Assembly (NCBI GenBank): GCA_049322915.1 | Contig: JBMOPW010000035.1 | Location: 128,001 to 192,000, forward strand | From: Candidatus Zhuqueibacterota bacterium | GTDB lineage: Bacteria > Zhuqueibacterota > Zhuqueibacteria > Thermofontimicrobiales > Thermofontimicrobiaceae | Length of the DNA stretch: 64,000 nucleotides | Direction of reading: 5' to 3' | Part shown: in pieces, positions 1 through 64,000 of the stretch | How positions within the stretch are numbered: the stretch's first letter is position 1 | Layout: every line of letters starts with the position of its first letter | Notes under the pieces: generated by a model | Told to the model about the DNA's origin: nothing | Seen by the model: the letters and a program-made list of their open reading frames with translations, nothing else | The model's database searches: none | Position numbers and translations under genes: made by a program

Positions 1-32
1 GTAACAGAACTCATTACGATTGGAGAAACAGG

Positions 33-1292
33 ATGAAAAAGAAAATTATCGCCATCGCGCTGATTCTTGTCGTCGCAGCCATTGGTCTCACAATTTTGAA
101 TATGTCCGGCAGCGTCAAAGAGGAGAATTTTCAGTTCGGGGAAGCCCGGATGGGAGACATTATCAATTCAGTATCCAGCACCGGCGCCATTAACGCTGTC
201 AGCACCGTGGAAGTGGGGACGCAGGTCTCCGGAACGCTGGATCGTCTCCATGCAGATTTCAATGACCAGGTGAAAAAGGGACAATTGCTCGCCGTGCTGG
301 ATACAATTGTTCTGAAGACCCAGGTGCTGGATGCGCAGGCCAATGTGGAGCGCGTCGAAGCTCTCTTGGAACAGGCGCTGGCGGACCAAAAGAGAAACGA
401 ACCGCTCTTCAGCAAGGGCCTCATCTCCGAGGCGGAATTTCTGCCGATGCAAATCAGTGTCAAAACACAGCAAGCCACTCTGAAATCGGCGCAAGTGGCG
501 CTGGACCGGGCTGAACGGAATTTGCGCTATGCCTATATCAAATCGCCGATTAACGGGACGATCATTCAACGCAATGTGGAGGAAGGCCAGACTGTGGCCG
601 CCAGTTTCCAGACACCCACGCTGTTCATCATCGCCGAAGATTTGACGAAAATGGAAATCCATGCTCAGGTCGATGAGAGCGATATTGGACAAATAAAGAC
701 CGGGCAGAATGTGACCTTTGAAGTGCTGGCCTATCCCGATGTCGTCTTCACTGGCATTGTCAAGCAAGTCCGCTTGCAGCCGACGACAGTGCAAAATGTG
801 GTCAATTACACTGTGGTGATCGACGCCAGCAATGACAAAAAATTGCTGCTGCCGGGCATGACCGCCACCGTTGATTTTTTGATTGAAGAAAAACGAAACG
901 TGCTCATCGTTCCGAATTCTGCATTGACCTTTGCTCCGCCAGAAAATGTCGCCAATGAAGCCCGTGCAGCGCTGGAGAAGCATCGCGCCTCTGCTCCTGA
1001 TTCAATCAAAAAAATGATGACTTCGAAAGTTGGCGCACCGGCGACTGGATCGGCCAGCGGCGATCGCAGCCGGAATTTCAGCGTGGTCTGGTCGCCAAAT
1101 CCGGAAGGCAAATTGATGCCGATCCCTGTGATGACCGGTTCGACCGACGGAAAATCAACAGAAATTTTGCAGAGCCCGTTATTGAAATCAGAACTGAGAG
1201 TGGCGATCGGGACAGCGACAGCCGCAACGACGAAGAAGTCGGAACAAAAACAGACTACCCAACGAATGCCGGGCCCGCCCCGGCTATTCTGA
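33..1292 (+). CDS. MacA-like efflux periplasmic adaptor (membrane fusion protein)
   Basis: N-terminal TM; VEVGTQVSG, IKSPINGTI and VDESDIG motifs; LLPGMTA; first gene of an ABC efflux operon. Confidence 0.92.
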   Translation: MKKKIIAIALILVVAAIGLTILNMSGSVKEENFQFGEARMGDIINSVSSTGAINAVSTVEVGTQVSGTLDRLHADFNDQVKKGQLLAVLDTIVLKTQVLDAQANVERVEALLEQALADQKRNEPLFSKGLISEAEFLPMQISVKTQQATLKSAQVALDRAERNLRYAYIKSPINGTIIQRNVEEGQTVAASFQTPTLFIIAEDLTKMEIHAQVDESDIGQIKTGQNVTFEVLAYPDVVFTGIVKQVRLQPTTVQNVVNYTVVIDASNDKKLLLPGMTATVDFLIEEKRNVLIVPNSALTFAPPENVANEARAALEKHRASAPDSIKKMMTSKVGAPATGSASGDRSRNFSVVWSPNPEGKLMPIPVMTGSTDGKSTEILQSPLLKSELRVAIGTATAATTKKSEQKQTTQRMPGPPRLF

Positions 1293-1345
1293 TAACGCAT
1301 TCAAAGCGGGCATTCACTTGAAACAAATGAAAAGCGAGACTCACT

Positions 1346-2104
1346 ATGACTCCTGTAATCGAAACAATAAATTTGACAAAGACTTTCCAACTGGGCGACG
1401 TGTCAGTGCATGCACTGCAAGGGGTTAATTTAAGAATAACCGCCGGCGAATTTGTCGCCATCATGGGTTCATCTGGCTCGGGCAAATCGACATTGATGAA
1501 TTTGCTGGGTTGTCTGGATATTCCCACCGGAGGGGATTATTTTTTAGACGGGCAGAACATCAATTCCCTGATGAAAAATCAATACGCCGATATCAGAAAT
1601 AAGAAAATCGGTTTTGTGTTCCAGGGATTCAACCTGCTGGCCCGAACTTCAGCCCTCGAAAATGTCGAGTTGCCATTGGTTTACGACCGGCTGCATCATA
1701 TAAAAAATCCCCGGCAGGCAGCAATGGACGCCCTGAAACGCGTGGGATTGGCGGATCGATTTCATCACGAACCCAATCAACTTTCGGGTGGGCAGCAGCA
1801 GCGCGTCGCCATCGCCCGGGCGCTGGTCACGCAGCCATCCATCATTCTGGCGGACGAACCTACCGGAAATCTGGATTCCAAAACCTCGATTGATGTGATG
1901 TCGGTTTTTCAGGAACTGAACAATCAGGGGATTACCATCATTTTAGTGACGCACGAACCGGACATTGCCCAATACGCGAAGCGCATTGTGCAGATGAAGG
2001 ACGGGCGCATCAAAAAAGACACTGTCGTCAAACAGCGACGATCGGCCATAGCGGATCTTGAAAATTTCAAAGATATTGAGGAAGAAGAATTATGTTACAA
2101 TTAA
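1346..2104 (+). CDS. MacB/LolD-type ABC transporter ATP-binding protein
   Basis: Walker A GSSGSGKS, signature LSGGQQQR, Walker [13 protein letters not shown]-loop VTHE. Confidence 0.95.
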
Positions 2105-3312
2105 AAAATCTATTTCAGGTGGCATTGAAGAGCATCTATAAAAACCGCATGCGAAGTCTGCTCACCTCGCTGGGCATTATCATCGGTGTGGGCGCGGTAA
2201 TCATTATGGTCGCTATTGGCGAAGGCGCTTCGGCGAACATTCAGAAGAGCATTTCATCATTGGGGACAGATTTACTGATGGTCTTTCCGGGCGCAAGTCA
2301 AATAGGCGGCGTCAGTCGTGGCGCAAGCAGCGAAAATCGTCTGACATTTGAAGACGTGAAAAAACTGGAAACCGAAGCGACGATGATCAAAAAAATTTCT
2401 TCGGTGGTCAATTACGGAGTACAGGTCATCGGCGGCGGGAACAACTGGAACACCATGATTCAGGGTGTGGATCCGGAATTCCTGTATATCAAAGAATACA
2501 AAATCGCTTCCGGAACTTTTTTCACCGATCGCGATGTTCAGACGCGGAAAAAGAGCGCCGTACTCGGCAAGACCGTGGTCGATGAGCTTTTCCCAAATCA
2601 GGATCCGATCGGACAAAGAATTCGCATCAATGCGACTCCATTCACTGTGATCGGCGTCCTGGCTGAAAAAGGCCAGAGCGGCATGGGCCAGGATCAGGAC
2701 GATATCATTCTCGCACCGTCGACGACTGTGCTCTATCGGCTGAAAGGCGGCAGATATATCGACCGCATCTATTGCAGCGCCATTTCCAGCGACAGCATGT
2801 ACGTTGCTGAAAATCAACTGACTGCTCTGCTGCGGAAATCGCATCACATCCAAAATGATGAAGAAGACGATTTCACCATCCGGAATCAGGCTGAAATCAT
2901 TGAAATGGCATCCTCGACAACCCGGACATTGACAATTTTGCTGGGCGCCATAGCCGCAGTCTCGCTGTTGGTGGGCGGCATCGGCATCATGAATATCATG
3001 CTGGTATCCGTGACCGAGCGGACCAGGGAGATAGGCATCCGCCTGTCCATCGGCGCCCGCGGCAGCGATATTCTGACGCAATTCCTGGCAGAGTCGGTGG
3101 TGTTGAGTCTGATCGGCGGCGTCATTGGCGTATTGCTGGCGCTGGGAGTAGCCTATCTCATCAGCACATTTAGCAGCATGAATGTCGTTATTAAGCCATT
3201 GATTGTCTTATCATCGTTTTTCTTTGCCGGCGCAGTCGGTGTATTCTTCGGCTTCTACCCGGCGCGAAAAGCGGCAGCGTTGAATCCAATAGATGCACTG
3301 CGTTATGAATAA
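2092..3312 (+). CDS. MacB/FtsX-type ABC permease
   Basis: RSLLTSLGIIIG, VGGIGIMNIMLVSVTERTREIGIR, C-terminal PIDALRYE. Confidence 0.95.
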   Translation: MLQLKNLFQVALKSIYKNRMRSLLTSLGIIIGVGAVIIMVAIGEGASANIQKSISSLGTDLLMVFPGASQIGGVSRGASSENRLTFEDVKKLETEATMIKKISSVVNYGVQVIGGGNNWNTMIQGVDPEFLYIKEYKIASGTFFTDRDVQTRKKSAVLGKTVVDELFPNQDPIGQRIRINATPFTVIGVLAEKGQSGMGQDQDDIILAPSTTVLYRLKGGRYIDRIYCSAISSDSMYVAENQLTALLRKSHHIQNDEEDDFTIRNQAEIIEMASSTTRTLTILLGAIAAVSLLVGGIGIMNIMLVSVTERTREIGIRLSIGARGSDILTQFLAESVVLSLIGGVIGVLLALGVAYLISTFSSMNVVIKPLIVLSSFFFAGAVGVFFGFYPARKAAALNPIDALRYE

Positions 3313-3334
3313 CATTGAACAGAAGGTGACCCTC

Positions 3335-4591
3335 ATGAAACCAAATCTCATTCTACTTTTTCTTGTGTCGCTGGTGATAGCAACGCCTGGCCTGGGCCAG
3401 GTCGAAACGTTGAGTCTTGAACATTGTATTGAACTGGCGATTGAAAATAACAACACACTCAGGAAGAGTCTGATGAATGTCGAGCAAGCCTCGGTCAGCA
3501 AACGACAATCGTATTCCGAATTGTTTCCCAGTCTGACGATCTCCGCATCGGGCAATAACAGCAAGACCAGCCAAATGGGCTCGGACTGGGAATCGCAGTG
3601 GAGCCTGCAGAAGACCGCTGAACAGGCGATTTACAGGCCTGGTCTTTTCTCGAACATCAAGCAGGCTGGCATCAATGAACAGATAGCGAAAATTTCCAGC
3701 GCAGAAACTGAATCTCAGATCCGCTTGCTGGTTAAAAATTTATACTTTCAAATTTTGTCTTCGAATTCGCTCATTGCCGTCTATCAGGAAAACATACAAT
3801 CATCCGCTGAAAACCTGGAGAAAATCCGGTTAATGTTCAAAGTCGGCGCCAAAACAGAATCCGATGTGCTCAAAGCTGAGGTTCAAAAGGGTAATTTTGA
3901 ATCACAACTTTTGACTGAACAGCAAAATCTATTAAGCTACAAACGTCAGCTAAACTCGGCCATGGGACGGTCGCCTCTGCTTGAATTTCAGATTGTTTCC
4001 CTCTCTGCGGATTCCGTGGACGTGCCGGCTTTTAATTCTGCGCAACAGATGCTGTTGCCAAAAAACCGAAATTTCCAGATGTTAAAAAAGCAGGAAGCCA
4101 GTTCAGCGCTCGCGGTGAGCATCGCGAAAGAGGCGTTCCTGCCGTCATTTTCTGGCTATTACACGTATTCCAAAAGCGATGACTTTACCAGCACCCCTGG
4201 ATTCTCCACGGATCAATTCGGTCTGCGCGTCAGTATCAACCTGTTCAACGGCTGTTACAAACGACTGAATGTTCAGCAGCAGAAGCTTTCCCTGAATAGC
4301 GCCTCCATCGAACTGAGCGAAGAAGAACTCCAACTATACGACGAATTGGCGAACTTATACACCAATCTGGATACTAACAATAAACAAATTGAACTGAATG
4401 TAAAAAGCGTCCAGGCTGCCCGGCGCGACCTGGATTTGGTCTCGGAGCGCTATGCACATGGCGCCAGCACCATTCTGGATCAAATGACGGCGCAGGCTTC
4501 CCTGCTGGAATCCCAGAGCAACCTGGTCAAATTGAAATATGGCCGAAAAATAATCGAAGCCCAGATCAAACAACTTTTGGCGATGGAGTGA
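3335..4591 (+). CDS. TolC-family outer membrane efflux protein
   Basis: Signal peptide after ATG 3335 (AGAAGG upstream; ATG 3305 is an alternative start); LSLEHCIELAIENN; two OEP-type repeats; ends the Mac-type operon. Confidence 0.88.
   Translation: MKPNLILLFLVSLVIATPGLGQVETLSLEHCIELAIENNNTLRKSLMNVEQASVSKRQSYSELFPSLTISASGNNSKTSQMGSDWESQWSLQKTAEQAIYRPGLFSNIKQAGINEQIAKISSAETESQIRLLVKNLYFQILSSNSLIAVYQENIQSSAENLEKIRLMFKVGAKTESDVLKAEVQKGNFESQLLTEQQNLLSYKRQLNSAMGRSPLLEFQIVSLSADSVDVPAFNSAQQMLLPKNRNFQMLKKQEASSALAVSIAKEAFLPSFSGYYTYSKSDDFTSTPGFSTDQFGLRVSINLFNGCYKRLNVQQQKLSLNSASIELSEEELQLYDELANLYTNLDTNNKQIELNVKSVQAARRDLDLVSERYAHGASTILDQMTAQASLLESQSNLVKLKYGRKIIEAQIKQLLAME
4492..4591 (+). repeat. Direct repeat copy 1 (tolC 3' end)
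   Basis: 4492-4560 matches 7269-7337 at 67/69 nt; in-frame similarity continues to a co-positioned TGA. Confidence 0.9.
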
Positions 4592-4762
4592 TTTTGGCGG
4601 AAATCGGATTTTGAATGAAAAATGAAGTGAGAATGATTTCGAATACGTGAGAGGTTAATTTTGCCGACTACATGTTGGATTTTAAGACGAAATATGATGG
4701 CCGCGGATGTTTGTAAAGCCAAGTAGCTGTTCTGCTGAAACATAAAATATGACTTACCTCCG

Positions 4763-4802
4763 AAAACGAAAGGGGAAAATTCTTGAAATTATCCCCTTTC
4801 GT
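4763..4802 (-). terminator. Intrinsic terminator downstream of the DEAD-box helicase
   Basis: Arms ACGAAAGGGGA (4766-4776) and TCCCCTTTCGT (4792-4802); A-run at 4763-4766 reads as a U-tract on the minus strand. Confidence 0.65.
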
Positions 4803-4830
4803 ACAATCAGATCGAAACAGCGAATTTCAA

Positions 4831-6567
4831 CTAAACCCGCTGCCGGCTTTTCCTTCTTAATTTTTTATTTATTCTTCCTGGCGCATAAAATTCTTTACCA
4901 ACCGGGCGCTGCGTAATTTCAACCACGGCTTTTCTTTTATTAAAGGCGATATTTTTAAATCCTGTCAGCACAGTGTCAGCGAAATATTCATCAACTTCAA
5001 AAAAGGAAAAATTTCTCATGATATCAATTTTGCCGATTGTAATATCCCGCTGCCGCGTGCTTCGGTTAACCAGTCCGATCAAGTCGGGTGGCGTCAGACT
5101 GTCCTTAAAACCGAGATTGATAAAAAATCGTGTGAATCCTTCCTCAGCAAAAGACTGCTGATGACGATTATTGGTCTTGCCTGACCGGGCCACGGATTTT
5201 TTCTTCCCTGATTTTATTTTGCTATCTTCCGACTCTGTCGGAGCAGCTAAATCTTTGGCATCGCGATAATAATTCAAATACCGATTGAATTCCAGCGATA
5301 CAAACTGTTTGATCAGTTCCTGCTTGTCGAGCCCGGCCAATTTTTCATAAACTGCCGGCAGAAAGTCCTCGATTTCCCGAGAGTCCAATTCGTTCTTCTG
5401 CAGCCGGTCAACCAGATGCAGCAATTGTTTTTCACAAATTTCCTTTCCGCCTGGCACGTCGAGATGGGTAAATTTTTTCTTGAGCCGGGTTTCGATCTGT
5501 TTGATTTTGTGTTTCTCTTTCAAATTGACAAGGGCAACAGAAATTCCGGTACTGCCAGCGCGACCTGTTCTGCCGCTGCGATGGATGTAGCTTATTATTT
5601 CATCGGGCAGGTTGTAGTTAATAATATGAGTCAAATCTTTAACGTCAATCCCGCGCGCTGCCACATCGGTTGCAGTGAGCAAGTGCAGATTTTTGTTACG
5701 AAATTTGTGCATCACGGCTTCACGTTGCGCCTGCGACAGATCGCCATGCAGGACATCGACATTATAGCCATCCTGTATCAGTTTTTCAGCTACCTGTCTG
5801 GTTTCCTCGCGCGTCCGGCAAAAAATAATGCCATAAATATCCGGATTAAAATCGACAATCCGCTTCAACGCCAGGTAACGATTCTTTTCGTGGACGGAAT
5901 AGCAGAGATGTTCGACATTATCTGCGCCGGTATTTGTCCGGCCTGCTGAGATTTCAAGCGGCTGGCGCAAATATTTTTTTGACAGCCTGCTGACTTCGTC
6001 AGGCATGGTCGCCGAAAAGAACAGCGTAATTTTCGTTTCCGGCATCTGCTCGAAAATGGCGTCCAGCTCTTCCTTGAAACCCATCGACAGCATTTCGTCA
6101 GCCTCATCCAGCACCACCGTCCTGACTTCAGAAAGATCAATTTGTTTTTGGCGGTTGAGCAAATCGTTCATTCTGCCCGGCGTTGCCACGATAATATGCG
6201 CCCCTTTTTTAAGCGCTCTGATCTGTCGTTCCATATCAGCGCCGCCGTAAACAGTGACAATATTTATTTCATCCAAATATTTTGCATATTCCTTCAGGTC
6301 AGAGGTAATTTGCAAACTCAATTCCCGAGTTGGCGCCAAAATCACTGCCTGCGTTTTTTTAATTTCGGGATTAATTGTTTGCAGGATCGGCAAGCCAAAA
6401 GCGGCTGTCTTGCCTGTGCCGGTTTGTGCCAGTCCGATCAAATCACGTTGTTGCGTGAGTAATGTTGGGATTACTTCTGCCTGAATAGGCATGGGATCTT
6501 CAAAGCCCAATTCTTTGATCCCTTTGATTAAATTTTTTGTTAATCCAAGTTTTTTAAAACTATCCAT
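4831..6567 (-). CDS. DEAD-box RNA helicase with C-terminal DbpA RNA-binding domain (DeaD/CsdA-like)
   Basis: Q motif, AQTGTGKT, PTREL, TPGR, DEAD, SAT, ARGID, HRSGRTGRAG; C-terminal RFFINLG...IGKIDI...FSFFEV. Confidence 0.95.
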   Translation of the reverse strand: MDSFKKLGLTKNLIKGIKELGFEDPMPIQAEVIPTLLTQQRDLIGLAQTGTGKTAAFGLPILQTINPEIKKTQAVILAPTRELSLQITSDLKEYAKYLDEINIVTVYGGADMERQIRALKKGAHIIVATPGRMNDLLNRQKQIDLSEVRTVVLDEADEMLSMGFKEELDAIFEQMPETKITLFFSATMPDEVSRLSKKYLRQPLEISAGRTNTGADNVEHLCYSVHEKNRYLALKRIVDFNPDIYGIIFCRTREETRQVAEKLIQDGYNVDVLHGDLSQAQREAVMHKFRNKNLHLLTATDVAARGIDVKDLTHIINYNLPDEIISYIHRSGRTGRAGSTGISVALVNLKEKHKIKQIETRLKKKFTHLDVPGGKEICEKQLLHLVDRLQKNELDSREIEDFLPAVYEKLAGLDKQELIKQFVSLEFNRYLNYYRDAKDLAAPTESEDSKIKSGKKKSVARSGKTNNRHQQSFAEEGFTRFFINLGFKDSLTPPDLIGLVNRSTRQRDITIGKIDIMRNFSFFEVDEYFADTVLTGFKNIAFNKRKAVVEITQRPVGKEFYAPGRINKKLRRKSRQRV

Positions 6568-7014
6568 AAATTCGCCTTACAAAAGTTAAAAGTTGTTCAG
6601 TTATATCTTTGATCACCATGACTGGAGAAAGATTCAAACCGAATTATTTCTTAAAAATAAATGCCAAACATCGCAGCGTGGTTTGCACTGAGATTGCAAC
6701 ATAACGGTCTTGCGAATAACTGCAACAGGATATTGCAGCAAAGCAACCGTCCCCACTCAAATAGACAATCAAAAAAGGTGAGTAACCTGTCAGACAGTTG
6801 AAAATTTTTTCCCTGATAATCTTTAAAAAAAATCAACCCTCTCAGCAGCACATAGCTGAATGTTTGCATTAGAGTTATTTAAACAAAAAAATACCTGCCC
6901 GGAATAAGACGAACCACACGGTCCGTTTCTCAGCACAGTTGGCAGGTTTTGAATTAGTGAAATAATAATTAGAAAAGAAAATCAGGACGAGGCTGATTTT
7001 ATGTTCAAAGAAAA

Positions 7015-7047
7015 TTATTTAACCATCCGTTTAACTGCATTGATCAT
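7015..7047 (-). CDS. Putative 10-aa leader peptide (uORF) MINAVKRMVK in the helicase 5' leader
   Basis: Perfect SD GGAGGTGA (7055-7062) 7 nt before ATG; lies just downstream of a sigma70-like promoter. Confidence 0.45.
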   Translation of the reverse strand: MINAVKRMVK

Positions 7048-7118
7048 ACTTACTTCACCTCCGAAAGCGTAACTTCGCACGAAGTGAACGGTTTAAGATA
7101 GTGAAAATATTGGCGGTA

Positions 7119-7147
7119 AAGTTACGGATAATGTTCGTCAAAGTCAA
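7119..7147 (-). promoter_or_regulatory. Sigma70-like promoter of the helicase leader
   Basis: TTGACT-17 nt-TAACTT on the minus strand. Confidence 0.55.
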
Positions 7148-7268
7148 GCAAAATATTATTTTGATTTTCATGCCTCACCCATCGGCGTTTTCTTGATGCC
7201 TCTTTTTCCTGCCAGCATTCTTTTTCAAGTTTTGGAATTAAGCGAATTTTGACACACTAAATGTTGTA

Positions 7269-7368
7269 GCAGGCCTCCCTGCTGGAATCCCAGAGCAACC
7301 TGGTCAAACTGAAATATGGCCGAAAAATAATCGAAGCGCGCATCACACAGGTATCAGCAATGGATTGA
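7269..7368 (+). repeat. Direct repeat copy 2: orphan, diverged tolC 3'-end fragment
   Basis: Translates QASLLESQSNLVKLKYGRKIIEARITQVSAMD* versus tolC ...IIEAQIKQLLAME*. Confidence 0.9.
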
Positions 7369-8143
7369 TTCTGTGAAATGTGGCGCTCAATTTCTGCATG
7401 TAGTCCACATGCTTCCGGGGTGGCCCAGGAACGTCACCCCGAAAGCATGGCGCAGAGCACCATCCCCAATTTCCAATCGATCGAGATGCCATTCTTGGAG
7501 GGCATTGACTTCCCGCTCCCTCTCCTCTTCCCTGTTGGGCCAACAGAGACGACCGTCGGATCGTCCCTTCCCTGACAGACGCCGGACATAATCGCTGCCA
7601 GTCGCTCAGCCAATTTCGAAAATCCTCCTCGGACATGGGGATTACTCGGTGGCTTTGGTTGAAAATGACGGGCAGGACTTCAGGACGCAGCTCTCATGCA
7701 ATTTCTTTCACTCATGAGTGTGCAATTTCTCTCCTACACTGGGACGGTCCAGGAATTTTTCCCTATTTAACATCTTATTTTCAAGAGATTAACTCAGGAC
7801 GATCCACTCTTGCCTTTGTGGTACAATATTTGATGGTTACACAAAGATAACATGCTGGTTTTCATTGATAGCAATTCCCCGAATGACGCGCACCATCGAA
7901 TGAAACACTGACATGGTCCTAATGCCGTAGAATTCTTCATCTCAAATGCACTCTTCGAAAGTGCAACCAACCATAGGGTTCAATGCAAGTTGATGAAACC
8001 ATGGACTTATTGCGGCATCATTTTTTCAAAACCACACTATTGTGGAGCAATGCCTTCAAAAATCTAATGGTTAAAGCTCATGAACTGTCTAAAAAATATG
8101 TGCAGGCAGAATCGTTTTATGTCTGCAAATTCGGAGATCCTCT

Positions 8144-10384
8144 ATGAAATCATTCAAATGGCTGGTCAGCCTGCTGTTCCTTTTCCAACTCGTTCACCCT
8201 CTCTTCGCACAACAATCAAAAATTGAAGGCAAAGTATTCGATATCAATACGCATCGCGCCGTTCCCTACGTGAATATTTACGTCAAAGGCACCCAAATCG
8301 GTACTGTCAGCGATATCTCCGGCAAATTTTCCCTGACAATCCCCGGGCCGGACGCGCAGATGATCATCGTTTTTCAGCACATCAACTATGACGTTTACGA
8401 AATACATCTCGCCGCTATCTCATCAGCCCTCGAATTGTATCTGCAACCCCGCGTGCTGCCGTTGCCGGAGGTCAGGGTGGAAGCAATCGGCGAAAGGCTG
8501 GAGATTCAAAAGGACATACCGCAGGTTATATCCATCATTGACTCAAAGAGTTTTGATGTACGCGGCTATGTGGATGCCGGCGATTTGCTGCGAACCGACC
8601 ACTCGGTTCAGGTTGAAGAGCAATTGAGCGGTAAAAAAACAATCTCCATCCGCGGCGGCAATCCGGACGATGTGGTGGTTCTGTACAATGGCATCAAAAT
8701 GAACAGCGAGTTCAACAATGTCTTCGATTTCTCGCTGGTCGATCTGGAAGATATTGATCGGCTCGAAGTCATCAAAGGCAGCAATACCGTGCTGTACGGA
8801 TCCGAAGCGTTTTCCGGCGTCATCAATATTGTCCCCAAACTGCGGCAGGATTATTCGCTGCGATTCCAGCAGAGAATCGGCACCTATGATTCGGGCAATT
8901 ACGGTGTGCACGTCTACCAAAAAATCGGTAATTTACTGGGCTCCTATCGGTTTCGTCAGGGCGGAGCAAAACGCGATTTTGCCGATTCCGGCGAGGATCA
9001 GTCGCTGGAAAATAGATCAATGCATCACTCCGCCAATATTGACTATGTTATATCCGAGGGGCCCGGCGGTATCGCAATGAGCACGGTCGGCGCCACTTTC
9101 ATTCAATCCTCCCTGGAATATATTGACAACCGCGACGATGAGAGACTCACCAACGCCAGCCAGATCATCGGCCTGCATTTCACCGGTGACATATTCCGCC
9201 TGCGGAATCTGAACCTGTCCATCTCGCAGAAATGGCTGGATGAGGATCAAACCATCTCCAGCGATGCCGGCGGATTGGACCGAAACATCGAAGACAAATC
9301 GCTCCAGATTCATGCGCAAAAGACATTCATATTCAAAAATGCCGAATTGTTGCTGGGATATCAGTACGAGGGGGCGCATCTGGATTTCTATGATTTTCGG
9401 ACGGATGCAAGCTGGATAGACCTGGAAGAAGCCTCTGCCTCACTCCAGCGGGACCGGCACGGTGCAATTTCTATTTTGAAAGTACATGCCCCGAGCGGTT
9501 CCGATATTGTGAAAACAGTGGATTTCGATTTGAGCTATCGCTACGACGCTGTCACGGACAAATTGAACGAGAAATCCAACCTGAATTCGCCCTACGAACT
9601 TGGCGAATTCACCGGCGATAACTGGGATGAATCCATGCTGAAATTTGCCTCTGTCTTCTCCGGCTATCGCAACGACTATGCGTTCAACATTTTTATGAAC
9701 TACGGCAGGAATGTCAAGTTTCCCACACTTTCGCAATTGATCAGCTCGCAACTGGCCATCACCTCGACGATCATTCAACCGGATCTGAATCCGGAAAAAA
9801 ATCAGAGCATGGAAATCGGACTCAATCTCAAACGGGATTTGAGCAGTCACCCCACTATTTACGGTTGGGAAATATCCGGCAATTACATGAAGAACTATTA
9901 TGAAAACAAAATCGTGGCCTATTTCACGCCGGGAATTCCCGTGGCTTTTTATAATATGGTGCCGGATGCGCGCATTTCAGGATTCGAAACCAAGACGCGG
10001 GTCTTTTTTCTCAAGAAAAAAGTGACGCTGGAATTTGGTTATTCGCGGTATTCCATCCCGGAGAAATCGGCTTTCCCATTCAAATACGATATGAAGCGGA
10101 CGGTGAATTTCATGATCGACCATGCCGGCTACTCGTTCCAGATCCACTGGTTCAAAGAGGGCGAGCAGATTGGACTGATCCGCCAATTCAGCGGGTACTT
10201 CGATCAGACAACATTGCCCGAATTTTCCAGTGTCGATATTCATCTGAGCAAGACGTTCTCTTTTGGCAAGTTCAAAATCTTCGGCAACTTCAGCGGAAGG
10301 AATTTAACTAACGATAAAGTGGAGTTGGAGGGCCTGGCGCTTCGCGACCGAAGAATATATTTCACAATTGGCGCTCAGTATTGA
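8144..10384 (+). CDS. TonB-dependent receptor with N-terminal carboxypeptidase-regulatory-like domain
   Basis: Signal peptide; IEGKVFD...GTVSDISGKFSL; plug motifs ISIRGG and IDRLEVIKGSNTVLYGSEAFSGVINI; LNPEK; C-terminal beta strand ending in Y. Confidence 0.9.
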   Translation: MKSFKWLVSLLFLFQLVHPLFAQQSKIEGKVFDINTHRAVPYVNIYVKGTQIGTVSDISGKFSLTIPGPDAQMIIVFQHINYDVYEIHLAAISSALELYLQPRVLPLPEVRVEAIGERLEIQKDIPQVISIIDSKSFDVRGYVDAGDLLRTDHSVQVEEQLSGKKTISIRGGNPDDVVVLYNGIKMNSEFNNVFDFSLVDLEDIDRLEVIKGSNTVLYGSEAFSGVINIVPKLRQDYSLRFQQRIGTYDSGNYGVHVYQKIGNLLGSYRFRQGGAKRDFADSGEDQSLENRSMHHSANIDYVISEGPGGIAMSTVGATFIQSSLEYIDNRDDERLTNASQIIGLHFTGDIFRLRNLNLSISQKWLDEDQTISSDAGGLDRNIEDKSLQIHAQKTFIFKNAELLLGYQYEGAHLDFYDFRTDASWIDLEEASASLQRDRHGAISILKVHAPSGSDIVKTVDFDLSYRYDAVTDKLNEKSNLNSPYELGEFTGDNWDESMLKFASVFSGYRNDYAFNIFMNYGRNVKFPTLSQLISSQLAITSTIIQPDLNPEKNQSMEIGLNLKRDLSSHPTIYGWEISGNYMKNYYENKIVAYFTPGIPVAFYNMVPDARISGFETKTRVFFLKKKVTLEFGYSRYSIPEKSAFPFKYDMKRTVNFMIDHAGYSFQIHWFKEGEQIGLIRQFSGYFDQTTLPEFSSVDIHLSKTFSFGKFKIFGNFSGRNLTNDKVELEGLALRDRRIYFTIGAQY

Positions 10385-10447
10385 TAGCAAACTGACCGTT
10401 CAGAAATCGATAGCAGTCATATCCTTCAAACTCAAAGGACTATTTTC

Positions 10448-11317
10448 ATGAACGCTTATTTTCGCCTGCATCTCTCTATGCTTTTTTTTGCCGGCATTCT
10501 CATTGCGCTCGCCTGTACGAAAAATCCTTTTGGTGATGACGATATTTCTTCGGAAGCGCAGACAATCCACGGGACGGTTTCGCTTCAGCGCGATACGCCT
10601 GAAGGCGTGTATGTCTGGCTGGAAGGATTCAACCTGGGCACCTTCAGCGACACCAGCGGCGCGTTTGAATTGAAGCTCCCCTCTTCCTCCCGTTTCGCCA
10701 ATTTGACCGGCAATTTCCATCTCTATTTCTTCGTCGCAAACTACGCCATCGACACAGCCAGCGTGGTCATTCACAACGGCGAGGTGAAATTTGCACTCGG
10801 CGATCTGGATGAGAATGGAAAATTAAACCGCACCATCCACCTCATCAAATTAATGCATATTAAATTAGCTGCAAAGGAATCGGTTTTCGACGACGCAATT
10901 CCCCTGCGCGATATTGGGAAGGTGGCAATGGAATTGACTTTCACGGCCATCAAAGAGGCAGTGACCGCTGAGTTCCCGCGCAAAACCGAGGGGCCGCTGT
11001 GCATCATTTTTATGCAGCGCATTTCGCCGGACAATGATATTCAGAAGATGGTTTTAACAAATCCCCTGGCGTTGGAAAGCGACCTGGCATCCGATAATAT
11101 TACAACAGATCCCCGCTATTGGACGGGCAGCTTCAATAAAAGGACGCTGGAACTGCCCATCGGCGCATACAAAATCACCCCGTACTGCCTTATCCATCAA
11201 CCAGGGCTGCCGGACGCATTGGTTAAGAATTTTTGTAGAGACAAAAACAATCCGACGATCGACTTCGTCAATTTACCGATGAAAATTGAAGGTGGAATTT
11301 TTGAGACATATAATTAA
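10448..11317 (+). CDS. Lipoprotein of unknown function (paralog 1)
   Basis: Lipobox IALA-C; VYVWLEGF...DTSGAFELKLP beta-sandwich-like segment; similar over its full length to 11412-12278. Confidence 0.75.
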   Translation: MNAYFRLHLSMLFFAGILIALACTKNPFGDDDISSEAQTIHGTVSLQRDTPEGVYVWLEGFNLGTFSDTSGAFELKLPSSSRFANLTGNFHLYFFVANYAIDTASVVIHNGEVKFALGDLDENGKLNRTIHLIKLMHIKLAAKESVFDDAIPLRDIGKVAMELTFTAIKEAVTAEFPRKTEGPLCIIFMQRISPDNDIQKMVLTNPLALESDLASDNITTDPRYWTGSFNKRTLELPIGAYKITPYCLIHQPGLPDALVKNFCRDKNNPTIDFVNLPMKIEGGIFETYN

Positions 11318-11411
11318 ACTGTGAAACTTTCAACTCAGAGCTCGTATCTACAGGTAACAAAATTCGTTAACTATCGATTTCCATCACCCTATTTAACCGG
11401 CGAATCGCGCC

Positions 11412-12278
11412 ATGCCATTCACCCACTTCAAAATCATGTTTCTCACTGCGGCCATGCTTCTCGTCGCATGCACGGAGAATCCATTTTTCGATGACTCGAT
11501 TAAACCTCAGAACAGAACGTTTCGGGGACAGGTGGTATTGAGCGACCATGCGGCGCCGGACCAGGTGTATGTCTGGCTGGAAGGTTTTGATATTGGCGTA
11601 TGGACGGATGAGAAAGGGAATTTTGAGATACAACTGCCCACGCCGGGAACGCAAGCCGGTGAGGGAGTCACCGGGACATATAAATTGTTTTACTATCTGG
11701 CAAATTTTAAACTGGATTCTTCCTTCATCATGCTGAAAAATGGTGACGTGCTGCGTTCCGCCGGTGACCTGAACGAGAAGGCAGAAATCATGCAGTCGAA
11801 ATATCTGAACAAAATTTTGAAGATACGCACTGAAATTGAACCGGCCATTGTCTTCGATGACTACAGGGGAGGTTTCACCATCACGCTGTCCCTGGAGCCG
11901 CTCATCGATTCGGTCTTCGTGAAATTCCCGGATAAATCCGAAGGGCCGGTGGCCATCCTTCTCTTGGAGAGTATAATCCCAGAACAAGGCTATTTCGAAG
12001 TGGTGGATGTCAATGGTTTTGCGCTCTCCGCGCCTTTGATCGCCGACTCGCTCACACTGGTGCCCAAAACCTGGCGAGCTGGCTTCAGTCTGAATCTGAA
12101 AAAACTTCCCAAAGGCCGCTATCGAATTATTCCCTATTTCCTGATCGATCAGGGATTGATACCCTATGATCTCATGAATGATTTTGGAGTGAATTTCAGT
12201 CATCCGGTTCACGATTTCATCAACGTGCCGATCAAGCGTGAAGGCGGAGAGCTGGAGGTCAAGGAAGTCAGTAAATAG
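11412..12278 (+). CDS. Lipoprotein of unknown function (paralog 2)
   Basis: Lipobox LLVA-C; shares CTxNPF, VYVWLEGF, FPxKxEGP, LPxGxYxIxPY and KxEGG with the upstream paralog. Confidence 0.75.
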   Translation: MPFTHFKIMFLTAAMLLVACTENPFFDDSIKPQNRTFRGQVVLSDHAAPDQVYVWLEGFDIGVWTDEKGNFEIQLPTPGTQAGEGVTGTYKLFYYLANFKLDSSFIMLKNGDVLRSAGDLNEKAEIMQSKYLNKILKIRTEIEPAIVFDDYRGGFTITLSLEPLIDSVFVKFPDKSEGPVAILLLESIIPEQGYFEVVDVNGFALSAPLIADSLTLVPKTWRAGFSLNLKKLPKGRYRIIPYFLIDQGLIPYDLMNDFGVNFSHPVHDFINVPIKREGGELEVKEVSK

Positions 12279-12352
12279 CCATCTCCTTGCTATAATTTTT
12301 TAGCCAACCAAAAACATCACTTCTGTATCAGCCCACCTCATTGGCGCTAAAA

Positions 12353-13135
12353 TCACTCCGGTTTCACTGTTGCCTTTTCCTGAGTCGACCATGCTTTTGC
12401 GGGCAGCTCGTCGCGTTCGTCTTTCACGAGCCCGATGAATAGCTGCTCCAGCGAAGAATTCTGCGCCCTCAAATCTTCCCATTCCTGACGAATCAATTCC
12501 TTCAGAATTTTACCCTGGTGCAAAATAATAATCCTGTCGCACAAATGTTCGACGGTTTCAATGATATGCGATGAAAAGAGTACCGTTCCTCCGGCGGTGC
12601 AGAACTGTTTCAGGTAAGATTTGAACTGATAGCTGCTCTCCGGGTCAAGCCCGTTGGTGGCTTCGTCCAGGAACAGGATTTTCGGCTCGCCCACAAGCGC
12701 CGCGCAGATGCTCATTTTTCGGCGCATGCCCTGGGAATAATTTTTGATCAGATCATTTCGCTTCGACGTCAGATTGAAGAAATCCAGCCAGCGATCAATT
12801 TCTTTCCTTCTCTTCACCTGCGGGACTTTTCTGGCAGCAGTGATGAATTGAAGAAACTCTGCGCCGGTGAGGTAATCGTACAACAAGGGATTCTCCGGCG
12901 CGTAGCCGACAATCTGTTTATAACCAGTTTCACCAAAGGTTATCGGTTGCCCCGCAATCCGAAATGAACCGGAGTCCGGTTCGAGAATGCCCATGAGCAT
13001 GTTGAACAGCGTTGATTTGCCCGCGCCATTCAGACCCAGCAATCCGCACAACTGTCCAGCGTCGATCTTCAGCGTGATGTTTTTCAGCGCCTGCACGTTT
13101 TCGAAATATTTATCGATCAGGTCAATTTGAATCAT
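12353..13135 (-). CDS. ABC-2 type transporter ATP-binding protein
   Basis: GLNGAGKS, YSQGMRRK, LFLDEATNGLD, SSH; start moved to ATG 13135, which forms an ATGA overlap with the upstream stop. Confidence 0.9.
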   Translation of the reverse strand: MIQIDLIDKYFENVQALKNITLKIDAGQLCGLLGLNGAGKSTLFNMLMGILEPDSGSFRIAGQPITFGETGYKQIVGYAPENPLLYDYLTGAEFLQFITAARKVPQVKRRKEIDRWLDFFNLTSKRNDLIKNYSQGMRRKMSICAALVGEPKILFLDEATNGLDPESSYQFKSYLKQFCTAGGTVLFSSHIIETVEHLCDRIIILHQGKILKELIRQEWEDLRAQNSSLEQLFIGLVKDERDELPAKAWSTQEKATVKPE

Positions 13136-14511
13136 GGTATCTCCAGGTTTTGAAAATGTCTCTGCGATTTCCGGATCCAAAAAACCATCACGGCCAACAG
13201 GATCAAGGATCCGAAGGGCATAAAAAACCAGAACAGAAAAATCATAATAATTGAAATTGAAATGATGTAACCGCTGAGATTGAAATGAGGAAACAGGCCA
13301 AAACCGCCATTGCAAAAAATCGTGGCCATGATGGCCGGGAGGAATACGGCGCCCGCGAACGCGAACAGAATGAATTCACCGGTCAATCCGAATTTGAGGA
13401 GCGCCGCAATCAACGACAAGACAGCCGGGGTCGCGATGATTCCGAAAACGAGCAGCCATCGGGCGAACCACAGTGTCGCAGCAGTCAGAGGCAGGGATCG
13501 GAGCAGATGCGCGACCTCCGCGTCCCATTCGAAGAATTTGAGCATTGTCCCAATCATCAGAAAGCTGAAAATAGCCTCCAGAAAAATCAGGCTGACGTAA
13601 ACCGCGCTGCTGTTATCCTCGGCCACGACAACTGCAAGGGAAACAGCCGTTGTTATCAGCGGAATAATGGCCGAGCCGGATTTCCTTCGCCACATCAGAA
13701 GCATATCCCGCATCACGCTCGCCTGTACGGCACCGCCGGAAATACTCCGGGTCCGAGCACTTCGTCCTTTGCGGAGCGGCTGAGAACGCCTCCGGGGGCG
13801 GGCCTGCTTTTGTTTCAGGACGAATGTTTTGCGACAATGAACGAGCAGCGCTGAAAAGGCTAGCAAGACCGGCAGCAAGCAGGCCGCTGCACCCGCCGAC
13901 TCTGCGCTCAGGCATGCACCCACCTTCGGGCCTGTGCCGATTAACAACGCCAGCATCGCGAACTCAACCGGCAACCACACCAGCATATTTGGCACGTTTG
14001 AAAAATAAGCATGCCGGAAACGAAACGCCTGATAAAACGAGGCTAATTGCAGCAGCAACAGCACTCCCAGCGCCGCGACGAACTGGACGATTCGCACGTG
14101 GCCGAGGTTCGCCGATGCGAGCAAAAAGGGCAATGCGCCAACCAGAAGCAATAGCCCGGTTTTTCCAACATGGCGGAAGAGAAAATAGTCGGCAATGGTT
14201 CTCCTCCCCAGTGGCAGCGCACCCAACAGTTGCCATTCTCTGGTAACTCTCAGCGTGAACAAAGCGAAGAGTTGAGCGAGGACGAAGTAGGCAATCATGA
14301 AATACCTGCCAAAGAATATGGCCCACTGAGCTGGAAATTGTTCGTCGCTCAACCATGTGAAATTATAGCCAATATCCGCCGGAGAGCGCACCAGCAGCAG
14401 TGCAAGGATCGCGACGATCACGAGGAGTTCCAGAGTCGTCTTCCGATCAAAATGATGCCTGAGATAATTTTTATAGTAGGTGAGGCGGGTCTTCAAAAGA
14501 AGGATCAGCAT
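13132..14511 (-). CDS. Multi-pass membrane protein, probable ABC exporter permease
   Basis: About 12 hydrophobic segments in two halves, each with an L-x-x-LPL motif; translationally coupled to the ABC ATPase. Confidence 0.7.
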   Translation of the reverse strand: MLILLLKTRLTYYKNYLRHHFDRKTTLELLVIVAILALLLVRSPADIGYNFTWLSDEQFPAQWAIFFGRYFMIAYFVLAQLFALFTLRVTREWQLLGALPLGRRTIADYFLFRHVGKTGLLLLVGALPFLLASANLGHVRIVQFVAALGVLLLLQLASFYQAFRFRHAYFSNVPNMLVWLPVEFAMLALLIGTGPKVGACLSAESAGAAACLLPVLLAFSALLVHCRKTFVLKQKQARPRRRSQPLRKGRSARTRSISGGAVQASVMRDMLLMWRRKSGSAIIPLITTAVSLAVVVAEDNSSAVYVSLIFLEAIFSFLMIGTMLKFFEWDAEVAHLLRSLPLTAATLWFARWLLVFGIIATPAVLSLIAALLKFGLTGEFILFAFAGAVFLPAIMATIFCNGGFGLFPHFNLSGYIISISIIMIFLFWFFMPFGSLILLAVMVFWIRKSQRHFQNLEIP

Positions 14512-14685
14512 AGATTTGGCCTTTTTTTCATAATGATATTCATTAAACTCGATTTCACAAAATATTATCCCGTTTTTTTCAACGGTTGATTTTTTAAATC
14601 AATCACATCCGGACAAGGCGCGAATCGGTCCTGCCAGCCCTACATCTTGCGATGAATTATCATTTTGTCACAACAGGTATTTTTG

Positions 14686-14714
14686 TTGACAGGGGAAAAT
14701 TATTTTATTATATT
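14686..14714 (+). promoter_or_regulatory. Sigma70-like promoter upstream of the CHAT gene
   Basis: TTGACA-17 nt-TATATT. Confidence 0.6.
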
Positions 14715-14923
14715 CAACCTGGCCTTTTTTGCTTACCCTTTATAATTTTAATTCTCTTAACCCTCTTTCGTAGTGTGACTGTTTTAAGAATATTAAAGTT
14801 GCCCTGATCACGATCGGATGAAATCAACACCTGATCTTATTTTCCCGGCACGAAAAACTGAAATCAGCCCTAACATCTTTTTCAGCGCTGAGAATTGATG
14901 AAAATCTCTCATCCCAATTTCCC

Positions 14924-17900
14924 ATGAACACTGCACGTCATCAACATCGATCGAAACGTATTGTTTGTCTGATTGTTTTGCTGCTCCTCACACAGCCGTT
15001 GACGGGGGCGAATGCCGCTAAAGAACAGTCGGACAAACTGCTGCTGATTGAGTATTACCGTCTTCTGGAACTCATGCAGGACACTCCTCCGCCGCAGAAG
15101 ATCGTTCTGCTCCATGAGTTTATGGAATCACGGGCGGATTTCGAGGATATTTACATGTATCTTTTCGATCAATACTTGCTCAGCAATTTGCTAGACGATG
15201 CAGCGGATTATTTCCAGTCGCTTCTCTCGCATGGTAAAAGCGAATCCAACTGTCTCTGGATGCTGGCGAAAATTTATGCCAGTCAGGACCAACACCATCT
15301 GGCCCGGGAAATGTATCTCAAGGGGTTGAATGCTGCCGCTCCCTCGCTGGCGCTGGCCGAAGATGCAGTCGATTATTTTTGCAGCCAGGGTCAAAGCCAG
15401 CAATTGAAGCATGTACAGGCAGGCCGGGTTTATAAGACATGCATTCTCGCATTGACCGAACTCGAGCAAGCGCGCTACCAGAAAGCGCTGTCACTTTTCA
15501 TTGACTTGAATAAAACCGGACTGCATCCGATTTTCTGTCAGTATTATTGCGGTTACTGCAATTTCAAATTAGCGCGCTATGATGACGCAGCAGCCTGCTG
15601 GCAGAATAGCCTCGACGCTTCCCGATTACAGGGCGCGTTGCGCCAGGAAGCGCTCATTCTGGTCGGGCTGGGAGCGCTCTCCTACACCCGGGGTCGCTAT
15701 TCCCACGCGTCGCATTTTCTCGAACTGGCTGAGAAAATCATCTCGCGCATCGACGATTTTCGCATCGAGGAATATGCCACCGGCCATCATGCGGAGTTCG
15801 AGCTCAGCCAGGGGAATCACGAGCGAGCGATTTCCCGATTCGAACGGGCGGCGCAACTTTCGCTATCGCTGCATGAATTCGACCATGCTGCAGCCTGGTA
15901 TCTCGGCAAAGGCCGCGCGCTGTTCAGTGCGGACAGCCTGAATGCCGTTCTCCCCTGTCTCGAAACGAGCGAACACTATGCCCGACTGAAACAGAATCCG
16001 GCAATGCTGTTGGAATTGCGAATGGAGCGCGGACGTTTCTACCATCATCTCAACCTGACCGAACTGGCAAGACATGAATTTGTCGCCGCAGTGCAGGCAG
16101 CCAGGGAATTGGACTGGCCGTGCAAACTCGAAATCGCCCTCGACCGCTATGCTGAAATGCTCATCAGGGAAAAGCGATTTCTTGAAGCGCGTCGCATCTA
16201 TGGCAACTTTGTCAACGCGATAGTTCCCGGCTCAGAACCGGGGCGATTGTCGCATATTCACTGGAAGATCGGCGAGACCTACCGGTTGCAGGATTCTCTC
16301 AGGACGGCCCGGGCACACTATAGCCAGGCGCTCGAATTCGCGCTGCGCCAGCAGGATCACAATGAGGCGGCGTTGGCCAACTTGCGTCTGGGCGATGTCC
16401 AGCTTGGGCTCCGTCATTTTGACGATGCCATTCAATTCTATAACGAAGCGCTGCTGGCCGATTTTACCACTGAGAACTGGGAATTGCAGATTGAATTGAA
16501 TATGGGCATGGGCCATGCCTATCGCGGAAAAAAGGAATTGGATCGGGCGATCATGTTCTATAACCGCGCGGCGAATGTCATCGAGGAAAACAGGGGGAAG
16601 TTGATGGCCGCCCAATTTCGGTTGGGGTACTTCAGCCGGGGCGCCAGTGTCTACGACGCGCTGATTCAGGCCTATTTCGAACGGTACCGGCAACGTCAGG
16701 ACAACACAGTGCAGGAGCGGCTTTTCCATTGCATGGAAATGAGCCGCGCGCGCGTCCTTCGGGATTTAAAAAACAATGGCGCCGCGAGGCCGGGCGCCAA
16801 TTCCGATTATCGGCGCGCGTGCGAAGAGCTGGAACGAATTCAACGCTATCTGCGGCTTCATCCCGAATCAGAGGACTCGCTGAAAACCGAACTCGAAGCG
16901 GCGCGGTACAATTCCATCAACCGCCGGCTGATGCTGATGAACAAGGCGAATGCCGAAACTCCGGCGAATGCGCTGACCCTGAATGACCTCCGCGCCGGGC
17001 TGGAGCACACGGATTTCGGATTGCTTTTCTATCACATCTCCGAATATCAGTCTTTTGTCCTGATTGTGAATCAGGACCAGGTCGTCATCCTTCCGATGGA
17101 GGTCGATGGGTCACATCTGGCGAGTCAGGTCGATTCGTTGATTTCGCCCTTCACCAACGTGACAGTCGAATCGCTGCCGGAGACCCGTTTTCGCGCGGAT
17201 ATTGCCCATCGGCTGTACACCTTGCTGATTCAACCTGCCGAAAAAAAAGTAGCGCTGAAAAACAATTTGATCATCATCCCGGATTTTCCATTGACCAGCC
17301 TGCCTTTCGAATTGCTCCTGACCAAGCTGCCTCGCTGCGCTGCCTATGCTCCAGGCGATAGCGGCGACTATGCCGATTCGTTTTTACTCCATCGCTACTC
17401 GTTCATTTACAGCCCTTCCACCTGGCTCATTGAGGACAAAGCCGGGCCAGCGCCATCGGTCCCCGGCATCTTGATTCTGGCAAATCCGACGAACGACCAT
17501 CTTCCCCATTACGATCTGTCCTCTGCAGCAAGGCCTTCGCGCTGGGCCACCGATCTGCTGCTGTTCGCGGACGAGGAAGCGCAGAATATCAAGCGGAGCG
17601 GGAAACGGGTGAAAATATTTCATCGGAACACAGCGACGCGGGATAGTCTTTTTGCCCATGCCCGGAGCTATCCGATCATCCATTTCGCCACCCATGCGTT
17701 TGTGGACAGCGTGTTCGATGCCTTTTCCGGGCTGGTATTGGCGCCGGGCGTGGACGCCGCGGATGACGGTTTGCTCATGGGCTACGAAATTGCCGATGCC
17801 CATTTGCCCTGCGAGCTGATCACGCTGAGCGCCTGCGAAACTGCCAGGGGTAACATGCTGCCTGGCGAAGGTATTCTGGGGCTCCCCCGACTATTCTTCA

Positions 17901-18256
17901 GTTCCGGAGCGCGCAACGTACTCATGACCCATTGGAACGTCGACGATAAATTCACATCCAAACTGATGCCCCGATTTTACGACTATCTACTGGAAGAGAA
18001 TCTCTCCAAATCCGAGGCTCTAAAACAGGCGCAACTTTCGCTGATTCGAGCGACGAATGAAGGGAGCCAGTTAATTTACCATCACCCTGTGTACTGGGCG
18101 TCTTTTGTGTTGTACGGCATGCCGGACATCAGCACCGATTACTTCGTGAAAAATGGGAATCTCCGTCCAACGTTGATTGTTGTTTTCGCGCTTGCCCTCC
18201 TCCTCGGTCTGCTCATTCGTTTTTCTCATAGACGTTCTTCGAAAAGCATTGCATGA
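14924..18256 (+). CDS. TPR + CHAT (caspase-like clan CD peptidase) protein with signal peptide and C-terminal membrane anchor
   Basis: Signal peptide ending ANA-A; TPR-like repeats; ExSRAR, LIIIPD..L..LPFELL, IIHFATHA (His), LITLSACET (Cys), HWNVDD, HPVYWASFVLYG; C-terminal TM followed by RRSSK. Confidence 0.9.
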   Translation: MNTARHQHRSKRIVCLIVLLLLTQPLTGANAAKEQSDKLLLIEYYRLLELMQDTPPPQKIVLLHEFMESRADFEDIYMYLFDQYLLSNLLDDAADYFQSLLSHGKSESNCLWMLAKIYASQDQHHLAREMYLKGLNAAAPSLALAEDAVDYFCSQGQSQQLKHVQAGRVYKTCILALTELEQARYQKALSLFIDLNKTGLHPIFCQYYCGYCNFKLARYDDAAACWQNSLDASRLQGALRQEALILVGLGALSYTRGRYSHASHFLELAEKIISRIDDFRIEEYATGHHAEFELSQGNHERAISRFERAAQLSLSLHEFDHAAAWYLGKGRALFSADSLNAVLPCLETSEHYARLKQNPAMLLELRMERGRFYHHLNLTELARHEFVAAVQAARELDWPCKLEIALDRYAEMLIREKRFLEARRIYGNFVNAIVPGSEPGRLSHIHWKIGETYRLQDSLRTARAHYSQALEFALRQQDHNEAALANLRLGDVQLGLRHFDDAIQFYNEALLADFTTENWELQIELNMGMGHAYRGKKELDRAIMFYNRAANVIEENRGKLMAAQFRLGYFSRGASVYDALIQAYFERYRQRQDNTVQERLFHCMEMSRARVLRDLKNNGAARPGANSDYRRACEELERIQRYLRLHPESEDSLKTELEAARYNSINRRLMLMNKANAETPANALTLNDLRAGLEHTDFGLLFYHISEYQSFVLIVNQDQVVILPMEVDGSHLASQVDSLISPFTNVTVESLPETRFRADIAHRLYTLLIQPAEKKVALKNNLIIIPDFPLTSLPFELLLTKLPRCAAYAPGDSGDYADSFLLHRYSFIYSPSTWLIEDKAGPAPSVPGILILANPTNDHLPHYDLSSAARPSRWATDLLLFADEEAQNIKRSGKRVKIFHRNTATRDSLFAHARSYPIIHFATHAFVDSVFDAFSGLVLAPGVDAADDGLLMGYEIADAHLPCELITLSACETARGNMLPGEGILGLPRLFFSSGARNVLMTHWNVDDKFTSKLMPRFYDYLLEENLSKSEALKQAQLSLIRATNEGSQLIYHHPVYWASFVLYGMPDISTDYFVKNGNLRPTLIVVFALALLLGLLIRFSHRRSSKSIA

Positions 18257-18330
18257 TAAATAGATTTTAAGTGTATCGATCCTGCCTTCGATCATCATGC
18301 ACTGCGGTGAACATTTAATTAAAAATTACC

Positions 18331-18359
18331 TTGACTTTCTAAGTTTTGTTATTTATCTT
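18331..18359 (+). promoter_or_regulatory. Sigma70-like promoter upstream of the propeller gene
   Basis: TTGACT-17 nt-TATCTT. Confidence 0.5.
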
Positions 18360-18505
18360 TTTCGTAAGAATTGATATTTAAATCATCGATTCTAAAACTA
18401 ACCATTGAACATCACTTCCTTGATCCTTTCACCTGTCTATTTTTCATGACAATCCATTTTTCAGAAATAAAGTAATTATTGAGACTCATCAACAGTCCAA
18501 TTTCA

Positions 18506-21500
18506 ATGAAGATAAGAAGTCAAATATTTTTGCCTGCGGTGCTTTTGACTTTTATTTTTCAGATTCCCATCACAGCCCAGGTCGTTGTCACAACGTTCAG
18601 TGCTCCTGAAGCCATCCCCACAAATGTTGTTTTTTCCATATTCGAAGATGAAGCGCACATTCTCTGGGTCGGTACGAGTGGCGGATTAGGCCAGTATCAC
18701 GAAAATAACTGGGCTCAGTTGACAGAAAGTAATTCTCCGCTCATCAATAACCATGTGAAAGCGATTATACAGGATCATAACGGATACCTTTGGTTTGGAA
18801 CTGACCATGGCCTCAGTCAATATTACCAGGGAGCGTGGCAGAATTTCACCTATGCCGAGATGTCCGCTGACCCAAAATTCGACCAGATCACCTCGCTTTA
18901 TCTGGATTCCCGGAGTAAGCTTTGGATCGGCAGCAAGGAGGGCGGCGTTGTGAAACGATCCGGCAGCGGTTCATGGACCTATTACAGTCCGGCAGATGCC
19001 GGGTTCGGCGACGATATGATTACAGCGATATGCGAGGACAATAACAATCGTATCTGGTTTGGCACCGGGCATTCAGGAATCGTTGTTTTTGATCGCGAAT
19101 CTGAATGGTCCCGTCTTCAGGCACAGCCAGAAATAGGCGATGAGATACATCTGATCTATAAAGATAACCTGGATACATTATGGGTGAACACGGAAATCGG
19201 GCTGGCCCGGACATTCGATGGCATCGCCTGGAATTCGACCGGACTGGAAATGGTTCACGATGCCAGCGCTATTGCCGAAGACCAGGAGGGCAATATCTGG
19301 CTGGCCACTGAAAATGGCGAGCTGTTCCTTTATAATCGATACGAATGTAAAAAATCTGATGTACAATTCGACCAGGCCATTTGGTCGCTTCACCTGGATC
19401 ATGCGGGCTACCTTTGGGCGGCAACCAACGGCGGCGGCGTGAGTCGTTTGCATATCAACTGGCGGACGTTTCTTCAGGATTATATTATTTCGGACATCGA
19501 CGAGGATACCAGCGGTACATTATGGATTGGCACCGCTCGAAATGGAATAGCCAAATACGACGGGTCTGAATTTCAGATGATACAGGTGAAGAGCGATCTG
19601 ATACGAAAGGATTTTGTCAATTCCATTTTAGCCGATCATGAGAATCGGATCTGGTGCGGAACGAGGAGCGGTGTTTTCAGCTATGACCAGGATACATCGT
19701 GGCATGCTTATGGGGAGCCTGAGTTGCCCAATGTCATTGTAAACACAATTTTTCAGGACACACATAATCATCTATGGTTTGGCACATTGGGCGGCGCCAG
19801 CCGATTTGATGGCACTGACTGGCAAACATTTGATCGTGAACAGGGCCTGCCGGATACCAACGTGAAGGCAATCTGGGAGGACCATAAGGGGCACATCTGG
19901 TTTGGCACAGCCAATGGCGGCGCCTGCGAATTGAAACTGGATTCAGTGATCGCCATCTATAACATTGGAAATCAACTTTCCAGCAATAATGTTTCCGCGA
20001 TCCTTCAGGATAAAACGAACAACTACTGGTTTGGCACAAAAGATGGCTTACATCGATCGGACAGTTCGAAGGTTACATGGAGTCATTTTACAAAAGAGAG
20101 TAGCGGATTAGTCGACAACGACATAAAGACCCTGTTCGTTGATGATTACAACAACGTATGGGTTGGAACCTCTGCAGGCGGACTCTGCAAATTTGATGGA
20201 CAGTTCTGGTGGGATTTTAACAAATATTTGAGTGCTGATGAAGTGAACGCTGTTTTTCAGGATGCATCAAAAAATTACTGGTTTGGCACACCCATTGGAC
20301 TGGTTAAATATAGCGCGGATAAACTTGCCCCGAATACCTACATAACCATTGCTCCATCCTGCACGATCGGCGTGGCCTCGGCGATGTTTGCGTTCATTGG
20401 TGATGACAATGAAACTCCAAAAGAAAAGCTGGTTTTTAGCTGGGATTTGCAGTTGAAAAGTGAATTTGATGTGCACAACTGGTCTGATTACAGCGACCGG
20501 AATTATTGTTATATTGGTCCGCTTGGGAACGGCAACTATACTTTTTCTGTGAAAGCCCGCGATTCTGCCGGCAACGAGGATCATAAACCGGCGCAGTTCG
20601 ATTCCTTTACTGTGGATATAACGCCGCCTCAAACAATGTTGACTTACCCGGCGAACAATCAGAAAATTTCCGGGAAGGTGCCTGTTATCGGCGCTGTTTT
20701 CGACAATTCGCCCATCCGGGATTTTAAAATGTACCAATTGGATTACGCCAGAATCGATTCAGCCCGGGAGATTCAGGCGTTGGAATGGGTGAAAATTTAT
20801 CAGGATACAATCCCTTCCGATACCAATAAGACGCTATTCGAATGGGATACAGCAGATGTCGGGTATGGTCGTTATTCTCTCCGGCTATCTGCAGCAGATT
20901 ACCTGGAGCACAGGAGTGAATATCGGGTGGACGTGACGATTGTGGAATGTTTAACCGAGGTATCCAACAATTCCGGGTCGTCAATGATTGGTTCCTCGAA
21001 GCGGATTCAGCTTTATATTCCGCCCGGGGCGCTTCCGAAGGACATGATGGTTCATTTTTCACCGGTTGATACTTCGGACAAAAATAAAATCCCTGTTCCT
21101 CCGAACGATCACGTGAAATATTCTTCACTGGCCTATGAACTTGGGCCCAAAGACCTGAGTCTTTCTAAACCAGCCATCCTCGGTTTTCAGTACAATGATT
21201 CGGAAATTTCGTCTCTGCATGAAAAAAAGCTGTCGATCATGTTTGCCGATTCTACCGGTGAATATGAAATCCTGGGAGGATCCGTGGATTCAGATCAAAA
21301 TACAATCAGCACAGCGATAAAGAAAATGGGAGTCTATATTCTAATTGAAGATAATACATCAGCCCGTGCAAAGTCCAATATTTCAGACGTGAACTGTCAG
21401 CCGCGCATTTTTTCACCCAGGGGTAGCGGCTTTGCTGAAACTACGACTATTTTGTTCAAACTCTCCGCGCCTTCAAAAGTAAATGTGAAAGTCTATAACC

Positions 21501-21688
21501 TGGCTGGGCGGTTGGTCAAACAGCTACTGGAAAATGAATTATTGAATGCCAATTATAATACTGTCGAGTGGGACGGCCGCGATTACAATGGCGACATCTG
21601 TCCCAGCGATTTGTATATCATTACGATAGAAAGCGGAACTGGATTAAAAACAAAAACAGTGATGGTTCTGGATAAAGAAATTAAATGA
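18506..21688 (+). CDS. Exported Reg_prop beta-propeller protein with Ig-like, ZU5-like and C-terminal FlgD-Ig domains; no kinase domain
   Basis: Signal peptide; many I.xD..G.LW.GT..GL repeats; GNYTFSVKARDSAGN; IPPGAL...YELGP; FSP.G...VYNLAGRLVK...WDGRD..G tail. Confidence 0.8.
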   Translation: MKIRSQIFLPAVLLTFIFQIPITAQVVVTTFSAPEAIPTNVVFSIFEDEAHILWVGTSGGLGQYHENNWAQLTESNSPLINNHVKAIIQDHNGYLWFGTDHGLSQYYQGAWQNFTYAEMSADPKFDQITSLYLDSRSKLWIGSKEGGVVKRSGSGSWTYYSPADAGFGDDMITAICEDNNNRIWFGTGHSGIVVFDRESEWSRLQAQPEIGDEIHLIYKDNLDTLWVNTEIGLARTFDGIAWNSTGLEMVHDASAIAEDQEGNIWLATENGELFLYNRYECKKSDVQFDQAIWSLHLDHAGYLWAATNGGGVSRLHINWRTFLQDYIISDIDEDTSGTLWIGTARNGIAKYDGSEFQMIQVKSDLIRKDFVNSILADHENRIWCGTRSGVFSYDQDTSWHAYGEPELPNVIVNTIFQDTHNHLWFGTLGGASRFDGTDWQTFDREQGLPDTNVKAIWEDHKGHIWFGTANGGACELKLDSVIAIYNIGNQLSSNNVSAILQDKTNNYWFGTKDGLHRSDSSKVTWSHFTKESSGLVDNDIKTLFVDDYNNVWVGTSAGGLCKFDGQFWWDFNKYLSADEVNAVFQDASKNYWFGTPIGLVKYSADKLAPNTYITIAPSCTIGVASAMFAFIGDDNETPKEKLVFSWDLQLKSEFDVHNWSDYSDRNYCYIGPLGNGNYTFSVKARDSAGNEDHKPAQFDSFTVDITPPQTMLTYPANNQKISGKVPVIGAVFDNSPIRDFKMYQLDYARIDSAREIQALEWVKIYQDTIPSDTNKTLFEWDTADVGYGRYSLRLSAADYLEHRSEYRVDVTIVECLTEVSNNSGSSMIGSSKRIQLYIPPGALPKDMMVHFSPVDTSDKNKIPVPPNDHVKYSSLAYELGPKDLSLSKPAILGFQYNDSEISSLHEKKLSIMFADSTGEYEILGGSVDSDQNTISTAIKKMGVYILIEDNTSARAKSNISDVNCQPRIFSPRGSGFAETTTILFKLSAPSKVNVKVYNLAGRLVKQLLENELLNANYNTVEWDGRDYNGDICPSDLYIITIESGTGLKTKTVMVLDKEIK

Positions 21689-21880
21689 AACGACGGCCAT
21701 AGAAAAACTTTTTATTCATTAATCTTTACTGTTTAGCCGCATGATCGCGACGGGTAATTATCCGGCGAGGGGAATGGATTGAAACGGATGTTCCCGAATT
21801 AATGCATCGTTCGGAATGAATATCTCAATCGATCTGTAAATTTCATAAAAATAACCGTCATTTAAAAAGGAGGCTTATCG

Positions 21881-23887
21881 ATGAACCTTTTGAACTTACA
21901 ATTCGTCCGACCATTGAAAATATTCGGCTGGCTTGGAACGTTGCTAATGATCCTCATTCTTCTTCCTGATGTTTCAGAATCGACTCAAAAAAGCAGCAGC
22001 GACTGTTTTTTCATCCCGCAAAACACCAGCATCATAGAGATACCAAAAGAGTTTGGCGGCGATGCATGGAAGAATGCGAACTGGTTCACTTTCGGTACGA
22101 CAGGCCATCCTGAGGTTGATGTTTTAGGCAAATATCAACTTGATAGCGAATCAAAAGTGGAGTCATTATTTTTGGCATTTCATATCCGGCACGATGCAAT
22201 TCCACATGAAAATGACATGCTGACGATTTGTTTCGATCCCGACAATACGGGTATCCCGTCTGCGGGCAATGTCCTGACCCGATACGACATTTTCCCTCAT
22301 CCACTCCAAACGAGCTATTCTTATTGTCGAGAAACTAATAGTTCAGGTGATTTGATGTGGAAAGCGCCTGATCAGGTTCCGCCACCCGATTTTATCCAGA
22401 CTATTGCCAACTGGGATATTGTAAATAATACATGGCAAGCTGAAATCACAATCGATTGCCAGGCTTTCGACCTGACCGGTGATGAGGTTGGTTCATTCGG
22501 TCTTTATTTTCAGGTACTGGATTTCATCAATGACGATTACACGTTCGCCCGCTATCATTGGCCTGTCTCTGCCCATGCCGATGAAGCTGATCCGGATTAT
22601 ATTCCTCCAGCCACTGAATGGGCACGTGGACATTTCATCAATTCTTCATCAAATATTATTCCTGATTATTACCTGAATTATTGGGATTTACAGGTCAACA
22701 ATTCAGGTGCAGCGTTTGAGATTCAACTTGGTGCGGAAAATAGTTTCAGCACAAAAGTGCGTAACGTATTTATAGAAGATGCCTGGAGTGGTGATCCTGT
22801 TATGGGGACAGTCACATTTAAAATGGCCAAATTTGGAGCAGCTTGTTATTCTGAACACTATTCTGCCAATGCTACCATAGTAACACCGCCGGAAGATGTT
22901 GACGTTTATGCGACACGCACGAGCAACGGCTCCGGCAAGCAGACGATCACCTTACGAGGCGATTTAACCTGTGATCAGGACGCGATTACGAGCAACAATA
23001 GTATGGTTCGCAATATGAAGTATTTGCCGACGATAGAAGGAAAGACATTTAAAATGTCCGTCACCATTGCCAATTGTTTATCGGATGAAGCGATTTACTC
23101 AACGTCTGAAAAAGAAGATGCGACTCCCCCTACCATGTCTCCCCTCTATGCGTCAGCATCGCCGATGATGCCCCAGGATGACAGAGAGACATTTTTTCTT
23201 TATCTTGATCGGTCTGAATTGGACACATCAAAATTACGAGACGAATGGGACGTCACATTCATACCCGCCGAAAACGACAGTGGTTTCCTGCTTCCAGTTC
23301 CGGATTCAAGTCATAAAGATTTATACACGGTACTGCTTCGCCCCGGGGATTCGACAAAATTTCAGATTCAGGTGACGGCTCCAAATTATAAAGGGTCATC
23401 CGCAGGAAGTTTGCCGCTGTTGCAGGGGCTGTTTCATATCCACGCACAAAATGCGAAGGCAGCATCAGTTGCTATGTCGAATCAGGCAATCGCACTTCCG
23501 CCTGATAAACTGATGCCATTACTATGGCTGAGCCGAAGTAATTTTCAAAAGTTATTCCCGCGGGGCGTAGTTTCCGGTTTGAAGGTGAAAGTCTATAAAC
23601 ACAAAGACGTGGTTTTCAAAGACAGGAAATCATATTTCTTAATGAATGTCCTGAATAATTTCGGCGCGTATGTCGAAGTGATGCCAAAACCGGCTCCGCA
23701 CTGGAAATTCATCATCATTATTTTTACCATTGGCTTGCTCTATGTTTTTTATATTTGCTTTAAATCCTGGAAAAAGAGAAAATGGGATTTTTTGAAAGTG
23801 ATTCTTAATGTGATACTGGTGATTGACGCTGGTTTGATCGGTTACTTCGTATGGATGGTGCGGCAGTTTTTTAACCTGGGATTGTGA
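21881..23887 (+). CDS. Hypothetical exported protein with N-terminal DOMON/CBM9-like domain and two C-terminal TM helices
   Basis: AGGAGG RBS; N-terminal hydrophobic segment; LFLAFHI...D.LTICFDPDN...WQAEITI pattern; two C-terminal hydrophobic helices separated by KSWKKRK. Confidence 0.6.
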   Translation: MNLLNLQFVRPLKIFGWLGTLLMILILLPDVSESTQKSSSDCFFIPQNTSIIEIPKEFGGDAWKNANWFTFGTTGHPEVDVLGKYQLDSESKVESLFLAFHIRHDAIPHENDMLTICFDPDNTGIPSAGNVLTRYDIFPHPLQTSYSYCRETNSSGDLMWKAPDQVPPPDFIQTIANWDIVNNTWQAEITIDCQAFDLTGDEVGSFGLYFQVLDFINDDYTFARYHWPVSAHADEADPDYIPPATEWARGHFINSSSNIIPDYYLNYWDLQVNNSGAAFEIQLGAENSFSTKVRNVFIEDAWSGDPVMGTVTFKMAKFGAACYSEHYSANATIVTPPEDVDVYATRTSNGSGKQTITLRGDLTCDQDAITSNNSMVRNMKYLPTIEGKTFKMSVTIANCLSDEAIYSTSEKEDATPPTMSPLYASASPMMPQDDRETFFLYLDRSELDTSKLRDEWDVTFIPAENDSGFLLPVPDSSHKDLYTVLLRPGDSTKFQIQVTAPNYKGSSAGSLPLLQGLFHIHAQNAKAASVAMSNQAIALPPDKLMPLLWLSRSNFQKLFPRGVVSGLKVKVYKHKDVVFKDRKSYFLMNVLNNFGAYVEVMPKPAPHWKFIIIIFTIGLLYVFYICFKSWKKRKWDFLKVILNVILVIDAGLIGYFVWMVRQFFNLGL

Positions 23888-23889
23888 AA

Positions 23890-24259
23890 TAATTAGAATC
23901 TGTCCGAAAATTGCAAATATTGACCTCACCCCAATCCTCTCCTAAAAGGAGAGGGAGAACAGATGTTCCCCTTCTCCTTCCAGGCGCAGGGTAAGAAGGG
24001 GTTTAGGGGATGAGGTCGGTTGTAATGAAGTTTGAAAATATCACCACAATAGCTAATTTAGGTGTTTTCGGACAGACACTAATTAGCGTCTGTCCGAAAA
24101 CTGATGATTTCAAAGTTTTGTCATTCTGAGCGACCGAAGGGAGCGAAGAATCTGTGACCGCCAAACGCCAAATTTATTTAGACTTAGTGGTCATAGATGT
24201 TTCGTCGCTTCGCTCCTCAACATGACAGTATTAGTTACTTTTCGGACAGACACTAATTA
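23890..24259. mobile_element. Two tandem MITE-like elements with shared ~15-bp terminal inverted repeats, separated and flanked by TAATTA
   Basis: TIRs GAATCTGTCCGAAAA (23896-23910)/TTTTCGGACAGACAC (24065-24079) and GCGTCTGTCCGAAAA (24086-24100)/TTTTCGGACAGACAC (24239-24253); TAATTA at 23890, 24080 and 24254. Confidence 0.75.
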
Positions 24260-24430
24260 GTACTTACCTGAATAAAAATCCTGTTATGCGAATAGCCGGA
24301 GGTCACCCGAAGTTTAAAATTAAAATACCGGTGCCATTGCTCAGAACAATTGCATCGGAGAAAGACGATGCTACACGTTAACGCGCAACGCGTAAAATTC
24401 ATATCCCCTGGAATAAGGAAGGTTTGAAAA

Positions 24431-26977
24431 ATGAGAAATCTTTTTAAATTCCTTACCATTGTTTTAATCGCCGGCTCCGCCAATTCATTGGTTGCCCAGG
24501 AAATGTTCACACGAATACGCAACCAGGAGGTTGTCGGCGCTCGCCCCATGGCCCTCGGTGGGGCATTCGTCGCCCTGGCGGATGACATCAATGCAATTTA
24601 CTGGAATCCTGCCGGCCTGCCGGCCGTGAATCAATTGGGGCTAAATTTCATGTACGCCAATCTCTACGGGACCGGTATCGGAAATAATTATTTCTCCCTT
24701 TGCATTCCGGGGCCGCCCGGGTTAAGTTTTGGCCTCGATTGGATGAGCATCGGTTTCATGGATGAGGAGCTTGAATTCGAAAAAAATAAATTCAACTTTT
24801 CCGCCGGTTACCAGGTTTATGACTGGCTGGCAATTGGATTAAATGCCAGATACCTGCGCATGAACGCTTCCGCCTATCAACTCTCCCAGGGCTCGTTCCA
24901 CGGATGGGGATTCGATTGGGGGTTCATGGCTCGTCTTAACAAGAATTTGAAACTGGGACTGGTTATTCATGATCTCACCGATACAAAGTTGAATGGATTA
25001 GCAGCGCCGGTTTACAGGAGAAGCGTTCGATTCGGCGCAGCTTATAAATTGTTGGATAACCTGGCCTTCCTTTCCGATCTGGATGACCGTTTCCACCTGG
25101 GAACCGAATGGTGGCCCATTTCTGAATTATTGGCGCTAAGAGCCGGAGTCGAGCAGGATTTATATACCAACGAAACAGCAACCATGTCGTTCGGCGTAGG
25201 ACTGGAACTGCCTATCTGGGGACAGTCCTTGCGGCTGGATTACGCCTATATGAATTCTCCAACCTTAATGAGCACGCATCGCACTTCGGTATCATTCCTG
25301 ATCGATCTTTTTCCCCAACTGGTAAAAATTGAAAAGGTGGAAATCGAACCCATTTATGCGTCCCTGTATAAACATCATGCCCATAACCCTGTTGGGACAG
25401 CGTATGTGCGTTATAAGGGCAAGAAAGACCTGAAATGCAAGATCAATTTTTCAGGAAACCGGTACATGAAGGAACACACCAAAAATATCATCCTTCATCC
25501 CAAACCCGGCTCTGAGAATGTGCAGGAAATTTCACTGTACACCGTGTTCGAAGATTCAGTTTTATATGAAACTGACAGCATCCCTTTAAACGCGGACGTG
25601 AAAATTTCCTATGTCAATCGATATCGCCCCTGCAAAGACAGCCTCAGTCAGGAATTCAAGCTTTACAAAAGGAACCTGGTCAACTGGGAGCTTGGGGTTG
25701 ATCAAGCCGCGGCGTTCGTGACCCATGAAGACCCGGTCATCGAGCAATTTGCCCTGGCCGCTCTTTCCGATGGCGCTGTTTCGAAACAACCGTTCATTAT
25801 AAATGAGCAGACGACAAAAGCGCTGTTTTTGTTTAACGCGGTGTCCGGCCATGGCATTCAATACGATGAAGACGCCCAGCCTGTGGAAGGCAACGCCCGG
25901 CTCGGGTTAGACGATATCTGTTACCCGGTGCAGACGCTCAAGGACAGGCGCGGCGATTGTGATGATCTTTCGGTCCTGTTAGCTTCCTTATTTGAAAATC
26001 GAAATATCCCCGTTGCCTTCGTCGATTTTGGGGAGCACATTTCCGTCATTTTCAGCACAGGGGAACACCAGGGTTTGGCATCCAACCTGCCCTATCCCGA
26101 TGATTTATTTTTTCAATATCAAAATGAACTCTGGATTCCCCTGGAAGTGACCTGGATCGATTCGACTTTTTTTCGGGCATGGCAAAAAGGCGCTGCCGAA
26201 ATCACAAAAATCTTTGGGGAGGAGCAATATCGTGTGATTGAAATTCGTAAAGCATGGAATGAATACCAGCCGGTGAACTATGTCAGTCGATTTTTCAGGC
26301 CCATGCCCCTGGCTCAATCCCATTATATTGCATTAAAACAGGATGAGCCAATTCAGCTTAAAACAAATCATCTTTTTAATCTGGAACAGAAGATCACGCT
26401 TCATCCGGACAGCCTGGAATTGCGCAATCAATTAGCCATCAAATATGCCTTTGATAACCAGCGGGATAAAGCCAGAACTCATTTTCAACACATACTTGCC
26501 AGGGATTCGAATAATTTTTCAGCGATAAACAATCTCGGCAATTTATTTATTCTCGAAGGAAGAATAGACTCAGCCGAGACATTTTACCTGAAAGCTCAAC
26601 AATACGCACAAAATTCGGATCAGGTTGATGGCGTGAAATTGAACCTGGGATTGGTATACCTGGCAATCGGCCAGGATAGCCTTGCCATTGATGCGTTCTC
26701 CGAAGTGATGGAACATGAAGAGAACTTACAGAGAATTGCCGACCTGCTGAAGATCAATTTCAATCAGGAAGACTATTCCAAAGGCGATGACGCAAAGCCG
26801 AAAAAACCGGTTTCTAAAAATAGTGTTAAACAGATTTCTGCAAAGGCTAAAACTGAACTCAATGATAAATCTTCCAAGCCGAAAGAGCAGACAAAGCAAA
26901 CGCGGCGTCAGGCCGTGCGAAAAGGAAGTTACCTGGCTCCTGAAAAAATCGACAATGTCTTTTATTGGGCGGAATGA
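24431..26977 (+). CDS. PorV/PorQ(FadL-like) beta-barrel fused to a transglutaminase-like domain and TPR repeats
   Basis: Signal peptide; GARPMALGGAFVALADDINAIYWNPAGL; LRLDYAY...THRTSVSF barrel end; RGDCDDLSVLLASL, GEHISV, WIPLEVT; NNLGNL and LNLGLVY TPRs; Lys-rich tail. Confidence 0.8.
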   Translation: MRNLFKFLTIVLIAGSANSLVAQEMFTRIRNQEVVGARPMALGGAFVALADDINAIYWNPAGLPAVNQLGLNFMYANLYGTGIGNNYFSLCIPGPPGLSFGLDWMSIGFMDEELEFEKNKFNFSAGYQVYDWLAIGLNARYLRMNASAYQLSQGSFHGWGFDWGFMARLNKNLKLGLVIHDLTDTKLNGLAAPVYRRSVRFGAAYKLLDNLAFLSDLDDRFHLGTEWWPISELLALRAGVEQDLYTNETATMSFGVGLELPIWGQSLRLDYAYMNSPTLMSTHRTSVSFLIDLFPQLVKIEKVEIEPIYASLYKHHAHNPVGTAYVRYKGKKDLKCKINFSGNRYMKEHTKNIILHPKPGSENVQEISLYTVFEDSVLYETDSIPLNADVKISYVNRYRPCKDSLSQEFKLYKRNLVNWELGVDQAAAFVTHEDPVIEQFALAALSDGAVSKQPFIINEQTTKALFLFNAVSGHGIQYDEDAQPVEGNARLGLDDICYPVQTLKDRRGDCDDLSVLLASLFENRNIPVAFVDFGEHISVIFSTGEHQGLASNLPYPDDLFFQYQNELWIPLEVTWIDSTFFRAWQKGAAEITKIFGEEQYRVIEIRKAWNEYQPVNYVSRFFRPMPLAQSHYIALKQDEPIQLKTNHLFNLEQKITLHPDSLELRNQLAIKYAFDNQRDKARTHFQHILARDSNNFSAINNLGNLFILEGRIDSAETFYLKAQQYAQNSDQVDGVKLNLGLVYLAIGQDSLAIDAFSEVMEHEENLQRIADLLKINFNQEDYSKGDDAKPKKPVSKNSVKQISAKAKTELNDKSSKPKEQTKQTRRQAVRKGSYLAPEKIDNVFYWAE

Positions 26978-27003
26978 ATTTAGCAGAGTAGAACGGACCC
27001 GGT

Positions 27004-29943
27004 ATGAATGTTTCCCAGTTTACATCGAAGCACATCATCATTGCTGCCTGTATTTGCATGTGCATCGCAGCTTGTCTTGGTTTGCTTTTTGAAAATGTAA
27101 CTTATTTTTATGGCCTCGATGCTGATCTGCTGGACTACCTGATTTTCAAAAATAACAGCCGCAAGCCGTCGGACAAATTATCCCTCATTGTGATTGATGA
27201 TGAAAGCGTCCGTGAATTCGATGACGATAAATCTGCACTCCGCGATCAATATACTTATCTGATACAAAAATTATCGTCGTTCGGAGCTCGTTCCATCGCC
27301 TTTGACCTTTTTTTTGGTGATGGTTCAGAACCGTCAACGGACGCCCGCCTTGCCTTTGTGACAGATTCGACGCGAAAAGTGATTCACAGTTTTTATTTTC
27401 CGGAAAACGGGCCAGGCGGCGAGTATGATTCACTAATAGAATATCAAAAATACGCCATCGAAATCCGGAATGAAAATTACCTGGATATCATCGAGGTGGA
27501 TTATGCCACTTTTCCCAACGCAAATTTTATTGACGCCTTTGATTATGCCGGTTTTGTTTCGTATGAATGCGATAAGGACGGGGCAACCCGGCGCATGCCC
27601 CTGATTTACAAATTTAACGGATTGATTTACCCCTCGTTAACCCTGGCGGCCATGTTCCATTACAATGATATGCAGGTGAAATCCATTCGTATCGAGCGCG
27701 GGACCTGGGGTTTTCAAATGATTATTGATGTGCCGAACAGCCCTGTTCGCATACCAGTGGATAACAAGGGCCAGGCAATGCTGAATTACTATGGGACGTT
27801 CCAGCTCTTCTCCCATCACCCACTTCATAAAACGATTAAACTATTGCAATCAATTCAATGGAACAATGGTTTGGATACGTCGATGCTTCCTTTTCATGAT
27901 CACATTGTTCTGTTTGGAAACACCGAACTCAATGAAGGCGACAGCCATAATACACCCTTTTCGGTTGATTTCCCCGGAGTTGGTCTCCACGCAACGCTGA
28001 TCAGCAATATCCTGAATCATGACTTCCTGGTTGAAGCTCCCTGGTACATCAATTTTCTTGTCACACTGATTTTGCTCATTTTTCTATTTTGTTCCTTCAG
28101 CTATTATTTGAAACATTCAAAATCACAGCTATTCTTTTCTTTCCTCTCGCTCGCCCCGCTGCTGGTGCTAAATTCAGCTTACTATTTTTTTATATTCAAC
28201 AACACAGGAATCTGGCTGAAATTATTTCAGGTGAATTCGATTTTTATGGTTCTGTTTTTCTTCCTGTTATTTTTCGAAAAAATAATTCATCTCAAAAAAT
28301 TGAACCGGGAGATTTCAGATCTGGAAGAAAAACTCCGGAATAAATCCATCGATCTGGACAAAGTCAATGAGCAAGTGCGATTTCAATCGGAGCAATTAAA
28401 GATTGTCACCTATTTTGCCAATGAATTGCGCAATACCTATTCGAGTACCTCGCCGGATGGAACAGAAGTGAAGGATGAATTTATCGGTCACCTGCTGGAA
28501 AATGAAAACATTTTGAAACAGCAGATCGATGCGGAATTGCAGCGGTATAAAATTGAAAAACAGATCCTCGATGCGGAGCTTTTGCAATTGAGAGCGGAGC
28601 GTCAGGCGTTTTTGAACAGGAATATCGAGGTCGAAAAAGTTGGAAAGCAGCCGCCGAGCAACCCGGATAAAACCATACGCTTTCAAAATATCCTGTCATA
28701 TTTGGATTATTTTTATTCCCAGTTGAGATCAGGTCGCCTTAATCAACAGGTCACTATGGGCATCATAGCCGTTCCTTTCTTGAAGACCGAAACCTGTGAA
28801 TTGATGAAAACAGAAATGGGCGAATTATTTGATGAAATAAAAACGATCAGTGCTTTTAAAACGACTGCTCTGATCAATGGCGAGTCCGGCACAGGGAAAG
28901 AACTCATCGCCGATGCAATTCACGAGCAAAGTTCGTTAAAAAACAAGAGAATGGTAAAACTGGATTGCGGTGCAATTCCGGAAACACTCTTGGAGAGCGA
29001 ATTGTTCGGGCATACCAAGGGCGCTTACAGTGGCGCCCACACGGATCGCAAAGGCGCATTTCTTACAGCAGACGGCAGCACCATATTTTTGGACGAAATT
29101 GGCGAGTTGAAATTGGACTTGCAGGCGAAACTGCTTCGCGTAATTCAGGAAAAGACAATCAAAAAAGTAGGCGCTGATACGCCAATTCAGGTTGATGTAA
29201 GAATTATTGCAGCGACGAACCGGGATTTAGCAACAGCCGTGCAAAAAGGTGAGTTTCGCCAGGACTTGTATTATCGCCTCAATGTCGTGAATTTGAAAAT
29301 CCCGCCGCTGAGACAGAGAAGATGGGATGTTCCGTTCCTGATCCATTTCTTTTTATCTCAATATAGTGACAGGTATGGCGAAAAAAAATCCTTTACCGAC
29401 GAAGCGTATAACGCGGCCATGTGTTACGACTGGCCCGGGAATATCAGGGAACTGCAAAATCTAATTGAAAAACTCTACGTCACGTGCCCCAAACAGTTGA
29501 TTGACTTATCTGATTTGACGCCATCGATCCAGACTACCTATCGAGAAATAATGGCAACCGGTGACCAGGCGTGTTGGCATCATATTGGAGATATGGTTCA
29601 AAAAGAAAAAGACCGGTTGCTCGATCTCTGTAAATCTTCCTTAAGATCGAAAAAAGCAAAAACGACTTTTATGCCGTCGGGAATGAATCTGGATGAAGAG
29701 ACAAATTGTTATGACGCCCTGGCATGCTATGTCGATCAACTGGCCACGCTATTCCCACCAGTGAAAAAAGAAGCGCTGGTTCGTTCTGCCATTGTTCAGA
29801 TGCAGGAAGAATTATTTAAATGCTGCCATCAGGAAAAAATTGGGAAATTAAACGAATTGTACCCAGTCATTGAAAAAATTTTAGGCCGCAGTCGGCGCCA
29901 GATTGATAATTGGCGGGGTGATTTGAGTGAAAATTCTGATTAA
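27004..29943 (+). CDS. Membrane-bound sigma54-dependent activator (bEBP) with extracytoplasmic CHASE2 sensor
   Basis: CHASE2 motifs IVIDDES, GARSIAFDLFF, DGATRRMPL, HNTP..PGVGLHA..ISNIL; 3 TM; coiled coil; GESGTGKE, ESELFGH, GAYSGA, IFLDE, RIIAATNRDL, FRQDLYYRL, WPGNIREL; possible terminal HTH. Confidence 0.9.
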   Translation: MNVSQFTSKHIIIAACICMCIAACLGLLFENVTYFYGLDADLLDYLIFKNNSRKPSDKLSLIVIDDESVREFDDDKSALRDQYTYLIQKLSSFGARSIAFDLFFGDGSEPSTDARLAFVTDSTRKVIHSFYFPENGPGGEYDSLIEYQKYAIEIRNENYLDIIEVDYATFPNANFIDAFDYAGFVSYECDKDGATRRMPLIYKFNGLIYPSLTLAAMFHYNDMQVKSIRIERGTWGFQMIIDVPNSPVRIPVDNKGQAMLNYYGTFQLFSHHPLHKTIKLLQSIQWNNGLDTSMLPFHDHIVLFGNTELNEGDSHNTPFSVDFPGVGLHATLISNILNHDFLVEAPWYINFLVTLILLIFLFCSFSYYLKHSKSQLFFSFLSLAPLLVLNSAYYFFIFNNTGIWLKLFQVNSIFMVLFFFLLFFEKIIHLKKLNREISDLEEKLRNKSIDLDKVNEQVRFQSEQLKIVTYFANELRNTYSSTSPDGTEVKDEFIGHLLENENILKQQIDAELQRYKIEKQILDAELLQLRAERQAFLNRNIEVEKVGKQPPSNPDKTIRFQNILSYLDYFYSQLRSGRLNQQVTMGIIAVPFLKTETCELMKTEMGELFDEIKTISAFKTTALINGESGTGKELIADAIHEQSSLKNKRMVKLDCGAIPETLLESELFGHTKGAYSGAHTDRKGAFLTADGSTIFLDEIGELKLDLQAKLLRVIQEKTIKKVGADTPIQVDVRIIAATNRDLATAVQKGEFRQDLYYRLNVVNLKIPPLRQRRWDVPFLIHFFLSQYSDRYGEKKSFTDEAYNAAMCYDWPGNIRELQNLIEKLYVTCPKQLIDLSDLTPSIQTTYREIMATGDQACWHHIGDMVQKEKDRLLDLCKSSLRSKKAKTTFMPSGMNLDEETNCYDALACYVDQLATLFPPVKKEALVRSAIVQMQEELFKCCHQEKIGKLNELYPVIEKILGRSRRQIDNWRGDLSENSD

Positions 29944-29948
29944 TCCAT

Positions 29949-30220
29949 TAAAATTTGGAAATGCTTCCCGGTGAAAATTTCCAAATTTTATTTACTCCAT
30001 ATAAAATCCGTCCCGTTTCCTTCCACCGTATTCCCTTTAATTTTATTGAATTAGTAACGTACCAATATAAAATTCTTTCCCATGAAATTTGGAAATCTCC
30101 TGTTTCCACGCAAATAAAATTCCGCACAACAAATTTTTCTCTTATCCAGTTAATTGCCAATTTATTAACAAATTACATCCTTCAAAAATTTGCAGAAAAG
30201 AAGTTGGCACAGCCTTTGAA
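29949..30220 (+). promoter_or_regulatory. Candidate bEBP enhancer sites and sigma54-like -24/-12 promoter
   Basis: Perfect 14-bp inverted repeat (29949-29962/29977-29990); repeated half-site AAATTTGGAAAT (30085-30096); TGGCAC-AGCCT-TTGAA (30205-30220) with GA in place of GC at -12. Confidence 0.5.
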
Positions 30221-30445
30221 TGAGCCTGATGCGAACATCGCTGATAAATGAAAAGACATCAGACAACAAAGTAGCTATCATTAACGATGATGTTCACGCT
30301 CTTTCGAAATTTATTTAACTCACCCGAATGTTGCAGACTAATTAGAATGGATCGAGTGTCGGGTCAGCCTATTCGCAAAATGGTTCGGCGCTTGTTCCGG
30401 CAACATTCAAAAAATTCTTCATCATTATTTTATTGGAGGTGTATC

Positions 30446-31150
30446 ATGGATACATTCGTTAACCCGATTCCAGGAATCAAACTGGAAAAAATGTTTGCTT
30501 TCGATTTTCCTCTGGGGTCTACTTCTAAGGATTATCAAACTCCCGGATGCAAGCGGAATGTGGATTTGAACAATCCGAATGGCCAGGGCGAAACCCCAAC
30601 ATCTGAGGTTCCAACTCAGGAAGGTATTTATGGCAAGTTGGGCAATCCCAAACGTCACCAGGGATTTCCCTCTGTTATGGAATGGCCCACTCCTGAAGCC
30701 GAAGATCCTGATATGCAAGACCAGATCGTGGATATCGACCGCGAAGCCTGCTTTGACCACACCGGTCGACTGAGCGGCTCGTTCGTGAAATACCTGGTTC
30801 AGGCAAATCATCATTCCAACGTCAAAATGACGGTTGTTCCGTTAACCCATGGAAATGGAAGCCCTGTATTAATTTGGGAGTCTGGTTTTGTGGCTCTTGT
30901 ACCGCAGGCGGCTGGTCCGAATAAGTGGTACTGGGAAGACATTGCCAAGCAGAATGAATTAATTTTCACTGCCCACGCTGTGATCAATCCGCAAAAATGG
31001 CAGTCCCTGAATTTGAAACCGGGCATCTACAAACTGGTTATCAACTGGGAATTTTGGGCAGCCACCGGAAAAGTCAGAGAGAGAATGCCTATTTCCGGAT
31101 TCGATGAATCAGTATCGTTCGAACTCTCTGCTCCGACAATCGATCTGTAA
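30446..31150 (+). CDS. Hypothetical 234-aa cytoplasmic protein, probable beta-rich C-terminal domain
   Basis: GGAGGT RBS 5 nt before ATG 30446; no signal peptide; followed by a terminator hairpin. Confidence 0.7.
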   Translation: MDTFVNPIPGIKLEKMFAFDFPLGSTSKDYQTPGCKRNVDLNNPNGQGETPTSEVPTQEGIYGKLGNPKRHQGFPSVMEWPTPEAEDPDMQDQIVDIDREACFDHTGRLSGSFVKYLVQANHHSNVKMTVVPLTHGNGSPVLIWESGFVALVPQAAGPNKWYWEDIAKQNELIFTAHAVINPQKWQSLNLKPGIYKLVINWEFWAATGKVRERMPISGFDESVSFELSAPTIDL

Positions 31151-31210
31151 AAAAGTGTTCCCATTCTCCCAATCCAGGGTTGATTGTGACGTTTAGTACC
31201 CAAACCAAAT

Positions 31211-31251
31211 ACGGCCATCCATTTCTCCCGATCCGGGCTATGGATGGCCGT
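31211..31251. terminator. Hairpin between convergent genes, probable bidirectional terminator
   Basis: ACGGCCATCCAT / ATGGATGGCCGT perfect 12-bp stem. Confidence 0.7.
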
Positions 31252-31294
31252 CTTAATTTCGAGTCTTCATCACATGAAATTGTGATAAAACAGG

Positions 31295-31519
31295 CTAATT
31301 CAAATTGGTGTAAATGTCCTGGTATTCGGCGGGCGCGTAACGTCCGGTATGATTAACATTCCTCTTTGCATTACGAATGATCACTTGACCGTTACGCCAG
31401 TTTTCCCGAAGTTCATAATTGCAGCGAGGGCAGGTGTAAATAATCCAATCACCATCCCGGGTGGAATCACACGTATGTCTTTCCGGAACAGATGAGGAGC
31501 CATTGTTAAATTCTGTCAT
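31295..31519 (-). CDS. 74-aa putative zinc-ribbon protein
   Basis: GAGGTGG RBS; HTC...CPRC...H candidate metal ligands; convergent terminator downstream. Confidence 0.6.
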   Translation of the reverse strand: MTEFNNGSSSVPERHTCDSTRDGDWIIYTCPRCNYELRENWRNGQVIIRNAKRNVNHTGRYAPAEYQDIYTNLN

Positions 31520-31741
31520 TTTCCACCTCTACTGGTTACTAGTACAGAGTTCTTCACCCAATTATAGCGCATTCCATCCGAGCGTCGAATGCTGAATGCG
31601 CTCTTAAAGACAAGTTAACTTCACATACGCATTTGGTCGTGTCGCTATGGTTCAAAAATTATATCCACGCTTGTTCAATATAATAGATATTTTTTTACTA
31701 AAAATCAAATACTATTTTTGTAATAATAAAGGAATTATATT

Positions 31742-33655
31742 ATGACAGAACATAATATCGCTCCGAAAAACTGGGCTCTGACCTATCGCGCTCTGAACAG
31801 GGCGTTGACTCACTATTCAAACGATCCTGATATTTCCCTCATCGATGTGGGATTTCGGATTCGCACTTCAAATGAAAATCAAATTCTGCCGGAGTTAGCA
31901 GTGAGATTTCATGTCAAAAAGAAGTTGACTGGCGGGGAATTCAGAAATCTGGTGATGCATTTTCCCCATCGGGAGATTGACGCGAACAGGATAGGTTTTG
32001 CCGTCGATGTGATTGAAGCAAACTATTCCTTAAATGCATCAATCCAGGAAACAGATGGTGCGTTGCAACAATTCCAGGAAAATCAAAATCTTCATGGCGG
32101 AATTCGCATCGCCAATTCACAAAATAATCATGCCGGCACATTGGGAGGATTTGTCAGGGATCGCTACTCTGGTACTAATATGATTCTCAGCACCTGGCAT
32201 GTGCTTGCCGGCTCATGGAATACGCAACAGGGAATCCCTGTTTGCCTACCGGCAGATTCAACAGAAAGACGCAATCAGCCTGAGTTTGTTGCTGAATATA
32301 CGAGAAGTGCGATCGCACATCACTTTGACGCCGCAGTGGCATGCTTGAAAAATCAATATAACTGTCATAACAACCAGTCAGGAATCGGGCCTGTGAACGG
32401 GGTGACCGCGCCCCGACTGGGGATGAAAGTAATGAAATCCGGCGCCGGCACAAACGTGACGTCAGGTATCATCACAGGAATATCAGGCTGCCTGGTTCAG
32501 AATTATTATGGGCGCCAGTACTCTATTCGTTCGGTAATTCATATTTTGCCCTTGCAACGAAATACTGAAATGTGCGCTTCCGGTGATTCCGGCGCCTGGT
32601 GGTTGGAACAGTCAACTTCGTACGCTGTGGGCTTGCATATTGCCGGAAATTCAGATGCATCTTCTTCGCTCGCAGTGAATATGCAGGATGTCTTAGATGT
32701 GTTGGAAGTTGATGTCATCACTGAACGCAGCGGGCCTTCATGGCTGCCAAAAGCTACAACTCTTTCAGATAAATCTAAAACTGAAAATAACTATCAATCC
32801 ATTCGTTCTACGCCAGAAGAAAATGAGGCATCGCCAATGAGTCCCGCGATTATAAAATATCAACATCCCGGACAGTTTGTCCCTGTTAATTTTCAATCAA
32901 TTCCTGAGCATACTGCAAAAAGAAACTATCGAAAAATTGTTTTCACAAAGATCGTATTATTATTACACCAAAATATCAGGAGTATAGTCAGGAGTTTTAT
33001 CTATCTATTTTTCTTGTTGATGAGCTACTTCACCGTTTCAAATTTTAATTCCAACAATGAACCAAAACCAGATCAGCTCCTGAATCAAATAAATCATTTG
33101 CATGAGGTGGCACAACAGATTTCAGCCATCCGGCAAATCGATGCACTGCGCGACAGAAGGATCAAAAAGATAGTTTCCATTATTGATAAATACAATGAAC
33201 GAATGGCGCCTGAACTGAAAGTCAGCATCGCCAGTGAGATTTTTGAGATGACCATCAGGTACGAGAATCTCGATATTGAATTGATCTGCGCGACAATTAC
33301 GCATGAAAGCGCCCTGACATGGAATCCTGAAATCGTTTCGCCGGTCGGGGCAATGGGATTGATGCAGATTTTACCCACGACCGGCAGTTACCTGGCTCGC
33401 CAGGAGGGAATTTTAGATTATCAGGCAAAAGAAATACTTTTCAATCCAAATTATAATATTCGTCTCGGCTGCCGCTATTTATCCAATTTAATTGAAGTTT
33501 ACAGCATCGATGGCGGTTTGGCCGCTTATAACGGAGGAATGAAACGAGCTGAAAAATGGGTGCGAAGCGGGCGTGCTGATGGTATTTTGCACGAAGAAAC
33601 GGCGCTCTATGTCCCGTCAATTTTAAAATTTTATGAAATGTTTAAATGTATGTGA
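31742..33655 (+). CDS. Trypsin-like (NAL1-like S1) serine protease fused through a TM helix to a lytic transglycosylase (SLT) domain
   Basis: GTLGGFV, STWHVL (His), DAAVA (Asp), VMKSGAGT.VTSG, SGDSGA (Ser); TM SFIYLFFLLMSYFTV; THES (Glu), GAMGLMQILP, NIRLGCRYL, LAAYNGG, ET..YV. Confidence 0.88.
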   Translation: MTEHNIAPKNWALTYRALNRALTHYSNDPDISLIDVGFRIRTSNENQILPELAVRFHVKKKLTGGEFRNLVMHFPHREIDANRIGFAVDVIEANYSLNASIQETDGALQQFQENQNLHGGIRIANSQNNHAGTLGGFVRDRYSGTNMILSTWHVLAGSWNTQQGIPVCLPADSTERRNQPEFVAEYTRSAIAHHFDAAVACLKNQYNCHNNQSGIGPVNGVTAPRLGMKVMKSGAGTNVTSGIITGISGCLVQNYYGRQYSIRSVIHILPLQRNTEMCASGDSGAWWLEQSTSYAVGLHIAGNSDASSSLAVNMQDVLDVLEVDVITERSGPSWLPKATTLSDKSKTENNYQSIRSTPEENEASPMSPAIIKYQHPGQFVPVNFQSIPEHTAKRNYRKIVFTKIVLLLHQNIRSIVRSFIYLFFLLMSYFTVSNFNSNNEPKPDQLLNQINHLHEVAQQISAIRQIDALRDRRIKKIVSIIDKYNERMAPELKVSIASEIFEMTIRYENLDIELICATITHESALTWNPEIVSPVGAMGLMQILPTTGSYLARQEGILDYQAKEILFNPNYNIRLGCRYLSNLIEVYSIDGGLAAYNGGMKRAEKWVRSGRADGILHEETALYVPSILKFYEMFKCM

Positions 33656-33822
33656 AAAAGCGTCTGATCACGGCAGCACATCGATCGCAAAAACTAATTC
33701 AACTCCCATCGCAGCGGTGGTGGTTTCAGCCGATTGATCGAATCCTAAAAATTTAGGCACAGCAGTTTAATGAAAATACCCCGCTAATCAAACATTCAAT
33801 AAAGTTTTCAGGTATATTCTTC

Positions 33823-33891
33823 ACCGCAATGAGCGCAAAGTAAAAGCAAGGCGCGCAAGGAAAAACTTTGCGCTCGTTGCGCCCTTGCGGT
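33823..33891. repeat. Palindromic element with periodic CGCAAxG / CxTTGCG units
   Basis: GCAATGAGCGCAAAGT (33826-33841) pairs with ACTTTGCGCTCGTTGC (33865-33880); outer ACCGCAA/TTGCGGT. Confidence 0.65.
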
Positions 33892-33933
33892 TAATCTTTT
33901 TTTCATAAACCTGTCATTCGCATTAACTCCAAC

Positions 33934-33962
33934 TTGACTTTTCTGGAATATTTACATATATT
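33934..33962 (+). promoter_or_regulatory. Sigma70-like promoter of the alpha-2-macroglobulin gene
   Basis: TTGACT-17 nt-TATATT; the TTG used as the ORF-track start is this -35 box. Confidence 0.6.
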
Positions 33963-34101
33963 TCATTCAGCCAGGAAATTTAAAAAAACCTGCTCGGAAA
34001 TCAAACATATAATTTGGCTTTTCTATTTTTCCTGTTTTTCCGTGTCATTCGTGGGCAAAAAACTAACAACCCAAAACATCCTTAACCGACGAGGCATTCA
34101 C

Positions 34102-37100
34102 ATGAAAAACGAATCCACACCGAAAGCTTCAAAAAACGCCGGCGAAAAATCACCGCGCAAAGGCGGCGCCAATTTAGTACTACTTTACAGCATCATCGGG
34201 ATACTCTCGGTGGTCATCATCGTCGGAATGGTTTTCATCATTCAACAGAATAAACGGGAAACCGTTCGCATCGAGTCGTTTTCGCCGCGGGACGAAGTGC
34301 AGCAGACTACAAACTTCACCATTACTTTTTCGCGACCGATCATTGCGGATTCAGTCGTGAACAATTGGCTGCCTGATGCGCTCATTTCGTTCCAACCGAC
34401 TATCCCCGGCCGATGGCAATGGATCGGCTCGGACAAAATTCGTTTTTACCCGGATGTGATGCTCCTGCCTTCGACGAATTATTCCGCTCAAATTTCTGCC
34501 GGCCTGCTCGTGCAATATGGTTTTATTTTACGGGGAGAAAAAACTTTCACTTTTTTCACGCCGAAATTCAAAGTCAATAGCTCATCCCTGGTTTTCGAAT
34601 TCATTCCGGAGTCGCAGCAGCAGGTGAAACTGCTGGCCTCCGTGGAATTCAACTACCCGGTCGAGCCCACGGATGTCCTGAAAAACGGGATGCTTCGCTA
34701 CAAAGACGGCAGGAACATTTCTTTCTTTGTGAAAACAACTTCAGCCCAAAAGATCATCGAACTGGAATCCGACCCGATAAAAGAAACCGAGGATGAAAAG
34801 GACATCGAGTTCGTCCTGTCCCGGGATTTGCGGCCGATAGGCGCCAACCTGGGTTTGAGTGAGGACTACACAGCGCCGATCATTTTACCGCGCCAGCAGG
34901 ATTTGAAAGTGGAGCATGTGTCGCCAATCCGCGAATCGGCGCAGCAGGGTTCCATCAAAATTCAATTCAACATGCCCGTGAATCCGAAAACTGCCGGTCA
35001 GTTCATCACTGTGGAGCCGCGACTGAGCTATCAACTGACCGCGTCGCATCATTATCTGCACATCAAAGGTCAGTTTGAAATGGACACAGCATACACCGTA
35101 ACGCTGCGACAGGGCTTGCGAGCTGTGGATGGATCGTCCCTGACGCGCGATTTTACCAGTTCGGTCTCGTTTTTGAAAGAAGATATTCCGCCGCAAATCG
35201 ATTTCGTCGGTGATGGGTTCTATCTCACGCGCAGCGGCTTTCTCAATCTGGGCATGGCGACTATCAATATGGACGAAGTGACGGTTGAAATCGATAAAAT
35301 CTATGCCAACAACATCAACTTTTTATTGAATCAAAATGACCTTGCCGAGAACAGCAGCTATTACTGGTACGACATTCACCAGATGGGAACGCGCATCGCA
35401 GAGTACGATGTGCCCATTGAAAAACTGGTGAACGAAGAAGTCGTCACTCCCATCAACATCGAAAAATATATCAGGAATGAGCATCGCGGCATTTTTAACA
35501 TTGCTGCATTTCATAAGGAACAGCGCTGGATCCGCGCGTCGAAATGGGTGATTGCTACGGACATGGGGATGGTGGCCAAAAAAGCCGGCGGCGATTTATG
35601 GGTGTGGGTGAATTCGCTCGTCTCACTTGCGCCAGTCGCCAACGCGGACATCCAGTTGCTCAGCCAGAACAACCAACTGATTGCGACAAAAAAGACGGAC
35701 GTGAATGGGCTTTGTATGTTCGAAGGCGTCCTCGCCGGCAGCGAAGAATTTCCGCCCTATCTGCTCGTCGCGACGAATGGGGACGATCTGTCCTTTCTGG
35801 AATTGACGCGGCGACAGATTGCCACAACCGATTTTGATGTGGACGGCGCGCTTTATTTGCAGCATGGCTTTGAAGCTTTCCTGTACAATGAGCGGGGCGT
35901 GTACCGGCCGGGCGAAACCGCGCGTCTCGCTGCCATGGTTCGCTGCGAAAATGCATCCGTGCCGGTGCCTTTTCCGGTGATCCTCCGCGTGTTGGGCCCG
36001 GATGAGCGCATTCACGAGGAACAGCGCGCCACGTTGAACGAGCAGGGCGCCGCGGAGTTCGCAGTGGCTTTCCCGGAGTACGTGAAGACTGGAAAATACA
36101 CAGCGCTGCTGCTGGTCGGCGAGAGCGATGAAATTGGCCGCACAAGCTTCAACGTGGAAGAATTCATCCCGGACCGGATGAAAGTCAGCCTGGCTACGGA
36201 TCGGGATGAGTATCGCGCCGGCGCGGAAATGACAGTCGATGTGCAGGGCATGACCCTGTTTGGCCCGCCAGCCTCTGGCAGACTGGTTCAGGCCGACATC
36301 GTCATCGAGCCATTCGAGTTTTCACCAGCGAAATGGAAATCCTACACATTTGGCTGCGATGAGGTCATTTTCAACCGGTTCAAACAGGACTTTGGCGAAG
36401 AATTTCTCGATGAAGACGGTACGCTCAGTTACATCTATTCCATTTCCAGTGAATTAAAAGCGCCATCCTCGTTGCGGGGAATTGTCTCGGCGACCGTGCT
36501 GGAACCCGGCGGCCGCGGCGTGAGCGGGTACAAAGGCGTCATCATTCATCCCTACGAAAGCTACGTCGGGCTGAGACAGGCCAAAGAAGGCTATGCCGAG
36601 CCGCATCGTCCGACCGAAATTCAATTTATCGCTGTCGACACGCAGGGCAATCCGGCGCCCGGTCGGGACATTGAAGTGGCCTGTTACCGGGTGTACTGGC
36701 AGTCCATCCTCAAACGCGTTGACCGGCTGGGCACCTACCGCTACGTCTCTGAAAAAGTGGAAGATCTGGTCCAAAAACTGGAAGTGACATCAGCATCGGA
36801 ACCGGGCGTATTCGCCGTGACGCCGGAAGATTACGGCAGCTATCGGGTCGTCGCCACCGATGTCAGGTCCGGCGCGGTCTCATCCATCACATTTTACGCC
36901 AGCGGTTGGGGCTATTCGCCCTGGGCACTGGACAATCCGGATCGCATCGAGTTAGACCTGGATAAAGAGCGCTACATGCCCGGCGAGACTGCCACCGTGC
37001 AGGTGCGCGCGCCATTTGCCGGCAAATTGCTGCTCACAGTGGAGCGTGAAAAAGTGCTATTCAGCCAGGTTCACACAATGACCGAAAACACCGCTGCGAT

Positions 37101-39564
37101 CAAAGTGCCCATCAAGGCCACGTTCAAACCCAACGTATACATTTCCGCGCATCTCATTCGCTCCACGGAATCGCTGGAGCGGGATACGCCGGTCCGGGCC
37201 TTCGGTGCAACACCACTGTTTTTGGACAATAGCGACAACCAGCTTTCGCTGGAATTGAAAGCGCCGGATGAGATGCGTCCGCTGGGGAAGCTAAGCATCG
37301 AACTGAAAGTGAAAAATAAAACGACCAAAACGCCATTCGTTACCATCGCTGCGGTGGACGAGGGCATCTGCCAACTCACGGAATTCGATACGCCGGATCC
37401 CCATGCGTTTTTCTTCAGCAAGAAGCGGCTCTCCGTGGAAACCGTCGATGTGTACGGCGTGGTTCTGCCGGAAATTGAGTCCGGAAAATCCTCGCCGTCA
37501 GGGGATGTGGAAGCGCAGCGAAAGCGAAGCATCACGCCGGTGAGCGTCACGCGCACGCGGCCGGTGGCCTACTGGTCCGGTCTGCTCAAAACAGACCGCA
37601 GCGGTCGCGCCCGCGTCGAATTCGATATTCCGCAGTTCAACGGCACCATCCGGATCATGGCTGCGGCGTGCGCTGACAACAACTTTGGCAATTTCGAAAA
37701 GAAAGTGCTGGTCCGCGAGCCGATTGTGCTCACGCCGACCTTTCCACGATTTGTAGCCAGCCGGGATCAATTCGTCATCCCGGTCAGTATTTTCAACGGG
37801 ACTGGCAGCGCCGGGACATTCGATGCGACCCTGAACGTGAAGGGCCCGGCCAGACTGATTCAATCCGAAGTGCAGCGAGCCACGATCGCTGCCGGCGCGG
37901 AGGGACAGGTTTTCTTCGAAGTTCAGGCCGACGAGAGCATGGGCGCGCTGGAATTCCGATTGAGCGTTCAGGGCAATGGCAAACAGACCAGCATGGCGAC
38001 GGAAATACCGCTCCGGCCGCCGGTGCCGTTCATCACGCTTTCCGGCCAGGGTTCTGTGAAACAGGGCGCACCGGCGTCGTTTCATTTCCCATCCGAATGG
38101 CTGCCCGGCACCACTGATTTTTCCATCTCTGTTTCATCGTTCCCGGCAGTGCAATTTGCCGGCAGCCTGGGGTATCTGCTCCATTATCCCCACGGCTGCG
38201 TCGAGCAGACCACCTCGCAAGTGTTCCCCCTGCTCTATTTCAGCGATCTGGCGCGGGTTGTCGAGCCGGCGCTGTTCAAACAAAATAGCGCTGAATATTT
38301 CATCGAAGAGGGAATTTCCAAACTGGAGACAATGCAGCAGCCGTCCGGCGCGTTCTCGTACTGGCCGGAAGGCGAATACATCAACAACTGGAGTTCCATT
38401 TACGCTGCGCATTTCCTCGTCGAAGCGAGACGCCTGGGCTATGAAATTTCCAACCGGGTGTACAACAAAATGATCGATGCGCTGGAAAATTTCACGCGGG
38501 ATTATCGCAGCGACGACCGCTATGGCTACGAGACCGCGGTGTACGCCTGCTACGTGCTGGCGCTGGCCAATCAACCCAGTAAAAGCACTATGCTCTACGT
38601 GAAGAACTCCAGCCACGACAAGTTGAGCGCCTATTCCCGCTATCAATTAGCCGGCGCATTCGCTCTGTCCGGCGACATGCAAACCGCGCGGGAGTTGCTG
38701 CCCAGAACTGTGGCCATCTTTCAGTCGGACCGCACCCGGGAGACCGGGCAAAATTTCAATTCGCCAATTCGCGCTCAGGCCATCATGCTCGACATCCTGG
38801 CGGAAGTGGACCCGACTCATCCGTCAGTGCCGGCGCTGATCGAAAGCATCTCTGGCGCTGCTTCGGAAAACGGGCGCTGGGGCACAACCCAGGAGAATGC
38901 GTTTGCGTTTTTAGCCTTGGGCAAAATTTTGAAGAAGCAGGAAAAAGGCAATTACACCGGGAATATCACCATCGACGGCCAAACGCTTTCGGCCATCACC
39001 CAGGACAGCCGGAATTTCTCAGCAAAAGACTGGGCCGGCAAAACAGTCCGCATCGACATACAGGGCCAGGGAACGTGTTACTATTCCTGGCGAGCCGATG
39101 GCATTCCATCGACGCTGCGCATCGATGAATACGATCACGATCTGATGGTGCGCCGCGTTTATTTGAACGAACAGGGAATTCCCATCTCCGGCGCCAGCTT
39201 CGAGCAGGGGGACATGGTGATCGCGAAAATCACGGTGAAGGCGCTCACGGAGTCGCTGGAGAATGTCGCCATTGTCGACATGCTGCCAGCAGGACTGGAG
39301 ATCGAAAATCCGAGGCTGCAATCGCGCAAGGGCATTCAGTGGATCGATCAAAATGAGCCGATCCCAACCTACATGGATATTCGCGACGACCGCATGATTA
39401 TGTACGGCAATTTTCCATTGGGTCGCGAAACGACCTTCTACTATGGATTGCGGGCAGTGGCCGAAGGATCGTTCATTCTCCCGCCCATTCGCGCCGAAGC
39501 CATGTACGCGCCCATGAAGGCGTCGGTGGCGTCGAGCGGCAACATTGTCGTTCGAAAACCGTGA
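34102..39564 (+). CDS. Bacterial alpha-2-macroglobulin (thioester-containing)
   Basis: ERGVYRPGE, VEEFIPDR, AAVDEGI, thioester motif YPHGCVEQTTS, WGTTQENA, DMLPAGLEIEN, RDDR, AEAMY; N-terminal TM anchor; GAGG RBS. Confidence 0.95.
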   Translation: MKNESTPKASKNAGEKSPRKGGANLVLLYSIIGILSVVIIVGMVFIIQQNKRETVRIESFSPRDEVQQTTNFTITFSRPIIADSVVNNWLPDALISFQPTIPGRWQWIGSDKIRFYPDVMLLPSTNYSAQISAGLLVQYGFILRGEKTFTFFTPKFKVNSSSLVFEFIPESQQQVKLLASVEFNYPVEPTDVLKNGMLRYKDGRNISFFVKTTSAQKIIELESDPIKETEDEKDIEFVLSRDLRPIGANLGLSEDYTAPIILPRQQDLKVEHVSPIRESAQQGSIKIQFNMPVNPKTAGQFITVEPRLSYQLTASHHYLHIKGQFEMDTAYTVTLRQGLRAVDGSSLTRDFTSSVSFLKEDIPPQIDFVGDGFYLTRSGFLNLGMATINMDEVTVEIDKIYANNINFLLNQNDLAENSSYYWYDIHQMGTRIAEYDVPIEKLVNEEVVTPINIEKYIRNEHRGIFNIAAFHKEQRWIRASKWVIATDMGMVAKKAGGDLWVWVNSLVSLAPVANADIQLLSQNNQLIATKKTDVNGLCMFEGVLAGSEEFPPYLLVATNGDDLSFLELTRRQIATTDFDVDGALYLQHGFEAFLYNERGVYRPGETARLAAMVRCENASVPVPFPVILRVLGPDERIHEEQRATLNEQGAAEFAVAFPEYVKTGKYTALLLVGESDEIGRTSFNVEEFIPDRMKVSLATDRDEYRAGAEMTVDVQGMTLFGPPASGRLVQADIVIEPFEFSPAKWKSYTFGCDEVIFNRFKQDFGEEFLDEDGTLSYIYSISSELKAPSSLRGIVSATVLEPGGRGVSGYKGVIIHPYESYVGLRQAKEGYAEPHRPTEIQFIAVDTQGNPAPGRDIEVACYRVYWQSILKRVDRLGTYRYVSEKVEDLVQKLEVTSASEPGVFAVTPEDYGSYRVVATDVRSGAVSSITFYASGWGYSPWALDNPDRIELDLDKERYMPGETATVQVRAPFAGKLLLTVEREKVLFSQVHTMTENTAAIKVPIKATFKPNVYISAHLIRSTESLERDTPVRAFGATPLFLDNSDNQLSLELKAPDEMRPLGKLSIELKVKNKTTKTPFVTIAAVDEGICQLTEFDTPDPHAFFFSKKRLSVETVDVYGVVLPEIESGKSSPSGDVEAQRKRSITPVSVTRTRPVAYWSGLLKTDRSGRARVEFDIPQFNGTIRIMAAACADNNFGNFEKKVLVREPIVLTPTFPRFVASRDQFVIPVSIFNGTGSAGTFDATLNVKGPARLIQSEVQRATIAAGAEGQVFFEVQADESMGALEFRLSVQGNGKQTSMATEIPLRPPVPFITLSGQGSVKQGAPASFHFPSEWLPGTTDFSISVSSFPAVQFAGSLGYLLHYPHGCVEQTTSQVFPLLYFSDLARVVEPALFKQNSAEYFIEEGISKLETMQQPSGAFSYWPEGEYINNWSSIYAAHFLVEARRLGYEISNRVYNKMIDALENFTRDYRSDDRYGYETAVYACYVLALANQPSKSTMLYVKNSSHDKLSAYSRYQLAGAFALSGDMQTARELLPRTVAIFQSDRTRETGQNFNSPIRAQAIMLDILAEVDPTHPSVPALIESISGAASENGRWGTTQENAFAFLALGKILKKQEKGNYTGNITIDGQTLSAITQDSRNFSAKDWAGKTVRIDIQGQGTCYYSWRADGIPSTLRIDEYDHDLMVRRVYLNEQGIPISGASFEQGDMVIAKITVKALTESLENVAIVDMLPAGLEIENPRLQSRKGIQWIDQNEPIPTYMDIRDDRMIMYGNFPLGRETTFYYGLRAVAEGSFILPPIRAEAMYAPMKASVASSGNIVVRKP

Positions 39565-39565
39565 T

Positions 39566-39632
39566 GGTGAAAAGTAAATTGGTGAGTTGTGAGTGGTAAA
39601 ATTGTGATTGGTGAAGGTGAACTGGTGAGCGG
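39566..39632. repeat. Degenerate short tandem repeats (TGGTGA/TTGTGA units)
   Basis: GGTGAAAAGTAAATTGGTGAGTTGTGAGTGGTAAAATTGTGATTGGTGAAGGTGAACTGGTGAG between convergent stops. Confidence 0.6.
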
Positions 39633-39977
39633 TTAGATGTAGATCAAATTGTTGACCATTTCATCTGCTGTTAACTCATTCAGGATTGATAGAATTCTTG
39701 GAAGAAGTTCGTATACGGGCCGTCTGTTTGCAATGATGATGCCAGAATGGGACCAGTTGTTTTTCAAAAAGTGAGAATGCATTTCTTCAAAATGTTTCCT
39801 ATTATGCGTCAGGATGCAGCGGCCTTGCAAGACAGCGAATGCAAGCTGTTCGGGATCGTCTTTTGCCAACATCTCAGAATCGAGCGCCGTTATCGCGTTG
39901 AACCCTCTTGCCTGGAGAATTTTCACTAACAGTACAGAAACATCTTCGTCCAAATATAACTCGATGAAAAGTTTCAA
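39633..39977 (-). CDS. DUF5615 PIN-like toxin
   Basis: LYLDEDV, DPEQLAFA...ILTHNRKHF, HSGIII; ATGA overlap with the DUF433 gene. Confidence 0.85.
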   Translation of the reverse strand: MKLFIELYLDEDVSVLLVKILQARGFNAITALDSEMLAKDDPEQLAFAVLQGRCILTHNRKHFEEMHSHFLKNNWSHSGIIIANRRPVYELLPRILSILNELTADEMVNNLIYI

Positions 39978-40267
39978 GATTGTCCCTTTAGAATCGGATG
40001 TATTTTATCTTCAGGCACATGATTCTCTTCGATGTATGTATTTATTTCATCTTGATTCTCGCTGTAGAAACCCAGCGCATCGAAAATTTGGGCGAGAGAA
40101 ATATGGGGAAGATGCACAGGAATTTCTTCCGGTTGAACGCCGGTTCGCCACAGTTCAACAATAGCGCGCACCGTTGTTTTCGTCCCGGAAATAATCGGTT
40201 CGCCTTTGCATATTTTGGGGTTTCGCGAGATGTATGGATGGATGATTTTTTTGGCGGCTTGTTCCAT
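39974..40267 (-). CDS. DUF433 antitoxin
   Basis: ISRNPKICKGEPIISGTKTTV...EEI...ISLAQIFDALGFY. Confidence 0.9.
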   Translation of the reverse strand: MEQAAKKIIHPYISRNPKICKGEPIISGTKTTVRAIVELWRTGVQPEEIPVHLPHISLAQIFDALGFYSENQDEINTYIEENHVPEDKIHPILKGQS

Positions 40268-40349
40268 TTTTCATTTTTCATTTGGATTAATTTTCACTTT
40301 GAAAATAAATTTATTATTTTAATTTTCAAAATGCAAGTTTAAATTTGAA

Positions 40350-42683
40350 ATGACTCAAATTTCACTCAAATTTTTTTTCAGGAATCCATTCGGATTTTTG
40401 ATCGGCGCCATATCGGCTATTATTCTATTTCTTGTTTTAATGTCGTTTTTGATCACATTCCCGTCCGAAAAACTCGCGCCGCCACCATCGACAATCATTC
40501 GAGACCGCGATGGGGCGATACTGCGCGTGTTTCTTTCGGACAATGACATGTGGTGCCTGCCGATCGCCTCGGCGGATATTTCACCGGCGTTGAAAAAAGC
40601 GGTATTGACTTACGAGGATCGATATTTCTACTGGCATTTTGGAGTTAACCCGGTCTCCATCCTACGCGCGGCGTTGGTGGACATACGGGCGGGACAGATC
40701 GTGCAGGGCGCTTCGACCCTTTCCATGCAGGTGGCGCGGATGATGGAGCCGAAGGAGCGGACATTCCCCAACAAACTCATCGAAATTTTCCGCGCGCTGC
40801 AATTGGAGCTTCGCTTCAGCAAAAAAGAAATTCTAACGTGCTATTTCAATCTGGCGCCATACGGCGGAAACATTGTCGGCATCGGCGCGGCCTGCCAACT
40901 GTATTTCAACAAAAGCCCGGAAAAAATCAGCCTCGGCGAAGCGGCGCTGTTGGCAGCAATTCCCAATTCTCCCAATCTGCTTCGGCCGGATTTCAATGCG
41001 GAAGCCGCGGCAAATGCCCGGAACAAGGTGCTGAATCTGCTTTTTGACCGGGGCAAAATTTCAAGCAGCGAATTGGACGAGGCGCTGTCCGAGCCGATTC
41101 CGAATCAGCGATTCGACATGCCATTTAAAATTCCCCATCTTGCGACAAAACTGGTTGAGCTTCATCCGGGGATGAAAAATTTCACCACGACCATCGACGC
41201 CGCCATTCAACTGTTAGCCGAGAATACGCTCTCCACCTTTCTGACGCCGTGGCGCAGTCGCGACATCAGCAATGGCGCCATTGTGATCATCGAAAATAGA
41301 AGCCGCGACGTGCTGGCGTTGGTCGGTTCGTACGATTTCTGGGACGCCGCCAACAGCGGCCAGGTCAACGGCGCCATGTCGCCCCGCTCGCCGGGATCGG
41401 CGCTCAAGCCGTTCGTCTATGCCCTGGGAATGGATGTGGGACTCATCACCCCGAAAAGCCTGCTGTACGATGTGCCGGTGGAGTACCGAAATTATCGCCC
41501 GGTCAATTACGACGAGACCTTCAATGGCGTTGTGTCGGTCGAAGAGGCGCTGATCCGTTCGCTCAATGTCCCGGCGGTAAATCTCTCGGCGCAGTTGGGT
41601 GAGAATGGGATCCACGCATTCCTGAACGAGGCCGGCGTCACCACGCTGCCCCGGCCCAACGACTACTACGGCCTCTCCCTCATTCTGGGCGGCTGCGAAG
41701 TGACACTATTGGAATTGACCAATCTGTACTCCGGTCTGGCCAATGGCGGCGCATTTGCCCCCTGTCGTTTGCTGAAAAGCGATGCGCCATCCACGAGCAA
41801 ATCGCTGCTGAGCGAGGGCGCCTGTTTCATCCTCTCGGAGATGCTCAGCCAGGTGCGTCGGCCGGACCTGCCCGCGTCCTGGGAATTTTCTGTGGATCTG
41901 CCGAAAATCGCCTGGAAGACCGGCACATCGTACGGTCACCGCGATGCATGGAGTATCGGCTATACGCCGGCGTTCACCGTCGGCGTCTGGGTCGGGAATT
42001 TTGATGGCACGGGCGCGCCGGAGCTCGTCGGAGCGGAAGTTGCCGCGCCCATTCTGTTTTCGCTATTCTCGGCGCTGGAAAAAACATCGCGGGGGAACTG
42101 GTTCATTCAGCCGGCCTCGGTTCAAAAACGACAGGTGTGCACCGTGAGCGGCATGCTGCTTTCGGAAAACTGCGCATCTTCCCGCGACGAATATTATCTG
42201 CCCGGCATCTCACCGATTCAACAATGCACCATTCATCAGGTGATTCTGGTCGATACAAAGACCGGTACACGATTGTGCTCCCACTGCCGGATTGGGCGGA
42301 GCTACGCGGAAAAGATTGTGGAGCAATGGCCGGCCGAGATCGCCACATGGCTGGAGCGAAGCGGCTATCCCATGACGAAGATACCGGAGCATTATCCGAA
42401 ATGCTCCCAACTACTTTCAGGACAGAAGCCCGTCATCCGCTCGCCGCTGCCTGATACGGAATACAAAATCCGGCCGGCGGTCGCCCTGAAATACCAGAAA
42501 ATCCTGCTGGATGCGTCCGTGTCCAATCGCACGCGGAAAATATTCTGGTTTGTTGACGGGAAAATGGTGTTCGCCGGCGATCCGTCGGAACGGGTATTCA
42601 TCCTGCCGGAGCGCGGTTCCCATCAGGTGATGTGCCTTGACGATGAAGGCCGCAGCACCGAGATGCAGTTCGTTGTGAAATAG
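40350..42683 (+). CDS. pbpC: Penicillin-binding protein 1C
   Basis: Transglycosylase YEDRYF and GASTLSMQ; transpeptidase SALK, SLN and KTGTS; C-terminal BiPBP_C-like FWFVDG; neighbours alpha-2-macroglobulin. Confidence 0.93.
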   Translation: MTQISLKFFFRNPFGFLIGAISAIILFLVLMSFLITFPSEKLAPPPSTIIRDRDGAILRVFLSDNDMWCLPIASADISPALKKAVLTYEDRYFYWHFGVNPVSILRAALVDIRAGQIVQGASTLSMQVARMMEPKERTFPNKLIEIFRALQLELRFSKKEILTCYFNLAPYGGNIVGIGAACQLYFNKSPEKISLGEAALLAAIPNSPNLLRPDFNAEAAANARNKVLNLLFDRGKISSSELDEALSEPIPNQRFDMPFKIPHLATKLVELHPGMKNFTTTIDAAIQLLAENTLSTFLTPWRSRDISNGAIVIIENRSRDVLALVGSYDFWDAANSGQVNGAMSPRSPGSALKPFVYALGMDVGLITPKSLLYDVPVEYRNYRPVNYDETFNGVVSVEEALIRSLNVPAVNLSAQLGENGIHAFLNEAGVTTLPRPNDYYGLSLILGGCEVTLLELTNLYSGLANGGAFAPCRLLKSDAPSTSKSLLSEGACFILSEMLSQVRRPDLPASWEFSVDLPKIAWKTGTSYGHRDAWSIGYTPAFTVGVWVGNFDGTGAPELVGAEVAAPILFSLFSALEKTSRGNWFIQPASVQKRQVCTVSGMLLSENCASSRDEYYLPGISPIQQCTIHQVILVDTKTGTRLCSHCRIGRSYAEKIVEQWPAEIATWLERSGYPMTKIPEHYPKCSQLLSGQKPVIRSPLPDTEYKIRPAVALKYQKILLDASVSNRTRKIFWFVDGKMVFAGDPSERVFILPERGSHQVMCLDDEGRSTEMQFVVK

Positions 42684-42878
42684 CTGACCGCCGTATTGCT
42701 GCAAATGGTTCAATTCCCTCATTTTTTACAACACTCATTTTCTTCCTGCCTGAGACAAACGCATTTTTACCCATTGGATTCGCGCTAAAAAAAACTGCAA
42801 AACCTGGCAACTTTTTTCCGGTTCAAAATGTCTTTATAGTAGAATTCCATGTAGCAACGAATCGACGAGGAAATTACG

Positions 42879-43229
42879 ATGAACTTTGAAAGAACAATCC
42901 AGGGCAACGTTGTTTTGCTTCCGCTGGAAGGAAAACTGATGGGGGGGACAGAGACAAAGAGCCTTTCAGACGAGCTGCAGCAGCTCGTGGCCACAGGGTA
43001 TACACGAATTGTGCTGGACTTTGAGAATGTAAAATGGATCAACAGTCCCGGCATCGGCGCGCTGATCAAATGGCTCTGCATTCTGCGCGAACACGGCGGC
43101 GATCTCCGCATCACCCACGCGGAAGGGAAAGTCAAAGACTACCTCAAAATCACCAAGCTCATGGACGTGATCAAAATTTTCGACAGCCCCCAGGATGCTG
43201 TGAACAGCTACTCGATATTTGCCTCCTGA
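42879..43229 (+). CDS. STAS-domain anti-sigma factor antagonist
   Basis: LPLEGKL.GG, IVLDFENVKWINSPGIGAL, GGDLRI, LKITKL. Confidence 0.88.
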   Translation: MNFERTIQGNVVLLPLEGKLMGGTETKSLSDELQQLVATGYTRIVLDFENVKWINSPGIGALIKWLCILREHGGDLRITHAEGKVKDYLKITKLMDVIKIFDSPQDAVNSYSIFAS

Positions 43230-43328
43230 TGTCGAGAATGGCTTACCGGTTACCCCTCCCACTGCGCTTTTCACGGATAATACGCCTCGTACAAACACGC
43301 TCCTATAATACAGCCAGACACTCCCGGC

Positions 43329-43357
43329 TTGACTTTGTCAATTTGTTTACGTATATT
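43329..43357 (+). promoter_or_regulatory. Sigma70-like promoter
   Basis: TTGACT-17 nt-TATATT. Confidence 0.6.
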
Positions 43358-43467
43358 TACTTCCTTTAAAAAATCAAATATCACACGTGCATCGAAATCA
43401 TGGGTATTGGGAGTCGGGCAAGACCATTGCCCTTCCCTATTTCACATTCAAAATCACGAGGTTATTC

Positions 43468-44484
43468 ATGAAACAGGTAGCTATCACAAAAGTTGGCGGC
43501 CCTGACGTTCTGAAAATTCGGGAGTTGCCGAATCCGGTTCCGCAGAGCAACGAAGTTCTCATTCGCGTCAAAGCCGCCGGCGTTAATTTTGCCGATATTT
43601 TAGCCAGAAAGGGAGTCTACCCGGATGCTCCCAAATTGCCCTGCGTCGTTGGGTACGAAGTGTCCGGCATAGTAGAAAACGTCGGAGAGAGCGCGGACAA
43701 ACGGCTGATTGGCAAGCCGGTGCTGGCCTTGACCCGCTTCAACGGCTACTCCGACGTGGTCACCGCCCCGGAAATTCAGGTGGTCGTCAAACCGAATTCG
43801 CTTTCGTTCGAACAGGCTGCGGCCATTCCGGTAAATTATCTCACGGCCTGGCAGTTGCTCGTCGCTATGGGCGGATTGAAGAAAGGTGAATCCATTCTCA
43901 TTCACAATGCCGGCGGCGGCGTTGGCCTGGCTGCGCTGGATATCGCCCGAAAAATTGGCGCCACTACCTTCGGCACTGCCAGTTCTCAAAAACACGACTT
44001 TCTGAAAAGTCGCGGACTGGATCATGCCATCGATTATCGGTCACAGGACTGGACCGAGGAACTCAAACGGCTCACGGACAGAAAAGGCGTCGAACTGATT
44101 ATCGATCCCATCGGCGGTTCTCATTGGAAAAAAAGCTACAAAGCGTTGCGGCATACCGGACGATTGGGGATATTCGGAATCTCGACGGTCTCCACCTCCT
44201 CGCGAAACGGCAAATTGCAGCTACTGAAAATTGTGTTTCAGACATCCAAATTCCATCCGTTCCATTTTATGAACGCCAATCGCGGCGTGTTTGGCGTCAA
44301 CATCGGTCATCTGTGGCACGAAGGTCCCAAAGTGCGCGGCTGGCTCGATGAGATCATGGCCGGAGTGGATCAGAGCTGGATTCGTCCCCATGTCGATAAA
44401 ACATTCCCACTGGAACAGGCCGGCGATGCGCATATCTACATCGAGGAGCGCCGCAACATCGGAAAAGTAATTCTTGTGCCTTAA
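43468..44484 (+). CDS. Zn-independent medium-chain dehydrogenase/reductase (VAT-1/quinone oxidoreductase-like)
   Basis: AAGVNFAD, GYEVSG, PVNYLTAW, HNAGGGVG, NIGKVIL; GAGG RBS at ATG 43468. Confidence 0.9.
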   Translation: MKQVAITKVGGPDVLKIRELPNPVPQSNEVLIRVKAAGVNFADILARKGVYPDAPKLPCVVGYEVSGIVENVGESADKRLIGKPVLALTRFNGYSDVVTAPEIQVVVKPNSLSFEQAAAIPVNYLTAWQLLVAMGGLKKGESILIHNAGGGVGLAALDIARKIGATTFGTASSQKHDFLKSRGLDHAIDYRSQDWTEELKRLTDRKGVELIIDPIGGSHWKKSYKALRHTGRLGIFGISTVSTSSRNGKLQLLKIVFQTSKFHPFHFMNANRGVFGVNIGHLWHEGPKVRGWLDEIMAGVDQSWIRPHVDKTFPLEQAGDAHIYIEERRNIGKVILVP

Positions 44485-44749
44485 GCGACGACTAACTGAA
44501 ATCTATCCATTACAATTTCTTTCAACAGAAAACCAGACACGCTCGCGCCGTGATCTGGTCTTTTATATTTCCTCAGAAACCCATCGGAATCGCCGGGTTG
44601 CTTTGTGAAATCCGGCAACGGATAACGCATTGCCCGACTGACCGCACAGCGCCGACCTTCCATTTCATCGACCTTTCCTGGTTGGCCGCCATTTTCAGAT
44701 TTGGCAATCCGGCACCTTCTGCTGATTCCGTGCGCGGCAATAACTCATC

Positions 44750-44778
44750 TTGACTTTTCCGATTAAAATGTGTAAGTT
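44750..44778 (+). promoter_or_regulatory. Sigma70-like promoter
   Basis: TTGACT-17 nt-TAAGTT. Confidence 0.45.
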
Positions 44779-44852
44779 ACAGCGACATCCGGTTTGGGCA
44801 GCATCTCTGTTTTCCTGAATTCATGAATAAAATATTTCCACGGAGTTCACTC

Positions 44853-47105
44853 ATGTCTAAACTCCTCCCTATCCTGGCATGGTACATTCTTTTATCGTTC
44901 GCCGCAGCTTCCGCCCGGACGACCCAATCGAAAATTGACAGCCTTCACTCCGCAGCGGATTCTTTGATGCAGAAAGGGGATTTGGTTCAGGCCAGACATA
45001 TTTTTGAATCCATCCTGAAACTCGACGATAATGGGCTATCGGCTCGGGCCGCGCTGGGAAAAATTGCCTATCGCCTGGAAGAATGGGGAGAGGTCAAAGA
45101 TCGCTTCGGTGAAATTCTCGACCGCGATCCTCAAAATACCGAAGCGATGTACTATCGGGCGATCTCGTACCGCGAGAGCGGGAAGTTCAAAGTGCTGCTT
45201 CAACGCAAGCTGGATTGGGATAAATCCGATCGTCTGTTCGCACTCGTCATTGAAAGGGACTCCCTGTATCACGATGTATTTCTTCAATACGCCCTGCTGC
45301 AACGATACCGCGAGCGTTATGAACAGGCGATTCTGCTCTGTCACAAACAGATGAAACTGACGCCGGCGCTCATTGAACCGCACGTGGAAATCTTTCGATT
45401 TTACCGCTACCTCATTCTGCATCGAAATGGGAAGGAATCGCTCGCGTGGCTGGAATCGCAACAGCGCGACGAAGCTGCCTACGCCATCGGTGAGAAGTTG
45501 AGACGGGACGGAAAATTGGACCAGGCCGGGCAGCAACTCCTGTCACTGCTGAACCAGCCGCTGGTCATGCCGCGACAGCCCATTTACCTGGCATTGGCGC
45601 GGATTCATTACGAAAAGAAAGCAGCGAGCGAGGCTGAAAAATATTTCCGGACTGCCGTGGACGAAATCCGCGACAAGGTCGACGCCGCACTGGTTTTCGA
45701 AGATATCAAGTATATTTTGAAGGATGAAGAGCTGTCGGAGTATAAGTCGCTCACCACTCCGAATCACTACAGAGATTTCATCCGCAAGCTTTGGGTGAGC
45801 CGCGATCCCACGCCGGCGATGCCCACTAACAATCGATTGGCGGAGCACTATCGCCGATTGCTCTATGCTGAAAAGTATTACACCTATGATGGGTTCCGAA
45901 CCTGGTTCAATAATCCGGATAAACTGAGCTATCTCGCGTTCAATGCAGTTTATAAATTGAATGAGGAATACAACGACAAGGGCTTTATTTACATCCGGCA
46001 TGGCACGCGCGACGATTGGGCAGCGACCCTCGGCGAGGACATCGCGCAGAACGAATCCTGGCTCTACTACCAGACGGAGACCACGCCGCGAATGACCTTT
46101 CACTTTTTCCTCGAAAACACGACGCAATTCTGGCGTCTCGGCCCGGTCATCATCGATCCGATGATGCTGGAAGATCGTTTCACCTGGGGCAGCATCTATT
46201 CCCGCATGGCGCGCGCAGATCCGCTGGAACGATTGGCGCTGGAAAATGAAATGGCCGAACAGAGCAAGCAGTCTGTCGCATCGGCGTTGGCCAGCGACAG
46301 GCATACATGGGAAGTGAAAATCGAGCCGCTAACCATCCCCTATTCCGGCGCTACGTTTCGGGGCGAGGATGGCAACACCTTGCTGGAGATTTACTACGGC
46401 GTTCCGCTCAACAAGTTGAATTTCAAAAACCAGACGGATGACAATCAGATCAAACTGGAAACAGGTTTTTCGCTCCACGATGGCGACTGGAACGAAGTCA
46501 GCAAACGCGAGGATGCGCTCTTTGTGCCCGCCACAAAAACGATGACATTCATTGATGTTCAGCAGATTTCGGTGACGCCGGATTCCTATGCCGTCGCGTT
46601 CCATGTCCGGCAGCCGGAAACGAATATCCTGGGCGGGTGGAAATTTAAAATCCACGCCGACGACTACGCCACAGCCGGGCTGGCCATGAGCGAAATTGAA
46701 CTCGCGCTGAATATTACGCCGGCCACGGTACCGACAAAGTTCTCGAAGCACGGGTTGAACGTCACGCCCAATCCTGCCAGTCGGTTTCCGACGGAGAAGC
46801 CGATGAATCTCTATTTTGAAATTTACGGATTGACGGTGGTTGACCAGCGCAGCGAATTTTCCATTGAATACACGCTCACGCTGTTCAAAAACACCACGCG
46901 GAAATTTTTGGGGTTATTCGGTAGAGGCGGCAAATCGTTCATCACCACAAAAATGGATCGCGAAGGGAGCGGCGAAATGTCGGTCGAATACCTGGCTATC
47001 GATACTAACCTCATGGCGGCCGGTGAGTATGAGTTGCAGGTGAAGGCGATCGATAAACGCACCGGAGAGTCAGTCGTTCGGTCAAAAAAAGTGACGCTGT
47101 TTTAA
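44853..47105 (+). CDS. Exported TPR + GWxTD-like domain protein
   Basis: Signal peptide; TPRs; W.SRDPTP....N.RLAEHYRR..YA and NDKGFIYIRHG...ESWLY; C-terminal Ig-like domains (LYFEIYGL, GEYELQV). Confidence 0.75.
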   Translation: MSKLLPILAWYILLSFAAASARTTQSKIDSLHSAADSLMQKGDLVQARHIFESILKLDDNGLSARAALGKIAYRLEEWGEVKDRFGEILDRDPQNTEAMYYRAISYRESGKFKVLLQRKLDWDKSDRLFALVIERDSLYHDVFLQYALLQRYRERYEQAILLCHKQMKLTPALIEPHVEIFRFYRYLILHRNGKESLAWLESQQRDEAAYAIGEKLRRDGKLDQAGQQLLSLLNQPLVMPRQPIYLALARIHYEKKAASEAEKYFRTAVDEIRDKVDAALVFEDIKYILKDEELSEYKSLTTPNHYRDFIRKLWVSRDPTPAMPTNNRLAEHYRRLLYAEKYYTYDGFRTWFNNPDKLSYLAFNAVYKLNEEYNDKGFIYIRHGTRDDWAATLGEDIAQNESWLYYQTETTPRMTFHFFLENTTQFWRLGPVIIDPMMLEDRFTWGSIYSRMARADPLERLALENEMAEQSKQSVASALASDRHTWEVKIEPLTIPYSGATFRGEDGNTLLEIYYGVPLNKLNFKNQTDDNQIKLETGFSLHDGDWNEVSKREDALFVPATKTMTFIDVQQISVTPDSYAVAFHVRQPETNILGGWKFKIHADDYATAGLAMSEIELALNITPATVPTKFSKHGLNVTPNPASRFPTEKPMNLYFEIYGLTVVDQRSEFSIEYTLTLFKNTTRKFLGLFGRGGKSFITTKMDREGSGEMSVEYLAIDTNLMAAGEYELQVKAIDKRTGESVVRSKKVTLF

Positions 47106-47115
47106 ATCGAGAAAA

Positions 47116-47147
47116 GCCTCCCGATGACAACTGAGCCATCGGGAGGC
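47116..47147. terminator. Bidirectional terminator between convergent genes
   Basis: GCCTCCCGATG / CATCGGGAGGC 11-bp stem, A-run before and T-rich sequence after. Confidence 0.75.
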
Positions 47148-47163
47148 CTAATTTCTTCAATGA

Positions 47164-48648
47164 CTACTTCCCCAACTCCGCCTTCAGCTTGTCTGCCGTG
47201 GCCCGCGACTTCTGCGCCCAGTCATGGGAGAATTCCGTGAGTATTTTCGCGACCTCTTCCGGATGGTATGTGTAAACTTTCCGCGCTTTGATGTCACATT
47301 TGCTCTGCTCTTTGAATCCATTCTTTTCGAATTCATTCCATTTCTTCTGAACAGCCCGAATCGCCTGGCTATAGTTATCATCCACCATGTCTGTCAACGT
47401 CACGAACGACCAAAATGCATGCAGCTGTGTTTTGTCATGGATATTCGCCGGCGGATTGAAATGCTGGTCCAGCGCAGAACGATAGTCGCCAAAGGCATAT
47501 CCTTCAGGCGTCTCGCTCATGCCAAGATACCACGGCACGAAGGCCTGCGTGTCCGGGCGATGCTGCGCCAGCCAGATCACCGCACCGACCTGCACCGGCA
47601 TCCAACTGCGAAGCTGTGCCACGAAACCGTACTGGGTGAAGCTCGCGCATATCGTCGACGGATTCAAATCGTACGGAGAGCCCAGTGTGTAGCCATTGGT
47701 TTTGTCAAGTTCAGTGCCCACGCAATGATCCCGCAGGACGCGCATTAAATCCTGAACTGTCAGCTTTTCCTTAGGCGCCAGTGAAAACGGAAACTCTGCA
47801 TCAACCGGATAATCTGTCCCTGCTGCCAGATTCACACCGCGCCACATCCGGTAGACATTGCCGGGATTGATCAAATTCTCGGGACTGGAGTATGCGCGCG
47901 CAAAGTGGAAAGCGCCGTCAGTCTCCGGCCGATACCATTGCTGCGCGATGGCATAGTCGATGAGATCCGCAGCGCCCAGATAATTCATGGTGTCCGACAA
48001 ATCCACGTGGCCGATGGTGTAATAATTGGGAAGCACGGCGACATGGTCGTCCGGCACGCGCCGGGCTACCCAGTGCGTCCCGTTCACCGCCGAAAGCATC
48101 CAGCCTTCGTTGGCATCGGCGATGACATACGTCCGACCGGACGATGCATAGCCATACCTTTTGATGAGCGCGCCTCCGATTTTCACCCCTTCCCGGGCCG
48201 TCCGCGCGCGCTCAGCGATTAACCTCCGCAGCCAGTACGCGATGCCGCCATCCTTCAGCATCGCATTCTTCTCCCGGGACGCGCAGGCATCCGATGCGAT
48301 CACCACGCCCCACTCGTTGGCATAACTATCGGAAAACTCCATGCCCGGCATTTCAAACCAGAGGTAGCTGTAGGTCACTTTCACCTGAGGGATGGCTGCC
48401 CCGGCGCCCAGGTTCACCACTTCGCCATCGGCATGTTCGAGCCGCGGCACTCTATAATAATTGACCAATTGCACACCGCCATCATCTTCGTTATGGGCAA
48501 AAAGCACGCTTCCATCGGCAGAGGCCTTCTTGCCAACCAGGATCGAAAAACAGTTAAACTCATTTTCTCCCGTCGATTGGGCCCATGCCATTCCCGCGCT
48601 GATGAGATAAAAAACAAGTGCGATACGCGCCAGTCGATTCGATTTCAT
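47164..48648 (-). CDS. Exported C69-family dipeptidase (Ntn hydrolase)
   Basis: Signal peptide, then CFSILVGKKASADGSVLFAHNED; ANEWGV; ERARTAREG; WVARRVPDD. Confidence 0.9.
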   Translation of the reverse strand: MKSNRLARIALVFYLISAGMAWAQSTGENEFNCFSILVGKKASADGSVLFAHNEDDGGVQLVNYYRVPRLEHADGEVVNLGAGAAIPQVKVTYSYLWFEMPGMEFSDSYANEWGVVIASDACASREKNAMLKDGGIAYWLRRLIAERARTAREGVKIGGALIKRYGYASSGRTYVIADANEGWMLSAVNGTHWVARRVPDDHVAVLPNYYTIGHVDLSDTMNYLGAADLIDYAIAQQWYRPETDGAFHFARAYSSPENLINPGNVYRMWRGVNLAAGTDYPVDAEFPFSLAPKEKLTVQDLMRVLRDHCVGTELDKTNGYTLGSPYDLNPSTICASFTQYGFVAQLRSWMPVQVGAVIWLAQHRPDTQAFVPWYLGMSETPEGYAFGDYRSALDQHFNPPANIHDKTQLHAFWSFVTLTDMVDDNYSQAIRAVQKKWNEFEKNGFKEQSKCDIKARKVYTYHPEEVAKILTEFSHDWAQKSRATADKLKAELGK

Positions 48649-48831
48649 TCGGTTTTCCTTTCAATTTGTTTTTGAACGGACTCGCTGCTACGATGTGCTT
48701 ACTTTACTAAAATTAAATGAAAAGGTCAATTGATTTTTTCATTTTGCAGCCTTCCCCCGGGTTTCCACGGCACATCGCCCGCTTTGCCCCATCGACTTGC
48801 CCGCGATGGAACCAACAAATATGCCCAGACT

Positions 48832-48866
48832 AAAAATCCCGAACCAGCCGCCTGATTCGGGATTTT
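48832..48866 (-). terminator. Intrinsic terminator of the pfk gene
   Basis: AAAATCCCGAA / TTCGGGATTTT stem with A/T runs. Confidence 0.7.
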
Positions 48867-48893
48867 GAAATTCAACTCGATGTGAAACGCGGA

Positions 48894-50096
48894 TTAATCG
48901 CTGGCCATGATGAACAAGGGCTTGGATTCAAAGCTCTTGTAATATGGGCGCAGCCGATCGGTGCTGTAGTATTTCTCCACGTCCACGACTTTTTTATAGC
49001 TGGTCACCACTTCGATGGGCGCGTTATCATAACGACCATTGTTCAAAATGGTGAGTCGGCCGGAGACACCTTCCATAATTAAATCCAGCGCCAAATTGCC
49101 ATAGGCCATGGGGACGATGGAATCAATCGCGTCCGGATCGCCGCAGCGGACCAGATAGCCCAACCGCTGGTTGATCACGTTGATGCGCGTGCCTTTGTTG
49201 AATTTAGCAGTCAGATCTTTCAATTGGTCCGAAATCAAGTCGCCGATGCCGCCCAATTTTTTGTGCCCATACGCGTCAGTTTCCTGACCCTGAAATACCA
49301 TGTCGCCGCCTTCGAACATGGCGCCTTCGGATACCAGCACCACAGAATAATGGCTGGGATTGGTGAAGCGGTCTTCGACCAGCAACTCTGTCAATCGTTC
49401 CATGCTGAATTTGAATTCCGGGATGACGCAACGATTCGCCGCGCCGGCCATCGTCGGCAGCAAAGCTGTGAACCCGGCGTAACGGCCAAAGACTTCAATG
49501 ACCAGAATTCGCTCGTGAGAACCAGCCGAAGTTCTGAGACTGTGGGTCATCTCGATTGTCCGCGTCACGCACGTGCTGAAGCCGATGCAGTAATCGGTGC
49601 CGGCTACGTCATTGTCCATCGTCTTGGGAATGGCGATCACTTTCACGCCTTCCTTATGGAGCCTCGCGCCGTAGCTCAACGTATCGTCGCCGCCAATGGG
49701 AATGAGATAATCAATGCCCAGGAAGCCCAGATTTTTCAACACTTCCGGGGTTAAATCATTGGTATCATTGTTGTATTTGCTGCGCAGGAATTCCGGGACC
49801 CGCGATTTGGGCACCGCGCTCGGCCGCGTTCTGGATGTGTGCAAAAAAGTCCCGCCGGTTCGGCCAACTTTGTTGACGATTTCCTCGGTCAGGTGAATGA
49901 AATTCTCTTTATTATCAGCGTCTTTTTCAGGGACGATTTCAACCATGCCTGCCCAACCACGACGGATACCAATGACCTCATACCCTTCGCGAATGGCGCG
50001 AATGGTGACAGCACGGATGGCTGGGTTCAACCCGGGAACATCACCACCGCCGGTTAATATGGCAATTCTTCCTTTTTTCACATTGATGTTAGCCAT
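48894..50096 (-). CDS. PfkA-family 6-phosphofructokinase, probably PPi-dependent
   Basis: TGGGDVPGLN, GGTFLHTSR, IGGDDT, PKTMDND, EVFGR, LGYLVRCG. Confidence 0.92.
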   Translation of the reverse strand: MANINVKKGRIAILTGGGDVPGLNPAIRAVTIRAIREGYEVIGIRRGWAGMVEIVPEKDADNKENFIHLTEEIVNKVGRTGGTFLHTSRTRPSAVPKSRVPEFLRSKYNNDTNDLTPEVLKNLGFLGIDYLIPIGGDDTLSYGARLHKEGVKVIAIPKTMDNDVAGTDYCIGFSTCVTRTIEMTHSLRTSAGSHERILVIEVFGRYAGFTALLPTMAGAANRCVIPEFKFSMERLTELLVEDRFTNPSHYSVVLVSEGAMFEGGDMVFQGQETDAYGHKKLGGIGDLISDQLKDLTAKFNKGTRINVINQRLGYLVRCGDPDAIDSIVPMAYGNLALDLIMEGVSGRLTILNNGRYDNAPIEVVTSYKKVVDVEKYYSTDRLRPYYKSFESKPLFIMASD

Positions 50097-50227
50097 GTTG
50101 ATTACTCCATTTAAATGATTCGTTGTTTATTTCGGTATCGAAAACGGTTAAATTTCCCTTCCTGGTTCGCACAGCCTCTGGGCTGTCTTTCACGCCCGGG
50201 GGTATGAGAATAATTTTTTAAAGCGCA

Positions 50228-50256
50228 AATATAACTTATTTAAAAGATATAGTCAA
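50228..50256 (-). promoter_or_regulatory. Sigma70-like promoter of pfk
   Basis: TTGACT-17 nt-TATATT on the minus strand. Confidence 0.6.
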
Positions 50257-50551
50257 TATTTTTTTCCACTTTCCCATCCTAAATTCTAAATGTTACTTAA
50301 AATTATCATTCACTCGACACGCCTGCATTTCATCCCAATTATTGCTGCGCGTTAAAACGGAAGCGCGGTCACACAGCAGGATATTCGGCCATTCATACTA
50401 TGTCCGGCAACAATCGGCCCCCGGCTCCCCAGATTTTTTTAAATTACAAAAATGAATACTCTTGATTTTTCAGGGTTATATATGTATATTGTCCATCAGT
50501 TGACGGATGTAATCGCCTGTACTAAAACCGACTTTCAGAAAGGAGCTTCGC

Positions 50552-53500
50552 ATGAGGCGTGGTTTGTTGATTCTGTTCATTATTGTTTCTACTCTCTCCT
50601 GTTTCTCCCTGCTTTTTGCCAATGAAAAACTGATCGGCGCCCGATTTCCGGCAATCTCCCCGGAGGGCGACGTCATCGCCTTTTCCTACATGGGCGATTT
50701 ATGGACGGTCCCGGTCACCGGCGGCAAAGCCACCCAAATCACCAACCATTCAGCCTACGAACGGGAACCCATCTGGTCCCCGGATGGAAAATGGATCGCG
50801 TTCACCTCGGATCGAATGGGGAATAATGATGTTTATCTGATGAGCGCGGCTGGCGGCACAGCCAGGCAACTGACATTTCACAGCGGGAACGATGTGGCCA
50901 CGGACTTCTCCCCGGACGGGAAATGGGTCATTTTCTCCTCGGATCGCACCTCGATGATCAGCATTTTCAAAATAAGCCTTGCCGGCGGGAATGCCCTCCC
51001 CATGCTGGACACCTATTGGAGCTGGCCCCACAAGGCGAAAATGCATCCGAATGGAAAGACAATTCTTTTCTCACTGGGCATGGAAAATGGTTCCTGGTGG
51101 CGACGCGGATATCGCGGCAGCAACAGCGCCAAAATCTGGAAGTTCATCCCGGGCACTCGTGACGCGCAATTGGTTGTGTCCGAAAAAAGTAATTGCTTCT
51201 GGCCAAATTGGGGGCCGGACGGCAAGACCATCTATTTCGTCACTGATAAAAATCATAACACTAAAAATATCTGGACTGCTTCCGAGGCCGGCGCCGGGAT
51301 GAAACCGGTGACTGAATTCAAGGGCAACGATGTGAAATGGCTATCCGTGGCCAAAAAAGCCCCGGTCGCGGTCTATGAGCGGGACTTCAGCATCTGGCAC
51401 ACTGACCTGGTCACGGGCAAATCCCGCGTCATTCCCATAGACGCTCCGGCAGAGACCAAAGACAATGCCAGCTTCTTCGCTGAAAATGATGCGGTATCCG
51501 AATTCCAGCTTTCACCGGACGGGAAAAAAATTGCGGCCGTGGTTCGCGGCGATATTTTCGTGCTCGGCCATGAAGGCGGCTATGCCCGCAACGTGACCGA
51601 ATCGCCCTGGCGGGAAAAAGATGTCATCTGGGACAAGGACAGCAAAAACCTCATTTATGTCTGCGATGCGAATGCCAATCCGGACTTGTACTCTATCTCC
51701 GCGCTGGGCGGGCGCAAGCCAACTCAGTTGACCCACAGCGACCTGGATGAACTCGCACCCAAACTTTCACCAGATGGCAATTGGATTGCCTATTATTGCG
51801 GCAAACGCCAAATTCGCCTCATTCAGCCGGATGGGAAAAAAGATCAACTGGTCCTCGAAGGTGATTTCGGCGGTCGCTTTGCTTCGGATTTCTCATGGTC
51901 GCCGGACAGCCGCTTTCTGGCCATCGTTGACCAGAGCCAGGCCAATGACGATATTCTGGCTGTCAATATCGAGACCAAAGAAAAACATCCGCTCACGAAT
52001 ACCGCTTACGACGAATCGTCTCCGGCCTGGTCGCCGAATGGCAAATTTCTGTTATTCACTTCCAATCGCTACGGCCACAGTTTTCCGGAATTCACCGGCA
52101 AATCGGACGTGTACCAGGTTTATTTCGAGCCGCAAAAACCGGAATTCGATGAAGACACGTTCGAGAAGCTCTTCGTGAAGAAAGCGGAAGAGAAAAAGGA
52201 TGAAGCCGATAAAAAAGATGCAAAGAAGCCGGATGAAAAGAAGGAAGCGCTGAAGATCGTTTTCAAACTGGAAGACCTGGACATTCAGACAGAGAATGTC
52301 ACGAACACGCTGGGCAACGATCACACCTTCATCCTTTCGCCCAAGGATACCAGCACTGTCTACTTCGTCTCCAATATCGACGGCAAAAACCATCTCTGGC
52401 AGACCAGTTTGAAGAAGAAGGAACGCGGAAAATTCGAACCGTTCATGGCCGGTGTGACCAATCCCGGTAATTTGCAATTCGACAAAAAAGGCGCACGGCT
52501 CTACTACCAAAGTCAGGGAAAAATCGGCTACATTGAGGGGACCCAAAATTCCAGCGTCTCGTTCACGACCAAAATCAAAGTCGACAAAACCGCGGACTAC
52601 GAGCAAATGCTGGCCGAGTTGTATTACACCCTGCAACATTATTATTACGATACCAATCACCACAACGTGAACTGGACGGAATTGTACGAACAGTTCCGGC
52701 CTGTGCTGCAACAGGTTCGCGAGGATGCAGATTTTTATGACTACGCCAATGAGATGATCGGATTTTTGAATTCCTCTCACACCGGCATCCGCGGGCCGGG
52801 TCGGGGCAAAATCGAGGAACCCAGCGCGCACATCGGTGCGGATTGGGATTTCGCTGAGGACAAAATCACTTTTCAACGCATTCTGAAAAACGGCCCGATC
52901 TACAGCCATCGGGATAGCGTGGCAGTCGGCGACGAACTGACTGCCATCAATGGCGAGCCCGTCTCGCCCGATAAAAATATCTGGCAGCGCTTGAACGGAA
53001 ACAACGGCAAGCGCGTCAGGCTCACAGTGAATAGCCGGAAATTAGACAAAGCCATCGAGATTGCCATTGAACCGATTTCTGCCTGGGAAGAGCGGGACCT
53101 TCGCCAGGAGGAGTGGGTGAAAAGCCGGCAGGCGATTGTCAAACAGAAGACCAGCGATGAAGTCGCCTACATCCACATGAGCGCCATGGGCTACGGCGAT
53201 CTAGAGCGGTTTTTGATGGAGTTGGAGCGAGATGCGGTTCCGCGAAAAGGCCTCATTTTGGATCTGCGCTACAATTTTGGCGGCAATGTCCACGACCGCG
53301 TCTTGCAGGCGCTCACCAAACCGGTGTACGCCAAATGGCGGATTCGCGGTCTGTCGGAAACGCCCCAATCCACGTTTGGATTCGAACATCGGCCGGCCGT
53401 GCTACTCACCAATGAAGTGACGTTGAGCGATGGCGAAATGACCGCCAACGGTTTCAAAACATTGCAGCGAGGCCCCATCGTTGGCAACACAACATACGGC

Positions 53501-53713
53501 TGGTTGATTTTCACGACCAGCGCGGGATTGATGAATGGCGGTTATTTCCGATTGCCCTTCTGGGGATGCTACACCCTGGATGGCGTTGATCTGGAGACTG
53601 GCGGCGGCGTCACGCCGGATATTCTGGTCATCAACGATCTGAAGGATGATCTCAACGACCGGGACCCGCAATTGGACCGGGCCATCGGGAAAATGATGGA
53701 ACTGGTGAAATAG
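50552..53713 (+). CDS. Tricorn-like S41 peptidase with PD40 beta-propellers and PDZ
   Basis: Signal peptide; repeated WSPDGK; NSSHTG; DLRYNFGG; TLSDGE; G.TPDI...DPQLDRAI. Confidence 0.92.
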   Translation: MRRGLLILFIIVSTLSCFSLLFANEKLIGARFPAISPEGDVIAFSYMGDLWTVPVTGGKATQITNHSAYEREPIWSPDGKWIAFTSDRMGNNDVYLMSAAGGTARQLTFHSGNDVATDFSPDGKWVIFSSDRTSMISIFKISLAGGNALPMLDTYWSWPHKAKMHPNGKTILFSLGMENGSWWRRGYRGSNSAKIWKFIPGTRDAQLVVSEKSNCFWPNWGPDGKTIYFVTDKNHNTKNIWTASEAGAGMKPVTEFKGNDVKWLSVAKKAPVAVYERDFSIWHTDLVTGKSRVIPIDAPAETKDNASFFAENDAVSEFQLSPDGKKIAAVVRGDIFVLGHEGGYARNVTESPWREKDVIWDKDSKNLIYVCDANANPDLYSISALGGRKPTQLTHSDLDELAPKLSPDGNWIAYYCGKRQIRLIQPDGKKDQLVLEGDFGGRFASDFSWSPDSRFLAIVDQSQANDDILAVNIETKEKHPLTNTAYDESSPAWSPNGKFLLFTSNRYGHSFPEFTGKSDVYQVYFEPQKPEFDEDTFEKLFVKKAEEKKDEADKKDAKKPDEKKEALKIVFKLEDLDIQTENVTNTLGNDHTFILSPKDTSTVYFVSNIDGKNHLWQTSLKKKERGKFEPFMAGVTNPGNLQFDKKGARLYYQSQGKIGYIEGTQNSSVSFTTKIKVDKTADYEQMLAELYYTLQHYYYDTNHHNVNWTELYEQFRPVLQQVREDADFYDYANEMIGFLNSSHTGIRGPGRGKIEEPSAHIGADWDFAEDKITFQRILKNGPIYSHRDSVAVGDELTAINGEPVSPDKNIWQRLNGNNGKRVRLTVNSRKLDKAIEIAIEPISAWEERDLRQEEWVKSRQAIVKQKTSDEVAYIHMSAMGYGDLERFLMELERDAVPRKGLILDLRYNFGGNVHDRVLQALTKPVYAKWRIRGLSETPQSTFGFEHRPAVLLTNEVTLSDGEMTANGFKTLQRGPIVGNTTYGWLIFTTSAGLMNGGYFRLPFWGCYTLDGVDLETGGGVTPDILVINDLKDDLNDRDPQLDRAIGKMMELVK

Positions 53714-53815
53714 CTGATATTCGCTTCGATTGCCGGCGCGGACAGTCCGGTTGACCGTCGCGCCTGTTCTCTTTTTCATGCCGAAGCGACCACATTTCGA
53801 ACTGAGGAGGGAAAT

Positions 53816-54703
53816 TTGTCCGTAGAAAAACAGCCCATATCACCTGAGCTGGTCAATCAATTGATCATCTATCAAAAGGCAGAAATTACAGCGCATCATA
53901 TTTACGCCAGGCTCGCTAACCGAACCCGGGACACTCAGAATCGCAAGCTGCTGAAATCCATTGCCAGCGATGAGTTGAAACATTACCGCATTCTGAAAAA
54001 TCACACAGGGAAAGACGTCGGGCCGGACCGGGCGAAAATCTTCCTGTTCGTCTGGCTCTCGCGTTTGCTTGGACTTACCTTTGGGCTGAAGCTGCTGGAA
54101 AAAGCCGAGGAGCAGGATCAGATGAATTACCTGGGAGTCGAGCACCTGTTCCATGAAATGAAGCAGGTGCTCTTGGACGAGGAATCCCACGAACTGGAAT
54201 TGCTCAATCTGATCAACGAGGAAAGCCTGTCCTATGTCGGGTCCATCGTGCTGGGCCTCAACGACGCGCTGGTGGAACTGACCGGCACCCTGGCCGGACT
54301 GACCTTTGCCTTTCAAAACACCCGGCTCATCGCGCTTTCGGGCCTCATCACCGGCATTGCCGCCTCGCTATCCATGGCTGTTTCCGATTATCTCTCCAAG
54401 CGGGCCGAGGGCGGCGAGAAGAACGCGCTGAAGTCAGCCATCTACACCGGAATCGCCTACATCATCACCGTGGCGCTGCTGATTTCGCCGTACCTGTTCA
54501 CTCAGAATTATTTTATCTGCCTGATCATTGTGCTGAGTATCGCCGTGCTCATCATCCTGGCGTTCAACTTTTATCTCTCTGTGGCAAAAGACTATCCCTT
54601 CGCCAGACGCTTCTGGGAGATGGTCGCACTGAGTCTGGGCGTTGCTGCGATTTCGTTCGGGATTGGCTACCTGCTGCGCGTCACCGTGGGAATTGATATC
54701 TGA
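53816..54703 (+). CDS. Ferritin-like/rubrerythrin domain + VIT1/CCC1 metal transporter
   Basis: GAGGAGG RBS with TTG start; ExxH motifs (DELKH, DEESH); VLGLNDALVE, ASLSMA.S.YLS; about 5 TM. Confidence 0.9.
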   Translation: MSVEKQPISPELVNQLIIYQKAEITAHHIYARLANRTRDTQNRKLLKSIASDELKHYRILKNHTGKDVGPDRAKIFLFVWLSRLLGLTFGLKLLEKAEEQDQMNYLGVEHLFHEMKQVLLDEESHELELLNLINEESLSYVGSIVLGLNDALVELTGTLAGLTFAFQNTRLIALSGLITGIAASLSMAVSDYLSKRAEGGEKNALKSAIYTGIAYIITVALLISPYLFTQNYFICLIIVLSIAVLIILAFNFYLSVAKDYPFARRFWEMVALSLGVAAISFGIGYLLRVTVGIDI

Positions 54704-54727
54704 GACGCGTGCGCGTAGCTGTGCAAT

Positions 54728-55034
54728 GGTTCCGGGTTCAGCGTTCCCGGTTGGGGTTTTGGATCTGGTTGCGCGAAACATTTTTTATACTCAAATAGTC
54801 CATCATCAACTGTACGTTATCGTTAACCTTGAACCCTGAACGATGAACCTGTGAACGGTTGCGTGTACGCCGACCTTTCCAATTTAGTAACAATTGAAAA
54901 ATGAAGTGAGTATTCAGCCACAAAGCTTTAACTGCTCAGGTTCTGGGTTTAAAGGTTCCTGGTTCAGGGTTAAAAAGAATATTCAAAATATAAATAACGA
55001 GAGGATTCTAACCTTGAACTTGGAACTCTGAACC
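54728..55034. repeat. Two cassettes of inverted heptamer arrays (GGTTCNG ... AACCNTG)
   Basis: 54728-54758 with 54825-54858, and 54939-54971 with 55010-55034. Confidence 0.7.
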
Positions 55035-55190
55035 AGCTAACCGGAGTCGTTACACATTGGTTGAAAAAAATTTATTGAATATCGCATTATAAGATTGAGT
55101 GAGAACATGGACGTCTTCAGTAACTTCGTAACCTGGTACCCTTGCGGCAATAATACATACCTCAACAGTAAAAAGTAAGTGAGGAGTCGA

Positions 55191-56174
55191 ATGAAACCTG
55201 TCAAACTGGGAATCATTGGCTGCGGCATTGCGGCCAGGGAGTTGCATTGGCCGGCGCTGCAAAAGCTGAAGGACACGTTTGAAATCACCGCAGTCTGTAA
55301 TCACACCGAGGCCAAGGCGAAAAGCTTTTCCGAACTGGTTGGCGGAGCGCCTTACGTACTGGATTATCGCGCCATGCTGCAAAACCCCGACGTGGAAGCC
55401 GTCGATATCATCCTGCCCATTCATCTGAATTTTGAGGTGACGCGCGCAGCGCTGGACGCCGGCAAACATGTGCTCGTTGAGAAACCACTGGCCGCGCAAC
55501 TGGCTCAGGCTAAAAAAATGGTCGCCGATGAAAAAAATTACCCTCAGGTTAAAATGGTGGCGGAGAATTTCCGCTATCGATCCACATTCTTCAGGGTGAA
55601 AGAAATGCTGGCCAGCGGCGCCATTGGCAACCCATATTTCGTCTTCTGGAATGTCTGCTTCAAAGTCGACGAGCGGAACAAATACACCCACACTGCCTGG
55701 CGCATTCACCATCAGTATCCCGGCGGCTTTCTCACCGACGGCGGCGTGCACAACATCGCAGCCCTGCGATTCTGGTTCGGCGACATTATCTCCGGCCACG
55801 CCGTGACCAGAAGCGTCAACCGCGCCATCGGCGAGTTGGACACGATGAGCCTGCAATTCCGAACCCAATCGAATATGACCGGCGTGCTCAACCTTTTCTT
55901 CAGCGCGAACGGGCATTTTGAAAATCGGATCATCATTCTGGGCGCTTCCGGCAGCCTCATCATTGAGTCCAATACAATCAGGCTCAAACGCACCGGCGCC
56001 AACGATCTGGTTGAGACCATCGCCGATGACGGAGGCTACATGGCCGAATTCGAGGATTTCTATGCAGCCATCAGGACCGGCCGCCTGCCGCTCAGCACAT
56101 TTTCCGAAGCGTATCGCGATCTGGAAATTATATTGACAGCGCTGGAATCATCGGCGCAGGACAGGAAATTTTAA
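55191..56174 (+). CDS. Gfo/Idh/MocA family oxidoreductase
   Basis: LGIIGCG, AGKHVLVEKP, GGFLTDGGVH; GAGGAG RBS. Confidence 0.92.
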   Translation: MKPVKLGIIGCGIAARELHWPALQKLKDTFEITAVCNHTEAKAKSFSELVGGAPYVLDYRAMLQNPDVEAVDIILPIHLNFEVTRAALDAGKHVLVEKPLAAQLAQAKKMVADEKNYPQVKMVAENFRYRSTFFRVKEMLASGAIGNPYFVFWNVCFKVDERNKYTHTAWRIHHQYPGGFLTDGGVHNIAALRFWFGDIISGHAVTRSVNRAIGELDTMSLQFRTQSNMTGVLNLFFSANGHFENRIIILGASGSLIIESNTIRLKRTGANDLVETIADDGGYMAEFEDFYAAIRTGRLPLSTFSEAYRDLEIILTALESSAQDRKF

Positions 56175-56231
56175 TTCTAACGAATGTGCCCCGCCGGGCT
56201 CGGGACCCTCACTTTTCAGGAAAGGACAATT

Positions 56232-56507
56232 ATGGAAAAAATAAAAATCGAACATCATCCTGATGCAAAACAACTTGAAGAAATGGGAGTGTTTCAATGG
56301 CCGATCTGGGAGAAAGAAGCGTCGGAATTTCCCTGGTTTTATGACGAACCGGAAGTGTGCTATTTTTTAGACGGGGATGTCACGGTGACGCCGGTCGACG
56401 GCGCACCGGTAACATTTGGAAAAGGCGATCTTGTCAGATTCCCGCGGGGACTTTCCTGCACCTGGAAAATCAGGAAAGACGTGAGGAAGCATTATCAATT
56501 TGGTTAG
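56232..56507 (+). CDS. Small cupin (DUF861/Cupin_3)
   Basis: WPIWEKEASEFPWFYDEPEVCYFLDG...GKGDLV.FP.GL.CTW...VRKHY. Confidence 0.88.
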   Translation: MEKIKIEHHPDAKQLEEMGVFQWPIWEKEASEFPWFYDEPEVCYFLDGDVTVTPVDGAPVTFGKGDLVRFPRGLSCTWKIRKDVRKHYQFG

Positions 56508-56678
56508 CAGCGCTTGTTCAAAACGCGCTGCTGATTCGTCGCGCTTTTCAAGCAGCGTTGCGAGCCAAACCGACTTTGGAGCAACGACACATCGCCATTG
56601 TTCCTTGAACGCGGACTCTCTTCGAAAACACACATACATCCGCTCCGATCATGCTATTTCATCGCGAAAGGAAATTTC

Positions 56679-57311
56679 ATGTCTCAGAAACTCTGCCCCA
56701 AAATTATCATTGAAGGCACCCGACTCACATTCAAAACAGAGATAGCGTTTGCCCTGAACGAGCATCCCCGAATCGTCGGGCCGCGCAAATATCGCTACCA
56801 CTCCCCCCTTGTTTCGGCGGAGTGGTGCGCATTCACCAATTTTCCCTGGGGCCGCGGACTCATTAACTTTGAACCGCACGAAGAAGCGAAGGCCATGGAA
56901 ACCTATGCCACCTGGATTCGCCTGTTCGAACTGCTGAAATACTACTCGTGGATCGTGGATCGCTTCCATATTTCCACGCGTATGTACCAACTGCAGGCCC
57001 ACGGTAAAAACTATGACTTCACCTGGCTGGAGCAGCGACTCCACGCTCTGGGCTTTGTCCTCATCTTTTGCACCCGCACCCCGGAATCATTTCATCAGGC
57101 CCGCGCCGAACGACTCAAAGTCTCTGGCAAGCCGTCCCAATACGACGATCTGAACATCTTCATCGAAGAGCAGAAATTACTGCGCCAGTTGGTGAGCCAG
57201 ACCATCCTGCCGTGCTTCGAACTGGATATTTCGGACAATAGCGTGCCCGACGCCGTTGACCGCATTGCCGAATGGATGGAACAAACCGGCGCTCTTTACG
57301 CGCGGGACTGA
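56679..57311 (+). CDS. Hypothetical protein with nucleoside/nucleotide-kinase-like fold and degenerate P-loop
   Basis: IIIEGTRLTFKTEIA, WIVDRFHIS, LIFCTR, ELDIS pattern parallels dTMP/dN kinases; AAAGGA RBS. Confidence 0.6.
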   Translation: MSQKLCPKIIIEGTRLTFKTEIAFALNEHPRIVGPRKYRYHSPLVSAEWCAFTNFPWGRGLINFEPHEEAKAMETYATWIRLFELLKYYSWIVDRFHISTRMYQLQAHGKNYDFTWLEQRLHALGFVLIFCTRTPESFHQARAERLKVSGKPSQYDDLNIFIEEQKLLRQLVSQTILPCFELDISDNSVPDAVDRIAEWMEQTGALYARD

Positions 57312-57757
57312 AATGTCAGGGTTTGTTAAATTTATCCTTGCATAAACCAGTTTTTTTTCCGATATTAAGCCTCAAATCTCAGTCCGCTCGTTTGAAAAGA
57401 GAACAGTTGAATAGCCATGGATTCCGAACTCGGGACGAACTGGCTACACGCTGGCCAACATAATGCTCAGTCCAAAAGCGCTAGCCGGCACTGGTATTCA
57501 TTCGATTCGCGCAACAGAGAGCATTCGCGGTCTGTGCCTGCCCTGCCATTTTTCAGTAACATCGTGCATCTGTTGAAATGAAATGCCGGGACAGCGCCAA
57601 ATTTGGCGTGAGCACGTCAGACAGAAACGCCACGGATTGGTCAGCCCGACTGGCTCACGGATCCGACTTTCCAAAAGCGTTGCTGAACGGTTCCCAGACC
57701 AGTCACAAAATCAATACCCTTTGTTGATAGTGACATTCACAAAACAAGGAGGGAGCG

Positions 57758-60385
57758 ATGGTAAAAATTTTAAAACTGTTTCTGATAATTTTTTTATTAG
57801 GGAGGGTGAACTGCATGAATCAAGGCCCGGATTATAAAAACACCTCGTTATCGCTGGAGAGGCGCGTCGATGATCTCATCAGCCGGATGACATTGGAAGA
57901 AAAAGTATCGCAAATGAAATACAACGCGCCGGCCATCGACAGGCTGGAAATTCCAGAGTACAACTGGTGGAGCGAATGTCTGCATGGCGTGGCTCGCGCC
58001 GGTATTGCCACTGTTTTTCCCCAGTCCATCGGGTTGGCAGCGACGTGGAATACCGATCTGATGCTGCAGGTAGCGACTGTCACTTCCACGGAGGCGCGCG
58101 CCAAATACCACGAATTCGTCCGTAACAATGAACGCGGCATTTACCAGGGACTCACGTTCTGGTCGCCCAACGTCAACATTTTTCGCGATCCCCGCTGGGG
58201 TCGTGGACAGGAGACGTACGGCGAGGATCCCTTCCTCACAGCGCGGATGGGAGTCGCGTTCGTAAAAGGCTTGCAGGGCGATGATCCCAGATACCTCAAA
58301 TTGGTGGCGACTCCGAAGCATTACGCCGTGCACAGCGGGCCGGAGCCGGATCGCCATACCTTCAATGCCGTCACCAGCGAGCAGGATCTGCACGAAACCT
58401 ATCTGCCGGCCTTCAAAGCCACTGTCGTTGAAGCGAAGGCGTTCTCCGTGATGGGTGCCTACAACCGCTACATGGGCGAATCCTGCTGCGCCAGCGATAA
58501 ATTGCTCCAGAAAATTTTGCGGGATGAATGGGGATTCGATGGCTACGTTGTTTCGGACTGCGGCGCTATTTATGATATTTACGCCCGTCACAACATCGTG
58601 AAAACTCCGCAGGAGGCGGTTGCGCTGGCAGTGAAACGCGGCTGCGAACTCAATTGCGGGAACGAATACCCCCATCTGGTTGAAGCAGTGCAACAAGGCT
58701 TGATCAGTGAGAAAGACATCGACGTGGCTGTGAAGCGGTTATTCACTGCCCGCTTCCGTCTGGGCATGTTCGACCCGGACGACATGGTGCCCTATGCCCG
58801 CATTCCCTACGAAAAAAATGACTGCCCGGAGCACAGCCAGTTGGCGCTCAAAGCAGCGCAGGAATCCATTGTTCTGTTGAAGAACGATGACAATATTCTG
58901 CCGTTGAGAAAGGACATCAAATCCATTGCGGTCATTGGGCCCAACGCCAAAGAGGTGGAGGTGATGTCAGGCAATTATAATGGCACACCATCGCACCCGG
59001 TCACCGCGCTGGACGGCATCAAAGCGAAAGTATCGTCGGCGACAAAGGTCGGCTTTGCAAAGGGATGCGAACTGGTCTATCCGGCGACTGTGCCTTTGCG
59101 CACCATCCCGGCATCGGCGTTGAAACCACCAAAAGGATATGAATCGCAGAAAGGGTTGCGCGGCGAATATTTCAATAACAGGAATCTCGAGGGTCAACCG
59201 GATACAATTAAATACGATCAGGCACTCGACTATGTCTGGCGCGAAGATCCGCCAGCGCCAGGGATTAACAAAGACAATTATTCTGTCCGCTGGACAGGCG
59301 TTCTGATTCCGCCCGTTTCCGGGGAGTACACCATCGGCGTTACCGGCGATGATGGCATCCGGCTTTACATCGACGAGACGCTTCTGTTTGAAGACTGGAC
59401 AGATCACGCCCCGACCACCATCAAGAAAGACATCACGTTGAAAAAAGGTCAACGGTACTCGATAAAAATTGAATATTATGAAAATGCCGGCGGCGCCACC
59501 ATCAAGCTGGGCTGGATTAAGCCCAATGATTTGAAAGACTACTACAAAGCGCTTGACGACGATTTCCAGGCAGCAGTGAAATTAGCGGCACAATCGGACG
59601 TCGTGGTCTTTGTAGGCGGAATTTCCCCGCGGCTTGAAGGCGAAGAAATGAACGTGGATGCCAAAGGCTTCTCCGGCGGCGATCGAACCGATATCAACTT
59701 GCCCGACTTTCAGGAGCGACTATTGCAAGCGCTGCACCAGACCGGCCAACCGGTGGTTCTGGTTTTGATGAACGGCAGTGCGCTGGCAGTGAACTGGGCA
59801 GATAAAAATATTCCGGCCATCGTCGAAGCGTGGTATCCGGGACAGGCTGGTGGAACAGCCATCGCGGATGTGCTCTTTGGCGACTACAACCCGGCCGGCA
59901 GGCTGCCGGTGACCTTTTACAAATCCGTGGACCAGCTCCCGCCTTTCGATGATTATAACATGGCCAATCGAACTTATCGCTATTTCACCGGCTCGCCGCT
60001 GTATTCGTTCGGATTTGGCCTGAGTTACACGACATTCCACTACAGCGAATTGAAACTCTCGGCCGAAACAATCGAGCGCGATGAACAATTCACCATCTCT
60101 GTCGACGTGGAAAATAGCGGTGAAATCGCTGGCGATGAAGTCGTGCAGCTTTACGTGACCGATAAAGAATGCAGCATGCCCACGCCACTCAAATCGCTGA
60201 AGGGATTCCAGCGGTTGTATCTGAAGCCCGGCGAGAAGAAGAAAGTGACGTTCACACTTGACGCAGAACAGCTCGCCTGCTACGATGAGCGTCAGGGCTG
60301 GATGGTGGAACCGGGCGAATTCGAGATCATGGTGGGCGGCAATTCCAATACTGGCAAAAAAGCGATAATCACCATTGTCAAATAA
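57758..60385 (+). CDS. GH3 beta-glucosidase/beta-xylosidase with PA14 and Fn3-like domains
   Basis: WWSECLHG, RDPRWGRGQETYGEDP, KHY, VVSDCGA (nucleophile Asp), PA14 insert (SVRWTG, DDGIRL), WYPGQAGG, EVVQLY. Confidence 0.95.
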   Translation: MVKILKLFLIIFLLGRVNCMNQGPDYKNTSLSLERRVDDLISRMTLEEKVSQMKYNAPAIDRLEIPEYNWWSECLHGVARAGIATVFPQSIGLAATWNTDLMLQVATVTSTEARAKYHEFVRNNERGIYQGLTFWSPNVNIFRDPRWGRGQETYGEDPFLTARMGVAFVKGLQGDDPRYLKLVATPKHYAVHSGPEPDRHTFNAVTSEQDLHETYLPAFKATVVEAKAFSVMGAYNRYMGESCCASDKLLQKILRDEWGFDGYVVSDCGAIYDIYARHNIVKTPQEAVALAVKRGCELNCGNEYPHLVEAVQQGLISEKDIDVAVKRLFTARFRLGMFDPDDMVPYARIPYEKNDCPEHSQLALKAAQESIVLLKNDDNILPLRKDIKSIAVIGPNAKEVEVMSGNYNGTPSHPVTALDGIKAKVSSATKVGFAKGCELVYPATVPLRTIPASALKPPKGYESQKGLRGEYFNNRNLEGQPDTIKYDQALDYVWREDPPAPGINKDNYSVRWTGVLIPPVSGEYTIGVTGDDGIRLYIDETLLFEDWTDHAPTTIKKDITLKKGQRYSIKIEYYENAGGATIKLGWIKPNDLKDYYKALDDDFQAAVKLAAQSDVVVFVGGISPRLEGEEMNVDAKGFSGGDRTDINLPDFQERLLQALHQTGQPVVLVLMNGSALAVNWADKNIPAIVEAWYPGQAGGTAIADVLFGDYNPAGRLPVTFYKSVDQLPPFDDYNMANRTYRYFTGSPLYSFGFGLSYTTFHYSELKLSAETIERDEQFTISVDVENSGEIAGDEVVQLYVTDKECSMPTPLKSLKGFQRLYLKPGEKKKVTFTLDAEQLACYDERQGWMVEPGEFEIMVGGNSNTGKKAIITIVK

Positions 60386-60505
60386 TTGATGATTCGCACC
60401 TGGTGTGCGAACAAACTTACTGCGGTTCCATGGCTGGAATCGGTTCATCCCTTTTCAGCCGTGGACACGCGGTTGTCCGGCATTTGTCTCAGAAAAGGAC
60501 TTGAA

Positions 60506-63019
60506 ATGAAACGACTCTGTTCGTTATTGGCAATTCACCTGTTCATTTTTTCACTTTCTCAAATCGTGTCATTCGCCCAGGAAAACGTGGTGACCCTGGC
60601 CACCTGTTCGATCACCCAAACCGCTCCGACTTACAGCCAGCCACTGTTCAGCGTTGATGCGATTGAAGAAATGCTCGTCACCGGCCAATGGGTTGCGCCG
60701 ACGGAAGAAATGAATCATGGCGTTGATACAGATTCATCCCTGCACTGGATTCCGAAATCAATCGATGAACGCGGCTGGTTCAACGACGATGCCTTGCACG
60801 GCGGGTACGCCTTTTTTTCTGTGGACATGGATACGGATCAAATCGTTCTGCTGGAAGGAATGGGGCACGATATGGTTTACATCAACGGTGTGCCTCACGG
60901 CGGGAATCGTTACCAGAACAAAGAACAGTTCGAACTGTGGGAGCCCAATTTCAATTTTTCACTCATTCCCGTGCATCTGAACCAGGGCAAAAATGAACTT
61001 GTCTTCCAGTGCTCGCGCGGACGGCTGAAAGTGAAATTACACCACATCGGGGAAAGCATTCTTTTCAACAGTAAAGACAGGACATTGCCCGACCTCATGG
61101 CTGGCGAATCGATTGACACGTGGGGTGCGATTGTTGTGGTCAATGCCACCCACCATCCGCTGAAAAATTATCTCCTCGCCTGCTCATTAGAAAATGGCCT
61201 TTTCGGAGAGACGCCTGTGCCAATCATTCAGCCCATGAGCACTCGCAAGATCGGTTTCCGAATTCAGGGAAAGGCGTCGGCCGAACCCGGCGAAGAAAAA
61301 GTCGAACTGAAACTATTCAATCCCAACAATTCAGACAAAACCACATCGGCGCGCTGCACCCTTTCGTTGAATCGGGTATCGCCCTTGCAAACGCACAAAC
61401 GCACCTTCATCAGCAGCATCGACGGCAGTGTTCAGTATTTTGCAGTGAATCCGGCCCGGGCTGCCGGGAGTGAACCGGCCGCGCTGTTCCTTTCAGCGCA
61501 TGGCGCGTCCGTGGAAGCCATTAACCAGGCGAATGCGTACGAAGGAAAATCGTGGGGACATATTGTTGCACCGACGAATCGCCGTCCATTTGGGTTCAAC
61601 TGGGAAGACTGGGGTCGCCTGGACGCTATGGAAGTGCTGGGCATCGCCGCGGAGACGCTGCAAATTGATCCGGCGCGGATCTATTTAACCGGTCATTCCA
61701 TGGGCGGACACGGCGCATGGCATCTGGGCGTGACTTTCCCGGATCAATTCGCCGCCATCGGCCCCAGCGCCGGATGGATCAGCTTCTGGTCCTATCGCAT
61801 TCGCGAAAGTCTGACGCCAATTTCTCCCATGACCAAAATGCTCAATCGCGCCACGTCGCCCAGCAATACCTTTGCTTTGGCGGAAAATTTAAAACCCATT
61901 GGCGTGTACATCCTTCACGGCGCCGTGGACGACAATGTTCCGGCAGACCAGGCCCGGCAGATGAGCGACAGCCTGAGCACATTTCACAAGGATTTCATTT
62001 ATCACGAGGAGCCTGGCGTCAGCCACTGGTGGGACAACTCCGACGAGCCCGGCACAGATTGCGTGGATTGGGCACCGATGTTTGACTTTTTTGCCCATCA
62101 TGCGCGGCCGCAAAATGACATGGTTCGAGAGATTGAATTTATAACCGCCAATCCCGGCATTTCAGCCAAAAATTACTGGCTGACAATCGAAGCCCAACAG
62201 AGGCAGTTGGAATTCAGTTCCGCCCGAATTCAGCTCTACCCGGGCAAACGGCAATTCATCGGCACGACTTCGAACATCGCCCGAATGACGCTGGATGTGT
62301 CATTCCTCGAACCGAATCGATCAGTCGCCGTGAATCTGGACGGACAGGACATCGCGACGATCGCGTGGCCGGCGCAATCGAAAAAAATTGTGCTGGTGAA
62401 CCGGGCGAATGCCTGGAGCGTCAGCGCCGAATCGAGCCGTTCCGAAAAAGGACCGCATCGCTATGGCACATTCAAGGATGCGTTCAAAAATCGCTTCGTT
62501 TTTGTCTACTCCACCCAGGGCGCAGAAGCGGAGAATCAGTGGGCATTCAACAAAGCCCGATTTGACGCGGAACAGTTCTGGTATCAGGGCAATGGCTCCG
62601 TGGATATTTTATCTGATATGGAATTCGATCCGGCTCAGGACACAGATCGGAATGTCATTCTCTACGGCAACGCAACGACCAATGCAGCCTGGAACAAGGT
62701 GCTGGACAAATCAGAGGTCGAGATGAGCGCCGGCCGCATGAAACTCGGCGACCATGTTTTCAAAGGGGATGACGTGGCCTGTCTGATGATTCGTCCCCGA
62801 AAAGGGAGCGACATCGCCAGCGTGGGAATCGTCGGCGGCACAGGGATCAAAGGGATGAAGCTCACCAATGCGCGACGGTATTTGTTCCCGGGATATGCCT
62901 TCCCGGACTGCGTCATTTTTTCAACCGATATTTTCGAAAAGAGAATCGATGGCGTGCTGGCCGCCGGATTTTTTGGCCTGGACTGGAGCGTGAAGAATGG
63001 AGATTTTGTAGCCCGTTAG
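60506..63019 (+). CDS. Exported alpha/beta-hydrolase (esterase or prolyl-oligopeptidase-like)
   Basis: Signal peptide after ATG 60506 (AAAGGA RBS); GHSMGG nucleophile elbow, HGAVDDNVP, SHWW. Confidence 0.82.
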   Translation: MKRLCSLLAIHLFIFSLSQIVSFAQENVVTLATCSITQTAPTYSQPLFSVDAIEEMLVTGQWVAPTEEMNHGVDTDSSLHWIPKSIDERGWFNDDALHGGYAFFSVDMDTDQIVLLEGMGHDMVYINGVPHGGNRYQNKEQFELWEPNFNFSLIPVHLNQGKNELVFQCSRGRLKVKLHHIGESILFNSKDRTLPDLMAGESIDTWGAIVVVNATHHPLKNYLLACSLENGLFGETPVPIIQPMSTRKIGFRIQGKASAEPGEEKVELKLFNPNNSDKTTSARCTLSLNRVSPLQTHKRTFISSIDGSVQYFAVNPARAAGSEPAALFLSAHGASVEAINQANAYEGKSWGHIVAPTNRRPFGFNWEDWGRLDAMEVLGIAAETLQIDPARIYLTGHSMGGHGAWHLGVTFPDQFAAIGPSAGWISFWSYRIRESLTPISPMTKMLNRATSPSNTFALAENLKPIGVYILHGAVDDNVPADQARQMSDSLSTFHKDFIYHEEPGVSHWWDNSDEPGTDCVDWAPMFDFFAHHARPQNDMVREIEFITANPGISAKNYWLTIEAQQRQLEFSSARIQLYPGKRQFIGTTSNIARMTLDVSFLEPNRSVAVNLDGQDIATIAWPAQSKKIVLVNRANAWSVSAESSRSEKGPHRYGTFKDAFKNRFVFVYSTQGAEAENQWAFNKARFDAEQFWYQGNGSVDILSDMEFDPAQDTDRNVILYGNATTNAAWNKVLDKSEVEMSAGRMKLGDHVFKGDDVACLMIRPRKGSDIASVGIVGGTGIKGMKLTNARRYLFPGYAFPDCVIFSTDIFEKRIDGVLAAGFFGLDWSVKNGDFVAR

Positions 63020-63121
63020 CGAATCGGTCCGGCGTGCGCCCACTATCGGAGATAGAAGATGTGCAAATCAAGGTGAGCGACGCTGACAAGGCGTAGAACA
63101 TAAGATTTTCGGAGAATTCCA

Positions 63122-63532
63122 ATGAACGCAGAAGATACTCGATGGATACAGCGATACAAGCATTTTGAAAAGGCATTGAGCCAATTAAAGAAATTCATCG
63201 AGAAAGGCGAGTTGAATGACCTCGAAAAACAGGGATTAATCCAGGCGTTTGAATATACTTATGAATTAGCCTGGAATACGATGAAAGATTATTTCGAAGA
63301 TCAGGGTGAGACCGGCATTTACGGCAGTCGTGATGCCTTTCGCCTGGCATTCAGACGAGGGTTGATTGGAGATGGGAAAACATGGATGAATATGATTCAG
63401 AGCAGAACTCTAACGACCCATACGTACAACGAAGATATTGCCGAAGAAGTATGCGCCGATATTGTAAAGAAATATTACCCCGAATTCGTTGCGATCAGAG
63501 ACAAATTGTATAAAATTATAGACAAGGACTAA
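63122..63532 (+). CDS. HEPN-type toxin (HI0074/NTase substrate-binding family)
   Basis: GLIQAFEYTYELAW, RTLTTHTY (RX4HXY). Confidence 0.88.
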   Translation: MNAEDTRWIQRYKHFEKALSQLKKFIEKGELNDLEKQGLIQAFEYTYELAWNTMKDYFEDQGETGIYGSRDAFRLAFRRGLIGDGKTWMNMIQSRTLTTHTYNEDIAEEVCADIVKKYYPEFVAIRDKLYKIIDKD

Positions 63533-63534
63533 GC

Positions 63535-63864
63535 ATGTCCCGTTTTGGGCTTGAGGAAAGCGATATCCGGGCCATCTGTGGCGTGTTAGCCAACTACCCG
63601 CAGGTAGAACAAGCCGTGCTCTATGGCTCACGTGCCAAAGGTAACTATAAAAATGGCTCTGATATTGATTTGACACTGCGCGGTGGGGCTGACCTAACGC
63701 TGACCGTGCTGTACCAGATCATGAACGAAATAGACGATCTGCTCCTGCCGTACATGATCGATCTGTCACTCTTCAGCCAGCTCCACGATTCAGATGTGCT
63801 TGACCACATTCAGCGCGCAGGAGTGGCGTTTTATGAAAAAGCAGCCATGAAAAATCATGTCTGA
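63535..63864 (+). CDS. Minimal nucleotidyltransferase (MNT) antitoxin
   Basis: LYGSRAKGNYKNGSDIDL (GSX10DXD), LPYMIDL. Confidence 0.9.
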   Translation: MSRFGLEESDIRAICGVLANYPQVEQAVLYGSRAKGNYKNGSDIDLTLRGGADLTLTVLYQIMNEIDDLLLPYMIDLSLFSQLHDSDVLDHIQRAGVAFYEKAAMKNHV

Positions 63865-64000
63865 CCAATTTCTGCATCAATGACTCGACGGCGCGACCGG
63901 CAAGGGTTTAGTGGGGCATAATCATCGTCTGATATTGAAACGAAAATCAATGCAGTGTTGCACGAGTTCTCTTGCATGTTATGGACAATGTAATCATACG

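Follow-up and report, generated by a model that had tools for sequence, protein, structure and literature searches.

A probable trans-envelope signalling module composed of a T9SS-type surface protein, a PorV-like barrel fusion and a CHASE2 receptor

In the hybrid two-component systems of Bacteroides, periplasmic sensors have a layout of propeller repeats and Ig domains. In LapD-LapG-LapA, a periplasmic transglutaminase-like cysteine protease is under the control of an inner-membrane receptor, and its target is an adhesin tethered at the outer membrane. Two papers, in their available text, present CHASE2 as a domain that senses extracellular signals, and CHASE2-CHAT/caspase fusions also appear in them (PMC8195603, PMC2853523). 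The accessible part of a report on Sinorhizobium meliloti indicates that NsrA, an outer-membrane β-barrel, allows the CHASE2 cyclases CyaD1, CyaD2 and CyaK to sense a plant protein, so that an inner-membrane CHASE2 receptor perceives an external protein signal by way of a barrel (PMC13001267). As far as the available account of the Porphyromonas gingivalis T9SS attachment complex (PorV-PorU, PorQ-PorZ) goes, a 14-strand PorV-family barrel occurs there together with a β-propeller protein bearing a T9SS C-terminal domain, and the complex includes a cysteine enzyme (PMC10947112).

Within the window (the whole 64,000-nucleotide stretch of DNA that was analysed), eight genes had been flagged as one joint envelope locus. 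Six of them, g2 to g7 (18479 to 33655), make up a gene module that is kept across several little-known bacterial phyla; g1 is left out, and the unit is smaller than g1-g7. The core of the module is a triad with a fixed gene order: the secreted T9SS-type surface protein g2, the PorV-like barrel fusion g4 and the CHASE2 membrane receptor g5. We think there is a reasonably good chance that g2-g7 represents an accessory copy of a trans-envelope signalling module which is widespread and so far undescribed, and in which a signal probably passes from the secreted surface protein, via the outer-membrane barrel-enzyme fusion, to the inner-membrane CHASE2 receptor. As the original prediction had supposed, no description of this combination was found in the literature searched; its seven plus-strand ORFs and the domains claimed for the locus are present (Pfam, NCBIfam), and the three active sites that had looked intact (CHAT His-Cys, transglutaminase Cys-His, trypsin His-Asp-Ser) are conserved in alignments. 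By its described role, NsrA is likened to g4. Cyclase outputs, the only ones in the available account of the NsrA pathway, occur in the module too, but the module adds sigma-54, PP2C, CHAT, kinase and TIR outputs, and neither a T9SS cargo partner nor a barrel-enzyme-TPR fusion is reported in that account.

The gene neighbourhoods carry this reading. Records of the module come from KSB1, Eisenbacteria, Zixibacteria, Latescibacterota and Gemmatimonadota. In the relatives' loci that were fetched, a g2-type gene adjoins g4 in all nine and a CHASE2 gene adjoins in eight. Among 14 transglutaminase-bearing loci from named genomes, which span at least five phylum labels, the CHASE2 gene is present in 11; two of the other three end at a contig edge. 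The informative metagenome loci are those with at least 3.5 kb downstream of the barrel-fusion gene, and 27 of these 29 have CHASE2 within 5 kb downstream on the same strand, leaving two without it. Where at least 1.5 kb lies upstream (33 loci), the full ZU5-sorting-domain module is found upstream in 24 and anywhere in the locus in 27; the nine without an upstream module are those counted at the strict threshold. As a control, 66 plain PorV loci (844 kb) contain CHASE2 in no case and the full ZU5-sorting-domain module in one, which is a truncated fusion locus. Because the counted loci are kin to each other, these synteny counts overstate independence. The search profiles for CHASE2, the barrel and the module derive from the sequences of loci of this kind; for CHASE2, Pfam gave confirmation in 28 of 28 complete receptor proteins.

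The surface sensor protein g2 (18479 to 21688, plus strand; likely start ATG 18506) has a signal peptide, ~600 aa of Reg_prop propeller repeats (193.7 bits), Ig domains, a ZU5-like domain (32.9 bits) and a T9SS type A C-terminal sorting domain (TIGR04183, 26.9 bits, cut-off 23; Pfam/NCBIfam). A structure model of its C-terminal 390 aa (pLDDT 89.7) matches the ankyrin ZU5 structure 3f59_A (TM 0.68, rmsd 3.5), and PorU and PorZ chains were matched too. In g2-type proteins the C-terminal Ig-ZU5-like-sorting-domain module is constant and is kept upstream of g4 relatives; what differs is the ligand-binding part at the N-terminus (Reg_prop or FG-GAP propellers, CBM9). The layout of the N-terminal 700 aa of g2 is that of the Bacteroides hybrid two-component sensors (Reg_prop plus Y_Y_Y), and Y_Y_Y is found in the G024 homologue of g2. 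However, those sensors are the periplasmic part of a kinase, whereas g2 is a separate secreted, T9SS-sorted protein. It also differs from PorZ: its score of 117 bits falls well short of the 260 set as the PorZ cut-off. The propeller and Ig layout and the CBM9-like domains suggest, as a candidate stimulus, a glycan or polymer outside the cell, or the surface of another cell.

The outer-membrane fusion protein g4 (24431 to 26977, plus strand) begins with a signal peptide and a 14-strand PorV/FadL-like barrel (residues about 30-295), followed by an Ig-like sandwich (298-418), a transglutaminase-like Cys-His domain (about 421-612; C510, H536), TPR (639-773) and a tail rich in Lys; YWA(E/F) is conserved at the C-terminus. 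In several loci the TPR part is a separate small gene (fission/fusion). Against the PorV/PorQ family g4 scores 78.3 bits, under the NCBIfam cut-off of 90, and in this it differs from described PorV proteins. Across 46 relatives, G508-D-C510-D-D512 and H536 are invariant, and E572 is at least 90% conserved. At the level of sequence the transglutaminase assignment is weak; Pfam gives no transglutaminase match for g4 itself at E up to 0.01, the best E among relatives is 2.6e-4 (Pfam), no sequence relative was found in the PDB, and the matches in fold searches are taken up by the barrel and the TPR. The module's enzyme, being transglutaminase-like and fused to the periplasmic end of a barrel, differs from PorU, a C25 enzyme, and the barrel/cargo pair is coupled to a CHASE2 receptor, which described T9SSs do not have. 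Like the module, LapD-LapG-LapA combines an inner-membrane receptor with a periplasmic Cys-His enzyme of papain/transglutaminase fold and a large surface protein that is retained at a channel in the outer membrane, but the Lap system uses T1SS rather than T9SS, its protease is soluble, and its receptor binds c-di-GMP and has no CHASE2.

The cytoplasmic output of the CHASE2 receptor differs between lineages. The 28 complete CHASE2 proteins adjoining the fusion carry SpoIIE (10), CHAT (7), sigma-54 AAA+ (4), Pkinase (3), cyclase (2) or TIR (2), and a CHASE2-CHAT output is also present in four relatives' loci. Because the outputs vary in this way (PP2C, CHAT, sigma-54, kinase, cyclase, TIR), the CHASE2 protein is read as a signalling receptor. 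The seven CHASE2-CHAT outputs among the 28 metagenome loci resemble the CHASE2-caspase/CHAT fusions of cyanobacteria and conflict systems; however, in the available text on those fusions there is no link to a PorV-transglutaminase barrel or a T9SS cargo, and the CHAT protein of the window, g1, is separate, periplasmic and probably unrelated.

In the window the receptor is g5 (27004 to 29943, plus strand), a one-component transmembrane sigma-54 activator (Pfam) with, in order, an N-terminal TM helix, periplasmic CHASE2 (133.5 bits), a TM bundle, a coiled coil, AAA+ (Sigma54_activat, 222.6 bits) and an HTH-like C-terminus in which Pfam did not find HTH_8. The AAA+ loop is GAYSGA, a variant of GAFTGA, and CHASE2 plus Sigma54_activat occur together in 12 of 14 matches from a database of 5.8 billion proteins. 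A candidate enhancer (UAS) palindrome, TTTGGAAAT-N14-ATTTCCAAA (29954 to 29985), lies 11 nt past the g5 stop, with a third half-site at 30088-30096. This palindrome occurs once in the 6.25 Mb genome at up to two mismatches, and is present with equal spacing in G013, G015, G018:C65, L142, L143, L145 and L147. Also downstream of the g5 stop is a sigma-54 type -24/-12 promoter, TGGCACAGCCTTTGAA (TGGCAC-N5-TTGA; 30205 to 30220, plus strand). The original prediction had noted this promoter, which taken alone is not above chance, since matches with up to two mismatches number 31 in the window against 35.5 expected; but it is kept in related loci, with TGGCA(C/T)-N5-TTGA downstream of g5 homologues in G015, G018:C65, G013:C64, L142 and L147. 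The genome contains rpoN. Judged from its sequence, the output here is a sigma-54 activator with a private palindromic candidate enhancer and a promoter immediately downstream, which agrees with the earlier suggestion that the regulator acts on the adjacent gene. The same genome has a second copy, in which a gene for an OMP barrel plus transglutaminase-like domain adjoins a CHASE2-sigma54 gene that is accompanied by a TGGCAT-N5-TTGC site.

The first gene behind the promoter, g6 (30446 to 31150, plus strand, in an ORF of 30287-31150), encodes 234 aa, with a likely start at the ATG at 30446 and the RBS GGAGG. It has no informative family or fold match in Pfam, NCBIfam, PADLOC or Atlas; homologues occupy the identical position in two other loci only (67% identity in G015, 55% in L147). 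A terminator-like hairpin (10 bp, GC-rich, with a T-rich tail; 31211 to 31249, plus strand) lies 3' of g6. The product of g7 (31742 to 33655, plus strand) opens with a trypsin-like domain, in which His-Asp-Ser is intact and a signal peptide is absent, and further contains an SLT lytic transglycosylase domain (67 bits) and, at about 400-430, a TM segment. Its His, Asp, GDSG Ser and SLT Glu are conserved in all five aligned sequences, among which a stand-alone trypsin has no SLT part. In the window, G018:C65, G015:C246, G013:C64 and L147, the CHASE2-sigma54 gene has a trypsin-like gene downstream of it, and each of the four genome loci of this type has a gene of trypsin-like or lytic-transglycosylase kind after the activator, in keeping with the lytic or remodelling output proposed earlier. 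Because of the hairpin and the 590-nt gap after g6, g7 may escape the sigma-54 promoter here; the promoter is predicted to drive g6 in the window and the trypsin-like/lytic transglycosylase genes in relatives.

A working scheme for such a module would be as follows. Exported by the T9SS (SprA and two PorU genes score above cut-offs in the genome), g2 would dock through its sorting domain on the dedicated barrel g4, as modelled on PorZ on PorQ, and serve as a surface-exposed sensor. Ligand or contact changes in g2 would be passed to the periplasmic Ig-transglutaminase-TPR arm of g4, which would act on the CHASE2 domain of g5, or CHASE2 would read the arm. Because the Cys-His pair is invariant, this step may be proteolytic or transamidating; we infer proteolysis or cross-linking as the relay only in this sense, just as we infer the contacts among g2, g4 and g5 and the direction of signalling. 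Finally, g5 would assemble on the enhancer at 29954-29985, and the promoter at 30205 would be opened and g6 expressed; the output would be remodelling of the cell wall or envelope, in relatives through an operon that encodes trypsin-like and trypsin-SLT proteins.

It had been proposed that the locus serves in conflict. On such a surveillance or conflict reading, the propeller protein would bait phage, predator or competitor contact, and the module would then release damaging effectors, which are TIR proteins or proteases of CHAT or caspase-like type elsewhere and trypsin-like and peptidoglycan-lytic proteins in the window. The CHAT (7/28) and TIR (2/28) outputs are effector-like and a WD40-caspase protein takes the place of CHASE2 in G024:C41, but ordinary regulators (PP2C, sigma-54, kinase, cyclase) make up 19 of the 28 outputs, and one CHASE2-CHAT gene is followed by ECF sigma and anti-sigma genes, which fits regulatory proteolysis. 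Caspase-CHASE2 fusions are discussed among conflict systems in the available text of one source (PMC8195603), yet PADLOC gave no defence-family match beyond generic AAA+ and TPR. A variable N-terminal sensor part, a patchy distribution (full-length g4 in eight of 40 relatives and not found in same-genus G001), the lower G+C of g2-g7 and a type ISP restriction enzyme adjoining the G018:C65 locus would all suit a conflict system; mobile-element or phage genes, however, were not seen around the window locus. With generic PADLOC matches alone and regulatory outputs the commonest, the conflict role loses ground and seems unlikely, though the CHAT and TIR outputs leave some room for threat sensing. 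Nor does chance accumulation of unrelated envelope genes, a scarcely credible origin for the locus, fare better. The small minus-strand ORF and g1 do appear to be unrelated neighbours, and the narrow distribution of g6 would fit, but the neighbourhood check shows the triad kept in order across at least five phylum labels (27/29 against 0/66 in the control). Chance accumulation is thus contradicted for g2, g4 and g5 by the conserved order, and holds for g1 only.

Control could also run from the inside out, as in LapD-LapG-LapA, with the CHASE2 protein governing a g4 protease that cleaves or releases g2, and with the cytoplasmic domains as inputs or feedback. A periplasmic papain/transglutaminase-fold Cys-His domain at the outer-membrane anchor of a large surface protein and the constant C-terminal module of g2 would fit this, and the palindrome upstream of g2 or g4 in L143, L145 and L147 suggests that the module itself is regulated. 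We consider it improbable, as the domains on the cytoplasmic side are outputs of classical type (sigma-54 AAA+, PP2C, kinase, cyclase), among which no sensor domain is evident, the available text of PMC8195603 and PMC2853523 treats CHASE2 as a domain for extracellular sensing, and g4 has no LapG-type family match in Pfam or NCBIfam. It is very doubtful that the genes form an apparatus, analogous to PorQ/PorZ/PorU, dedicated to the attachment or biogenesis of a single T9SS cargo; in it the transglutaminase-like domain would serve as a sortase-like transpeptidase, and CHASE2 would do no more than watch for assembly stress. A biogenesis factor is not expected to be so strictly coupled to receptors whose outputs are of six kinds, and the genome already holds two PorU genes above cut-off, even though a PorV-family barrel with a double-propeller sorting-domain protein mirrors PorQ and PorZ, and a cysteine enzyme would be in the complex, like PorU in the attachment complex as far as its available description goes (PMC10947112). 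From the topology of a 14-strand barrel, moreover, the C-terminal extension of g4 should be periplasmic, away from the surface where PorU acts.

Upstream of the proposed signalling module, g1 (14924 to 18256, plus strand) encodes TPR and CHAT (Pfam, 202.7 bits), preceded by a signal peptide, and has a membrane anchor at the C-terminus. Its CHAT His and Cys align with those of eight CHASE2-CHAT proteins, but g1 is predicted to be periplasmic whereas CHASE2-fused CHAT domains are on the cytoplasmic side. In the same-genus genome G001, g1 is syntenic with the TonB/ABC flank, and the g2-g7 block was not found in that assembly; g1 lies beside the module in no other locus searched with g1. Because of this flank synteny, the lack of module adjacency elsewhere, the differing G+C and the predicted periplasmic side, g1 is probably an adjacent gene of a conserved flank, and the single locus originally proposed holds as a conserved module for g2-g7, with the TPR-CHAT gene apparently outside. 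The DNA from ~18.3 kb, described earlier as AT-richer, has a computed G+C of 0.442 for g2-g7 against 0.538 (g1), 0.541 (a2M) and 0.557 (pbpC), with 0.488 for the whole genome; since 6.4% of 15-kb genome windows have a G+C equal to or below that of g2-g7, this is low but not extreme.

Of the eight genes predicted, seven were placed on the plus strand; the sole plausible gene on the minus strand, which may or may not be the eighth, is a 74-aa ORF (31295 to 31519) with Cys pairs (zinc-ribbon-like) and its own RBS; its reality is uncertain, and no conservation was seen in the related loci examined. The membrane protein g3 (21881 to 23887, plus strand), which has a CBM9-like domain at its N-terminus and transmembrane helices at its C-terminal end, is an accessory of sigma-54-type loci, present in G013:C64, G018:C65, G015:C246, L143 and L147. 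It has no family match itself (Pfam, NCBIfam), but its G013 homologue contains CBM9_1 (E 2.9e-5), and residues 37-257 match CBM9 clusters at TM 0.70-0.73 (Atlas structure rows, taken as a lead only). The g3-g4 spacer contains four inverted and direct copies of the 22-nt repeat TTTTCGGACAGACACTAATTAG (23889 to 24260); because the genome holds 36 copies at up to three mismatches, this repeat is genome-wide rather than a module-specific operator.

The six genes g2 to g7 (18479-33655) are best described as a T9SS-linked surface-sensor, barrel-enzyme and CHASE2 relay, with the relay mechanism itself proposed from genomic context. The original prediction had joined them to a TPR-CHAT gene (g1, 14924-18256) in a single eight-gene unit. 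That unit has turned out to be real and more general than was thought, but its boundary is drawn at g2-g7, the CHAT gene falls outside, and the reading of the whole has changed. The domain calls made for the locus genes agree with Pfam and NCBIfam, and the catalytic residues described as intact are in place in alignments. Seven large ORFs, all on the + strand, fill 14924-33655 of the window, which is 128001-192000 of contig C35 in an assembly of 6.25 Mb in 45 contigs. The surrounding genes are ordinary: those for an ABC transporter and a TonB receptor precede these ORFs, and the alpha-2-macroglobulin gene (a2M) and pbpC follow them. The DNA had looked AT-richer by eye, and the computed values bear this out: G+C is 0.538 in g1, 0.442 in g2-g7 and 0.541 in a2M (genome mean, 0.488), and 6.4% of the 15-kb windows of the genome are as low as g2-g7 or lower. 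The downstream genes (33934-42683; a2M of 1876 aa, a 116-aa ORF and pbpC) include a conserved pair, whose order is kept in the same-genus genome at 73-82% identity.

The CHAT gene is probably a bystander and not part of the module. Its product has a CHAT profile score of 202.7 bits and a His/Cys dyad that is conserved in the alignment, and the existence of CHASE2-CHAT fusions made g1 a candidate for the system's protease. Gene order, G+C and the compartment predicted for the protein speak against that role and against the earlier inclusion of the gene. In the same-genus genome, G001, the g1 orthologue (54% identity) has the same ABC and TonB neighbours, a2M-pbpC is found on another contig, and g2, g3, g6 and g7 have zero matches on the two fetched stretches, both of which end at contig ends. 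Because G001 keeps g1 with the ABC/TonB genes while the g2-g7 genes were not matched on these stretches, gene order indicates that g1 is part of a conserved flank and that the g2-g7 block is an accessory one set between two such flanks. Nor was g1 found beside the module in any of the nine loci fetched from relatives or in one paralogous locus of the own genome. Finally, a signal peptide and an anchor at the C-terminus predict a periplasmic location for g1; where CHAT is fused to a CHASE2 receptor, it comes behind the membrane segments and faces the cytoplasm.

The core of the module includes g4 (24431-26977, +). Its structural model (pLDDT 86.8) contains a 14-strand barrel of FadL/PorV-like fold, an Ig-like sandwich, an alpha/beta domain and TPRs; several loci encode the TPR segment in a small gene of its own. 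The protein falls below the curated PorV/PorQ family cut-off (NF033709, 78.3 bits vs 90), and the Pfam PorV model matches 7 of its 46 relatives. Across the 46 sequences the alpha/beta domain has an invariant G-D-C-D-D motif, which includes C510, and an invariant His, H536, and conservation of E572 reaches 90% or more. In g4 itself this middle domain has no family match at E up to 0.01. It is nevertheless called transglutaminase-like, on a weak but recurrent sequence signal, because Transglut_core matches 20/46 relatives (best E 2.6e-4), DUF553 matches 16/46, and a paralogue in the own genome is barely over the cut-off of a transglutaminase-like profile (23.1 bits vs 23). A PDB profile search with the domain gave no matches at E up to 1, and with the whole model as query, Foldseek and VIA matches were confined to the barrel, the Ig domain and the TPRs. 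A library clustered at 50% identity contains 1270 representatives of the domain (E up to 1e-30), none with a solved relative that sequence can detect. A second architecture is found in P0082, P0088, P0092 and others, where the domain lies at about 850-1400 in proteins of 1200-1780 aa. From the barrel topology, the arm that follows the barrel in g4 should be periplasmic.

This barrel-enzyme gene has recurrent neighbors. When 40 related genomes were searched with g4, full-length relatives, having both barrel and middle domain, were found in eight; the search of the same-genus G001 gave PorV-like matches only. The order g2-g3-g4-g5 is syntenic in three related genomes (G013:C64, G018:C65 and G015:C246). 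In six more distant loci a g2-type gene still adjoins g4, and a CHASE2 gene does so in five of the six; in G024:C41 a WD40-caspase protein takes the place of the CHASE2 gene. By the names that g4 relatives bear in public sources, the family belongs to candidate division KSB1 and Latescibacteria. Among the matches listed for one-genome-per-species contigs there are 80 loci, of which 14 have the g4 middle domain and 66 are plain PorV-family loci that serve as a control. The 14 are labelled KSB1, Eisenbacteria, Zixibacteria, Latescibacterota, Gemmatimonadetes, unclassified and, in one case, Saccharimonadales. A CHASE2 gene lies downstream in 11 of them, and two of the other three are cut by contig ends; in the control (844 kb) it is present in 0/66. 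The full ZU5-sorting-domain module typical of g2 is present in 1/66 control loci, that one being a truncated fusion locus.

The same partnership is seen in metagenomes. A scan with g4 alone as query found no relative; a scan with the domain alignment gave 79 loci among more than 412 relatives, and profiles built from the analysis's own alignments defined 75 non-redundant domain occurrences, of which 48 are fused to a PorV-like barrel, 13 are not and 14 are cut. A CHASE2 gene lies within 5 kb on the same strand in 27/29 barrel fusions whose downstream sequence reaches 3.5 kb or more, and the full ZU5-sorting-domain module lies upstream in 24/33 fusions that have 1.5 kb or more of upstream sequence (median gap, 132 nt) and anywhere in the locus in 27/33; the loci counted span several phylum labels but are related to each other, so that these counts are not independent events. 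Where the domain lacks a PorV-type barrel, CHASE2 is found in only one of six informative cases. In L177 and L195 two or three tandem ZU5-sorting-domain genes precede a single barrel-enzyme gene, so that several alternative sensors may share one relay.

The upstream partner, g2 (18479-21688, +), has Reg_prop propellers, a ZU5 domain and a T9SS type A sorting domain by Pfam and NCBIfam, the last at residues 988-1063 (TIGR04183, 26.9 bits vs a cut-off of 23). A signal-peptide-like segment can be read at its N-terminus, and export and retention at the cell surface are predicted. The model of the C-terminal part (pLDDT 89.7) shows a ZU5-like sandwich followed by the sorting domain, and the model matches PorU and PorZ chains; the protein scores below the PorZ cut-off (NF052228, 117.1 bits vs 260). 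The ZU5 assignment (PF00791, 32.9 bits vs 21) agrees with the similarity to the ankyrin ZU5 3f59_A (TM 0.68, rmsd 3.5). The ZU5 domains of PIDD or FIIND have a conserved autoproteolytic motif; across 18 sequences the present domain has no invariant His, Phe or Ser. The N-terminal part of g2-type proteins is variable, consisting of Reg_prop propellers, FG-GAP propellers, or CBM9 and Ig domains, and the last ~240-390 residues remain alignable across loci. The following gene, g3 (21881-23887, +), has no family match; a CBM9-like N-terminal domain is a lead only. The own genome has the T9SS machinery, with SprA (893.6 bits) and its neighbors and two PorU genes (868.7 and 818.5 bits vs a cut-off of 420). 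The genome also has some 45 ORFs with a match to the C-terminal sorting domain of PorU and about 40 sigma-54 activator paralogues in its 6.25 Mb, which together indicate that the organism uses both sigma-54 and T9SS heavily. Elsewhere in the same genome (L138, G000:C26:52000-63500) a CHASE2 receptor with a cyclase output lies amid a FecR-domain protein, an 844-aa protein without a family and a 1269-aa PKD/cadherin protein that carries a T9SS sorting domain; here CHASE2 stands beside T9SS cargo without the barrel-enzyme fusion.

The downstream partner, g5 (27004-29943, +), has a CHASE2 domain (PF05226, 133.5 bits vs 26.3) between hydrophobic/transmembrane segments and a sigma-54 interaction AAA+ domain (PF00158, 222.6 bits). 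Its GAFTGA loop reads GAYSGA, and such variants may be tolerated. An HTH-like segment can be read at the C-terminus, where Pfam has no HTH_8 match. Pfam CHASE2 is present in all 28 complete receptors beside a barrel fusion, and their outputs are SpoIIE/PP2C in ten, CHAT in seven, sigma-54 AAA+ in four, Ser/Thr kinase in three, cyclase in two and TIR in two; loci from named genomes add six SpoIIE and four cyclase forms. Because the N-terminal sensor part and the cytoplasmic output vary around a constant core, the arrangement has the look of a modular signaling system. In L046 (G018:C142, 2917-6681), a CHASE2-CHAT/C25-like receptor is directly followed by genes for an ECF sigma factor and a zf-HC2 anti-sigma factor, an order which suggests cleavage of an anti-sigma factor as a possible mode of action of the CHAT output. 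In L174 (5109-6899) and L195 (11316-12944), CHASE2-TIR fusions lie downstream of complete ZU5-sorting-domain/barrel-transglutaminase pairs.

Taken together, these associations point to a process in which a surface sensor displayed by T9SS would act through the barrel-enzyme g4 on the CHASE2 receptor g5, ending here in a private sigma-54 regulon. A more specific version, which must be held as a tentative and rather improbable idea, is that the transglutaminase-like Cys-His arm reads the bait or sensor displayed by T9SS and cleaves the CHASE2 ectodomain or modifies it covalently. In that case a protease or partner, not a small molecule, would gate CHASE2, and one and the same front end would lead into gene regulation in some cases and into suicide effectors (TIR, CHAT) in others. 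If true, cell-surface signaling would gain a new class. In the available text of two papers, CHASE2 is described in broad terms only, as an extracellular sensory or small-molecule receptor domain, and CHASE2-caspase and CHASE2-CHAT fusions are already in print [PMC8195603, PMC2853523]. The only signal seen tied to CHASE2 receptors is a plant protein that the CHASE2 cyclases of S. meliloti sense via the outer-membrane barrel NsrA [PMC13001267]; as a CHASE2 receptor reading a signal via such a barrel, this pathway is the closest functional precedent. The closest structural precedent is PorQ-PorZ, a PorV-type barrel with a sorting-domain propeller protein [PMC10947112]. A predicted complex of the g4 arm (296-848) with the g5 CHASE2 ectodomain (29-346) scored 0.21 and 0.00 against a mark of 0.32, and speaks neither for nor against binding. 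The fixed partnership with barrel-enzyme and secreted surface protein, which recurs across several candidate phyla and combines with six kinds of output, hints at what one large CHASE2 subgroup reads, which is a testable idea; T9SS components would in that case serve signal transduction and not only secretion. A defense role is possible because CHAT and TIR outputs exist. PADLOC gave no defense system match, with only generic hits, of a TPR model to g1 and RtcR-type AAA+ models to g5, and none for the other six proteins, and no description of the module was found in a literature search of openly available main texts. In one relative (L031, G018:C65), a type ISP restriction-modification enzyme (553-3726) is encoded directly upstream of the module.

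The sigma-54 output of the present locus can be followed into the DNA. Eleven nucleotides past the g5 stop lies a palindrome, TTTGGAAAT-N14-ATTTCCAAA (29954-29985), a candidate enhancer that is the sole site in the genome at up to two mismatches. It is conserved in seven other loci: it follows the g5 homologue with the same spacing in G013, G015, G018:C65, L142 and L147, and is also found ahead of g2 or g4 in L143, L145 and L147. About 220 nt past it is the candidate promoter TGGCACAGCCTTTGAA (30205-30220), and TGGCA(C/T)-N5-TTGA is found at the equivalent place in G015, G018:C65, G013:C64, L142 and L147, a conservation that supports the candidate target promoter of the original prediction. 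The genome has rpoN (Sigma54_DBD, 200.5 bits). The first gene of the regulon, g6 (30446-31150, +), is not conserved, because a blastp search for g6-like proteins behind the G018:C65 and G013:C64 promoters matched the G015 protein only; g6 homologues are found just in G015 and L147, and ESM Atlas searches with g6 brought no informative match (the best feature score was 0.82, and structure TM did not exceed 0.43). The next gene, g7 (31742-33655, +), encodes a trypsin-like N-terminus and an SLT half that is 45-53% identical to membrane-anchored SLT proteins encoded on their own in the same genomes. Both G018 and G015 have a trypsin-SLT gene. A trypsin-like gene lies closely behind the promoter in G018:C65, which has the trypsin-SLT gene as well, and in G013:C64, where a truncated trypsin gene stands at the contig start. 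Since a hairpin and a 590-nt gap part g6 from g7 in the window, control of g7 by g5 is here only plausible.

The own genome has a second locus of this kind (L047, G000:C1, 3867-11376), which repeats the association with a different barrel: a CHASE2-sigma54 activator gene (866 aa) is followed by TGGCATCCCCTTTGCA, a 222-aa OMP barrel gene, a 531-aa gene combining an OMP barrel, an Ig domain and a transglutaminase-like domain, and two unknown genes. A 74-aa ORF on the - strand (31295-31519) lies between g6 and g7; it has Cys pairs (zinc-ribbon-like), a good RBS and a weak VdcD-like match (E 5.8e-4), and was not seen in the related loci. In the g3-g4 spacer (23889-24260) a 22-nt repeat, TTTTCGGACAGACACTAATTAG, occurs four times, as inverted and direct pairs. 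These copies were considered as operators, a role rejected on account of the 36 copies in the genome at up to three mismatches. Because the genome holds that many, often as inverted pairs (150-730 nt apart), the repeat is probably a small dispersed element, and similar copies are also present in the G013 and G015 loci.

Follow-up and report, generated by a model that had tools for sequence, protein, structure and literature searches.

The closest described relative of the protease reported here is NARROW LEAF 1 (NAL1) of rice (PDB entries 7Y77, 8PMG/8PMM and 8HAS–8HAU). According to its description (PMC12012508), NAL1 combines an N-terminal domain with a subsequent chymotrypsin-fold core and its His/Asp/Ser triad, contacts ATP and Mg through Arg120, Arg122, Lys139 and Asp166, requires the assembly of trimers and hexamers (a cage) for activity, and acts on transcription regulators. 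It is an intracellular protein that lacks a signal peptide.

Lytic transglycosylases (LTs) are dangerous enzymes whose control is poorly understood. Where an LT is known to be controlled from the cytoplasm, this is done by separate partners such as FtsEX. Membrane-anchored family-1 LTs (the Slt70 catalytic domain, MltC and EmtA) share an SLT domain with Glu-Ser, GLMQ and AYNGG motifs. Two further systems invite comparison. SAR endolysins, found in phage lysis cassettes, carry a muralytic enzyme on an N-terminal, weakly hydrophobic and releasable Gly/Ala-rich anchor. In BlaR1/MecR1 and yeast Ssy5, an extracytoplasmic wall-facing or ligand-facing domain is linked to an intracellular protease whose targets are transcription regulators; BlaR1 combines a penicillin-binding sensor with a four-helix zinc protease, and Ssy5 is soluble and separate.

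Here, we describe a single gene that joins a NAL1-type protease to a membrane-anchored LT, found in a 64,000-nucleotide stretch of DNA that was analysed as a whole (the window). The encoded protein shares the domain order, the triad and the lack of a signal peptide with NAL1, but its identity to NAL1 is just 16–19%, it lacks the first ~88 residues of NAL1, it itself falls below every Pfam NAL1 model, and a tether joins it to a membrane helix and a predicted periplasmic enzyme. It differs from the membrane-anchored LTs in a 414-residue, presumably cytoplasmic, extension that holds the protease; no LT extended in this way has, to our knowledge, been characterised, and our literature searches on protease–LT fusions found none. 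Its anchor, unlike that of SAR endolysins, is internal, follows those 414 residues and is rich in Phe, Leu, Ile and Tyr. The comparison with BlaR1 and Ssy5 is an analogy only; the outer domain of the fusion is apparently an active enzyme and is connected through one helix and a disordered tether. This membrane fusion of a protease with a wall-cutting enzyme is rare and conserved, and no earlier study of it was found.

Overall architecture

The gene occupies positions 31742..33655 of the forward strand and encodes 637 residues plus a stop codon from an ATG start; the opposite strand is packed with stops. From its N-terminus the protein comprises the NAL1-type protease, a tether, a transmembrane (TM) helix, a stalk and the SLT domain. 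A database gene call for the fusion locus (P0002) is only 566 residues long and starts at Met72. Residues 1–71 are kept in the homologues, with Asp28, Asp35, Gly37, Leu52, Arg55 and His57 invariant, and the longer start is therefore the correct one.

A first-pass annotation, made by inspection of the window, had described this ORF with exact coordinates, strand and length, and its motif positions were accurate (TWHV at 151, DAAV at 196, GDSG at 281, THES at 520, GLMQ at 539 and AYNGG at 595). Its statement that there is no signal peptide agrees with the best 12-residue Kyte–Doolittle mean near the N-terminus, 0.13, which reveals no hydrophobic segment. The analyses below also uphold its description of a NAL1-like protease with a complete S1 triad, a Ser/Pro-rich linker, one TM helix after basic residues and an SLT domain with its catalytic Glu and motifs intact, all fused in a single gene.

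The protease region

Residues 1–100 (31742..32041, forward strand) form an N-subdomain that aligns by profile with NAL1 residues 117–237, the N-terminal part that binds ATP in NAL1. The protease core follows at residues ~118–329 (32093..32728, forward strand), as indicated by Foldseek and the conserved triad. In the AF2 model, which has high pLDDT over residues 1–329, an N-terminal domain is predicted to precede a two-barrel chymotrypsin fold, as in NAL1-type proteases. Foldseek places NAL1 chains first among the matches of this model (E = 1e-16, ~365 aligned columns, TM-score by target 0.56–0.63), followed by α-lytic protease and SGPB at 1e-10. A profile of the bacterial relatives matches nine distinct PDB sequences of the rice NAL1 structures with E values of 1.4e-13 to 3.8e-12. 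The fusion protein does not match Pfam NAL1_N (PF25608) or Nal1_C (PF25819) at E ≤ 1, and its sole protease match in Pfam is Peptidase_S64 (20.6 bits, below the cut-off). Of 39 close relatives, 32 match NAL1_N and nine match Nal1_C, in both cases weakly and nearly always below the curated cut-offs; 13 weakly match Peptidase_S64, the Ssy5 family.

The catalytic residues are His153 (codon 32198–32200), Asp196 (32327–32329) and Ser283 (32588–32590), all on the forward strand. His153 and Ser283 align with the HHV and GDSG motifs of NAL1 in the profile alignment, and Asp196 is probably the counterpart of NAL1 Asp291, judging from position rather than alignment. All 27 fusions and all 39 free relatives have Asp196 and Ser283. 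The catalytic His is kept in all 39 free relatives, whereas it is replaced in six of the 27 fusions (kept in 21).

The NAL1 residues Arg120, Arg122, Lys139 and Asp166 map by profile alignment to Arg39, Arg41, Lys61 and Asp89. At this putative ATP site the residues are found in 20, 19, 20 and 21 of the 27 fusions, respectively, and Lys61 and Asp89 are each present in all 39 free relatives. A complex prediction with three copies of residues 1–330 scored 0.00, which is below the mark and is evidence neither for nor against assembly.

Tether, membrane helix and topology

Residues 330–398 (32729..32935, forward strand) form a tether rich in Ser, Pro, Thr and Asn (nine Ser and eight Pro among the 69 residues) that is disordered by its pLDDT of below 50. 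Its length varies from 24 to 131 residues across the family, its sequence is unconserved, and the family alignment contains no conserved cleavage site or motif in it. The single TM helix, of the signal-anchor type, spans residues ~415–437 (32984..33052, forward strand) within a model helix of residues 397–438 and is preceded by a basic stretch. The 19-residue Kyte–Doolittle mean from residue 415 is 1.67, compared with 1.09 for the next best window, and in 25 of 27 family members the top window falls on this same position of the alignment. A helical stalk, predicted to be periplasmic, follows at residues 443–484 (33068..33193, forward strand), where the model also has a helix, and is common to the free TM-SLT paralogues, whose tblastn matches begin at query residues ~410–450.

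The protein most probably has its protease in the cytoplasm and its SLT domain in the periplasm, as the first-pass annotation had proposed. The 25 residues before the helix carry charges of +7/−0 and the 25 after it +1/−3, so that the positive-inside argument holds for the window protein. Across the family this bias is mixed (P0020, for example, has +3/−3 versus +6/−2), and the topology is therefore deduced chiefly from the nature of the domains: proteins of ~240 residues carry the same TM-SLT module, with a short basic N-terminal tail leading into the helix, and signal peptides are lacking in the free NAL1-type relatives.

The lytic transglycosylase domain

The family-1 SLT domain comprises residues 490–636 (33209..33649, forward strand). 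Pfam SLT (PF01464) covers residues 505–611 with 67 bits against a cut-off of 21.3 (E = 1.4e-18), and the structures of Slt70, MltC and EmtA are matched with E values of 3e-16 to 1e-8. Glu522 (codon 33305–33307, forward strand) aligns with the active-site region of Slt70 and is followed by Ser523; together with residues 539–542 (Gly to Gln) and 595–599 (Ala to Gly) this gives the Glu-Ser, GLMQ and AYNxG motifs of family-1 LTs. Glu522, Gly539, Met541, Gln542, Tyr596 and Gly599 are invariant, Glu522 in 27 of 27 fusions, and the SLT domain is thus the constrained output of the fusion. It would gain access to peptidoglycan by means of the signal-anchor helix that it has in common with the free paralogues.

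Distribution and origin of the fusion

The 26 full-length homologues are 38–63% identical to the window protein and align with it end to end (97–100%) at E values of 1e-106 to 1e-259, which are far beyond chance. Among 1.84 billion representatives there are ~25 clusters of the fusion at 50% identity, and all records are labelled KSB1 or Calditrichota; within the best 150 matches of an exhaustive search, 25 are of 520–760 residues and score at least 539 bits. The first-pass annotation had itself named an assembly artefact, a lost stop, or an architecture already common and characterised as findings that would overturn its view. The first two are ruled out by the conservation of full-length homologues in many independent assemblies. 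As to the third, the architecture is rare, and our literature searches on bacterial NAL1 homologues, protease–LT fusions, DUF4332 with protease and CHASE2/CHAT/sigma-54 yielded no relevant publication. Only the probable source run spans the gene, in one contig with no variants, and it is not independent evidence; three other runs gave fragments of 196–250 bases inside the gene, none of which crosses the domain junction, and no RNA run is listed as carrying the gene.

Both halves belong to free families. Among 80 genome loci, eight carry full-length and two carry shortened fusions, and the other 70 encode TM-SLT proteins of 213–298 residues. Two of these are encoded in the genome of the window; they show 53 and 48% identity to residues 420–635 and have the same signal-anchor helix and stalk. 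A quick tree groups the free NAL1-type proteins in a single clade (SH-aLRT 91), with all of the fusion N-domains outside it. These comparisons indicate that the fusion arose when a NAL1-type paralogue was joined to the short cytoplasmic tail of an ordinary TM-SLT protein of ~240 residues. Of 167 genomes of the phylum, 22 were found to have the N-domain; a genome of the same genus, 94% complete, lacks it.

In the two shortened forms (loci L016 and L006) the protease core is deleted, and the segments corresponding to query residues 10–90 and 5–98, respectively, are retained with up to 50% identity; an intact free NAL1-type gene lies two genes upstream of each. The N-subdomain is thus the part that is always kept in degenerate fusions, and because it is kept when the catalytic core is lost, the KSB1 fusions offer a handle on the docking partners of such proteases.

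These observations bear on whether the link between the two halves matters. The two enzymes could act independently, with the TM-SLT part merely anchoring a cytoplasmic protease or the reverse, and the existence of both halves as free, functional-looking families, as well as the long and unconserved tether, would suit such a fusion of convenience, which would then be a curiosity of one uncultured phylum. The fusion has nevertheless been kept across many genera at 38–63% identity, and even the degenerate forms still join the N-subdomain to the TM-SLT module, which argues for selection on the physical link. We therefore regard independent action as improbable.

Proposed function

In our view, the most consistent interpretation, to which we would assign a probability of roughly 0.4, is that the protein is a regulated module for local wall remodelling, coupled by proximity or oligomerization, rather than a suicide device. 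It would be a bitopic inner-membrane protein in which the cytoplasmic NAL1-type unit is connected through the flexible tether, the signal-anchor helix and the stalk to the periplasmic LT. As the tether is disordered, the two ends of the protein can be coupled through proximity only, and for this reason we propose self-association of the cytoplasmic unit, or docking of NAL1-type partners to it, chiefly through the N-subdomain and by analogy with the trimers and hexamers of the NAL1 cage. Such an assembly would gather or position LT domains across the membrane and link local peptidoglycan cutting to a proteolytic or regulatory module in the cytoplasm, probably governed by the envelope sensor encoded nearby, a CHASE2–sigma-54 activator. 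If true, one polypeptide that ties an LT to a cage-type protease would represent a new and simple form of trans-membrane coupling.

A docking role of the cytoplasmic unit is possible, as the catalytic His is lost in six of 27 fusions compared with none of 39 free relatives, core-less forms exist, and the N-subdomain also occurs as free copies. The window's own fused protease is catalytically intact, and no free NAL1-type partner, HhH partner or hypA gene was found in its genome, so that pure docking is less natural here than in the relatives. Also against the remodelling interpretation are the mixed positive-inside bias, the CHASE2 activator being present at just four of ten other fusion loci, and the lack of a sigma-54-type promoter upstream of the gene.

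The first-pass annotation had proposed a holin-independent self-lysis or wall-remodelling switch. In the self-lysis form, which would resemble abortive infection, a cytoplasmic trigger activates the protease, and self-cleavage or assembly then frees the wall-lytic domain to kill the cell. An oligomerization-driven remodelling switch is plausible and overlaps with the interpretation given above. Self-lysis found no positive support, and we judge it unlikely. The patchy occurrence of the gene described above is also compatible with an accessory conflict gene, and the gene lies in a stretch of lower G+C content (0.42–0.47 over 18–34 kb, compared with at least 0.50 over most of 34–64 kb and 0.43–0.55 upstream). 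Also in its favour, NAL1-type units are fused elsewhere to effector-like or NTPase modules, such as the KAP NTPase in P0098, and CHAT-TPR proteins are encoded nearby both in the window and in L006. However, a search of 12 proteins against PADLOC-DB 2.0 (E ≤ 0.01) gave no match for the fusion protein or for seven of the 11 others, among them the scanned hypothetical neighbours. The remaining four matched DrmC weakly (E = 0.006, a 98-residue ORF), RtcR-type models (three, on the AAA+ part of the sigma-54 activator) or a TPR model (one, generic, on the CHAT-TPR protein with E = 2.4e-7). The neighbours that are conserved encode regulators and envelope proteins rather than known defence functions, and no phage genes were seen among the annotated neighbours in the window.

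Self-lysis is also disfavoured by a tether of very variable length without a conserved cleavage motif and by a catalytic His that is dispensable in six of 27 fusions, with the core gone in two further forms while the SLT Glu is invariant. The LT module also shares ~50% identity with ordinary paralogues whose surroundings are of a housekeeping kind, with ParA-like genes, FtsZ genes and transporters as neighbours. Since an LT on a tether faces the wall already, there is nothing obvious to unleash, and bulky hydrophobic residues abound in the TM helix, in contrast to the Gly/Ala-rich anchors of the SAR release type.

Genomic context

Fusion loci often carry a CHASE2–sigma-54 activator, a helix-hairpin-helix (HhH) protein, termed X, and a free NAL1-type protease. 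In the window, the activator is a 979-residue protein (27004..29943, forward strand; Pfam CHASE2 and Sigma54_activat), and four of ten fusion loci (L002, L003, L005 and L006) have a full-length orthologue next to the fusion. It is preceded by an 848-residue protein (24431..26977, forward strand) for which domain searches indicate a PorV/PorQ-like N-terminal barrel and TPR repeats, and which has orthologues (43–46% identical) at the same position in L003 and L005. Weak, sub-threshold transglutaminase-like matches occur on those two orthologues and not on the window protein. Upstream of the fusion is a hypothetical protein of no known family (30287..31150, forward strand), probably starting at Met54, which has relatives in L005 (67% identity, encoded upstream of the fusion) and in L068 (39% identity). 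It has no match in Pfam, NCBIfam or PADLOC, and a Protein Atlas look-up gave sub-threshold leads only; kinship to X or hypA was rejected (hhalign probabilities of 0.1–0.3%). A2M and PBP1C were likewise rejected as functional partners (tblastn, 0 of 80 loci).

In the KSB1-type loci L002, L003, L006 and L016 the gene order is hypA, NAL1, X and fusion, so that the fusion closes a cassette. Comparable cassettes of a regulator, hypA, protease, small N-domain copy and HhH protein are seen in Chloroflexota, Deinococcota, Acidobacteriota, Cyanobacteria, Actinomycetota and others. A SARP-type transcription regulator is present in all eight of the free cassettes scanned, and NAL1 is followed by X in 37 of 80 loci of free bacterial NAL1-type genes. 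In other phyla, a separate N-subdomain copy of ~80–95 residues comes after the free protease; 24 small ORFs (<130 residues) cluster with the NAL1 family, and all 12 of those inspected are such copies. The fused N-domain comes from this same protein family, but in the genome of the window no hypA, X or free NAL1-type gene was found, and the cassette is itself uncharacterized. The plant yield protein NAL1 is thereby linked to a large unstudied set of bacterial cassettes with regulators of their own.

This setting raises the reverse direction of coupling, in which the periplasmic SLT domain would engage or cut peptidoglycan, the protein would thereby be anchored or clustered, and the resulting active NAL1-type oligomer would cleave a regulator, a logic akin to that of yeast Ssy5 or BlaR1; the membrane-tethered CHASE2–sigma-54 activator next door and the HhH protein of the relatives are candidate substrates. 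The regulators and HhH proteins in the free cassettes, the conserved CHASE2 neighbour, the weak Peptidase_S64 matches of 13 of 39 relatives and the behaviour of NAL1, which acts on transcription regulators and needs assembly to be active (PMC12012508), would all suit such signalling. We nevertheless consider it doubtful. The invariance of the SLT Glu and motifs in 27 of 27 fusions favours a working enzyme over a mere sensor, the would-be output protease lacks its His in six of those fusions and its core in two further forms, and no conserved substrate gene adjoins the window copy.

A combined scheme is something of a long shot: the fusion might be the membrane station of a trans-envelope proteolytic switch, its N-subdomain docking or nucleating a cage protease beneath the peptidoglycan-cutting enzyme and so coupling wall state to proteolysis, possibly with release of the tethered CHASE2–sigma-54 activator as output. 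If true, bacteria would have a counterpart of receptor-activated proteolysis that is wired to the cell wall.

As for transcriptional control in the remodelling interpretation preferred here, a generic promoter and terminator scan of 29900–34000 gave nothing above shuffles, and a search for a GG-N10-GC promoter upstream of the fusion found nothing consistent in the window or the ten loci. TGGCAC-N5-TTGCW with up to two mismatches occurs 31 times across the window compared with 35.5 expected, which is not above chance. The sole near-consensus sigma-54 site in the window lies at 30205, upstream of the neighbouring hypothetical gene.

The fusion gene and its product

The fusion gene occupies positions 31742–33655 (+) of the window as an uninterrupted ORF of 637 codons with an ATG start, and the opposite strand is closed. 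The first-pass annotation had described a single 637-residue ORF without a signal peptide, and both points are borne out: the frame is intact and the protein lacks a signal-like N-terminal segment, its single hydrophobic stretch starting at residue 415. The motifs that it named are all present (TWHV at 151, DAAV at 196, GDSG at 281, THES at 520, GLMQ at 539 and AYNGG at 595). In Pfam the SLT lytic transglycosylase (LT) domain is matched at residues 505–611 with 67 bits (cut-off 21.3) and the sole match of the N-terminal half is Peptidase_S64, below threshold. Several NCBIfam lytic transglycosylases match partially, all below cut-off, and the protein has no match in PADLOC. The database gene call for this locus (P0002) begins at Met72, giving 566 residues and omitting window 31742–31954. 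Because residues 1–71 are kept across homologues, the public call lacks 71 conserved residues and the start of the longer ORF is, judged from this conservation, the right one.

Conservation and spread

A word-indexed protein search returned full-length relatives with 36–63% identity. The query was aligned with 26 sequences from rows P0003–P0032, leaving out P0002, which is the shorter call of this locus, three rows with little BLAST coverage (P0008, P0019 and P0030) and P0024, whose N-terminus is short. The N-terminal domain, variable tether, hydrophobic helix and SLT domain are common to all 27 sequences, and the protease–SLT fusion claimed earlier is thus real and conserved. When 1.84 billion representatives were searched exhaustively with HMMER, 257 matches fell below 1e-30; among the best 150 of these were 25 rows of 520–760 residues with at least 539 bits, including the window's own cluster, and two more rows of 564 residues. 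A locus survey using C-terminal patterns and one genome per species identified 210 relatives. The 80 retained comprise eight full fusions (565–688 residues), two shortened fusions (475 and 393 residues) and 70 TM-SLT proteins of 213–298 residues.

Record titles of the relatives name candidate division KSB1 and Caldithrix/Calditrichaeota, with some bins evidently mislabelled. In the window's phylum the N-terminal domain occurs in 22 of 167 genomes at E ≤ 1e-10 (20 of 165 without G158 and G162, which are flagged as unpublished). Fusion-length open frames (571–775 residues), counted by N-terminal-domain match and frame length, occur in 12 of 167 (10 of 165 without the same two). No such domain was found at E ≤ 1e-10 in a same-genus genome (94% complete). 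Reads give no independent support: a single run, the probable source, spans the gene. The combination of protease and LT across the membrane is rare and confined to one uncultured lineage, and no literature on it was found, judged from search listings.

Relationship of the protease half to NAL1

A profile (A2) was built from fusion residues 1–335 and 38 free-standing relatives of ~350–410 residues. Against the PDB it matched nine distinct rice NAL1 chain sequences (E 1.4e-13 to 3.8e-12), followed by alpha-lytic protease and streptogrisin at 4e-4 and weaker. NAL1_N was matched weakly by 32 of the 39 A2 members and Nal1_C by nine. The AlphaFold2 model, for which the 27 full-length sequences were used, reaches a mean pLDDT of 80.7; residues 1–329 form a confident domain, 330–398 are disordered, helices span 397–438 and 443–484, and the SLT domain is again confident. 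In a Foldseek search with this model the top-ranked structures were NAL1 chains (E 1e-16 over ~365 columns), with S1 proteases after them. The label 'NAL1-like' is therefore correct for the homologous fold and family, with the protein itself passing no Pfam NAL1 model. The fusion is a homologue of NAL1-type proteases and a member of the SLT family.

PMC12012508 describes NAL1 as a protein whose ATP-binding domain precedes its serine protease domain (triad H234/D291/S385) and which assembles as a hexameric cage of two trimers, the free trimer being inactive. The ATP/Mg contacts listed there (R120, R122, K139 and D166) correspond in the A2 profile alignment to fusion R39, R41, K61 and D89, and K61 and D89 are invariant in all 39 free relatives.

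Constraint on the two catalytic domains

Both enzyme domains of the fusion have their catalytic residues intact, and between them lie a disordered tether and a single helix. Glu522 of the SLT domain and its motifs are invariant in 27/27 fusions, as are Asp196 and Ser283. His153 is changed in six (P0009, Gln; P0023, Asn; P0027, Arg; P0028, P0029 and P0032, Ser), four of which also carry GNSG or GSSG for GDSG. The triad is kept in all 39 free relatives. The 393-residue form at locus L016 comprises query residues 10–90 and 294–635, and the 475-residue form at L006 comprises 5–98 (50% identity) and 221–635; the catalytic core is therefore deleted and the N-subdomain retained in both. At both loci an intact free NAL1-type gene lies two genes upstream. 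A holin-independent self-lysis switch, as the first-pass annotation had proposed, would have to accommodate these losses; we regard it as improbable.

The single helix corresponds to the N-terminal signal anchor of free paralogues, and we infer that the protease lies on the cytoplasmic side and the LT on the periplasmic side. The tether is unconserved (24–131 residues) and, being disordered, cannot relay a conformational change, so the two ends could be coupled by proximity or assembly only. Such a linker would also suit two enzymes acting independently, which in proteins sharing one whole architecture seems quite unlikely.

Free NAL1-type proteases and a docking role

Free NAL1-type proteases form a broad family, with labels of Chloroflexota type (Anaerolineae, Roseiflexus and others), Deinococcales, Blastocatellia, cyanobacteria, Actinomycetota and Proteobacteria. 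They lie in a recurrent unannotated cassette over several phyla (L085–L164; for example L089:2155–7314). Its order is a SARP-type regulator (Trans_reg_C and BTAD in 8/8 scanned), hypA (~230–280 residues, no family), the free-standing NAL1-type protease, a small ORF of ~80–95 residues that is a separate copy of the protease's own N-subdomain, and X (~300 residues, helix-hairpin-helix motif). Small ORFs below 130 residues clustering with the NAL1 family number 24, and all 12 inspected are N-subdomain copies. On the + strand of 80 free-protease loci, many ending at contig edges, hypA precedes the protease in 45, the protease is followed by X, with or without the small ORF, in 37, both hold in 31, and regulator, hypA and protease are consecutive in 19. 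The KSB1-type loci L002, L003, L006 and L016 have the order hypA, protease, X, fusion (L001 is cut), and X is immediately upstream of the fusion at 8/10 fusion loci. We also note a metagenomic protein of 921 residues (P0098) in which a NAL1-type protease unit is joined to a P-loop NTPase of the KAP family, a further effector- or sensor-type fusion among NAL1-type proteases.

In our view, a tentative one with a probability of about 0.4, the cytoplasmic unit would serve as an assembly or docking module through which the LT would be positioned or clustered and linked to a proteolytic module of NAL1 type; control would probably lie with a regulator that senses the envelope. This reading is preferred because the LT appears from its residues to be the invariantly active part, because some fusions lack the cytoplasmic catalytic core yet all keep the N-subdomain, because that subdomain has a gene of its own in other phyla, as a partner of the protease, and because NAL1 works only when assembled (PMC12012508). 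The window's fusion, apparently catalytically intact and standing alone, would have to self-assemble, which is the weakest point of the docking reading. X, hypA and a free NAL1-type partner were sought in the window's genome (96% complete) and none was found; a different contig carries one weak NAL1-like match (E 7e-6).

Origin

Besides its one fusion, the window's genome encodes two free TM-SLT paralogues with 53% and 48% identity to fusion residues 420–635, each with a short basic N-terminal tail directly before the helix. Such paralogues occur in ordinary settings, for example adjoining ParA-like and FtsZ genes or transporters. A quick maximum-likelihood tree, midpoint-rooted and with one mislabelled long branch (the shortened L016 fusion), places 61/61 free NAL1-type proteins in one clade (SH-aLRT 91) with the fusion N-terminal domains outside. 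The fusion may have had a single origin.

Neighbouring genes

Upstream of the fusion the window encodes a 668-residue protein of no family, an 848-residue protein that combines a PorV/PorQ-like barrel with TPR repeats, a CHASE2–sigma54 activator (979 residues), a 98-residue ORF and a hypothetical gene (30287–31150) with counterparts in L005 and L068. The 848-residue protein and the activator are found in this order in L003 and L005 too, where orthologues of the former have weak sub-threshold transglutaminase-like matches not seen on the window protein. The activator also adjoins the fusion in L002 and L006; this recurrence would fit outside-in signalling to a regulator as well as a docked LT under the activator's control, and we consider the former unlikely. 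Directly downstream (33934–42683) are an alpha-2-macroglobulin (1876 residues) and a PBP1C-type penicillin-binding protein, a classic bacterial pairing, found alongside the fusion at none of the 80 loci.

At 30205–30220 (+), just 3' of the activator gene and 5' of the 30287 ORF, is a near-match to the sigma-54 −24/−12 consensus, with one mismatch; across the whole window such sites are no more frequent than expected by chance. A 74-residue ORF with Cys pairs at 31295–31519 (−), between the hypothetical gene and the fusion, matches VdcD weakly, below cut-off, and may not be a gene. The G+C content is 0.42–0.47 over 18000–34000, against at least 0.50 across most of 34–64 kb and 0.43–0.55 upstream; either acquisition as an island or merely AT-rich genes could account for this block. 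Window 14924–21688 encodes a 1110-residue TPR–CHAT protein and then one of 1069 residues in which Reg_prop repeats are combined with a ZU5 domain and a T9SS sorting tail, and a CHAT–TPR protein is also near the fusion in L006. Downstream of the fusion in L003 (12608–21180) are a T9SS-sorted multi-domain surface protein and a 1623-residue RHS-repeat protein.
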